From IMG/VR virus record IMGVR_UViG_3300012921_000075, positions 1-27,922 of that record: a stretch of DNA of 27,922 bases. One strand, 5' to 3'. This stretch comes from a virus. Taxonomy: Duplodnaviria; Caudoviricetes. Position 1 is the stretch's first letter; the number at the start of each line of letters is the position of its first letter. Below, piece after piece: positions 1-27,922 of this stretch. The notes under the pieces were generated by a model. That model was given only the letters and a program-made list of their open reading frames with translations. It was not told where the DNA came from and made no database searches. Both the position numbers and the translations under genes were made by a program.

Positions 1-513
1 TTACTCGTCTTCCTCGCTCTCGTTCGTCGAGTTCCAGTGTTCCGGACCGAACTTCGCCGCATAGATGTCGACGAGTGACCGGGGGCGAATTTCGTACGCG
101 TCGCTGCCGAAGTTCCACTCGGCCAGTGGCCGCAGCAGATCGCGGTCGATGCATCGGACGAGCTCCGCCAGCTCGAGGTGAACGGCTGATAGGGCAATGA
201 CAAACGGTATCCAGCGACCGGAGAATCCGCTGCCAGTCGATGAGGCCTGAATAATCTCGGGGGGCACTTCCAAAGCCTTCCAGATTTCCAGGTCGACATC
301 GCGCTTCCACTCGAAGATTTGCGTTGCGCCACCGGTGTCCTGCGGCGGTGTGTAGTCGACGAGGCGCCGGCCATCGCGGTCGTAGACACTCGGCAGCGTC
401 ATGGCACCGCCCGTCTGCCGCATCTCGGCCAGTTCGCGGGCGATATCTCGCCAGCTGACGTCGGTGCCGTCAGGCAGCGTGACCTTCTGATCGGGCGGAT
501 ACCAGATGATGTC
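1..513 (-). pseudogene. 3' half of interrupted DUF935/Mu gp29-like portal gene (outer cluster)
   Basis: The frame of ORF 1..423 stays open upstream to the att junction (D-I-I-W-Y-P-P-D-Q-K...E-L-A-E-M). It joins in frame with the 5' half at 24604..25242, giving KDAYVG|DIIWYPP. Confidence 0.85.
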
Positions 514-544
514 GCCAACACCTTATATTGGACCCCTGAGGGAA
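498..544. other. Left att junction: host arm, TC core at 512-513, phage arm 514-544
   Basis: Phage arm gccaacaccttatattggacccctgagggaa matches the reverse complement of 24571-24601 at 21/31 positions. It lies just upstream of the recombinase ATG at 552. Confidence 0.85.
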
Positions 545-551
545 ATCGGCC

Positions 552-2156
552 ATGACCAAACCAATCGCCTACAGCTACGTTCGTTTCTCCAGCAAAAAGC
601 AAGAACAAGGTGACTCAGTTCGTCGCCAAGTCGCCGCCACGGAAAAGTTCTGCGAACGGCACGGCCTGCAACTGGACCGAACCCTGAAGCATGACCTTGG
701 GAAGTCTGCCTACCATGCGAAGCACCTAGAGGAAGGTGGCTCTTTGGCCGTCTTCCTGTCGATGGTCGAAAGCGGACGAGTGAAGCCCGGCTCTTGGCTC
801 GTGCTGGAATCGCTGGACCGACTGTCACGTCAGAAGCCAAAGGTGGCACTGCGGCTGCTGCTGTCGATTGTGGAGCAGGGTGTCACCCTCGCCACGACTG
901 ACCCAGAACGAATCTACACGGACGAGTCCACCAATGACATTTTGCCGTTGATGGAAATTCTGATGATTGCCAGTCGGGCGAACGAGGAAAGCGAACGGAA
1001 GTCTTCACGAGTTAAAGAAGCCCGGAAGAACTCGGTGAACGTCGCCAAGGCCACTGGAAAGATCATCACGTCTCGGTGCCCGGCGTGGCTCGAAGTTGTG
1101 AATGGCAAGTTCGTCATCAACGAAGAACGGAAGACGGTCATTGAACAGATTTTCGCAATGGCCAAGACGATGGGCAGCCGGGCCATTGCCAAGGAATTGA
1201 ACCGTCAAAGGGTTCCCACTTGGGGCGGTGCTGTGGCGTGGGGCTGGGCCTACGTCCAATTGATCCTGGCAGACGGCCGGGTGTGCGGCCACCATATCTG
1301 TTCCAAGACCAAGCAAGTGCTGGTGCCCAACTACTACCCACGAATTATCTCGGACGAACTCTTTGACGAACAAAAGTGCCTGCGAAACAAACGGAAGAAG
1401 TTCTCCGGTCCAATCGGGAAGTGTGTGACCAATCTGTTCCAAGGGCTGATGTTTGACAAGGAAACCGGCTCGTCCCTCGTGACGGTTCGCAAGGCCAAGG
1501 ACAAGCCAACTCGGCTGATTCCATCGGCCTACGAAACCGGGTCCACTCCGAACGCCAAAAGCTTCCAGTATGACACCTTTGAAGAAGCATTCCTGAACTA
1601 CATCATGCGGCTGAAAGTGGCTGACATGATGCCAAACAAACAGAAGCAAGTTGACCGGCTGCCGTCACTCATTGCTGAACTTGCTGATGCTGAAGCCCAA
1701 ATTTCTGATCTCACCAAGGCACTGACCAACCGCAAGAAGCCAATGGCTGCTGTGCTGGATGCTATCGAGCAACTAGAGGCCACCAAAGCAGCACTGACGA
1801 GTGAAATAGAGGCCGAGAAGGACAAGACCAGAAGTTCGGCCGGTGACACTCTGGAGACTTGCAAGACGGTTGTGGAACTGCTGAAGACGGCCAAGGGTGA
1901 AGACCTTGTCACGGCCCGGCTGAAGATTAGGGCTGCCGTGCGAAGGTTGGTGAAGAAGATTGATTGCCAGATTGAAGCCCAAGGCTGGACCTACATCTTG
2001 GAAGCCAAAATCCACTTCCACAGTGGGGTGCTGGGTTCGCTCACAATCAAGACCGTGCGGGGCAAGCTGGAATCAGTGAAGTCAGGACTCAAGCCGGCGT
2101 TTGATCCAAGTTGGTTGTCCAAGGCTGACTATGCGAAGGCCAAGCAGCGGTCTTAG
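552..2156 (+). CDS. int: Large serine recombinase (phage integrase)
   Basis: N-terminal YSYVRFSSKKQ (catalytic Ser) and ESLDRLSR motifs, recombinase domain with YPRIISDELF, C-terminal coiled coil; 534 aa next to the att site. Confidence 0.95.
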   Translation: MTKPIAYSYVRFSSKKQEQGDSVRRQVAATEKFCERHGLQLDRTLKHDLGKSAYHAKHLEEGGSLAVFLSMVESGRVKPGSWLVLESLDRLSRQKPKVALRLLLSIVEQGVTLATTDPERIYTDESTNDILPLMEILMIASRANEESERKSSRVKEARKNSVNVAKATGKIITSRCPAWLEVVNGKFVINEERKTVIEQIFAMAKTMGSRAIAKELNRQRVPTWGGAVAWGWAYVQLILADGRVCGHHICSKTKQVLVPNYYPRIISDELFDEQKCLRNKRKKFSGPIGKCVTNLFQGLMFDKETGSSLVTVRKAKDKPTRLIPSAYETGSTPNAKSFQYDTFEEAFLNYIMRLKVADMMPNKQKQVDRLPSLIAELADAEAQISDLTKALTNRKKPMAAVLDAIEQLEATKAALTSEIEAEKDKTRSSAGDTLETCKTVVELLKTAKGEDLVTARLKIRAAVRRLVKKIDCQIEAQGWTYILEAKIHFHSGVLGSLTIKTVRGKLESVKSGLKPAFDPSWLSKADYAKAKQRS

Positions 2157-2176
2157 ATCGATCTGACAGCCACATG

Positions 2177-2207
2177 AACCCGGTCAATTGGCCGGGTTTT
2201 TTCGTTT
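2177..2207 (+). terminator. Intrinsic terminator after integrase
   Basis: Stem aacccggtc-aatt-ggccgggtt running into ttttttcgttt. Confidence 0.85.
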
Positions 2208-2213
2208 GCGGCC

Positions 2214-2242
2214 ATAGATACCTCCACACACTTATTGGAGGT
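2214..2242 (+). promoter_or_regulatory. nTAnATA promoter-like motif overlapping an SD-sequestering hairpin
   Basis: ATAGATA at 2214-2220; ACCTCCA (2220-2226) is complementary to TGGAGGT (2236-2242), the SD of ATG 2247. Confidence 0.6.
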
Positions 2243-2246
2243 TCTG

Positions 2247-2657
2247 ATGGCTCTTGTTGTTTCTAATGCTGGCGAACTGCTGCTTCTCGAATGGCTGCTT
2301 AAATCGACTAGCACCCCGGAAAATTTGACATTGAAGTTGTATTCAAACAACTACACTCCGCTTGCCACTTCTACGGCCGCTAATTTCACGGAATGTACTT
2401 TCACCGACTATGCCGCTAAGACGCTCAGCCGGGCTTCCTGGACCGCTCCAGCGACCAATGGCAGTGGCAAAGGCGAAACCACCTACGCTGAACAAGAGTG
2501 GACGGCAGGTTCATCACAGACCATCTATGGCTACTACGTGGTTGGTGCCACTAGTGGAACTTTGATCTGGGCACAACTATTCCCAACTCCACGAACTCCG
2601 GCCAGTGGTGACACGGTGGTTGTCACGCCTAAATTCACCCTGAATTCCGAGAACTAA
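2247..2657 (+). CDS. Putative virion/tail-fibre-associated protein (136 aa)
   Basis: GGAGG SD before ATG 2247. Thr/Ala/Gly-rich beta-type sequence (LKLYSNNYTP...IYGYYVV...TLIWAQ) resembling small phage tail-associated proteins. Confidence 0.6.
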   Translation: MALVVSNAGELLLLEWLLKSTSTPENLTLKLYSNNYTPLATSTAANFTECTFTDYAAKTLSRASWTAPATNGSGKGETTYAEQEWTAGSSQTIYGYYVVGATSGTLIWAQLFPTPRTPASGDTVVVTPKFTLNSEN

Positions 2658-2662
2658 GGCGG

Positions 2663-4048
2663 GTGATGTTCTTAAAAGACGTTGATGACTCGTTTGTAAA
2701 AATCAATCATGGTGCCGGTGGAATCGGTGACGCTTTGCTAGGTCTTTGCGTCACTGCTGGTCTAAAAGCGGAAGGCAAAAAAATTGCCTACGCTGTCTCG
2801 CCCTACTCGATTCCATTCATCAGGCTGTTCACCGGCTATGACGTGTTGTGTGAACACATCCACGACCGCTGTGAAGCTGGCTTCTGGCCTTCTGATGACC
2901 TTCAAATAAATGATGGCTATCACGGTGAATGCAAATCGAAGGCTGCGGTGAATTCCCGGTTTGAACGTTATGCCTACAACGTTGGTTATCGAGGGAAGCC
3001 AGTTCTGCCGAGACTTCGCAAGCCACTTCCTGCAAGTCGCTTTCCCGGCCATGTTGTTCTCTGTCCCTATTCAAGCTGGATGAATCGTCAGTGGTCCATC
3101 AACAGTTGGGTGACTCTCGAAAGACTGCTTCTGGAAGCTGGCTACAAGGTGGTGATCCTCGGAACTCAAGCCAGTGACTTGTTCAGGTCGCCACAAGTCG
3201 TGAATGAAACACCAGCGAACGTGACTGCGGTGCTGAACGAAGCAGACATGGTTATTGGCACTGACTCGGGAATGGCCCACCTTGCCGGCATCCTCGGAAG
3301 GCCCACCATCGTCCTTTGCGGCCAGACGACTGTTCCGGCTGTTTTCGGTGCCTACCCAAATGTGATTGGAATCAACGGCAAACTGGACTGTGGCGGCTGC
3401 TGGTGGCAGAAGCCCTATCACTCTGAACGGTGTGATCCTTGCTGTCCCAACTTGCAATCCATCGCACCGGCTGACGTGCTCAAAGAAGTGGACAATCAAC
3501 TGCTGGTGAAGTATTCGGACCACAAAGCCTGTATCGGGCCTGAGAAGTTGCCAGTGCTTCGTGATTGTGTAATGGAGACAAAGTCACTTCATGGTGACTT
3601 GGCGGAGTTCGGTGTCTGGAAGGGTGGCACTGCTCGGCTAATCCGCCACTTTGACAACAAGTCGCCACTCCATTTGTTCGATACTTTTGAAGGAATTCCT
3701 GAGACAGACACGTTCGAAGGTGGCCATGTGCAAGGTGACTTCGATGATACCAGCTTGGCTGAAGTTCAAGCCCTCGTGCCTGATGCTCGGTTCTATGTCG
3801 GCAAGTTTCCTCTGGAAGTGGAAGTGCCCGATGTTCAGTACAAGTTCGCCCACGTTGACTTTGACACTTATCAAAGCACTTTGGCTGCCTGTACCTATCT
3901 AAAAGACAGAATGGTCCCCGGTGGAATCATCGTCTTCGATGATTATGGGTGGGGGGCGTGCCGTGGTGTTGCGTCGGCCATCGCTGAAGTCTTTCCCGGT
4001 CGTCACCTTGACCGGCCAACCATAAATCAGGCCGTTCTTCGTACATAA
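2663..4048 (+). CDS. Fusion of GT9 (heptosyltransferase-like) glycosyltransferase and TylF/MycF/NovP-like O-methyltransferase
   Basis: GGIGDALL and DMVIGTDSGMAHLAGILGRPTIVL (GT9); GDLAEFGVWKGGT, LFDTFEG, AHVDFDTY and GGIIVFDDY (TylF family). Confidence 0.85.
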   Translation: MMFLKDVDDSFVKINHGAGGIGDALLGLCVTAGLKAEGKKIAYAVSPYSIPFIRLFTGYDVLCEHIHDRCEAGFWPSDDLQINDGYHGECKSKAAVNSRFERYAYNVGYRGKPVLPRLRKPLPASRFPGHVVLCPYSSWMNRQWSINSWVTLERLLLEAGYKVVILGTQASDLFRSPQVVNETPANVTAVLNEADMVIGTDSGMAHLAGILGRPTIVLCGQTTVPAVFGAYPNVIGINGKLDCGGCWWQKPYHSERCDPCCPNLQSIAPADVLKEVDNQLLVKYSDHKACIGPEKLPVLRDCVMETKSLHGDLAEFGVWKGGTARLIRHFDNKSPLHLFDTFEGIPETDTFEGGHVQGDFDDTSLAEVQALVPDARFYVGKFPLEVEVPDVQYKFAHVDFDTYQSTLAACTYLKDRMVPGGIIVFDDYGWGACRGVASAIAEVFPGRHLDRPTINQAVLRT

Positions 4049-4051
4049 GAC

Positions 4052-5392
4052 ATGCCTGTAATTCATGCCGGACAAGTATATGACTGGGAAGGGAATCTCC
4101 TTGGGGAACAGCCTGAGGAGCACTACGTCTCGGCTTTGTCTGGCTCCGGTGGCTCCGGCACTGGCGAACCACCCCCTACAGAGTGTGTCTTCTATTGCGA
4201 CGATTCGCCTTGCGGCTGCGGTGATGCTCCTGAATGTGATTCAGACAACGTTGCCACTCGTGAATTTGTTCAATACGAAATTACACAGAACGGTGACGAC
4301 GGCAGCTACAGTGCCTTGTTCTTCAATCAGTTCAATAATGAAGTGGCCGAATTCGGTCACTACCAAGTCTCTGAGTCCGGCACGATAGTGGACAAGGGAA
4401 GCTGGTTCACTTACCGTGGCCTTGCCCTCAATCCCACTATGCGCATTCGCAAAGCCCAGCTTCGGTTCACTGCTTGGAACGATGGTGGAACGCCAGACCT
4501 ATACCAAGAAGTGGACGATACTGAAGTCACGATCTCTGGCCACTGCTCCGCTGGTGTCGCTCGAATCCCTGAGTTTTTCGACCAGCCATCCACGACGATT
4601 GACCAAGGTGGTGGTCTCGATACTTACTGGCCACGAACGGCCACACAAATTGGATGGCACCGCCCAGCGGTTACAAGTGAAGACGAGTTCACTACGCCAA
4701 ACATTGCTTGCATTCTCCAAGAACTGATTCACCGGGCTGACTGGGAATCCGGTGATGACATCACACTGTTCATCGATGCCTGCACCGAACGGCCGAATGG
4801 ATTTGAGACCAAAGAACTTCACCAAGTCTATGACTACTTCAGTGATCCTGACAAAGCAGCCAAATTAGAAATTTGGTACACGTTCGTTTTCAGGGAAGAG
4901 ATGAGTGGCGGTGTCGTCTGCGGTGGCAGTGCTGACGTTCAACTTCGGATGGCACCACCAGTCAGTGGTGGCGTTGTCGTCAGTGGCAGCGGTGGCACTG
5001 ACTATGAAGAGGTCATGGACGGTGGCGTGGTGGTCGGTGGCAATGCCAACGTCTCTGTCACACAAACTGGCAACATGAGCGGTGGCGTGGTTGTCGGTGG
5101 CGATGCTTCAGTCATCCAAGTGACTGGACCTTTGCTTTATAGGGTCAAAGTGACAGTCCCAGCCGGCAAGGTCAGCACTCCGCTTTATCACTTCCACCTT
5201 GGCTTCCATCTCGAACTTGGCGAACACATGAATGTTCCTCACTTCCGGGTCACTGACATGGATGACGTTGAAATCTTCCCTGAGGTTCGATTCTTCGAAG
5301 CTGGTGACAGCGTGGTTCTGTTTTTTAGGGGCCATGTGCTGCCGGACCAAGACAACGAGTGGTGGGTCTACTACGGGCGGGAGGAAGTCTAA
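4052..5392 (+). CDS. Putative virion fibre/adhesin-like protein with four SGGVVxGG repeats and a DUF2341-like C-terminus
   Basis: Acidic 446-aa ORF with a Cys cluster near the N-terminus; C-terminal FRVTDMD...NEWWVYYG resembles DUF2341. Confidence 0.55.
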   Translation: MPVIHAGQVYDWEGNLLGEQPEEHYVSALSGSGGSGTGEPPPTECVFYCDDSPCGCGDAPECDSDNVATREFVQYEITQNGDDGSYSALFFNQFNNEVAEFGHYQVSESGTIVDKGSWFTYRGLALNPTMRIRKAQLRFTAWNDGGTPDLYQEVDDTEVTISGHCSAGVARIPEFFDQPSTTIDQGGGLDTYWPRTATQIGWHRPAVTSEDEFTTPNIACILQELIHRADWESGDDITLFIDACTERPNGFETKELHQVYDYFSDPDKAAKLEIWYTFVFREEMSGGVVCGGSADVQLRMAPPVSGGVVVSGSGGTDYEEVMDGGVVVGGNANVSVTQTGNMSGGVVVGGDASVIQVTGPLLYRVKVTVPAGKVSTPLYHFHLGFHLELGEHMNVPHFRVTDMDDVEIFPEVRFFEAGDSVVLFFRGHVLPDQDNEWWVYYGREEV

Positions 5393-5515
5393 TGGCCGGT
5401 TGCGGAAGTTGTAATGTAATCAGGCTGCCGGCATCCGGTGGCGTCGTCGTCGGTGGTTCGGCCACAGTCACTGACTCCATTGTCGGTGGTGGCGTCGTCT
5501 GCGGTGGCTCGGCCC
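4901..5515 (+). repeat. Six (M/S)GGVV(C/V)(G/S)G(S/N/D) peptide repeats spread over two adjacent genes
   Basis: Copies near 4901, 4962, 5015 and 5074 in the first gene, and near 5434 and 5485 in the second; DNA core gtggcg(g)t/ggtggcgt recurs. Confidence 0.85.
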
Positions 5516-6255
5516 TCGTGGAAATTCGACAAGACCCGTATGACGGCCTGGAAGCTGTTTGGCCCTTAGACGAGGTTGGCAGCGGTGTAGAGGGTGAATA
5601 CAAGGACCGTTCACGTCACCAGCTTCATGGCACTGGTGGCCTTCAAGTGCCGGAGCGAATCGAAGGTGTGTACTGCCTCGGTGCCCAGCAGTTCACGGAA
5701 GGTGAAGACGGTTCGGGAAGCTATATCACTTTGCCTGCTGATGATCTGCCAACGGACCATGAATTCTCAGTTTCGTGCTGGATTCGATGTGATCTCCAGT
5801 ATTCACCACGAACGTTCTATTCACGAGGCTTCGAAGACGAGGCTGGAAACCAGTGGCAGTTCTCACTTGGCTATGGCTGGATAAATCATGTGGTGGCAGC
5901 CATTCAAGTCATCAACAGTGACGGCGAACTGGTGACCTATGAAGCCTTCTCTAACACTACTTTGGAACTTGAACGCAACTACCACGTAGCAGCTACATGG
6001 CAGCCCGGTGTGGGCCTTCGCTGCTTCGTGAACGGTGTGGCGGGTGACCTTTATGAAGTGCCAGAAACGGCCACAGCGGAAAGCACGAACGGTGGATATT
6101 TCGGCCGGTGGAACATGGCGTCTTATCCAACTGGCATGCTTCAGGAAGTCCGGCTACACCCTTGTGTCCGCTCGGCTGATTGGCTGCTGGCCGAATATCA
6201 CAACTTCTGTGACTCCAGCTTCTATTCAGTTAGCACCGAAGAAGCAGCACCTTAA
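5392..6255 (+). CDS. LamG/concanavalin A-like domain protein, possible receptor-binding protein
   Basis: TAATG overlap start at 5392. Motifs GLEAVWPLDE, FSVSCWI, YHVAATW, CFVNG and GMLQEVRL...RSADWLLAEY. Confidence 0.8.
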   Translation: MAGCGSCNVIRLPASGGVVVGGSATVTDSIVGGGVVCGGSALVEIRQDPYDGLEAVWPLDEVGSGVEGEYKDRSRHQLHGTGGLQVPERIEGVYCLGAQQFTEGEDGSGSYITLPADDLPTDHEFSVSCWIRCDLQYSPRTFYSRGFEDEAGNQWQFSLGYGWINHVVAAIQVINSDGELVTYEAFSNTTLELERNYHVAATWQPGVGLRCFVNGVAGDLYEVPETATAESTNGGYFGRWNMASYPTGMLQEVRLHPCVRSADWLLAEYHNFCDSSFYSVSTEEAAP

Positions 6256-6422
6256 CGAGGCTTCACCCGGCGTCCACAATTGCAGCCCTTCCGCTTGGGT
6301 AGGGCCTGAACGGTGGCCGGCTGCTGCTGACACTCCCTTTGTTCAAGCTCGTCAACAGTTGGTGGTTGCTGGCACATGGCACAAAGCCATTTGCCGTCTT
6401 TTTGAACGTAGTCACAAATCAT
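6252..6422 (-). CDS. Small Cys-rich protein (56 aa), not in the ORF track
   Basis: ATGA overlap with the upstream stop; MICDYVQKDGKWLCAMC...KGCNCGRRVKPR; its stop overlaps the convergent gene's stop in TTAA (6252-6255). Confidence 0.6.
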   Translation of the reverse strand: MICDYVQKDGKWLCAMCQQPPTVDELEQRECQQQPATVQALPKRKGCNCGRRVKPR

Positions 6423-6982
6423 CCGCATGTCCTTTTTCTAGCTCCATTGAATGCGTCCAGAATGTAGCGTTCACCCGCTGAAGACACGTCATCCAGAATT
6501 TTCATTTTCGGCCACGCTGCCTTTAGCTGGGCCTTCGCTGCTGCAAGCTCGGCGGCATAACTGGACACGACGATGCTTCCCGAATTATCTAAGCAAAACA
6601 GAAGCAAGTCTGGGCCGTCATCGCCACCAAGTGCGTCTGGATTCGTTCGGATTTGCTCGAAGAAGCTGGTGATGTTCCCAGAATTGACCCTCGGTGTCTG
6701 GGCACCAAGGAACATGGTGTCAATGACTGGCCTGTCAGTGTCCAGTGGGAAGACCGATGTGGCAGGCTTCAGGGTTGCTGCTGACCCTTGCGGACCCATC
6801 AGGCCCATTCGGACTTGGCTTCGTTCGATGCCGTCAATAAACGTTTCCCACACTGTCTTGTCCGCTTCGTAGGTTGTGGGCGAAGGTGTGTAGACCGGCG
6901 ATGATTCGTCATATATGGCGATAATCATCATGGTGCGATAACAGCAGCACGGTTCACATGGGTTGTATCTCTTCCAAGGCAT
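6419..6982 (-). CDS. Cys-rich protein with a VWA/MIDAS-like motif, last large gene of the tail operon
   Basis: TAATG overlap start at 6982 (MPWKRYNPCEPCCC); LFCLDNSGSI fits DxSxS. Confidence 0.55.
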   Translation of the reverse strand: MPWKRYNPCEPCCCYRTMMIIAIYDESSPVYTPSPTTYEADKTVWETFIDGIERSQVRMGLMGPQGSAATLKPATSVFPLDTDRPVIDTMFLGAQTPRVNSGNITSFFEQIRTNPDALGGDDGPDLLLFCLDNSGSIVVSSYAAELAAAKAQLKAAWPKMKILDDVSSAGERYILDAFNGARKRTCG

Positions 6983-7626
6983 TAGGTGCCACCCGTCTCT
7001 TCTTCTTCTTCTGGGCAGTCCACAGCGGTCACCCACCAGAAGCCACCAGCACCGAAGGTAATTTGCAACCACAGCGGTTCTTCGGCGTCGTCTTCGGTCT
7101 CGATAGTTGAGAACGGGTTGTGGACCGTCAATGTCTCGCCTTCTTCGAACGTAGGTGACTCGCCAGTGACCTTCTGCAAAGTGACGGTGCCAGAACCTGG
7201 CGTTCCGCTCGTGCGGCCACTGATCGATTCGCCCACGGCCAGCGTGGCCATGTGAACTCCTGGCGAGTAGCTGAACTGGTAGAAATCTTTTTCTGGTGCC
7301 GGTTCAAGCCAAACGATTGAATCTTCCAAGACCCACTTGGACTTGAACCGGGCCTCTTGTGCATAGCCCGTTTCATCGCTGTAGGTGCCTTCGCCCCAGT
7401 CTTCATCTTCTTCCCACTCGCCATCGTCGTTCAGCTTCACTGCGGTCCAACTGTATTTGCCGTCAGTGCCGTTGTGTGTGATCTTGGCCCAGCGTCCATC
7501 CGGTGACAGTCTCGGTGGTCTCCGCTGTCGGCCTGGATGGTTCTTCGGCCGGCGTTCCTCGGCAATGGTGCTTTGAACTAGTCGCCTAGCACCTTCCTCG
7601 TTAAAGCCTACAAGTCTGTCTGCCAT
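6982..7626 (-). CDS. Putative distal tail/virion protein
   Basis: Acidic 214-aa ORF two genes downstream of the tape measure; call is by position. Confidence 0.55.
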   Translation of the reverse strand: MADRLVGFNEEGARRLVQSTIAEERRPKNHPGRQRRPPRLSPDGRWAKITHNGTDGKYSWTAVKLNDDGEWEEDEDWGEGTYSDETGYAQEARFKSKWVLEDSIVWLEPAPEKDFYQFSYSPGVHMATLAVGESISGRTSGTPGSGTVTLQKVTGESPTFEEGETLTVHNPFSTIETEDDAEEPLWLQITFGAGGFWWVTAVDCPEEEEETGGT

Positions 7627-7637
7627 CGGCCCCCTAA

Positions 7638-8444
7638 TTAGAAGTTAAAGATGCCGAACGGAAGTTTCGGGTACACATGCCAGTCCTTGAACTTCGGCTG
7701 ACCACCTTCTGGTAGCTGCTTTCCAGTGCCGTCCAGCAAAGCTGCTTCAGTAATCTTTTGGCCCTGAACTAAGATGTGTTTCAGTTTGCCTTCCACCTTC
7801 TCCCTGAAACCGTGGTCCAAAAGCTTCTTCTGGAAGCCACGAGAATTGAAGTGGAAGGTGTATGTCGTCTTGCTGTAAACGCCACCAGCCACGTTCTTGT
7901 GTTCTTCTTCGGTGCTGGCAATGTTGGCCACTTTCACCTTGCCCGCTGGTGCTCCCTTGAACGTGGTTGCACTGACAGCGTCCGCATAAGCCAAGGCCAA
8001 GGCCGGATTGAAGCTGGCCTCGTTGCGAGTGATCGTCAGCACTAGTCGTGACTGATCGATCTGAACCGGTTCTGAATAGGGTTCACCGGCACTGTTCAGA
8101 ATGGGTTTGCCGTTGATGTCATATTCAACGTTCTCCTGAAACTGGGCCAAACTCCAAGACACCTTTGGCCGTTCGTTCAGGGGATTCTCTTCTTCCTCCG
8201 GCGTGCCATAGTTCGCTGTGACGATCCAGTCCAGACCGTCTTCACTGGAGGATTCAGCCGAGTAGTTCAGGAGTACCATGTCCCCGATGAATTCGGGCAT
8301 ATCGTCGCCAACATCGTCAATGGCGGCTTGGCCGAACTCTTCAGGGTCATCTAGGGTGACTCGCCAAACGACTGTCTGGCTCTCTTTTTCGTCGGCCACC
8401 ACGAATGAATAGTTGCGGCCTCCAGCAAGTAGTTTATGGCTCAT
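7638..8444 (-). CDS. Putative tail tip/hub protein (268 aa)
   Basis: Directly follows the tape measure gene; preceded by CTAGATA-GGGC-ATG; call is by position. Confidence 0.6.
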   Translation of the reverse strand: MSHKLLAGGRNYSFVVADEKESQTVVWRVTLDDPEEFGQAAIDDVGDDMPEFIGDMVLLNYSAESSSEDGLDWIVTANYGTPEEEENPLNERPKVSWSLAQFQENVEYDINGKPILNSAGEPYSEPVQIDQSRLVLTITRNEASFNPALALAYADAVSATTFKGAPAGKVKVANIASTEEEHKNVAGGVYSKTTYTFHFNSRGFQKKLLDHGFREKVEGKLKHILVQGQKITEAALLDGTGKQLPEGGQPKFKDWHVYPKLPFGIFNF

Positions 8445-8459
8445 GCCCTATCTAGTGCT

Positions 8460-10253
8460 TTAGAACGTAAGAATGGCCGGCTGAGCGTTTGCAGCAATTT
8501 TGTCCAGCTTCTTATCCTGCTTCTTCGCCACTTCCAAATGCTCTTTGGCATCCTTCGCAATGTTCTTCATTGGATCATTGCTGCCGAAGCGGTGACGAAT
8601 GATGCTGTCCCGTGCTTCCTTGCTGCCGAGTTCGGCGGCTGAAGCCAGTTCAACCTTCTTCGGTTCGATCTCGCCAGTCTTTTTGATCTCATCAGACAGC
8701 GTCTTCACCTTGTCCGTTGCGTTGGTTATGCCCTTGGTTGCGGCCGGTGGCAGAAGCTGCTTCTTGCGAAGGTCGCTGAACTCAACAAACTCATCCAGCT
8801 TCTGAGTGCCAATCCGCTTCAGGTCGTCCTGTAGTGCCTTCTCAAAGGCCCCTAGTTCACGCTGCGGAATGTTCGGCAGTGACTTGAGTGTGGAGACAGC
8901 ACCTTCCGTCAGCGGCGTCCAAAGGTCAGTGAAGTCCACTTGGCCCTTGATTAGCTTCGGAAGGTTCTTCAGCACCTTGACGATGTTTTGGCTCAGATTG
9001 ATGAATATGGTCGTGGCGAAGTCAAACATGGTGAAGAGAACGTCACGCCAGTTGTCTGCAAGCCACATCAGCACCGTAGGAATGCGAACGGTGAAGTGGT
9101 GGTGAACTTCGTTCCCGAATTTCACGAGGCCCAACAAAGCACCCTTGAAGGCCACCTCCACAACCGTCTTCCAGTTCCGAATTCCAAACTCCAGCATGAT
9201 TAGGGAGTCCAAGACAAAGTCCCGCATTTGCTCCCAACTCGGCATCCAGCTTCCACTGAACAAGTTGCTGACTTGATTGGCCACCCAAACAATCGATTCC
9301 CACAGCACCGTGAACCGGGCCACAATCACGTTCACCACTTGAATGGCAACCGGCTTGATGAATTCAAAGGCTTCCTTTGTCTGCTTCAGGAATGTCCGAA
9401 TCATGGGCATCACGTTTTCAATCATCCCTGACACACCGGTCATGGCCCCCTTCAAGTCGAAGGTGTCAATGATCGCTGCTCCAATCTCGGTCAAAGCAGT
9501 CTTGAAATTGTCCTGGAGGGTGGACCAAATGCCGGACACCGATTGCGATTGTGCGGCCATCAGTCCTGAGAACTTGCCACCTTCACCAGTCAGACTGTTG
9601 ATGGCCTTCTCAACTTCTGGGAAGCCCACCTTGCCTTCTTCCACAAGCTTCTTCACTTGGCTTTCATTCACACCGAACTGTTTCGCCAGTTCAGCCATCA
9701 GCGGAATGCCTCGTGACGTGAACTGATTCAAGTCTTGCGTATAGAGTCGGCCTTGCACTCGTGTGGTGCCGTATAGGTAGGCAATGTCCTGAAGTGGAAT
9801 GGCAAGGCCAGCACTGAGGTCACCAAGCTTGTTCATGGTTGGGACCAAGTCTTTGCCTGCAACACCAAAGGCCAGAAGCTGCTTGCCGGCGTTCGCAAGT
9901 TCTGGGAACTCAAATGGTGTCTGTGCGGCAAACTTCCGCATGTCGCCAAGGACTTTGTCAGCTTCTGCGGCGGACCCTAACATCACTTTGAAACTGATGG
10001 CCGTTTGCTCGGCATCTGCCGCAAGCTTCAATGGGCCACCAGCAACATTGGCAATGCCGCTGATAATTCCCTTGACGGCCATAGCGGCAAGGCCAACTTG
10101 TGAGAAGAAGGCCAGCACACCCATTCCGCCACCACCACCGCTGCCACCCTTGGACTTGAATCGGTCAAGCTCGTCTGAAACACTGCGGATGGACTTGGTA
10201 GCACCACCCGTGTTCACGCTCATCCCGATTTTCAACATTCCGATTGTGGCCAC
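8460..10253 (-). CDS. Tail tape measure protein
   Basis: FAAQTPFEFPEL, QDLNQFTSRGIP and SGIWSTLQDN tape-measure motifs; follows the tail chaperones. Confidence 0.92.
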   Translation of the reverse strand: MATIGMLKIGMSVNTGGATKSIRSVSDELDRFKSKGGSGGGGGMGVLAFFSQVGLAAMAVKGIISGIANVAGGPLKLAADAEQTAISFKVMLGSAAEADKVLGDMRKFAAQTPFEFPELANAGKQLLAFGVAGKDLVPTMNKLGDLSAGLAIPLQDIAYLYGTTRVQGRLYTQDLNQFTSRGIPLMAELAKQFGVNESQVKKLVEEGKVGFPEVEKAINSLTGEGGKFSGLMAAQSQSVSGIWSTLQDNFKTALTEIGAAIIDTFDLKGAMTGVSGMIENVMPMIRTFLKQTKEAFEFIKPVAIQVVNVIVARFTVLWESIVWVANQVSNLFSGSWMPSWEQMRDFVLDSLIMLEFGIRNWKTVVEVAFKGALLGLVKFGNEVHHHFTVRIPTVLMWLADNWRDVLFTMFDFATTIFINLSQNIVKVLKNLPKLIKGQVDFTDLWTPLTEGAVSTLKSLPNIPQRELGAFEKALQDDLKRIGTQKLDEFVEFSDLRKKQLLPPAATKGITNATDKVKTLSDEIKKTGEIEPKKVELASAAELGSKEARDSIIRHRFGSNDPMKNIAKDAKEHLEVAKKQDKKLDKIAANAQPAILTF

Positions 10254-10260
10254 TGTCCTC

Positions 10261-10572
10261 CTATTTCCGCCGTTGTGCCGCTGCTGCTGCTTTCAGCACT
10301 GACATTTGTTCCGCTGCTGACTGCTTCTTCGCTGTCTTATGCCTTGGGTAGAAGTCAGTGACCTTGCACTTGTTCCCGGCTGCCCGTGCTACGGTGTGGG
10401 CCACCAAGGCACTTCCAAGCCACGGATCGTACAAAGGTTCAATCTGTTCTCTAGCCAGCCACAAACTAAGTTCAGCACTGCTGATGGTGTTCAGCAGTTC
10501 TTCCAGCGTCCTGCCCATGTGAATCGCAAGCCTCATGCAAAACAGTTCAAATGGGCAGGCTTCTAGTTTTTT
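10261..10572 (-). CDS. Tail assembly chaperone, gpT-like -1 frame extension
   Basis: The -1 frame is open from the slippery site through LEACPFELFCMRLAIHMGRTLEELLNTISSAELSLW. Confidence 0.8.
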   Translation of the reverse strand, partial: KKLEACPFELFCMRLAIHMGRTLEELLNTISSAELSLWLAREQIEPLYDPWLGSALVAHTVARAAGNKCKVTDFYPRHKTAKKQSAAEQMSVLKAAAAAQRRK

Positions 10573-10904
10573 GCGAGTTCGTCCACATCGTCTTTGCCCA
10601 TTGCGTTGTGTTTCAGGGCGATGTCAAACAGACGATGCAATGCCTTCACACTCTTCTTTTGCAGTTCGCCGATGTCCTTCGGATAATCGAACAGCAAAGT
10701 GCCTGACGTGTCGCAAAGGGTGGCACAGACAACACGGGCCAAAGCTGGACCGTCAGTCTTGGTGTCCTTTGACAAGTCCTTCTCAAGCTGAAGACGTTCA
10801 GCACCGCTAAGGCTTTTGATGTAAACGGTGCAATCCCATTCCGGGACTTCTACGGGATACACGGGCAAGTCCTGTGCATCCATGATGCGTTGTTTAAGAT
10901 TCAT
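10563..10904 (-). CDS. Tail assembly chaperone, gpG-like
   Basis: VEVPEWDCTVYIKSLSGAER motif, ends in AKN, and sits between tail tube and tape measure. Confidence 0.85.
   Translation of the reverse strand: MNLKQRIMDAQDLPVYPVEVPEWDCTVYIKSLSGAERLQLEKDLSKDTKTDGPALARVVCATLCDTSGTLLFDYPKDIGELQKKSVKALHRLFDIALKHNAMGKDDVDELAKN
10566..10572 (-). promoter_or_regulatory. Programmed -1 frameshift slippery heptamer A AAA AAC
   Basis: GCA AAA AAC TAG ends the gpG-like ORF; X XXY YYZ pattern at the canonical position. Confidence 0.85.
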
Positions 10905-10915
10905 TTGGTTCCTTT

Positions 10916-11329
10916 TTATGCCGCTCCGGCGTAGGTAATGAGTGTGGTCAGCTTCACTTCCACGTCAGCACTCTTATTGCTGTTCACTTCCATGCCGTTC
11001 TGTTCATAGCTGGTGACAAAGCCCTGGAATGTTGCGGTGTTGCCATCCGCATCTTCCACTTCCCAGAAAAGAATTGCAGCATTCGTGGAACTATCACGAA
11101 TGAGTTCGTGTTGTGTGTTGTCTGTCAAAAGGTACAGATTGAAGGTCAGGCTGCCTGGATCAGGCAGACGGCTAGGCCGAGTTTCCTTCAAAATCGAATC
11201 GAGTGAATAGGAGTCAACCGCTTCCTGTTCAGTCGGGCCTAAGTCGATGCTGTTGACCTTTGCGACCGCTGCCACAGTGGACGTGGTGCCCACTTTTAGA
11301 ATTGTTCCTTCACCGGGAATAACTGCCAT
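10916..11329 (-). CDS. Major tail tube protein
   Basis: GEGTILKV, LPDPGSLTF and ATFQGFVTSY motifs, plus position. Confidence 0.85.
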   Translation of the reverse strand: MAVIPGEGTILKVGTTSTVAAVAKVNSIDLGPTEQEAVDSYSLDSILKETRPSRLPDPGSLTFNLYLLTDNTQHELIRDSSTNAAILFWEVEDADGNTATFQGFVTSYEQNGMEVNSNKSADVEVKLTTLITYAGAA

Positions 11330-11333
11330 GTTT

Positions 11334-11367
11334 GATACCTCACATAAGGGTGGTGTGAGGTATCTAT
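11334..11367 (-). promoter_or_regulatory. nTAnATA motif overlapping an 11-bp SD-sequestering hairpin
   Basis: Perfect inverted repeat gatacctcaca (11334-11344) / tgtgaggtatc (11354-11364); ATAGATA on the minus strand at 11367-11361. Confidence 0.65.
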
Positions 11368-11385
11368 CCAGTGGCTTCGCAAAAA

Positions 11386-11808
11386 TTAGTTAGGTGTTGG
11401 GACGGTCTCGGCGTACTTGATTCGCCAGTCCTGTGTTCTGCGATAAAGCCAAGTATCTGAGGCGTCTGTTGGGGCCTCGTGCATGTCGCCATCATTCAGC
11501 AGTGTGATAAACGCCACCGAAGTTCCTTCCATGTCGCCCCTGAAGCCATGAAGGGCTTGTCTGACTGCTTCTGCCAATTCCAAGGCTGTGTTCAGTGAAC
11601 CCTTAGACCAGCAGTCAATCTGGACCCTGGCGTAGCACATGCCGGCGGCTTCCGTCAGTGTGTGATCGTGGCTCGTGCTGATCCTTTGGAATGTCAGCAC
11701 CGGGAAGGTGTTCTGGCCTTGCGGCAAGTGGTGCGGATAAATCCGGTCGCCAACTAGGTCAGTGATCGCAGTGACCGAGAACAGATAGTCATTTAGGGAT
11801 GAGTCCAT
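11386..11808 (-). CDS. Tail terminator/completion protein (DUF3168, gp17-like)
   Basis: LVGDRIYP...FPVLTF...ARVQIDCWS motifs. Confidence 0.85.
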   Translation of the reverse strand: MDSSLNDYLFSVTAITDLVGDRIYPHHLPQGQNTFPVLTFQRISTSHDHTLTEAAGMCYARVQIDCWSKGSLNTALELAEAVRQALHGFRGDMEGTSVAFITLLNDGDMHEAPTDASDTWLYRRTQDWRIKYAETVPTPN

Positions 11809-11819
11809 GCCCTATGTAG

Positions 11820-12215
11820 CTACTTCGTTTGTTCTTTCACGATCTCCCAAAGCCTCTTGATGGCGTCTGCCTTGGCCTCGTCACCTTGCTCGTCATAGGC
11901 TTTCCGTAAGTAGCCCTTTGGCGGCATTTTGCTGGTGCCATATTCCTGGGCTGCCCCATACCACGTATCGCCTTTGAAGTCACCTTCGCCGATTTGAACG
12001 TCGATGCCGATGAACTTCGTACTTCGCTTGGCTGCCCTGACTTTGATGGACTGGGCCAAGGCCCCGGTGTCCTTTGGGGCTGCTTCAGAAGCTGCCTTAG
12101 CAACTGGCTTCATGGCTGGACGCATGGCCTTCCTAAGGGCCTTCTTCTGGATCGACACCGGAAGCTGCTTCAGAACTTTGTTCACCTCGTCAACATCGAC
12201 CTTCACATCAGCCAT
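11820..12215 (-). CDS. HK97 gp10-family neck/tail protein
   Basis: APKDTGALAQSI and EYGTSKMPPKGYLRKA motifs. Confidence 0.9.
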   Translation of the reverse strand: MADVKVDVDEVNKVLKQLPVSIQKKALRKAMRPAMKPVAKAASEAAPKDTGALAQSIKVRAAKRSTKFIGIDVQIGEGDFKGDTWYGAAQEYGTSKMPPKGYLRKAYDEQGDEAKADAIKRLWEIVKEQTK

Positions 12216-12222
12216 AGGTTCC

Positions 12223-12537
12223 TTAGTTGGTTTCCTTGGCCAAGACGATCAGTTCAATGTTCCGTTCTTCCACGTTGTTCACGTCCAAGATTTCGAAGGT
12301 TCGTCCGTTGAACAGAAGACGATCCTTCACACCCAAGGTGGCGAAGTAGCGGAATCGGAACTCGAATTCAGCTTCAGCGTGAATTTGCTTGGCCCGTTCC
12401 ACTTCTCGGCCATACAGCTTCTTCATGCCGCCCCAGATCGTGGCCACGGTGGCGAACGTGGTCACCGTATCGAGGCCATTCCGGGTGCTGGTGCCTTGCT
12501 GGTGGCTTATGCGGTGTCGCAACTTCCCACTAAACAT
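12223..12537 (-). CDS. Head closure protein (SPP1 gp16-like)
   Basis: GKLRHRI, ATIWG and GRTFEILDV motifs. Confidence 0.88.
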   Translation of the reverse strand: MFSGKLRHRISHQQGTSTRNGLDTVTTFATVATIWGGMKKLYGREVERAKQIHAEAEFEFRFRYFATLGVKDRLLFNGRTFEILDVNNVEERNIELIVLAKETN

Positions 12538-13096
12538 AGGGCCTCCACTGAATCTGCTTCAGCAGCCGCTGAACACCAAGTTCCACTTGCTTGGTCGCTG
12601 TGGTGACTTCGCCTTCACGAAGCTCGTTCCACGTTCCGCAAAGCATCAGAATGGCCCGTCTGACTTGCGGTGGCGGTGTCGCATTCCCTGAGACGTACCG
12701 CACAATTACGGCGTCTGATCTCTGGAAAGTGTCCGGCCAAGTCGTTTCCGCCGTCGGTTCGATCCAGCCCGGCTGAGAATGTGGAGCATAGGAGACAAAG
12801 CCAGTGAAGTTCTCCACCAACACGTTGTCTGAATCGTAATACTTCACACTCGTCACACTCTGAAGTGGCGGGAATGGAAGTTCGATCTGGTGACAAGGAA
12901 AGCAGCAAAGAACACGTTCCCTCGTCTGTGTAATGAAGCTTCGGCCGGTCTCGGCTTCACAAAAAGCGGTTGCATCCTCCAGCATGTCCGTCAAACGGTC
13001 GTCATGGTCGGTGCCGTCAATCGCTAAGTGTGCCTTCAGTTCGGCAAGTGTCACCGGGAAGGACGATGCCGGCGTAATGAGTTTGTTGTAGGCCAT
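12530..13096 (-). CDS. Head-tail connector protein (HK97 gp6 / SPP1 gp15-like)
   Basis: PVTLAELKAHLAID, IELPFPPLQSVTSVKYYD and RRAILML motifs. Confidence 0.9.
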   Translation of the reverse strand: MAYNKLITPASSFPVTLAELKAHLAIDGTDHDDRLTDMLEDATAFCEAETGRSFITQTRERVLCCFPCHQIELPFPPLQSVTSVKYYDSDNVLVENFTGFVSYAPHSQPGWIEPTAETTWPDTFQRSDAVIVRYVSGNATPPPQVRRAILMLCGTWNELREGEVTTATKQVELGVQRLLKQIQWRPYV

Positions 13097-13099
13097 GAA

Positions 13100-13333
13100 C
13101 TATCTATCCCACTCCTTCACAATCCTCGTGTCTTCGTACAAACCGTGGTGGTAGAGGGCATTTATCATGTTGCTTCGGTTCCTGATGCCTTCTGCCAACC
13201 GCTCGGCCTTGGCTTTGTTCATCGGCGTAGGGTTTTCCAAAAGTGCTAGAACCTGGCTTTGCAGAATCTCGATTTGCCGGCTGATTCGTTCGATTTGTTT
13301 CTGGTGCATAGCTTTGAAGAAGTGTGGGCGCAT
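13100..13333 (-). CDS. Hypothetical helical protein (start uncertain)
   Basis: Fills the gap between the capsid terminator and the connector gene; no motif recognised. Confidence 0.45.
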   Translation of the reverse strand: MRPHFFKAMHQKQIERISRQIEILQSQVLALLENPTPMNKAKAERLAEGIRNRSNMINALYHHGLYEDTRIVKEWDR

Positions 13334-13371
13334 AAAAAAGGCCACGAGGACGACTTGACACTCGTGGCCTT
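13334..13371 (-). terminator. Intrinsic terminator after major capsid gene
   Basis: 11-bp stem aaggccacgag / ctcgtggcctt running into a T6 tract on the minus strand. Confidence 0.8.
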
Positions 13372-13406
13372 ATGCACACTCCTTGCGGAGTGTTGCAGAT
13401 CATGGA

Positions 13407-14702
13407 TTAGTCGCCTGACAGCGTACCGGTGCCGAGATACATCAGCGGATTGTCACCGGCGTTGACGGTGTTGCTGTCCACAAGCTGGTAGGCAGCGAAG
13501 AAGACCGACAACGTGTCAACCAGTCGGCTGTCGTCACGGATCAACTGTGGCGAACCAACAAAGCGGACCTTGTGTGCCGAGAAGTCACCAGCAACGATGG
13601 CCTTGCGTGCCTGACCAGAGGCCATTTGGGGCATCCAGTTCGAAGTCACGAAGGGCTTGCCTCGCATCGAATCGGTTGGTGCCGAGTTCAGATCAACACC
13701 CCATTCACGAATGCCACTGGTGGCGTCCACGAGGCTGTTTTCCAGACTCTCCACCGTGTTATCGTGGCCCACGAAGGCGAAGTTCGGGCTGTTACGGTGT
13801 ACCGGGTCAATGCTGTACCAGAACGCACGGATGTCGTCTGGAGTCAAATTGTTGCTAAGGCCGGTGTGACCAAGAACCACGTTCTGGAGGAAACCGGTCG
13901 GCTTGGCTGTACCGTCTGCACTCGTGATGTCTCGCAGAATCGTCCGGCGAAGACGTGTGCCCATCGTCTTGTTGAGGTGGGCCAACACGTTGGTGTTGGG
14001 GTTCAACAGATAGCCAATGCTCACCGGATGGATGGCAGTGGTCACCATGTGGTCATTCAGCGTAACACGGTCATACGTCACACCGGTCTGTGTCAAAGCC
14101 ACGTTCTGCTTCTTGTAAGCACCGTAGGTGCCGGTGTCATCGCTGGTGGCGAAGTGAATCGGCTGCTGCGAATGCTCAATCGGGCTGTTGATGATGTCGC
14201 AATACTGAAGAACTGAACCTTCCCAAGCCTTGGCCTCGACCAGTGCCTGAAACACGGAACCATTCAGCAGTTCTTCACCTTCATGATTGGTGGTGTCGGT
14301 GCTCTGGGCACGGCAGAAGAACTCCTGCGATTCCCAGTTGCAATCAACGAGTTCACAAGACCGCTTCCAAGAGTCCTGAACGTGGATTCGCTGGTGGCCG
14401 TGGAACATCCAAGCCAGAATGGCGTTGTCGATGTCCTTGCGGTTGGCTTCCCGCTTCACCTTGACGGTGGGGGCACCGAAGACCGGTGACTTCTTGCTCC
14501 CAAGCATCGACTTGATTCGTTCGCTGCGTGAGAACTGTTCTTCTTGCTTCTGCAAGAACTCAAGACGGTCAGCACCTTCTTCGCTCCGCTTGAACTCTTC
14601 ATCACTCCACACTTCACCGGCTTCCACCTTGGCATTCAAGGTCTTCAGATCGCTGGTGATGGTCTTAATTTCTTCCCGAACTGCTTGTAGGTCTGCATTC
14701 AT
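13407..14702 (-). CDS. HK97-family major capsid protein
   Basis: N-terminal coiled-coil delta domain; ADGTAKPTGF, RGKPFVTSNWMP and IVAGDFS motifs; follows the protease. Confidence 0.9.
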   Translation of the reverse strand: MNADLQAVREEIKTITSDLKTLNAKVEAGEVWSDEEFKRSEEGADRLEFLQKQEEQFSRSERIKSMLGSKKSPVFGAPTVKVKREANRKDIDNAILAWMFHGHQRIHVQDSWKRSCELVDCNWESQEFFCRAQSTDTTNHEGEELLNGSVFQALVEAKAWEGSVLQYCDIINSPIEHSQQPIHFATSDDTGTYGAYKKQNVALTQTGVTYDRVTLNDHMVTTAIHPVSIGYLLNPNTNVLAHLNKTMGTRLRRTILRDITSADGTAKPTGFLQNVVLGHTGLSNNLTPDDIRAFWYSIDPVHRNSPNFAFVGHDNTVESLENSLVDATSGIREWGVDLNSAPTDSMRGKPFVTSNWMPQMASGQARKAIVAGDFSAHKVRFVGSPQLIRDDSRLVDTLSVFFAAYQLVDSNTVNAGDNPLMYLGTGTLSGD

Positions 14703-14778
14703 TGGTCCTCAATTTCTGTGTTTATCTTATAGACGTTGCTCCTTCGGGAGACTTGGATGGTGGCCTTTGGGCCGTGAT

Positions 14779-15384
14779 CTATTTAGAGTGGCGGGCCATA
14801 ATTTCTTTGGACCGCTGAACTCGTTTGTATGTTTCTTCCCACAGATCGATCTCGGCTCGGCTGATGTTCGCTGTGGTGGCCTTGTAAGCCGGATTGTGGA
14901 CGATGCTGAAGTCTTTGATTCTTTTGACCTTTGACACGATGCTGTAGAACCGGCCATCTTTGCCACGGTGCTTGGTTGCTGTTCCGTCACCCTGAAAGCT
15001 TCCACCTTTGATGAAGTGCTTTCGCAGCTTCGCCAACACGTTCAGGTGAACGGGGTCTTCTCGGTCAACCGGTGCCTTGAACTTGATGCCTTTCTCATCA
15101 CGTCGGAAAGTCACCGTTCCGGTTGCCGTGCTTCCAATTACGTGGCTGGAATTGTGCTCGTAAAGAAGTGGAATGTCTTGCTGTGTCGCCAGTGCGTTAT
15201 CGAATGCTTCTTCCATGACGTGTTCAATCACTCCGCCGGGAAGCTTGTATTCGGTGCCCGGCGTTCCGTCATAGAACACCACGGCGTAGCCCTCTAGGAA
15301 CTCTTGGCCGTCGTTCTCACTGCGGATCAGTGTGACTGGTGCCTCATAAATCAGTTCAAGGTCTTTGTGACTCGTTAGCTCCAT
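14779..15384 (-). CDS. HK97-family prohead protease
   Basis: LEGYAVVF, LLYEHN, GGSFQG and FSIVHNPAY motifs; ATG at 15384 overlaps the portal end. Confidence 0.9.
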   Translation of the reverse strand: MELTSHKDLELIYEAPVTLIRSENDGQEFLEGYAVVFYDGTPGTEYKLPGGVIEHVMEEAFDNALATQQDIPLLYEHNSSHVIGSTATGTVTFRRDEKGIKFKAPVDREDPVHLNVLAKLRKHFIKGGSFQGDGTATKHRGKDGRFYSIVSKVKRIKDFSIVHNPAYKATTANISRAEIDLWEETYKRVQRSKEIMARHSK

Positions 15385-16940
15385 AGCTTCACCGCCAATT
15401 CTGTTGTGTCCCACTTCGAAAGCACCTCTGGCCGTTGTTCCGGCAACACTGCCTCGAACTCTTGCCTGAAACTATCTAGGGACTCCAGCACCAAAGCTGT
15501 ATCCAGTCCTTCCAAGGACTCTTCAATGGCTGCAATCTCGATCTGGCCAGACTTGGCGAACCTTCGCTTCAGTCGTTCCAAGACGTTCGTTGTCAGCTTC
15601 ACAGACTTGTCCAAGGAATCAGAACGAGTGACTTCCATGTTCACTTCCTGCGTCTCGTTCTGATCCTTGGCCGGATCGATCTCGGCCACCGGTGCTGGTG
15701 GAACTGGTGCCGGCGGCGGTTCTGGATGTTGGCTGTCTGGTGCATCCCACGCCACGACATTGGACGGAAGAACGTAGGTGCCCTTCCGCTTGGTTGGCAT
15801 GTTGGATAGCTGCCTCGTCTCTTCAAATGACCTTCGGCCGGACAAGAACTGCTTCTCTTCAAGTGCATCCTGTAGTTCAGGGTTCGCCTGATGAATCGCC
15901 TTGCGGTTGAATTCGATGTAGTGGGTTTTTCGCTCCTGTCTCGTCAGCAGTTTGGCGGAAAGTTCGTTTTCAACGTTGCTGAAGATGGCGTCATAGGTGT
16001 CTGACAGCACGGCCAAGTTCTCTTCAGCTAGTGATCCATAGCTTGCCGAGTCTCTGATGCCGATTTTGTTTCCTGGAAGTCCCAAAACCACGGCCTTGTC
16101 TCGGTTGCTGTTGTTCTGGGCCTCTGACCACTGGGCTTCCTCGTTGTTGATTGGCAGACTTTCAAGTTCTGCATTGCCGAACAAGGTCAACATCTTGTGA
16201 CTGTTGGCCAATCCCTCGTGCCATGCCTGAACCTGGGTCTTCAGTTCTTCTTTTTGCTCCGGTGTCAGCCACTGCGGGATTCGCAAGACCTTGTTGATGT
16301 GGCTGCCGTGCTTGAAATAGATGCAACCATACTTTGTGATCGCAGAACCAAGGCCGAAGTTGTTTTTCATCGTCGAAACAACGTCAACACCCTCCGTTCC
16401 GTCACCAAGTGCTAGGTCTCGGACGTGCAAAATGTCCTGACTCGGAAACACAATTGGGCCATTCGTGGTGTTCACGGCGTAGTAGAGGCCCACAAGACGG
16501 CCTTCTTCGTACTCAAACGTTGGAAACACCGCCCGATTGTCCACGTTGTGGAGGGCCACCGGATCAAAGCTGAAGTCTCGTTCAATGATGCCAACGGCGT
16601 TGCCATAGCAAAGGTCAGCACCGAAGGCTTGGAAGAACTGGAAGCTGGTCGTGAACGGGTTTGCCATGCCGTTCAGAAGCTCATAGACGATGTGTTCACG
16701 GTCCTTCTCTCGGCCATCGTCTGGAAGATGCTTGAACAGAGGCTTCGGCACCTTGGCCAGCGTGTTCGCAATCAGTTTCACGCCTCGATACCAACTCGGT
16801 TGACCGAGAACCGATTCCTTCGTCACGGATTCGCCCGTGTCGGACCGATTTGAATGGCCGTTCAGGGTCGTCATCAGCGACATGTCAGCCGGATAGTAGT
16901 TCCGCTGGTCTGTGATCTGTTTCGGGGGGATATGAACCAT
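15375..16940 (-). CDS. HK97-family portal protein
   Basis: IANTLAKVP, ANPFTT, YGNA and ILHVRD motifs; start 16940 supported by CTACATA-CCGT-ATG. Confidence 0.92.
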   Translation of the reverse strand: MVHIPPKQITDQRNYYPADMSLMTTLNGHSNRSDTGESVTKESVLGQPSWYRGVKLIANTLAKVPKPLFKHLPDDGREKDREHIVYELLNGMANPFTTSFQFFQAFGADLCYGNAVGIIERDFSFDPVALHNVDNRAVFPTFEYEEGRLVGLYYAVNTTNGPIVFPSQDILHVRDLALGDGTEGVDVVSTMKNNFGLGSAITKYGCIYFKHGSHINKVLRIPQWLTPEQKEELKTQVQAWHEGLANSHKMLTLFGNAELESLPINNEEAQWSEAQNNSNRDKAVVLGLPGNKIGIRDSASYGSLAEENLAVLSDTYDAIFSNVENELSAKLLTRQERKTHYIEFNRKAIHQANPELQDALEEKQFLSGRRSFEETRQLSNMPTKRKGTYVLPSNVVAWDAPDSQHPEPPPAPVPPAPVAEIDPAKDQNETQEVNMEVTRSDSLDKSVKLTTNVLERLKRRFAKSGQIEIAAIEESLEGLDTALVLESLDSFRQEFEAVLPEQRPEVLSKWDTTELAVKLWS

Positions 16941-16956
16941 ACGGTATGTAGCCTTG

Positions 16957-18531
16957 TCACCAAATTTCCACGACTGATTGGCCCTGAGGGACAACAGCAC
17001 TTACGGTGTCCTTGTCCAACCAATAGGAAAGAGCAATTGCTGTAGCGTCTACGCTGTCGATTTTGTTTATGTCCTGAGACTTTTTGATGTCCAAGCGGTC
17101 ATATCGATCAAGCTTAGGAACACAATTGTCCAAGTGGTTCAGATAGATGGGATTATTGTTGTGCCTCAGTTTTCTTTCACGAAAAAGACCATCCATCATG
17201 GTGAAGCCCGGTCCCATTCCCCGCTGTGACTGCGTCACTTCCTTGCAGTTGATGCCGTATCCTTCAAGCAACTGACGACTTGGCTGGAAGTTCGTCGGGT
17301 CATACCTCAACTGAAGCACTTGAAACTTGAACGTCTCGGCCTTCAAACGTTCCACCAAGTACAAGTGATCGATGGTGTCTCCCGGCGTCAGGATCAGATT
17401 CGACTTTGGATCATTCGCCCACGCTCGATACGGAACGTGGTGTTTCTTCTCCCACTCTTCAGCCTTCTTCTCGGGAATGGCGAACTTGGGAATGACGTAA
17501 TAGAGGTCATTCACCTTGCAAACCGTGACATACGAATAGATGTCATAGGACTTCGCAGCATCGACCCCGATGACCACGGGCATCCCATAGAATCGGGACT
17601 CGTCAAATTCCTCGTGGCAAGCCTGAATGATGCCCGGCGCAAGCCAGTTCTCTGGTGCCCCTACGATCTGATTCAGGTGAAACGTTCGGAACTGAACCGA
17701 ATCAGTCGGACTGTCTTTGACTTTTGCGTACTCTTCCCGGTAGAACTCCTGCGGAACTAGTTCTGGGCAGGCTGGCAGATTAGGCCACCAGTTCGATTCG
17801 TCCTTCCAGTCTGCGAACTCTGGCACTCCATAGTGAATGGCGAACGTCGTGATGTCGTTCACCTCCGGTTCTTTGCCATCCAGCAAGTTCCGGCTTCTCA
17901 CCCAGCAGTCATAGGCCGGACAAGTGTGGTTGTAGTTGGCGTGGCTGATCGTCAGCACCAACGAGTTCGGCCGGGCCATGCCGGCGTGTTTCACCTTGGC
18001 CCACGTATTGGCGGCGTAGGCAGGGTGAAGTTCAAAAAATTCATCGATAATCAGTAGATCGCAATTGAAACCTGACTTAGCGTCACCCTTGCCGCTGATG
18101 ATTTTCAATTCGGATTTGGACACCCGGTCAACAATGGTGCCCTTGTCTTTGCGAAACCAAAGTCGCTTGTTCAGGGTCTCGTTGCCGGCTGCGAACCCTT
18201 CAATGGCGGACCAGATTTCATCCGTCTGTTCTTTAACGCCAGACAGAATGATGGTCTTGGTTTTCGTTTTGCCGGTGACTTTCCATGCTGCGATTAGTGC
18301 GAGCAAAAAACTTTTTCCAGACTTTTTCGGGCACCAAATGTGTCCGGTCCTGAACCGTAGCTTTTTGTCTCGTCTTCGCCATCCCCAAAGCGGTTTGATG
18401 ACTCCTTCGTACTGCCAATCCAGCAAATCAATTGAGCAATACTTCCGGGCAAAGAGTTTGATCTGCTTCGGTTCTGTCTCGTCTAGGTAGCAGCCTTGTT
18501 CAATCGCCTTGGCATCACTCGGAAGCTTCAT
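16957..18531 (-). CDS. terL: Terminase large subunit
   Basis: Walker A PKKSGKS, Walker B LLIIDE, nuclease motifs IGVD and KIDSVDA. Confidence 0.95.
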   Translation of the reverse strand: MKLPSDAKAIEQGCYLDETEPKQIKLFARKYCSIDLLDWQYEGVIKPLWGWRRRDKKLRFRTGHIWCPKKSGKSFLLALIAAWKVTGKTKTKTIILSGVKEQTDEIWSAIEGFAAGNETLNKRLWFRKDKGTIVDRVSKSELKIISGKGDAKSGFNCDLLIIDEFFELHPAYAANTWAKVKHAGMARPNSLVLTISHANYNHTCPAYDCWVRSRNLLDGKEPEVNDITTFAIHYGVPEFADWKDESNWWPNLPACPELVPQEFYREEYAKVKDSPTDSVQFRTFHLNQIVGAPENWLAPGIIQACHEEFDESRFYGMPVVIGVDAAKSYDIYSYVTVCKVNDLYYVIPKFAIPEKKAEEWEKKHHVPYRAWANDPKSNLILTPGDTIDHLYLVERLKAETFKFQVLQLRYDPTNFQPSRQLLEGYGINCKEVTQSQRGMGPGFTMMDGLFRERKLRHNNNPIYLNHLDNCVPKLDRYDRLDIKKSQDINKIDSVDATAIALSYWLDKDTVSAVVPQGQSVVEIW

Positions 18532-18865
18532 CAGCCTCCGGTTCGTCCGTCTCGTCTAATTCCAAGTCCAACTCTTCCTCGGCCTTGGTCGCTTGCCACA
18601 AACCAAGTCTGCGGCCAATGCGTTCGTACTGCTGGTGTGCCCTGGTAGCAATTCCTAGGGCATCGTGTGGCTTCCCGTTCAGGATGAATGACCGGGACTC
18701 TTTCACGTAGCCTTGGACCTCGTCATGGGCTGAACGGTAGGTCTCGTAAGCATCCGCCATCATGGCGAGTGAATCACGGTCCCGGATGCCGGGATTTGCC
18801 TTTAGAGTTCTGGTGAACCACTTCTTTCCGACGGGTCCAAGCCAGTGTGGTGCTGATGTTGCCAT
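18515..18865 (-). CDS. terS: Terminase small subunit (P27-like)
   Basis: APHWLGPVGKKWF, DRDSLAMMADAY and RRLGL motifs; overlaps the terL start. Confidence 0.8.
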   Translation of the reverse strand: MATSAPHWLGPVGKKWFTRTLKANPGIRDRDSLAMMADAYETYRSAHDEVQGYVKESRSFILNGKPHDALGIATRAHQQYERIGRRLGLWQATKAEEELDLELDETDEPEADEASE

Positions 18866-18893
18866 GTCCTATATAAGTCGGACCAAGTCATTT

Positions 18894-19094
18894 TCACTCG
18901 CCATCGTCCGGTTTCTTTTTCAAAACACATCCATGCCGTGCTAGGAACTGTTCTCTGGTCTCTCGACGATGTGGCTTCTTGAGGGCTTCCTCAAGCTGCT
19001 TGCGGTATTGCCTGCGGTATTGGTCGATTTCAGGCCAAATGGCCCGTAAAGCTTCTGCTAGGGCTTCTCTATCGTGTTCTGTGGGCTGTGTCAC
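18894..19094 (-). CDS. Hypothetical protein
   Basis: GGAGG SD before GTG 19094; co-oriented with neighbours. Confidence 0.5.
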   Translation of the reverse strand: MTQPTEHDREALAEALRAIWPEIDQYRRQYRKQLEEALKKPHRRETREQFLARHGCVLKKKPDDGE

Positions 19095-19153
19095 TGGCCT
19101 CCAATTCTGGGGTCATTTTTGGGCGGAAAAAATGTGCAAGTGGCCGACGCTCG

Positions 19154-19495
19154 TCAGTCTTGGGCGGTTGTATAAAAATCGGCGTTCTCCTTGCATTCAG
19201 GGCAGCACGGGACTATTCCACGCCTTACACAGCCACCGCCACCTTTCCCGTCACAGATCGTTTCGAAGCCATCCTCATTCGACACTCTGACTACCTCGTC
19301 ACTATCGGCCCTGAATATCTCTTCGCTGCCGTCGATGTAGGTGACTGTGACGGAATCAACCGCTGTATCTGGTGGCAATGGTATGCCGCCTACATCGTTT
19401 GTAATCAGCACCATTCGGCACGACTTGTGGAACAAGGCACCATCTACCACTTGCCAGATACCACGCACAATGAACAACACCATATCACTGAACAT
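19154..19495 (-). CDS. Hypothetical protein with a connector-like segment and Cys cluster
   Basis: AAGGAG SD before ATG 19495. Confidence 0.5.
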   Translation of the reverse strand: MFSDMVLFIVRGIWQVVDGALFHKSCRMVLITNDVGGIPLPPDTAVDSVTVTYIDGSEEIFRADSDEVVRVSNEDGFETICDGKGGGGCVRRGIVPCCPECKENADFYTTAQD

Positions 19496-19503
19496 ACTTC
19501 TCC

Positions 19504-19689
19504 TTAGTTAAACTGCTCCCTACGCATGACCACCAGCATGTCCGCCACCAGTGGTAGTGTCACTTCTTCCTCGTTGCCCATCTCTTCTACATAGGCAAGG
19601 ATTGTCCTTGCGAATCGGGCTGCTTGCATGGTGGTCAGGGTAGGGTCTGCCTCCATGACTAGGGCCTTGATACTTCTAAACGTGTTCAC
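19504..19689 (-). CDS. Hypothetical protein
   Basis: AAGGAG before GTG 19689, overlapping the upstream gene's end. Confidence 0.5.
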   Translation of the reverse strand: MNTFRSIKALVMEADPTLTTMQAARFARTILAYVEEMGNEEEVTLPLVADMLVVMRREQFN

Positions 19690-19924
19690 CTCGCTCCTTT
19701 GCTGCTTCCTGTGCTTCTTTGAGGGTTGCAAAGTAGAGGTTCGCTGCGAACTTGTTCAGTTCCTCCCATGAACAATACTTGAACTCCTTCCACGGTTTGA
19801 AGCTTTCAGTCCACCCGACATACACCGGTTCGTCCACCTCGAAGTGAAGTTCCACATTCTTTAGGTGTTTTGGAAGGCCAAGTCCATCGCTCAACAACTT
19901 GCCAAAATGATTGGCTACTACCAT
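19676..19924 (-). CDS. Hypothetical protein
   Basis: AGGAG SD and ATG directly after the HNH gene. Confidence 0.6.
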   Translation of the reverse strand: MVVANHFGKLLSDGLGLPKHLKNVELHFEVDEPVYVGWTESFKPWKEFKYCSWEELNKFAANLYFATLKEAQEAAKERGEHV

Positions 19925-19931
19925 GTTTCTC

Positions 19932-20189
19932 CTATTCCTTCGCTGATTTTGCGTTGTGGCACTGGATACACAGTGGCTGCCAGTTGGTCACCTCCCAGAA
20001 CAACTGGAGGTTCCCTTTGTGGGGCTGCTTGTGGTCAGTGACTGAGGCCACATTCCCACACAACCAGCACTCTGGATGGTTGTCTAGGAAGGCCCTAGAT
20101 GCTCGTCTCCACTCCCTGAGGGAATAGAGACGAGTGTGATCGAATGTGCCTTTGAACTTACTGGCCCGGTTCATGGGCCTCGATTTCAT
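19932..20189 (-). CDS. HNH endonuclease (HK97 gp74-like packaging cofactor)
   Basis: CWLC...DHKQPH...NWQPLCIQCHNAKS. Confidence 0.93.
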   Translation of the reverse strand: MKSRPMNRASKFKGTFDHTRLYSLREWRRASRAFLDNHPECWLCGNVASVTDHKQPHKGNLQLFWEVTNWQPLCIQCHNAKSAKE

Positions 20190-20481
20190 CCAGCAATCTG
20201 CGGATGTACTTGATTTGTTCTCGGCTGATGCCGGGCTTGCCGCTCACCACCGTGGCGTAGTGGGCTTCCTGTAGTGCCACAACTGCTACGCTTGGTCTAT
20301 GGTCGTCTTGGGAAACTTGGCCCAGACACTTGGCAACCTCAGACGCTGGAATGCGAAGATGACTTGTCGGACTTACGTTCAGTAGCTTCCCCTCCGCTAC
20401 CAGCTTTTTGACGTGCGAGGCGCTTACTTCCAACTGCTTGGCGGCTTGTGCCGTGGTTAACAGCACTTCATTTGTTCTCAT
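20158..20481 (-). CDS. Excisionase-like HTH protein (HTH_17 type)
   Basis: LLTTAQAAKQLEVSASHVKKLVAEGKL...LRIPASEV. Confidence 0.8.
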   Translation of the reverse strand: MRTNEVLLTTAQAAKQLEVSASHVKKLVAEGKLLNVSPTSHLRIPASEVAKCLGQVSQDDHRPSVAVVALQEAHYATVVSGKPGISREQIKYIRRLLDEIEAHEPGQ

Positions 20482-21230
20482 TCGCCTCCCAGTTCGTCGG
20501 AAGCCTGCGGTAGGTTCTCAACTGCTCCCAGCTTCAGAACTGCTTTTGCAAATTCGTCGCTGCTGCTCGTGGGAATCTTCGACACCTCGTCAACGATGTA
20601 TGCCTTCTCTTCCTCGTCTGCGAAGGTGAAGGTGAACTTCCGATAGCTGGGCCATTCGCTGCCGTCATAGATTTTGTTGTCCATGACCACATAAGTGACC
20701 GGCTGCGGCTTGGTCAGGAAGTCTTTGATCGACTGGGCCGCTTCGAACTCAGCTTCCTGAGTCGGGGCCTCTAGCACTTCCATCAGAAGTGATTTTGGAA
20801 TCGCTTTTTCTGTGGAGTATGCCTCCTGAAACCCTCGCTCGATTTCGTCCAGTCTGGCGATTTGTGCCGCTTCCAGCAGCTTCGTGGCTTCAGCATCGTC
20901 CACTGGAATCACTGGCTGTGTCTCGAAGGGTTCGCCTGCCGAGTTCGTTCGGACTTCGCCTACATCGAACTTGTTGAATACCGGTTCGGCACCTTCTGGC
21001 AGCTTGGCACCTTTGCCGTCCAGCAAGTTCCCTTGGCTGTCGATGTCCAGTAGTTCCACTACCTTGTTCTGTTCTTCTTCTGGCAGCGACTTGCACTGTT
21101 TGAGAAGGGCCGCTCGGTCTTGCCTGAGACCATGAATCATTCGATCAACTTCCCGCTGTCGCAGCCCGGCCCTAAGTGCCACGAAGCCAATAATCGCCAA
21201 GACCACCGAAATCACAATTCCACTTACCAT
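20478..21230 (-). CDS. N-terminally membrane-anchored protein carrying segments similar to the tail protein at 7638-8444
   Basis: AAGGAG SD; hydrophobic MVSGIVISVVLAIIGFVAL followed by basic residues; see findings. Confidence 0.75.
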   Translation of the reverse strand: MVSGIVISVVLAIIGFVALRAGLRQREVDRMIHGLRQDRAALLKQCKSLPEEEQNKVVELLDIDSQGNLLDGKGAKLPEGAEPVFNKFDVGEVRTNSAGEPFETQPVIPVDDAEATKLLEAAQIARLDEIERGFQEAYSTEKAIPKSLLMEVLEAPTQEAEFEAAQSIKDFLTKPQPVTYVVMDNKIYDGSEWPSYRKFTFTFADEEEKAYIVDEVSKIPTSSSDEFAKAVLKLGAVENLPQASDELGGE

Positions 21231-21248
21231 GTTTCTCCTTTTTGATTT

Positions 21249-21467
21249 TTACTCTGCTGGATAGTTTTCTGTGTCACCGTCTTCGAAGTCCCCCGGGACT
21301 CGTTTTGGTTGTCGCCGCTCCCATGCAAGGAAGATGTGGCGAATGAAGGCCGAAACATTCATTCCTTCCACTTCGGCGTGAGTGTTCAGCCGCTGAAGCA
21401 TGTCTGGAGGCATACAAATGCAAAATGGTTTGCTCAATCGATCATTCTCTGGTCTTGGTCTAGCCAT
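21249..21467 (-). CDS. Ribbon-helix-helix (CopG/Arc-like) DNA-binding protein
   Basis: MARPR...FCICMPPDMLQRLNTHAEVEGMNVSAFIR. Confidence 0.75.
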   Translation of the reverse strand: MARPRPENDRLSKPFCICMPPDMLQRLNTHAEVEGMNVSAFIRHIFLAWERRQPKRVPGDFEDGDTENYPAE

Positions 21468-21660
21468 TTTCTGCTCCCTCCACATCTTTCAAAATTGCTT
21501 CGATGATCTCCAAGCCCTCAGTCATCAGGGCGAGATACCGGCGAACCGTTGCCGGTGTATAGACGGTCAATCGACTGTAACCGTCAGATAGAAGGGCCTG
21601 ACTTCGCAACACCTCCCTGAGGGTGTCTTCTGCTCGCTCAGGCCGTTTTTGATACCTCAT
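21460..21660 (-). CDS. Hypothetical protein
   Basis: ATGA-coupled in the operon; GAGGG SD. Confidence 0.55.
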   Translation of the reverse strand: MRYQKRPERAEDTLREVLRSQALLSDGYSRLTVYTPATVRRYLALMTEGLEIIEAILKDVEGAENG

Positions 21661-21839
21661 TCACCCTCTTCTTCTGGTGCCACGATCCTGGTCACTTCTT
21701 GCTGATTGAATATGCCCAGTCGGCCAAACTCTAAGGCCGTCTGGCATAACCACAAATCGTGGTCAATCATCGCCAATTGGCGTCTGAGTGAAGCCAAGTC
21801 AGGATCAGTCTCGGCCTCGTGCGTCCAGTAGTTTTGCAT
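21657..21839 (-). CDS. Hypothetical protein
   Basis: Preceded by CTAGATA-GTTT-ATG. Confidence 0.6.
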   Translation of the reverse strand: MQNYWTHEAETDPDLASLRRQLAMIDHDLWLCQTALEFGRLGIFNQQEVTRIVAPEEEGE

Positions 21840-21907
21840 AAACTATCTAGTGTATGATAGTGCAATATAATGCAATAATTTCTGGATTCTGGAAGTTTTG
21901 TGTGGTG

Positions 21908-22111
21908 CTACTTCCTGACGCTTGCTCGGTGCCACTTTCCACAGACTTCGCAGTGATACGGACGCATGCCTTCGGCCTTGGCCACTTCTTCCGTGGCATA
22001 CTGCTTCTTGCTGTAGCACGATCTCCATTCCACGTAGCCCTTGTCCCTCATCATGGCTCGTGCTGCTTTGGGAAGCTTGCTGTAGTCGATGGGCTGATAC
22101 CGCTTCTTCAT
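21908..22111 (-). CDS. Small putative Zn-binding phage protein
   Basis: C..KKQY...A and RPYHCEVCGKWH pattern; ATGA overlap with the upstream ORF. Confidence 0.65.
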   Translation of the reverse strand: MKKRYQPIDYSKLPKAARAMMRDKGYVEWRSCYSKKQYATEEVAKAEGMRPYHCEVCGKWHRASVRK

Positions 22112-22254
22112 TTGGCATCGTCCGCTTCGAACCGGGCAATGGCTTCAGCGAAGCCCTTTGCAATTTCCTCGATTGCTGCCTGTGCCTTTTTCAGTCCCTC
22201 GACAAACTGCTTCGTGTCCAAAGTCAACTGTGTTTCAATCTCGCCTACTACCAT
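22108..22254 (-). CDS. 48-aa protein resembling a tape-measure N-terminus, not in the ORF track
   Basis: GGAGG SD; MVVGEIETQLTLDTKQFVEGLKKAQAAIEEIAKGFAEAIARFEADDAK; its stop overlaps the next ATG. Confidence 0.7.
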   Translation of the reverse strand: MVVGEIETQLTLDTKQFVEGLKKAQAAIEEIAKGFAEAIARFEADDAK

Positions 22255-22366
22255 GTGCCTCCATTGTTTGGGTCTTTTGCATTATTTAGAGTCGCAAACT
22301 CTATATAAATGGTCATGTGACGGTTCCTTTCTCCCGTCATGTGGTTGTTAGATGTTCCTTGAAAAT

Positions 22367-22411
22367 GCCCCGGTAGGTTTAGTGATTTTTTCCTACCGGG
22401 GTTCTTTTTTT
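22367..22411 (+). terminator. Intrinsic terminator with the T tract on the + strand, possibly bidirectional
   Basis: ccccggtagg / cctaccgggg stem followed by ttcttttttt. Confidence 0.7.
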
Positions 22412-22424
22412 GGACCAACACCTT

Positions 22425-23405
22425 CTAGGCCGCTCCTGGCCACACAACGTGCTGAAGCATTCTCAGTTGTGGTGACTCGATTCTGGGCACCGTATAGACA
22501 TGCTGCGGCACTTCCAGCGGCGTTGGAATCGCTCGTGGCCAAGTCACCGGCTGCTTCGGTCGTGGCTTCGCTGATGACTTCTTGGCGGCGTGGATGTCGG
22601 CCCAGCCCTCGGCCTCTAGCTCGGCTCGTGGCTTCGTAAAGAAGTTGCCCCATTCCAGCATGTGGCGGATGTAGTGGCCGGACTTAAACAGCAGTGGTGT
22701 CTTGTAGTTGATGTCTTTTGTGACGTAATGACACCACTTCTGCTCGTCTTGGATCGCTGCGAAGTGAGTGACTTCGGCGTCCTGGCGATTGGCTGCTTTA
22801 CAAAAATAGGTTTTTGCTGTGGCCTCGTCTAAGTCCGTGGAAATTGTGCAATGTAAATGGACCAAATTGTCTGGTGTAATTTCTCGGAATAAAACCGCTT
22901 CTAAGCGGAAGTCATGTAGTTTGCAGTAGCGTGCAATGCTTCGGCGTGCGGCCTCGTTCCATTTGGACTGTTGTTTCGGTGTTTTCCAGACCTTGAACTG
23001 GATGGTGCCTTCGAAGTTGTACCTTTTGTACTTGTTGTTGGCCAACAGCATCACGCATTGACGCTTGGCATGCTTACGGCGTGACTGGAGGGAATCGGTA
23101 GGTCCGGTGAATCCCTTTGGTGATGTTTCTCGTGGCTTCGATTGGTATAGGGTGAACTCTTGTGGAGGTCCGAAAAAGCCCTCTGAAGGTGCCTTTTTAC
23201 GGCGTGTCCTAGAAGAGTTACCGTGTTTTCGCCATATAGAAGGCGGGGGCTGTTCTGTCTTGCGCCCTAATTTGTGATTTTGTATACTCGGCTGCATCAA
23301 TTCTTTCACCAGCCGGGCCAAGGTTGCAATCTTTTGGTCCGGCTGTTTTTCTTCTCTTGTGATTTCTCCTCGTGGTGACTGGGCTGACCCTGACACAGCA
23401 GCCAA
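22425..23405 (-). CDS. HUH endonuclease, rolling-circle Rep-like protein (start uncertain; ATG 23297 possible)
   Basis: Ordered motifs GTIQF (I), REITPDNLVHLHC (II, HUH) and HYVTK (III, YxxK). Confidence 0.7.
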   Translation of the reverse strand: MAAVSGSAQSPRGEITREEKQPDQKIATLARLVKELMQPSIQNHKLGRKTEQPPPSIWRKHGNSSRTRRKKAPSEGFFGPPQEFTLYQSKPRETSPKGFTGPTDSLQSRRKHAKRQCVMLLANNKYKRYNFEGTIQFKVWKTPKQQSKWNEAARRSIARYCKLHDFRLEAVLFREITPDNLVHLHCTISTDLDEATAKTYFCKAANRQDAEVTHFAAIQDEQKWCHYVTKDINYKTPLLFKSGHYIRHMLEWGNFFTKPRAELEAEGWADIHAAKKSSAKPRPKQPVTWPRAIPTPLEVPQHVYTVPRIESPQLRMLQHVVWPGAA

Positions 23406-23484
23406 TCTGATGTATCTAGGAACTCATTGCTAGATTAAATAATACACTGTCATAGTTTTCTGGAATTATTCTCGTATAGAAACG

Positions 23485-23509
23485 AAAAAAGCCCGGATTA
23501 AACCGGGCT
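23485..23509 (-). terminator. Intrinsic terminator
   Basis: gcccgg-attaaa-ccgggc stem followed by ttttttcgttt on the minus strand. Confidence 0.8.
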
Positions 23510-23541
23510 GTGTAGTTCGGAAAAAGTTGTTTTCGGTGCCG

Positions 23542-23829
23542 TCACTTCTTCGCTGGCTTTTTCCCTCTGAAGGCACTCATCCCCTTATCCCGCTGCAATG
23601 CCTGTTTGATTTCCTTGGCGGTGTCGGCGGTCCACGAGATGTTTGTCAGGAAGTCGATGTCTCTGACGGTCGTTCCCTCGGGCAAGCTCTCTAGGAATTC
23701 GACACTGGCCTGGAAGTCACTGAGTTCGTATTCCAGAACGTGGTCAGCATCGCCTTGCTTCAGCTTCAGATAGAGGTAGTCGGCCAAGGGTCCGCATTCG
23801 TCGGGAAGTTCAAATTTGGGCTTTCGCAT
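23542..23829 (-). CDS. Hypothetical protein (95 aa)
   Basis: GGAG/AGGA before ATG 23829; followed by a terminator. Confidence 0.6.
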   Translation of the reverse strand: MRKPKFELPDECGPLADYLYLKLKQGDADHVLEYELSDFQASVEFLESLPEGTTVRDIDFLTNISWTADTAKEIKQALQRDKGMSAFRGKKPAKK

Positions 23830-23942
23830 TGTCCTGACTCCGGTGTTGTGATCGAAACACCGGCGTCTACGTACAACCTTACTTGCCCCCTCGTGAATGC
23901 CGAGAAAATGCGGGCGACTGAATTTGTTCACTACTCAGTACA

Positions 23943-24206
23943 CTAACCCCTGAGTAGGTCATCAAGCCATCGTTCGGCGTTGTCGTCCCATCGCTTTTTC
24001 ACATCCCGAACGTTCTTTGGGGAGACTTCGATCTCGTAAACGTCCCGGATGAACTCAGCAACTTGTGCCGGTCCCGGCTTCAAATCGGGTTGCTTCGCCA
24101 GATACGAAAGAGACCACCGGATGCAACTGGCAAGGCTTACGTATTCGCCTTTGGCTTTCATCGCCTTAGCGGCGGCTGGATCAATGAAGGCTCGGTCTCG
24201 TGGCAT
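23943..24206 (-). CDS. Putative HTH DNA-binding protein
   Basis: GPAQVAEFIRDVYEIEVSPKNVRDVKKR has an HTH-like pattern. Confidence 0.5.
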   Translation of the reverse strand: MPRDRAFIDPAAAKAMKAKGEYVSLASCIRWSLSYLAKQPDLKPGPAQVAEFIRDVYEIEVSPKNVRDVKKRWDDNAERWLDDLLRG

Positions 24207-24215
24207 CCCACCAGT

Positions 24216-24407
24216 TTAATCGAGGAAGTCTTCCTCGTCAGGCGTTTCAAAGAACTCGTGCATGGCCTCTTTGAAATCGGCCGGCAAGTTCAGCCGGTCC
24301 ATCGCTGCCAAAAAGCCGGCAATGTCCAGATCGTCAGAAGCCAGCTTGGCGATAAGTTTCTTCGCCTGCGGAAGGTCATAGTCCGTCGTGTTCATGGCTG
24401 CACCCAT
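24216..24407 (-). CDS. Small acidic hypothetical protein, first gene after the RNA element
   Basis: Two in-frame ATGs (24407 and 24395) flank the repeat GGGTGCAGCC. Confidence 0.55.
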   Translation of the reverse strand: MGAAMNTTDYDLPQAKKLIAKLASDDLDIAGFLAAMDRLNLPADFKEAMHEFFETPDEEDFLD

Positions 24408-24498
24408 TAAACGAAAAAACCCCTAGGGCCTCGTTCGGTGTGCAGCCGAGTGGCGAAACCCTAGGGGGTCCAAAATGTTTGTTGATCGGCTGCACCCC
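24396..24498 (-). ncRNA. Candidate P4 CI / P1 c4-like antisense-attenuator element
   Basis: Direct repeat ggctgcaccc at 24396-24405 and 24488-24497; its complement at 24440-24449 sits at the apex of a hairpin (24420-24467) ending in U6. Confidence 0.55.
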
Positions 24499-24567
24499 TC
24501 AGGATTCGCTAACCATTTGCGATGTAAAGCAAACCGGGTCCAGAATTCCCGAAATAGCGGTAGGGGC

Positions 24568-24595
24568 TTGTTTCGTCAGTGGGTGGATATATGAT
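24568..24595 (+). promoter_or_regulatory. Candidate sigma70-type promoter inside the right phage att arm
   Basis: TTGTTT (24568-24573), N16, TATGAT (24590-24595). Confidence 0.45.
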
Positions 24596-24618
24596 GTTGG
24601 TTCACCCACGTAGGCGTC
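24571..24618. other. Right att junction: phage arm 24571-24601, TC core at 24602-24603, host arm
   Basis: Inverted-repeat partner of 514-544; portal-like sequence stops at KDAYVG. Confidence 0.85.
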
Positions 24619-25242
24619 TTTCACCATCCGCAGCCGCAAGGTGCGCTTTGCTCCTCCTTCCATCCACTTTTCGTACCAGGCCGGGAATGCCCGGGCGAGC
24701 AACGCACAACCGTAGGGATTGCTGCGCTCGGCATCGAACGTGGTAACCAAAGCCTGGGGAGCCAGAAACGTGGATTCCTGCCCTCTGTCGCGCATGACGA
24801 AGCCGGCGAGGCGATCGTCCGCAAACAGCAAGCGGCACTTGCGCGGCTCGTGGTCCTTCAGGCGATCGAACTCGATCGCGCCATCGAACTCGCCGCCGCG
24901 AGCCTGGCGAAATTCAATCTCGAACGGCATGAATCCATAGTGCTTCGTGCGCAGTAACTGCTGCGCACTCGCCGACCAAAGTCGACGCCACTGCTGCTTC
25001 ACCCAGCGATTGAGTTGTGCATTGCGGCCAATCACGTCCACTTGAGCCGACATCAGCAGACCATTTCGCGCCCCCAGGCCGATGCGCACCTGTGGGTCGA
25101 ACCGCATCTCGTCGGCGATTTGCAAAGTGAAGGGCGGCAAGTCGGCCGGCTGATTCGGCGTGAGAGCCGGCGACGCTTCGCGAAGCCGGCGGCGCGAAGT
25201 CGGCTTGGGAAACAGCGAACGCAGCGAACGGAGCAGTTGCAT
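24604..25242 (-). pseudogene. 5' half (213 codons) of interrupted DUF935/Mu gp29-like portal gene; reads through into phage DNA to a stop at 24499
   Basis: DPQVRIGLGARNGLL, YGFMPFEIEF and NPYGCALLARAFPAWYEK resemble DUF935 portals. Confidence 0.8.
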
Positions 25243-25306
25243 TGGAGGATCCTTACAGAGAGTGGGCAGTCTGTTTCGATGCGGGGCGAAGCATCACGTA
25301 CGTCGT

Positions 25307-25801
25307 TCAGTCATAGAAGCTCTTACGACCACCGGCCGGCGGATTGCCCGTGCTTGTGTCGGGCACTCGGCGGATCTTGGCATATCGCTGGGCCAGGTCG
25401 GTCGTGAAGTTGATTACGGTCGGAATCGTTTCATGGCGGTTGACGGCCTGGGGCACCACTCGGGTACCAGCCGCGACATCCCGCAGTGCGGCGAGCGCAG
25501 TGACGCGCTGAGCTTCGAAGGAGTTCGGAAGAGGCTCGCCTTGGCGTGACGCCAGCAGAGCGACCGCCAGGAGAGCGTTGACGCTGCGACACCAGCTGTT
25601 CGGCACCAGATCAGCCAGCGTGTAGCGAACCTCCAAGTACGAATTCATTTCGGCAGCAGCCGCTTCGATTGCCCAATCGATATGAGCTTCCTCAACCGTG
25701 CTGAGAACTGCGTCGGCATTGTCATCTGCTGCCCCGAGCACACTGACCGGGTTCCAAAGCGATTCCAGGTCGCTGCGCGTGCAGTAAGTTTGAGTGGTCA
25801 T
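25307..25801 (-). CDS. Mu gp36-like (DUF1320) head-completion protein
   Basis: YCTRSDL, AIEAAAAEMNSYLEVRY and ALAALRDVAAG motifs. Confidence 0.85.
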   Translation of the reverse strand: MTTQTYCTRSDLESLWNPVSVLGAADDNADAVLSTVEEAHIDWAIEAAAAEMNSYLEVRYTLADLVPNSWCRSVNALLAVALLASRQGEPLPNSFEAQRVTALAALRDVAAGTRVVPQAVNRHETIPTVINFTTDLAQRYAKIRRVPDTSTGNPPAGGRKSFYD

Positions 25802-25968
25802 GGTTCAGGCCTTCATGTGGATGCTCGGCTTTGACGCCGAATGTGCCGGCGGTGAGATTGAGCTTCTCGACGTTCCATGGAAGCGTCCTCATGAGCGGAG
25901 GACGCTTCGTTCAGTCCTCACCCAGCTGGAGAGGACGTTGCGACATCGGCGGGCGATACACCCCCCGA

Positions 25969-27075
25969 CTACGCGATTTGCCCGTAGGCAACTGCGTCGG
26001 GAAGGTAAAGCGCCGGCAGTCCATTGAAGACAGCGCACAGTTCCCAGCCGCTCGGATCGTGGGTCGGATAGGAGTAGGGATAGAACCCAAACTGCTCGTT
26101 CCGCGGGCCGCCGGGCCCTTCGGTCACGATCTCCGAGCCCTCCAGGTACTGCACCCAGCGCGGAGAAGGTTCCGGGAAGAAAGCCGCGTGATCGTCCTCG
26201 ATCAGCTTCGTGAACTCTTCGTTCACGCCGTTCCAGACACTCAGGCCGTAGTCGATCACGTGGAACGTGACCCAAGGTAGTGCTCGCAACACGGCGGTGA
26301 ACTCGCCGGCGCCGACGCGCTTCAGAGACTGCCAGGCCACATCGGCCGAACCTCCCTGGGCCTGCACCTTCGTGTTCTCGAGCACATGCCGCCAACCGGT
26401 GCTGGTGAGCACCACATGGGCGAGTCCCATCCCAGTCAGCCGCACCATCGCGACGTTCATATTGTGCAACTGCTGCGGAATGTCGGCTGCGGAGTTCGAC
26501 CAGAGCGTGTCGAGGATGCCCCCCTCGCCGAGCATGTCGAGGCTTCCCTGGTTTCCGGTGGGAATCTGAAAGCCAACCGAGGTTCCCGTGCCACTGAACG
26601 AATGCCGCATCTCATCACCGTCGTTCACGAACACGTACGAGCCTCGCAACATGGCGGCACTTTGGAACTCGATCAGGTTCGCGAACCGCTGTGCGAGGTA
26701 GACCTCCTGGCGAGTGATGTAACTTTCGCCGTCGTGATCGAGTTCGTCCACCGAGCGGCCGAGCGCCCGGCGGTTCAGCATCTCTTCGTCGAGCAGCGGA
26801 ATGATTTCCGTCGAGCGAGGGAAGGTGCCAGTGACGTTTCGAATGTGCTGCGGCGCTTGCCGGCTGGCCGATTGCGCGGGCATTCGCCCGACTGCAATCG
26901 ACTGAGTTGCGCGAATCACGTCGTACGAAAAATTGCGCCCCGATTGCCGAGCGACATTCTTGCCGGAGAAACCCCAGCCGAATAATCGCTGCAGCGAAGT
27001 GCCGGGCAGTTCGAGCTGCGAGACGGCCTTCAGAATGGTTTTTGGAGCCAAAACCTGTGCGGTAGGAACACCCAT
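25969..27075 (-). CDS. Major capsid protein (lambda gpE-like) of the outer cluster
   Basis: AGGAG before ATG 27075; RFANLIEFQSAAMLRG, WSNSAADI and C-terminal GLPALYLPDAV; follows a decoration-like gene. Confidence 0.75.
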   Translation of the reverse strand: MGVPTAQVLAPKTILKAVSQLELPGTSLQRLFGWGFSGKNVARQSGRNFSYDVIRATQSIAVGRMPAQSASRQAPQHIRNVTGTFPRSTEIIPLLDEEMLNRRALGRSVDELDHDGESYITRQEVYLAQRFANLIEFQSAAMLRGSYVFVNDGDEMRHSFSGTGTSVGFQIPTGNQGSLDMLGEGGILDTLWSNSAADIPQQLHNMNVAMVRLTGMGLAHVVLTSTGWRHVLENTKVQAQGGSADVAWQSLKRVGAGEFTAVLRALPWVTFHVIDYGLSVWNGVNEEFTKLIEDDHAAFFPEPSPRWVQYLEGSEIVTEGPGGPRNEQFGFYPYSYPTHDPSGWELCAVFNGLPALYLPDAVAYGQIA

Positions 27076-27139
27076 GACAAACTCCTGGAAAATCAGCGTT
27101 GAAAGGAAAACTGAAGCGGTGAACGAGCGCGGAGCAGGC

Positions 27140-27922
27140 TTAGCTGACGGTTGCCGTTGTGCCGCCAAGATTGGTCACGACCCACCGCAGTGTGTCGGTA
27201 GCGATATACATGCACTCGACGAGCACCTGGCTGCCGATCTTCTGAGAAGCGGTGCTGAACGCCACTTGGGATGCAGTGCTGCTTCCTTTGTGGACGATAT
27301 TGCTGAGCGCGCTGGCAATCGCCAGGTCGGCATCGGCGGTCTGCACAAAGCGATAGGCGAGGCCGTTCTGCGGCGTCGGTAGCGTGAACGTGACCGCTGC
27401 CGTGGCCACGAAAAGCAGCCCGTTATCTCCGGCCGTGACGATGTAGTTCGCTCCCTTGCGATACACGCCGCGCGGGTGCATGAGCACGCCAACCGCCGCG
27501 GCCTGATCGCGATCGAAGACGAATCGCGAGGCCAATTGCTGCTTGCCGCGCGGGTCGAGCCCGACAAGCTGGCTTTCGCGCACCAGGCCGTGCACGAGCA
27601 TTTGCGTGAAACGATCGGTGGCAACTCCCTCAAGGAGCATGCTCTGCGGCTTCTCCAGCACGCCGGCTGCAATCTGCTGACCATTGTTTGCGTCGGGATC
27701 GTAGATGCTGGCCTTTCCGCCGGTGTCCTGCACGGCGAGGACCATACCGCCTCGCAAGACGGTCTCAGGCGAGTTCCCCGGGTCGACGGCCGCTGAATCG
27801 ATCGTGACCGATCTTGTGGCGACGAGATCCTGCCCCCGGCGGCCGACCCAAGTGACTTGCACTTCCTGCGATTCCACGGCTGGCTGGAGCCCTGGAACAT
27901 TTCCTGTGGTGAACTGCGACAT
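27140..27922 (-). CDS. Head decoration-like protein with a C-terminal beta-rich extension
   Basis: VLRGGMVLA...IYDPDANNGQQIAAGVL resembles head decoration proteins; lies directly upstream of the capsid gene. Confidence 0.65.
   Translation of the reverse strand: MSQFTTGNVPGLQPAVESQEVQVTWVGRRGQDLVATRSVTIDSAAVDPGNSPETVLRGGMVLAVQDTGGKASIYDPDANNGQQIAAGVLEKPQSMLLEGVATDRFTQMLVHGLVRESQLVGLDPRGKQQLASRFVFDRDQAAAVGVLMHPRGVYRKGANYIVTAGDNGLLFVATAAVTFTLPTPQNGLAYRFVQTADADLAIASALSNIVHKGSSTASQVAFSTASQKIGSQVLVECMYIATDTLRWVVTNLGGTTATVS

Follow-up and report, generated by a model that had tools for sequence, protein, structure and literature searches.

A single codon of a phage-derived portal gene has, as judged from genomes and metagenome loci, repeatedly served as an integration site within a candidate particle system of planctomycetes, and a prophage occupies it in the 27,922-nucleotide stretch analyzed here (the window). 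The initial annotation had read two open reading frames (ORFs) as the halves of one portal gene split by a serine-integrase prophage, a reading that we confirm. Joining the halves in silico at a GA core (right, 24603-24602; left, 513-512; both minus strand) excises 24,090 bp and yields 1,152 nucleotides encoding 383 amino acids and a stop, with no internal stop; precise excision would thus restore the frame. The C-terminal half begins at 513 (Asp214) rather than at the ATG at 423, and ORF 24499..25242 consists of 213 portal codons followed by 34 read-through codons from the prophage. Intact homologues are collinear across the YVG-DIIW join, as had been anticipated: among the best 120 of 250 listed, 109 align over it in one HSP, and the closest among the matches listed (384 aa) shares 93% identity over 383 aa. 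The join sits within a run of invariant residues, with conserved columns G213 and D/E214-I-x-W-Y-P. A structure model of one intact homologue, P0001, matches solved portals along its length (best E = 1.8e-11, TM = 0.4 to 0.5). The P0001 portal had no match in 50,697 GenBank phages, scans of viral contigs with the window portal half and with terL gave zero matches, and sequence searches of the PDB returned nothing for TerL or the Rep-like ORF and weak matches for the portal.

Table 1. Features of the window and of the cassette beyond its end.
Feature	Position	Strand	Details
Portal C-terminal half, host cassette	1..513	-	Asp214 to stop, 170 aa; 93.5% identity to L085 counterpart
Left junction	472..553	.	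GA core 513-512; prophage half-site toward higher coordinates
Prophage	512..24601	.	24,090 bp, 52.8% GC; flanks 60-62% GC
Large serine recombinase (LSR), 534 aa	552..2156	+	PF00239 (Resolvase), PF07508 (Recombinase), phrog_95
Four-gene block, opposite to late genes	2235..6255	+	Gp80-like, GT9+TylF-type methyltransferase, 446-aa protein, LamG-domain protein
Neck and tail, prophage	6419..13096	-	Adaptor, head closure, neck 1, terminator, tail tube, chaperones, 597-aa tape measure, three distal genes
HK97-type head and packaging, prophage	13407..18865	-	Capsid, S78 protease, portal (PF04860), terL, terS
HNH nuclease and excisionase-like HTH protein	19932..20481	-	PF01844; TIGR01764 above cut-off
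Candidate HUH rolling-circle initiator, 208 aa	22425..23051	-	Weak PF23343, E 0.063
Right junction	24562..24643	.	GA core 24603-24602
Portal N-terminal half, host cassette	24602..25242	-	Codons 1-213; PF06074 E 3e-11, phrog_113
Head-tail adaptor, cassette (Mu gp36-like)	25307..25801	-	PF07030, phrog_195
Major capsid protein, cassette (Phage_cap_E)	25969..27168	-	PF03864, phrog_29
Head decoration protein, cassette	27140..27922	-	PF02924
Scaffold-like gene, promoter, dacB	past window end (L082 4898-7250)		

The junctions combine the 2-bp core with a symmetric predicted attP and lack a long direct repeat. The predicted attP shows 25/40 mirror matches, versus a maximum of 22 and a mean of 9.9 when 24,008 other positions in the element are scored; symmetry of this type is weak (16/40) in L085/L078 and L107. 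Four DNA runs and no RNA run were listed as candidate sources; assemblies of three of them, in which rare forms are dropped from contigs, gave a single contig over both junctions and no attB or attP joint or loose end. Compared with L078/L085, the portal halves have dN/dS values of 0.025 and 0.020 (dS saturated). The description of the insertion as recent or reversible therefore holds insofar as neither half is stopped or decayed, recent and reversible not being separable. A hairpin at 24400-24520 was not significant (z = -1.6), leaving a read-through coupling of cassette and prophage unsupported.

By gene content, the inserted element is a prophage of HK97 type, encoding its own terminase, portal, capsid, and tail as well as a serine integrase (Table 1). 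The integrase gene begins 39 bp in from the left junction, antisense to its portal target, and the late genes are co-oriented with the host cassette. The four-gene block likely contains fibre/adsorption and modification genes, and the 107-aa excisionase-like protein is a candidate directionality factor. The sole homologue of the 208-aa ORF, P0242, matches PF23343 at E = 0.0018, and the motif reading makes this ORF a candidate HUH-type initiator of rolling-circle replication. Pfam, PHROGs, and NCBIfam gave no repressor, holin, or endolysin match in the prophage and, for replication, only the weak HUH Rep match; Pfam and PHROGs gave no AlpA or primase match.

The target, a head cassette of five genes (scaffold-like, decoration, capsid, adaptor, and portal), lies among host genes, with dacB upstream and FMN reductase and DUF1559 genes downstream; dacB adjoins it in 14/20 genomes (those with enough upstream DNA). 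The 7 kb upstream and the 10 kb downstream contain no integrase, regulator, or primase gene, and no integrase, replication, or tail genes adjoin the cassette. Only one neck protein is retained, the short form of the cassette lacks a protease domain, and flanks and GC content are host-like (60-62% versus 52.8% in the insert). Related head genes do occur together with tail genes on phage-like contigs (L036-L044, L238, and L240). Look-ups in the Atlas gave no family for a 566-aa gene of the long-form cassette or for a 250-aa prophage ORF.

The cassette was present in 17/17 closest genomes, at a fixed chromosomal site in one group of Pirellulaceae. When 401 genomes of the family were ranked by RpoB, the portal gene was found in 16 of the top 17, the 17th (G306) having other cassette genes, and a close copy appeared in only 2 of ranks 21 to 150. 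Portal and RpoB distances were correlated (0.71, n = 26; 0.61, n = 20, short form; p = 0.0005), and five supported RpoB clades were found again in the portal tree. dN/dS was low for portal (0.03 to 0.22, 9 pairs), capsid (0.07 to 0.15, 7 pairs), and TerL (0.07 to 0.15, 6 pairs), and cassette and TerL dS values were close to that of RpoB. Together, these comparisons indicate that the cassette is inherited with the host and is under purifying selection. The earlier view of the outer cluster as intact and GTA-like agrees with these results: it consists of phage head genes without integrase or replication genes and is not decayed. The cassette is nevertheless dispensable, because it is damaged in G003, G306, G405, and G418.

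In relatives, the cassette is paired with a terminase module, usually single, whose TerL (phrog_979) was detected at E < 1e-100 in 27/31 genomes and follows RpoB weakly (correlation, 0.32 to 0.38); no terminase lies within 10 kb of the cassette in L082/L102. Long-form tail genes were not found in the short-form genomes searched. The long-form tube-fold gene was detected in 2/2 long-form controls and in 0/5 short-form genomes, PF13550 in 0/5 short-form genomes, and PF10145 was absent from G001, G404, and G062; PF06841 matched no control and is uninformative. PF05954 matches in 4/5 genomes were rejected as a cassette tail, as they sit in frames of ~680-700 aa and likely represent type VI VgrG. 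Tail-less heads would be unable to inject DNA alone, which counts against a GTA-like particle.

A common promoter box, TG[A/T]AC-N4-GTATA, lies upstream of lexA (5/5), recA (4/5), and cassette head genes (13/23), with no significant box at the head promoter of the window host (p = 0.46) or in L078 and L007. We predict that cassette and terminase form a candidate SOS-induced, GTA-like, DNA-packaging particle system.

At least seven distinct insertions split the portal gene at the same codon. Two of them are non-phage islands, whose integrases are 35-39% identical; the window integrase shares 39% identity with that of L085 and 35-36% with that of G405. Among 59 metagenome loci, 35 have an intact portal gene and 10 a broken one; an intact cassette is also present in a cultured strain, Anatilimnocola sp. 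NA78 (locus L009). On the tree, 13 changes are needed for 13 interrupted tips, and the occupants are unrelated and scattered. Intact (P0001) and interrupted (L078/L085) alleles are 99-100% identical, and the gene is not restorable in L107 (678-bp remnant) and G405 (deletion). A survey of the sites of homologous integrases had been proposed. L085 and G405 share the codon; no cassette gene lies within about 1.5 kb of thirteen other integrase loci from the 401 sampled genomes, so the integrase family as a whole is not portal-specific. Integrase scans returned full-length relatives at 24-39% identity only, none beside cassette genes. Because unrelated mobile elements break the same codon, the predicted DNA-damage-induced host particle is likely switched off in interrupted loci.

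We lean toward an account in which a phage sits at a portal landing site of a host-inherited, tail-less head cassette, predicted to form particles in the SOS response, and gains a side benefit. A temperate phage would have integrated, likely by its own serine integrase, at the GA in portal codon 214. DNA damage would lift LexA repression from the head and terminase promoters, and portal, scaffold, capsid, and terminase would then form heads packaging chromosomal DNA in a GTA-like manner. With the portal product limited to a 213-aa stub, an occupied locus would make heads without a packaging vertex until excision; the proposal that the phage disables a GTA-like particle stands in this form, as a consequence following from the sequence. 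The site likely attracts integrases because it is conserved, exists in single copy, and is dispensable. Silencing a machine triggered by the signal that induces prophages would likely benefit the occupants, by analogy with competence-gene disruption, although the benefit is weakened because excision at prophage induction would restore the portal.

Conservation alone may explain the targeting, which makes a neutral landing site a strong rival: the codon is conserved, single-copy, and dispensable, and portal loss would matter little to host or element. The 40-bp site ranks 53rd of 1,068 windows (top 5%, nucleotide level) and encodes invariant residues, the damaged cassettes persist in four genomes, and, in the available part of a survey of LSRs, diverse enzymes meet at one conserved prolyl isomerase gene site (PMC10083194). 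However, two other portal regions are equally conserved and have no insertions in the loci examined, and in G003 the capsid gene too is split, by an LSR remnant. Disruption also probably has an effect, because selection keeps the cassette intact elsewhere. We regard neutrality as possible rather than probable. Somewhat more doubtful is a reading in which Pirellulaceae of the Anatilimnocola clade make an SOS-induced, tail-less GTA that packages chromosomal DNA and borrows the tails of related phages, its portal being repeatedly targeted as a comM-like conflict hot spot; transfer could then overwrite or destroy integrated elements, and serine integrases would be aimed at the portal.

The tail-less cassette, its terminase partner, and the SOS-type box would also suit an anti-phage decoy, in which SOS-induced heads together with the terminase would compete for phage DNA, cut it, package it wrongly, or titrate tails away, the insertion being counter-defence. 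Phages with related heads and tails may exist, given the phage-like contigs noted above, but the window prophage has an unrelated HK97-type head, which makes subunit interference unlikely, and the available part of PMC10083194 gives no defence-gene enrichment among LSR targets. We consider a decoy unlikely.

The initial annotation also proposed that particle production is gated by excision of the phage, as in a host-useful switch like skin in sigK or SPbeta in spsM. The restorable frame, the undecayed halves, the excisionase-like gene, and the co-oriented late genes fit regulated excision of this kind. Yet most copies are uninterrupted (109/120 proteins among the best 120 of 250 listed; 35 versus 10 loci), the occupants are unrelated and scattered over the tree, the gene is irreparable in L107 and G405, and the insert is a complete phage rather than a cut-down element. 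The data do not support a developmental switch of the host, which seems very improbable; the occupied codon reads better as a landing site for an invader, with a side benefit. Scarcely credible is the remaining suggestion, that the outer genes are an ordinary resident prophage and the insert is nested in it: the window is catalogued as a virus record, the genes are phage derived, and there are longer forms that include tail genes, but this reading is largely refuted by a fixed, clade-wide locus with host-gene flanks, RpoB congruence, low dN/dS, host-like GC, and no adjoining integrase, replication, or tail genes.

We found no earlier description in print in the open-access literature. Why bacteria keep GTAs is an open question, and repeated GTA knockout by mobile elements, if true, would be genomic evidence that the particles harm such elements. 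The analysis defines, in planctomycetes, a clade-wide, tail-less capsid-plus-terminase system that has a predicted LexA box; it also provides a serine integrase whose predicted att sites are mapped. The natural intact and interrupted alleles (P0001 versus L078/L085) are ready test material.

In skin/sigK, SPbeta/spsM, and A118-like/comK, excision of a serine-integrase element restores a host gene, as it would here. Unlike in those switches, the interruption is sporadic, is caused by unrelated elements, is sometimes irreversible, and is not fixed in the lineage. The available part of PMC10111431 describes helper-embedded PICIs that integrate in phage late genes, including Phage_portal_2, without a replacement sequence in attP, the gene working after excision. 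Late-gene insertion without replacement sequence and repeated tropism for such genes are shared; however, those PICIs are small, helper-dependent Enterobacterales satellites in an inducible helper, whereas the element here is a phage that encodes its own head, terminase, and tail and has no AlpA or primase match. Its integrase is of the serine type and is encoded antisense to the target, a host-flanked, vertically inherited cassette. The words "serine," "GTA," and "planctomyc" are absent from the available text of that source. cfPICIs, as far as the accessible part of PMC10085698 goes, are mobile islands with integrase and primase; like the cassette, they carry capsid, portal, terminase, and adaptor genes without a tail and need that of another element, but the cassette follows the host tree with no adjoining integrase or primase.

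LSRs of distant relationship, carried by different elements, converge on a single conserved site in coding sequence with a 2-bp core, and competence (DNA-uptake) genes are their most enriched targets (PMC10083194, in part). The convergence and the core recur here, with a domesticated gene for a portal as the target instead; neither "portal" nor "capsid" occurs in eight supplementary files of that source, and "portal" occurs once in its main text. RcGTA and the Caulobacter GTA, finally, are built from phage-derived genes for head and packaging, lack integrase and replication genes, and are linked to DNA damage (PMC9632790, PMC9836097, and PMC7947584, each in part). Cassette and terminase (the latter in relatives) resemble them in lying at separate loci, in being subject to purifying selection, and in lacking genes for an integrase or for replication. 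Where GTAs are host regulated, the cassette counterpart would be the lexA/recA-type box at 13/23 head promoters, not significant at that of the window host. The cassette system differs from both GTAs, as far as those sources describe them, in its Portal_Mu, Phage_cap_E, gp36, and phrog_979 TerL families, in having no tail genes found, and, in the short form, in having no protease domain.

On the minus strand, the portal N-terminal half closes at one GA dinucleotide and the C-terminal half opens at another, and taking out the intervening 24,090 bp leaves 383 stop-free codons, as expected of the initial annotation's reading that the two ORFs are halves of one portal gene. Its ORF limits needed correction: the C-terminal half begins at 513 and not at ATG 423, and the ORF at 24499..25242, which holds the N-terminal half, contains 34 read-through codons. 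Among the best 120 of 250 homologues, the alignment spans the join in 109, in line with the collinearity anticipated for intact genes, and the closest matches at 93% over 383 aa. The N-terminal half matches Portal_Mu in a profile search, and a structure model of an intact homologue (P0001; pLDDT 72) matches solved portals. The predicted attP has mirror matches at 25/40 positions (the best of 24,008 other positions along the element reaches 22). Contigs from four sequencing runs contained only the integrated state, such contigs being uninformative on excision.

The insert has a GC content of 52.8%, versus about 61% in its flanks, and encodes an excisionase-like protein, HNH nuclease, terS, terL, portal, protease, capsid, neck, tail tube, and tape measure. 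Because it carries its own head, packaging, and tail genes, the outer portal is not needed by the insert. Its inducibility is only putative, since domain and profile searches of its ORFs recognized no repressor or lysis gene and the HUH Rep candidate is weak; judging from its motifs, this 208-aa ORF would serve a small HK97-type prophage as rolling-circle initiator.

Features of the insert, the cassette loci, and their relatives
Feature	Locus	Position (strand)	Observation
End of portal N-terminal half	window	24603-24602 (-)	GA
Start of portal C-terminal half	window	513-512 (-)	GA
Large serine recombinase	window	left end of insert	
Fibre-like and GT9+TylF methyltransferase genes	window	2235-6255 (+)	co-directional with integrase, against all other late genes
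208-aa ORF	window	22425-23051 (-)	HUH-like motifs, weak PF23343 match, one homologue at 74%
Island at portal site (G405)	L123 to L124	17628 to 15567	DNA methylases, tyrosine integrase, ApeA-HEPN, ArdC
Cassette with split capsid gene (G003)	L029	3830-9480	interruption, close to codon 272, is a small decayed serine-recombinase element; no gp36 was found
Tad/Flp pilus gene cluster	L011, L012, L015, L016		downstream of portal in one host clade
Longer cassette form	L026, L104, L131 (G341), L069, L084		
Related head genes in phage-like contigs	L036-L044, L238, L240		portals of 965-1,470 aa carry fused Mu gpF and 2H-phosphoesterase/Acb1-like domains
HTH, ParB-like, ABC-ATPase+GNAT genes	L009; L195, L197, L201	1120-3182 (L009)	precede terL in the terminase module
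Cassette terminase frame	L018	12053-15871	contains a LAGLIDADG domain
Candidate LexA box of planctomycete clade	L283-L287, L292-L295	upstream of lexA/recA	TG[A/T]AC-N4-GTATA

The recurrence of serine-integrase insertion at this portal codon, in a domesticated, tail-less capsid system, is real. Eleven of the 120 homologous proteins stop at or just past the same codon with unrelated tails, some of which may be assembly ends. Among 59 metagenome loci, 35 have an intact site, 10 have a break at the GA, and the site is not visible in the other 14; together with the genome G405, the breaks form eight junction sets (the window's included), at least seven of them distinct. The integrases of locus L085 and of G405 lie in the same position and orientation as that of the window and share 39% and 35-36% identity with it; both occupants bear non-phage cargo, with no clear homology past the integrase. 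Another locus (L107) retains a remnant of 678 bp that includes a stub of an integrase. On the N-terminal-half tree, the 13 interrupted tips need 13 changes.

Two loci identical to the window and reaching beyond its ends (L082 and L102) give the outer order dacB, scaffold-like gene, decoration, capsid, gp36 adaptor, portal, FMN reductase, DUF1559. The scaffold-like gene, which we take to be a Mu I/Z-type scaffold minus its protease, aligns to the C-terminal region of a protein (411 aa) that longer relatives have. Named relatives are Pirellulaceae, and the cassette adjoins dacB in 14 of the 20 genomes with enough upstream DNA. With four candidates scored per genome, the portal profile matched 15/401 order-level and 40/401 family-level genomes. 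In a ranking of family genomes by how similar their RpoB is to that of the closest host (G004), the portal was present in 16 of ranks 1-17, and the remaining genome, G306, carries cassette genes other than the portal; ranks 18-20 gave one partial, one miss, and one match, and ranks 21-150 held a close copy in only 2. Portal and RpoB distances were correlated (Spearman 0.71, n = 26; 0.61 once six genomes, long-form or distant, are left out), and five RpoB clades with support appear for the portal too; TerL and RpoB distances were weakly correlated (0.32-0.38). dN/dS was 0.03-0.22 for portal; capsid, decoration, and TerL gave 0.07-0.19, and dS resembled that of RpoB. Damaged cassettes occur elsewhere (G003, G306, G418).

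Longer forms retain a tail-tube-fold gene and two further large genes. The tube profile matched 0/5 short-form genomes and both controls, and general tail family searches added nothing clear. A 566-aa long-form gene scored strongly in 7/31 genomes and weakly in 2; the strong scores came from six long-form or distant genomes and, in the seventh, from a separate locus that is phage-like. The longer form L026 occupies the same dacB locus, which suggests stepwise tail loss in the history of the cassette.

A TerL that has both Walker motifs (A and B) and the acidic motifs of the nuclease was found at E<1e-100 in 27/31 genomes, mostly as a single copy. It lies after the portal, beyond dacB, or as far as 325 kb off, usually beside HTH, ParB-like, and ABC-GNAT genes; none was present within 10 kb of the cassette at the locus of the window's host. 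The LAGLIDADG domain in one terminase frame is likely an intein. Both cassette and terminase loci have sigma-70-like promoters. A box matrix, built from eight terminase promoters of related genomes against a background of our own loci, detected the box upstream of lexA in 5/5 genomes and recA in 4/5 at p<0.03 (the fifth recA region is truncated), at 13/23 head promoters at p<0.05, and in 9/21 terminase regions, eight of these being the training set. The head promoters of the window host, L078, and L007 had no significant box. SOS control of the cassette and terminase module is a prediction from promoter sequence.

On balance, we lean slightly toward a joint reading in which the cassette and terminase module would, on SOS induction, form heads and fill them with chromosomal DNA, the insertion would deprive these heads of their portal until excision, and occupants would gain by silencing a rival machine. 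Integrases would use the site because it is conserved (rank 53 of 1,068 windows) and dispensable. The main rival, a neutral landing site, we regard as a tentative possibility; a decoy defence ranks after it and seems improbable. These degrees of confidence are for readings that partly overlap. The earlier proposal that excision acts as a host switch gating particle production is very unlikely, since interruption is sporadic and sometimes irreversible.

The skin, SPbeta, and comK cases also bear comparison, serine-integrase elements there acting as excisable gene switches. In its predicted working, the cassette resembles a GTA head locus; because it fails on the tail and its activity is only predicted, we do not class it as a GTA. 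GTA features for this comparison came from PMC9632790, PMC9836097, and PMC7947584, and cfPICI features from PMC10085698. PMC10083194 describes distant LSRs converging on one site and LSR targets enriched in competence genes. Helper-embedded PICIs, as described in PMC10111431, likewise split portal genes that are restored upon excision; unlike the insert here, they are satellites within helper prophages. Our searches of the open-access literature gave no published description of the cassette or the insertion site.

Follow-up and report, generated by a model that had tools for sequence, protein, structure and literature searches.

A few proteins that interfere with phage tails have been described in prophages and satellites. 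Tab, encoded by the Pseudomonas prophage JBD26, is a small accessory protein whose gene lies beside the terminase genes; according to the accessible part of the report, it blocks tail assembly of other phages via the C-terminal part of the tape measure protein (PMC10884400). The Tai systems of satellites and prophages lead to tailless particles, with escape mutations in tail-tip proteins, and some of them are accompanied by a counter-defence that is produced during the lytic cycle, as far as the available text of that report goes (PMC11364771).

The window analyzed here, a phage DNA of 27,922 nucleotides, encodes on its minus strand an orphan protein of 250 amino acids (P0001; 20478..21230) with a short module that resembles a protein from the tail region of the same window (P0002, 268 amino acids; 7638..8444, minus strand). 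Both reading frames, their coordinates and the matches quoted between them in an earlier, sequence-only reading are all present. P0001 consists, from the N-terminus to the C-terminus, of a membrane anchor, a helical linker, the tail-motif module, a helical region and a small alpha/beta part; AF2 gives pLDDT 54.6 over the whole protein, the regions outside the module being poorly modelled. An AGGAG sequence is found 5 nt upstream of its ATG, and its stop codon overlaps, as ATGA, the ATG of a gene for a winged-helix/HTH_17 protein (20158..20481, minus strand; PF12728 and PF21531), from which translational coupling of the two genes is likely. Directly upstream on the same strand, the ORF list has a 78-amino-acid gene (21249..21485, minus strand), which matched no family in profile searches including PADLOC and has, by eye, a ribbon-helix-helix look. 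No promoter-like site was found directly upstream of the P0001 gene, the sole one between 18800 and 24600 being at 22309-22281, and the GC composition shows no anomaly there. The gene precedes the packaging genes; the co-oriented small terminase gene lies about 1.6 kb downstream of it and the tape measure gene about 10 kb downstream. P0001 belongs to no Pfam, PHROG or PADLOC 2.0.0 family (PADLOC at E <= 0.01), and no PADLOC 2.0.0 profile of known anti-phage defence or counter-defence families matches it. Word-indexed searches with the whole protein and with residues 58-118 returned only the protein itself, and the ESM Atlas gave no usable feature matches, its structure rows reaching at most TM 0.33 on a model of pLDDT 0.58.

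P0002 is encoded just after the tape measure gene (8460..10253, minus strand; 597 amino acids; phrog_9959 at 1.3e-84, PF20155). Its family includes 20 homologues and 75 loci on viral contigs, the latter obtained by a scan with the smaller alignment A2; a viral-contig scan with P0002 as a single query gave no match. One MAG, of a planctomycete-like phylum, also carries the family. The tape measure gene directly precedes the tail-family gene in all three cases examined (the window, L043 (9800-10636) and G025). Neither Pfam nor PHROG has a family for P0002, and none of the 20 family members has a PHROG match. Its AF2 model (pLDDT 87.2) has 14 structure matches in BFVD at E <= 0.001, all 14 to uncharacterised phage proteins, and none in the PDB by Foldseek at E <= 0.001. 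The best VIA match, at Z 6.0 (rmsd 3.5, 79 aligned), is a tail completion protein and another, at Z 4.4, is the lambda tail-tip chain 8iyk_M, both values falling in the range that the tool itself describes as noise. The fold matches are weak. The tail role of P0002 is read from gene order alone, and the tape measure protein would be its candidate partner. In an alignment of 87 family sequences, the top-ranked conserved window (for lengths of 7 and 17 residues) is a middle motif, D.NG.PILNSAGEPY in P0002 (residues ~109-127; 8064..8120, minus strand), and the second-ranked is a C-terminal motif, LLDGTGKQLPEGGQPKF.. (residues ~231-257; 7674..7754, minus strand). The two motifs are about 110-120 residues apart in the tail protein.

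It is these two windows that recur in P0001, in swapped order and abutting. The first half of the module (residues 65-90; 20961..21038, minus strand) resembles the C-terminal motif of the tail family (LLDGxGxxLP...VFxxFxV), with 17.7-18.1 bits at positions 241-266 of the family profile and an hhalign E of 2.1e-5 over 27 columns. The second half (residues 96-113; 20892..20945, minus strand) resembles the middle motif (NSAGDPF..P...DD); its NSAGEPF stretch is weak when taken alone, with 3.6-3.7 bits at profile positions 125-140, and the match grows to about 23 residues, with a local score of 46-48, against other tail-family members. Between P0001 and P0002, the first segment (LLDG...) gives a BLASTP E of 2e-5 and a Smith-Waterman score of 64 against a shuffle mean of 35, a score of at least 64 being reached in 1 of 3000 and in 2 of 3000 shuffles. 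An all-against-all alignment of the 40 window ORFs with shuffled controls, proposed in the sequence-only reading as a check, ranks this pair second, its score of 64 lying beyond nearly all shuffles. The DNA match of 38 of 53 bases is likewise borne out: in 300 codon-shuffled genes the best 53-nt window has on average 29.5 matches and at most 33, so that none reaches 38. On the tail-family profile, P0001 scores 24.6 bits with P0002 included and 23.9 bits with P0002 left out, and none of 5000 shuffles reaches either value (maxima 10.8 and 11.1). All the other 38 window proteins stay at or below -0.4 bits, and 14,291 six-frame ORFs from related phage loci yielded no other partial match above 5.7 bits.

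The remainder of what had been read into P0001 is a different matter. Three segments of the tail protein in reversed order had been claimed; the first two hold, whereas the third (RKFTFTFADEEE; P0001 residues 196-221; 20568..20645, minus strand) scores -1.6 to -2.1 bits on the profile, not above chance, and is not found in other module proteins. Further echoes, of a Walker B-like stretch of the terminase, of DWEGNLL in 4052-5392 and of RGFQ, are at chance level as well: neither the terminase nor the 4052-5392 protein is among the ten best local scores of P0001, where all scores below that of the tail protein are at most 44 and within the shuffle range. It would be possible to ascribe the two abutting segments, too, to chance similarity of short motifs, given that chance does account for the third segment and the echoes and that the pairwise match is only about 5e-4 per pair with 780 pairs implicitly scanned. 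This is hardly credible, however, since 0 of 5000 shuffles reach the profile scores, the matches fall on the top two conserved windows, and an independent module family gives reciprocal profile matches.

Homology between P0001 and the tail protein thus exists, holding in both search directions, and it is non-collinear, in agreement with the earlier view that P0001 is not a simple paralogue. P0001 lies outside the tail family: it covers only positions 241-266 and 125-140 of a profile of about 278 positions, with 24.6 bits in total against 70-333 bits for true members, and its gene does not occupy the position of tail-family genes directly downstream of the tape measure gene. The module keeps both motifs with their near-invariant residues (L, D/N, G, G, L, P; N, S, A, G, P, F), while in the tail family the motifs are far apart and in the opposite order. 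P0001 also lacks the N-terminal domain of the tail family and the beta-rich core between the motifs, having the anchor and helical regions instead.

The module (residues ~57-113; 20892..21062, minus strand) is the sole part of P0001 with relatives, as delimited by phmmer, profile and AF2. An exhaustive phmmer search of 1.84 billion representatives gave four matches including P0001 itself; the other three cover residues 56-121 only, with 40-52% identity and E values of 3-7e-4. A fifth member, L086:414-659, emerged when contigs were scanned; P0001, P0023 and P0024 as queries against viral contigs gave no match. The family (P0001, P0023, P0024, P0025 and L086:414-659) has an identical segment order in all five proteins and 15 invariant columns, P0001 and P0023 matching pairwise at E 1e-12. 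Invariant residues of P0001 include D71, G72, G74, N96 and G99. Its pattern extends over about 55-65 contiguous residues, ..LD..G..LLDGKG..LP.G..PV(F/Y/W).. followed by NS.GEPF(D).., which P0001 fits. Against 14,954 ORFs, the module profile recovers only module and tail-family proteins at E <= 0.3, the best tail match being at 2.6e-7, with its first half aligned to the tail C-terminal motif and its second half to the middle motif. No Pfam, PHROG or PADLOC entry matches the module, its motif strings were not found in the literature searched, and a search of the literature on permuted tail-protein domains turned up only genome-level work on 'circular permutation'. The module is a real, rare and undescribed unit of about 55 residues.

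Its rarity is seen at several levels. A separate module gene is present, by the module profile, in only one (G025) of 40 other records that bear the tail family; the tail profile finds no second partial copy of the tail protein in 24 other phage records; and no module match was obtained in 401 genomes sampled from the planctomycete-like phylum, an empty answer that, having no positive control, shows little. Because the module is so rare (4 in 1.84 billion, 1 in 40, 0 in 401), it does not belong to the general make-up of such tails, and its rarity speaks against a role in competition during tail assembly. The two contigs that offer gene context, the window and G025, both have the module and the tail family together, other members being in part on contigs of 1.1-4.6 kb. 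In G025, the P0025 gene lies between the genes for the large terminase and the portal, its start falling within the stop region of the former, and a tail-family gene follows directly after the tape measure gene.

These distributions bear on a plainer account, in which the module would be an old small beta-rich domain that was split by an insertion in the tail family and serves P0001 in a task unconnected with tails, such as the binding of an envelope or cytoplasmic ligand. Such a building block shared without a functional link is a possible, if rather doubtful, explanation. The diversity of the module proteins, which range from 81 to 250 amino acids with the module N-terminal, C-terminal or internal, would fit it, as would the absence of the family from 39 of the 40 other tail-family-bearing records. 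The middle motif of the tail family also resembles the N-terminus of a Kunitz-type trypsin inhibitor at E 0.7 over 17 residues (PDB sequence profile), and hairpin motifs of this sort can recur. On the other hand, both contigs with context carry the tail family, though this has only 75 loci in the viral contig collection; the module profile matches essentially tail-family proteins alone in about 15,000 phage ORFs; and the conserved residues of the tail family are retained in the module.

A recent copy from the phage's own tail gene was also considered and is weakly supported. In the C-terminal motif, P0001 and P0002 use the same codon at 9 of 11 shared residues, where 3.96 would be expected and other members agree with P0001 in 46 of 190 cases, which speaks for it. 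Against it, the variable positions differ by 2-3 bases between P0001 and P0002, and P0001 is equally close to many tail-family members, distant ones included (11-14 identities of about 26), and its fit to the family consensus (VF..F.V) is at least as good as its fit to P0002; moreover, the module family has conserved features of its own, such as LLDGKG. On these grounds the module is regarded as a lineage established in its own right, in which a short conversion tract may have occurred.

With only five sequences, AF2 models residues 61-100 of P0001 at pLDDT 78-93, as short strands and isolated bridges in the same pattern as the two motifs in the P0002 model. The module is thus predicted with confidence to be a compact beta-rich unit, and the DSSP patterns suggest that the two distant stretches pack into one unit within the tail protein as well. 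If they do so, the module would be, in sequence terms, a circular permutation of that unit with about 110 intervening residues removed. A complex prediction for P0002 with P0001 residues 50-125 scored 0.00, the fold of the partner being uncertain, and speaks neither for nor against binding.

We tentatively favour, at somewhat less than even confidence, the reading that the module reproduces the conserved surface of the tail protein, with which it competes for a partner. P0001 would be a membrane-anchored accessory protein whose module repeats the two most conserved stretches of the tail protein, swapped and without the spacer, and presumably presents the same predicted surface. The conserved unit might be a binding interface, with candidate partners in the tube protein (10916-11329), the end part of the tape measure protein and the next tail-tip protein (the next tip proteins being encoded at 6982-7626 and 6419-7072); competition for the partner would then block or delay assembly of the tail tip at the cytoplasmic face of the membrane. 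An assembly inhibitor had been offered as an alternative in the sequence-only reading, and it is this alternative that is preferred here. If it is made while the phage itself grows lytically, a competitor would also harm the phage's own tails, barring some specificity or timing of its action. The wider proposition, that phages make free-standing permuted copies of their own tail-tip interface as dominant-negative mimics that capture the partner, here tethered to the inner membrane to block tail assembly of related competitors or premature assembly of their own, is decidedly more speculative and must be regarded as doubtful.

Gene order also allows the module to be a helper of the phage's own tail assembly, a chaperone or placeholder that would occupy the partner's site until the tail protein arrives, with P0001 doing so at the membrane. 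The P0025 gene overlaps the terminase stop within a late structural operon, and the P0001 gene has the packaging genes just downstream of it, in the same orientation. This is nevertheless unlikely, as 39 of the 40 other tail-family records, including four rated at least 90% complete by CheckV, have no separate module gene; because so many lack one, such a gene is dispensable for this tail type. The embedding of P0025 in a late operon, and the co-orientation and apparent coupling of P0001 with its neighbours, speak against competition.

The membrane anchor that had been proposed for P0001 is supported by hydrophobicity and by the model: residues 1-20 (21171..21230, minus strand) include a stretch with a mean Kyte-Doolittle hydrophobicity of 2.76 (residues 1-19) and a helix at residues 3-20 in the AF2 model. 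No charged residue precedes the helix and four K/R follow within 16 residues, so that, by the positive-inside rule, the protein is predicted to be N-out/C-in with its bulk facing the cytoplasm. The other four module proteins have neither an anchor nor a signal sequence, and since P0001 alone has one, membrane tethering is not intrinsic to the role of the module. This arrangement bears on superinfection exclusion at the envelope, in which a periplasmic module would jam an incoming related phage at its tail tip or tape measure. P0001 is a membrane-anchored prophage protein and shares this trait with membrane superinfection-exclusion proteins, and membrane or lipoprotein factors linked to tape measure proteins are known (TP-J34 Ltp and HK97 gp15). 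We know of no such exclusion factor that shares sequence with a tail protein. A periplasmic action fits poorly with the predicted topology, the charge distribution (0 K/R before the helix, 4 after) placing the bulk in the cytoplasm, and with the lack of an anchor or signal in the other module proteins; exclusion of this kind is very improbable.

A decoy is hardly better placed. In the sequence-only reading, a multi-epitope decoy for host sensors of virion proteins was one of the roles proposed for P0001, and whether homologues carry variable sets of virion fragments was named as a check. The multi-epitope decoy is not supported: only two abutting segments are real and amount to one conserved module, and the four relatives carry this same module in the same order. 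Reduced to a single epitope unit, a decoy role, in which the module would distract a host defence sensor of the conserved tail-protein motifs, remains quite unlikely. The module does copy the most conserved, and hence least escapable, stretches of the family, and the soluble part of P0001 is strongly acidic (46 D/E vs 26 K/R); acidity is typical of mimic proteins. However, no sensor is known or was seen, PADLOC on P0001 and 14 other window ORFs giving two weak HTH matches and one marginal methyltransferase (E 0.0096), and the homologues do not vary in their virion fragments.

If the wider proposition of dominant-negative mimics is correct, P0001 would represent a new class of assembly-interference protein, a mimic of a virion protein and not an unrelated inhibitor fold. 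If the module does copy a binding surface, it would exemplify control of assembly between phages, or of a phage by itself, through virion-protein mimicry. A module that copies a binding surface would also serve as a probe for an uncharacterised tail family with 75 loci on viral contigs and no named relative, its ligand being likely the ligand of the most conserved surface of the family. It would be a neat natural example of how a swap of segment order can make a contiguous mini-domain out of a discontinuous structural element, and even in the dullest case a new small domain is defined.

Among the known systems, HK97 gp15 and TP-J34 Ltp resemble P0001 in being prophage-encoded, membrane-associated and tied to tail or tape measure proteins, but they act on the incoming phage outside the cytoplasm, while P0001 is predicted to have its bulk in the cytoplasm. 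The Tai systems, compared by description, target the central fibre J or the needle and not the protein after the tape measure, and the available part of the report does not describe virion-protein mimicry (PMC11364771). Tab and Tai together provide precedents of prophage proteins that block tail assembly, which speaks for competition. Tab is encoded beside the terminase genes, whereas some 1.6 kb separate the P0001 gene from the small terminase gene, which is downstream and co-oriented, and the accessible description of Tab, on which this comparison is based, mentions no similarity to a tail protein and does not use the word 'transmembrane' (PMC10884400). As far as that description reaches, the mechanism favoured for P0001 would nevertheless be of the same kind as that of Tab, a block of tail assembly.

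The non-collinear similarity between P0001, the membrane-anchored protein of 250 aa, and P0002, the 268-aa tail protein of the same phage, is real, and the strings and coordinates from which the sequence-only reading had proposed it are all correct, including a DNA match of 38/53. At the level of sequence, the relatives of the tail protein give the decisive evidence, while the pairwise statistics are moderate. BLASTP gives an E-value of 2e-5 for the first segment, and its Smith-Waterman score of 64 (shuffle mean 35, sd 5.5) is reached by 1/3000 and 2/3000 shuffles; the pair ranks second among all pairs of the 40 ORFs in the window. Since 780 pairs are implicitly scanned, these statistics of the first segment are borderline when taken alone. 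The protein collection contains 20 homologues of P0002, and viral contigs contain relatives at 75 loci; the profile of this tail family scores P0001 at 24.6 bits, or 23.9 bits with P0002 left out of the profile. None of 5000 composition-preserving shuffles matches either score (maxima, 10.8 and 11.1), every other protein of the window scores -0.4 bits or lower, and partial matches elsewhere, among 14,291 six-frame ORFs of related loci, do not exceed 5.7 bits. Chance similarity, with pairwise figures borderline and a family score beyond all shuffles, is hardly credible. The HMMER match breaks into the same three segments that had been claimed: profile positions 241-266 correspond to residues 65-90 of P0001 (about 18 bits), positions 125-140 to residues 96-113 (3.6 bits), and positions 25-50 to residues 196-221 (-2 bits). 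The former two are real and fall on the windows that an 87-sequence alignment ranks first and second for conservation within the family, ILNSAG(DPF) and (V)LLDG.G..LP, whereas the third is rejected as noise because of its negative score. Echoes of terminase and other proteins, also claimed for P0001, are without statistical support and are likewise attributed to noise.

Word-indexed search finds no relatives of P0001. When 1.84 billion representatives are searched exhaustively with phmmer, three matches emerge, P0023 (136 aa), P0024 (84 aa) and P0025 (162 aa), all confined to residues 56-121 (E 3-7e-4, 40-52% identity), and a contig scan adds a module protein of 81 aa (L086:414-659). Common to all five is the order of a ..LD..G.. 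lead-in, LLDGKG..LP.G..PV(F/Y/W), a short spacer and NS.GEPF(D).Q/P..; in P0001 the two module halves abut without a spacer, and the second aligns over about 23 residues with other tail-family members. Because all five proteins have one unit in one order, the stretch in P0001 is, judged by sequence, no accidental collage but a true module, some 55-65 residues long, that has a small family to itself. A search of 14,954 ORFs with a profile of the five modules retrieves nothing at E<=0.3 but the module proteins and members of the tail family (best of the latter, 2.6e-7), the first half of this profile aligning with the C-terminal motif of the tail proteins and the second with the middle one; by profile, the relation holds in both search directions and is reciprocal. 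One proposal of the sequence-only reading was a multi-epitope decoy, for which homologues might carry variable sets of virion fragments, and given the uniform makeup of the five proteins the proposal fails this test; a decoy for a defence sensor is quite unlikely. What was found is better called a new and rare mini-domain; a segment swap relates it to the conserved core motifs of a tail family that is uncharacterised. None of the papers in the text collection searched contains the module motif strings. In P0025 (L081:3121-3609), a weak additional 'LP.GA.P(I/V)(F/Y)' piece is located near the N-terminus (residues 13-26, 3.7 bits), besides the C-terminal module.

The module of P0001 is about as near to distant tail-family members as to P0002 of its own phage (11-14 identities of about 26), and the module family has its own features, such as the invariant K in LLDGKG. 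In G025, the phage contig encoding P0025, the phage's own tail protein has divergent motifs and the module is nearer the consensus. Together, these features point to an established lineage rather than a fresh copy. That the two proteins share a building block yet have no link in function is possible, if somewhat doubtful. Codons are identical at 9/11 residues common to P0001 and P0002 in the first segment (window 7689-7739 vs 20976-21026), where 3.96 are expected from the codon usage of the window and 46/190 (24%) are identical against 28 other members. A short conversion tract between these two genes, which belong to one genome, may be the cause.

No Pfam or PHROG family is found for P0002, and its fold has no significant PDB match; the best fold matches (Z 6.0, tail completion and baseplate chains; Z 4.4, a lambda tail-tip chain) are all within the noise range of the tool, and BFVD yields only uncharacterised phage proteins. 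The gene position makes P0002 (7638-8444, minus strand) a tail-tip, distal-tail-position protein, because it comes directly after the tape measure gene (8460-10253, minus strand), an arrangement found for the tail-family member in 3/3 phages examined. The middle motif of the family, D.NG.P(I/V)LN.AG..(F/Y), is similar to the N-terminal end of Kunitz-type trypsin inhibitors from plants (4an6_A, E 0.7, 17 residues), probably as a convergent hairpin motif. AlphaFold2, given five sequences only, models residues 61-100 of P0001 at pLDDT 78-93 (whole-protein mean, 54.6), with short strands and isolated bridges in the module. The model of P0002 is confident (pLDDT 87.2), and its two motifs show the same pattern, from which we infer that these motifs, with ~120 residues between them in the tail protein, pack there as a single unit; the module would be this unit made contiguous, with the segment order swapped.

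The provirus record of the window is 38% complete (CheckV). Its structural module is of the siphovirus type on the minus strand, comprising small terminase (18515-18865), large terminase (16957-18531), portal (15375-17000), a protease listed before the major capsid protein (13407-14702), connector proteins listed before the tube protein (10916-11329), and chaperones listed between this and the tape measure protein. P0001 (20478-21230, minus strand) lies upstream of the packaging genes, flanked by a 78-aa gene on one side and on the other by a winged-helix gene (20158-20481, minus strand), whose ATG overlaps the stop of P0001, and then an HNH gene. The winged-helix protein matches residues 187-209 of the tape measure protein at 14/23 residues (pairwise E 3e-5), and no other pair scores better when all 40 ORFs are compared with one another; this may be a helix-turn-helix-like stretch within the tape measure protein, or a second short sequence common to the gene cluster of P0001 and a tail gene. 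A strong terminator-like hairpin (23490-23509, minus strand) after gene 23542-23931 and a promoter-like site (22281-22309, minus strand) upstream of gene 21843-22163, the only one within 18800-24600, may together mark the start of a transcription unit including P0001. Upstream of the HK97-type module, a second head-gene set at 24499-27922 (minus strand) encodes a Mu-portal-like piece of 247 aa, a Mu gp36-like protein, an E-type major capsid protein and a decoration-like protein, which suggests two tandem phage-derived elements, or a remnant, inside one provirus call. The block at 552-6255 is oriented oppositely to the tail genes (plus strand) and encodes a large serine recombinase (552-2156), a protein weakly like podophage GP4 fibre protein gp80 (2235-2657), a glycosyltransferase-9/TylF methyltransferase fusion (2663-4048), an unknown protein of 446 aa and a Laminin_G_3 protein (5359-6255); these genes, which face the tail module, may serve receptor binding or host modification.

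Of the five module proteins, two have known surroundings, and in each case the phage encodes the tail family as well. On contig G025, the start of the module gene falls within the stop region of the large terminase gene, and the portal gene follows; upstream of the large terminase are an HNH gene and a small terminase that shares its Pfam type with that of the window, and the tail-family gene on this contig comes directly after a tape measure gene whose PHROG is that of the window's tape measure gene. Such neighbours might bring to mind a protein that helps the phage with its own assembly, a role that is unlikely. Among 40 other tail-family-bearing records, a separate module gene occurs in G025 only, five other matches falling inside tail genes themselves, and none occurs in 401 genomes sampled from the phylum of the one MAG that carries the tail family. 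The module is rare.

P0001 alone among the five module proteins has a membrane anchor (residues 1-19, mean hydrophobicity 2.76). Since no positive charge precedes the helix and four K/R come just after it, the bulk of the protein is predicted to be cytoplasmic by the positive-inside rule; superinfection exclusion in the periplasm is very unlikely. Our tentative preference is for competitive mimicry, by which tail-tip assembly would be blocked or timed, because the most conserved part of the tail-tip protein most plausibly contacts an invariant partner, which a free copy of this part would also bind. Tethered to the cytoplasmic membrane face, P0001 would compete for this partner. Blocking of tail assembly by prophage proteins has precedent. 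Tai systems act on tail-tip proteins (PMC11364771). The prophage tail assembly blocker Tab, whose gene sits among terminase genes, works via the C-terminal portion of the tape measure protein (PMC10884400). The gene arrangement described for Tab differs from that of P0001, and the likeness is one of proposed mode of action rather than of family membership.
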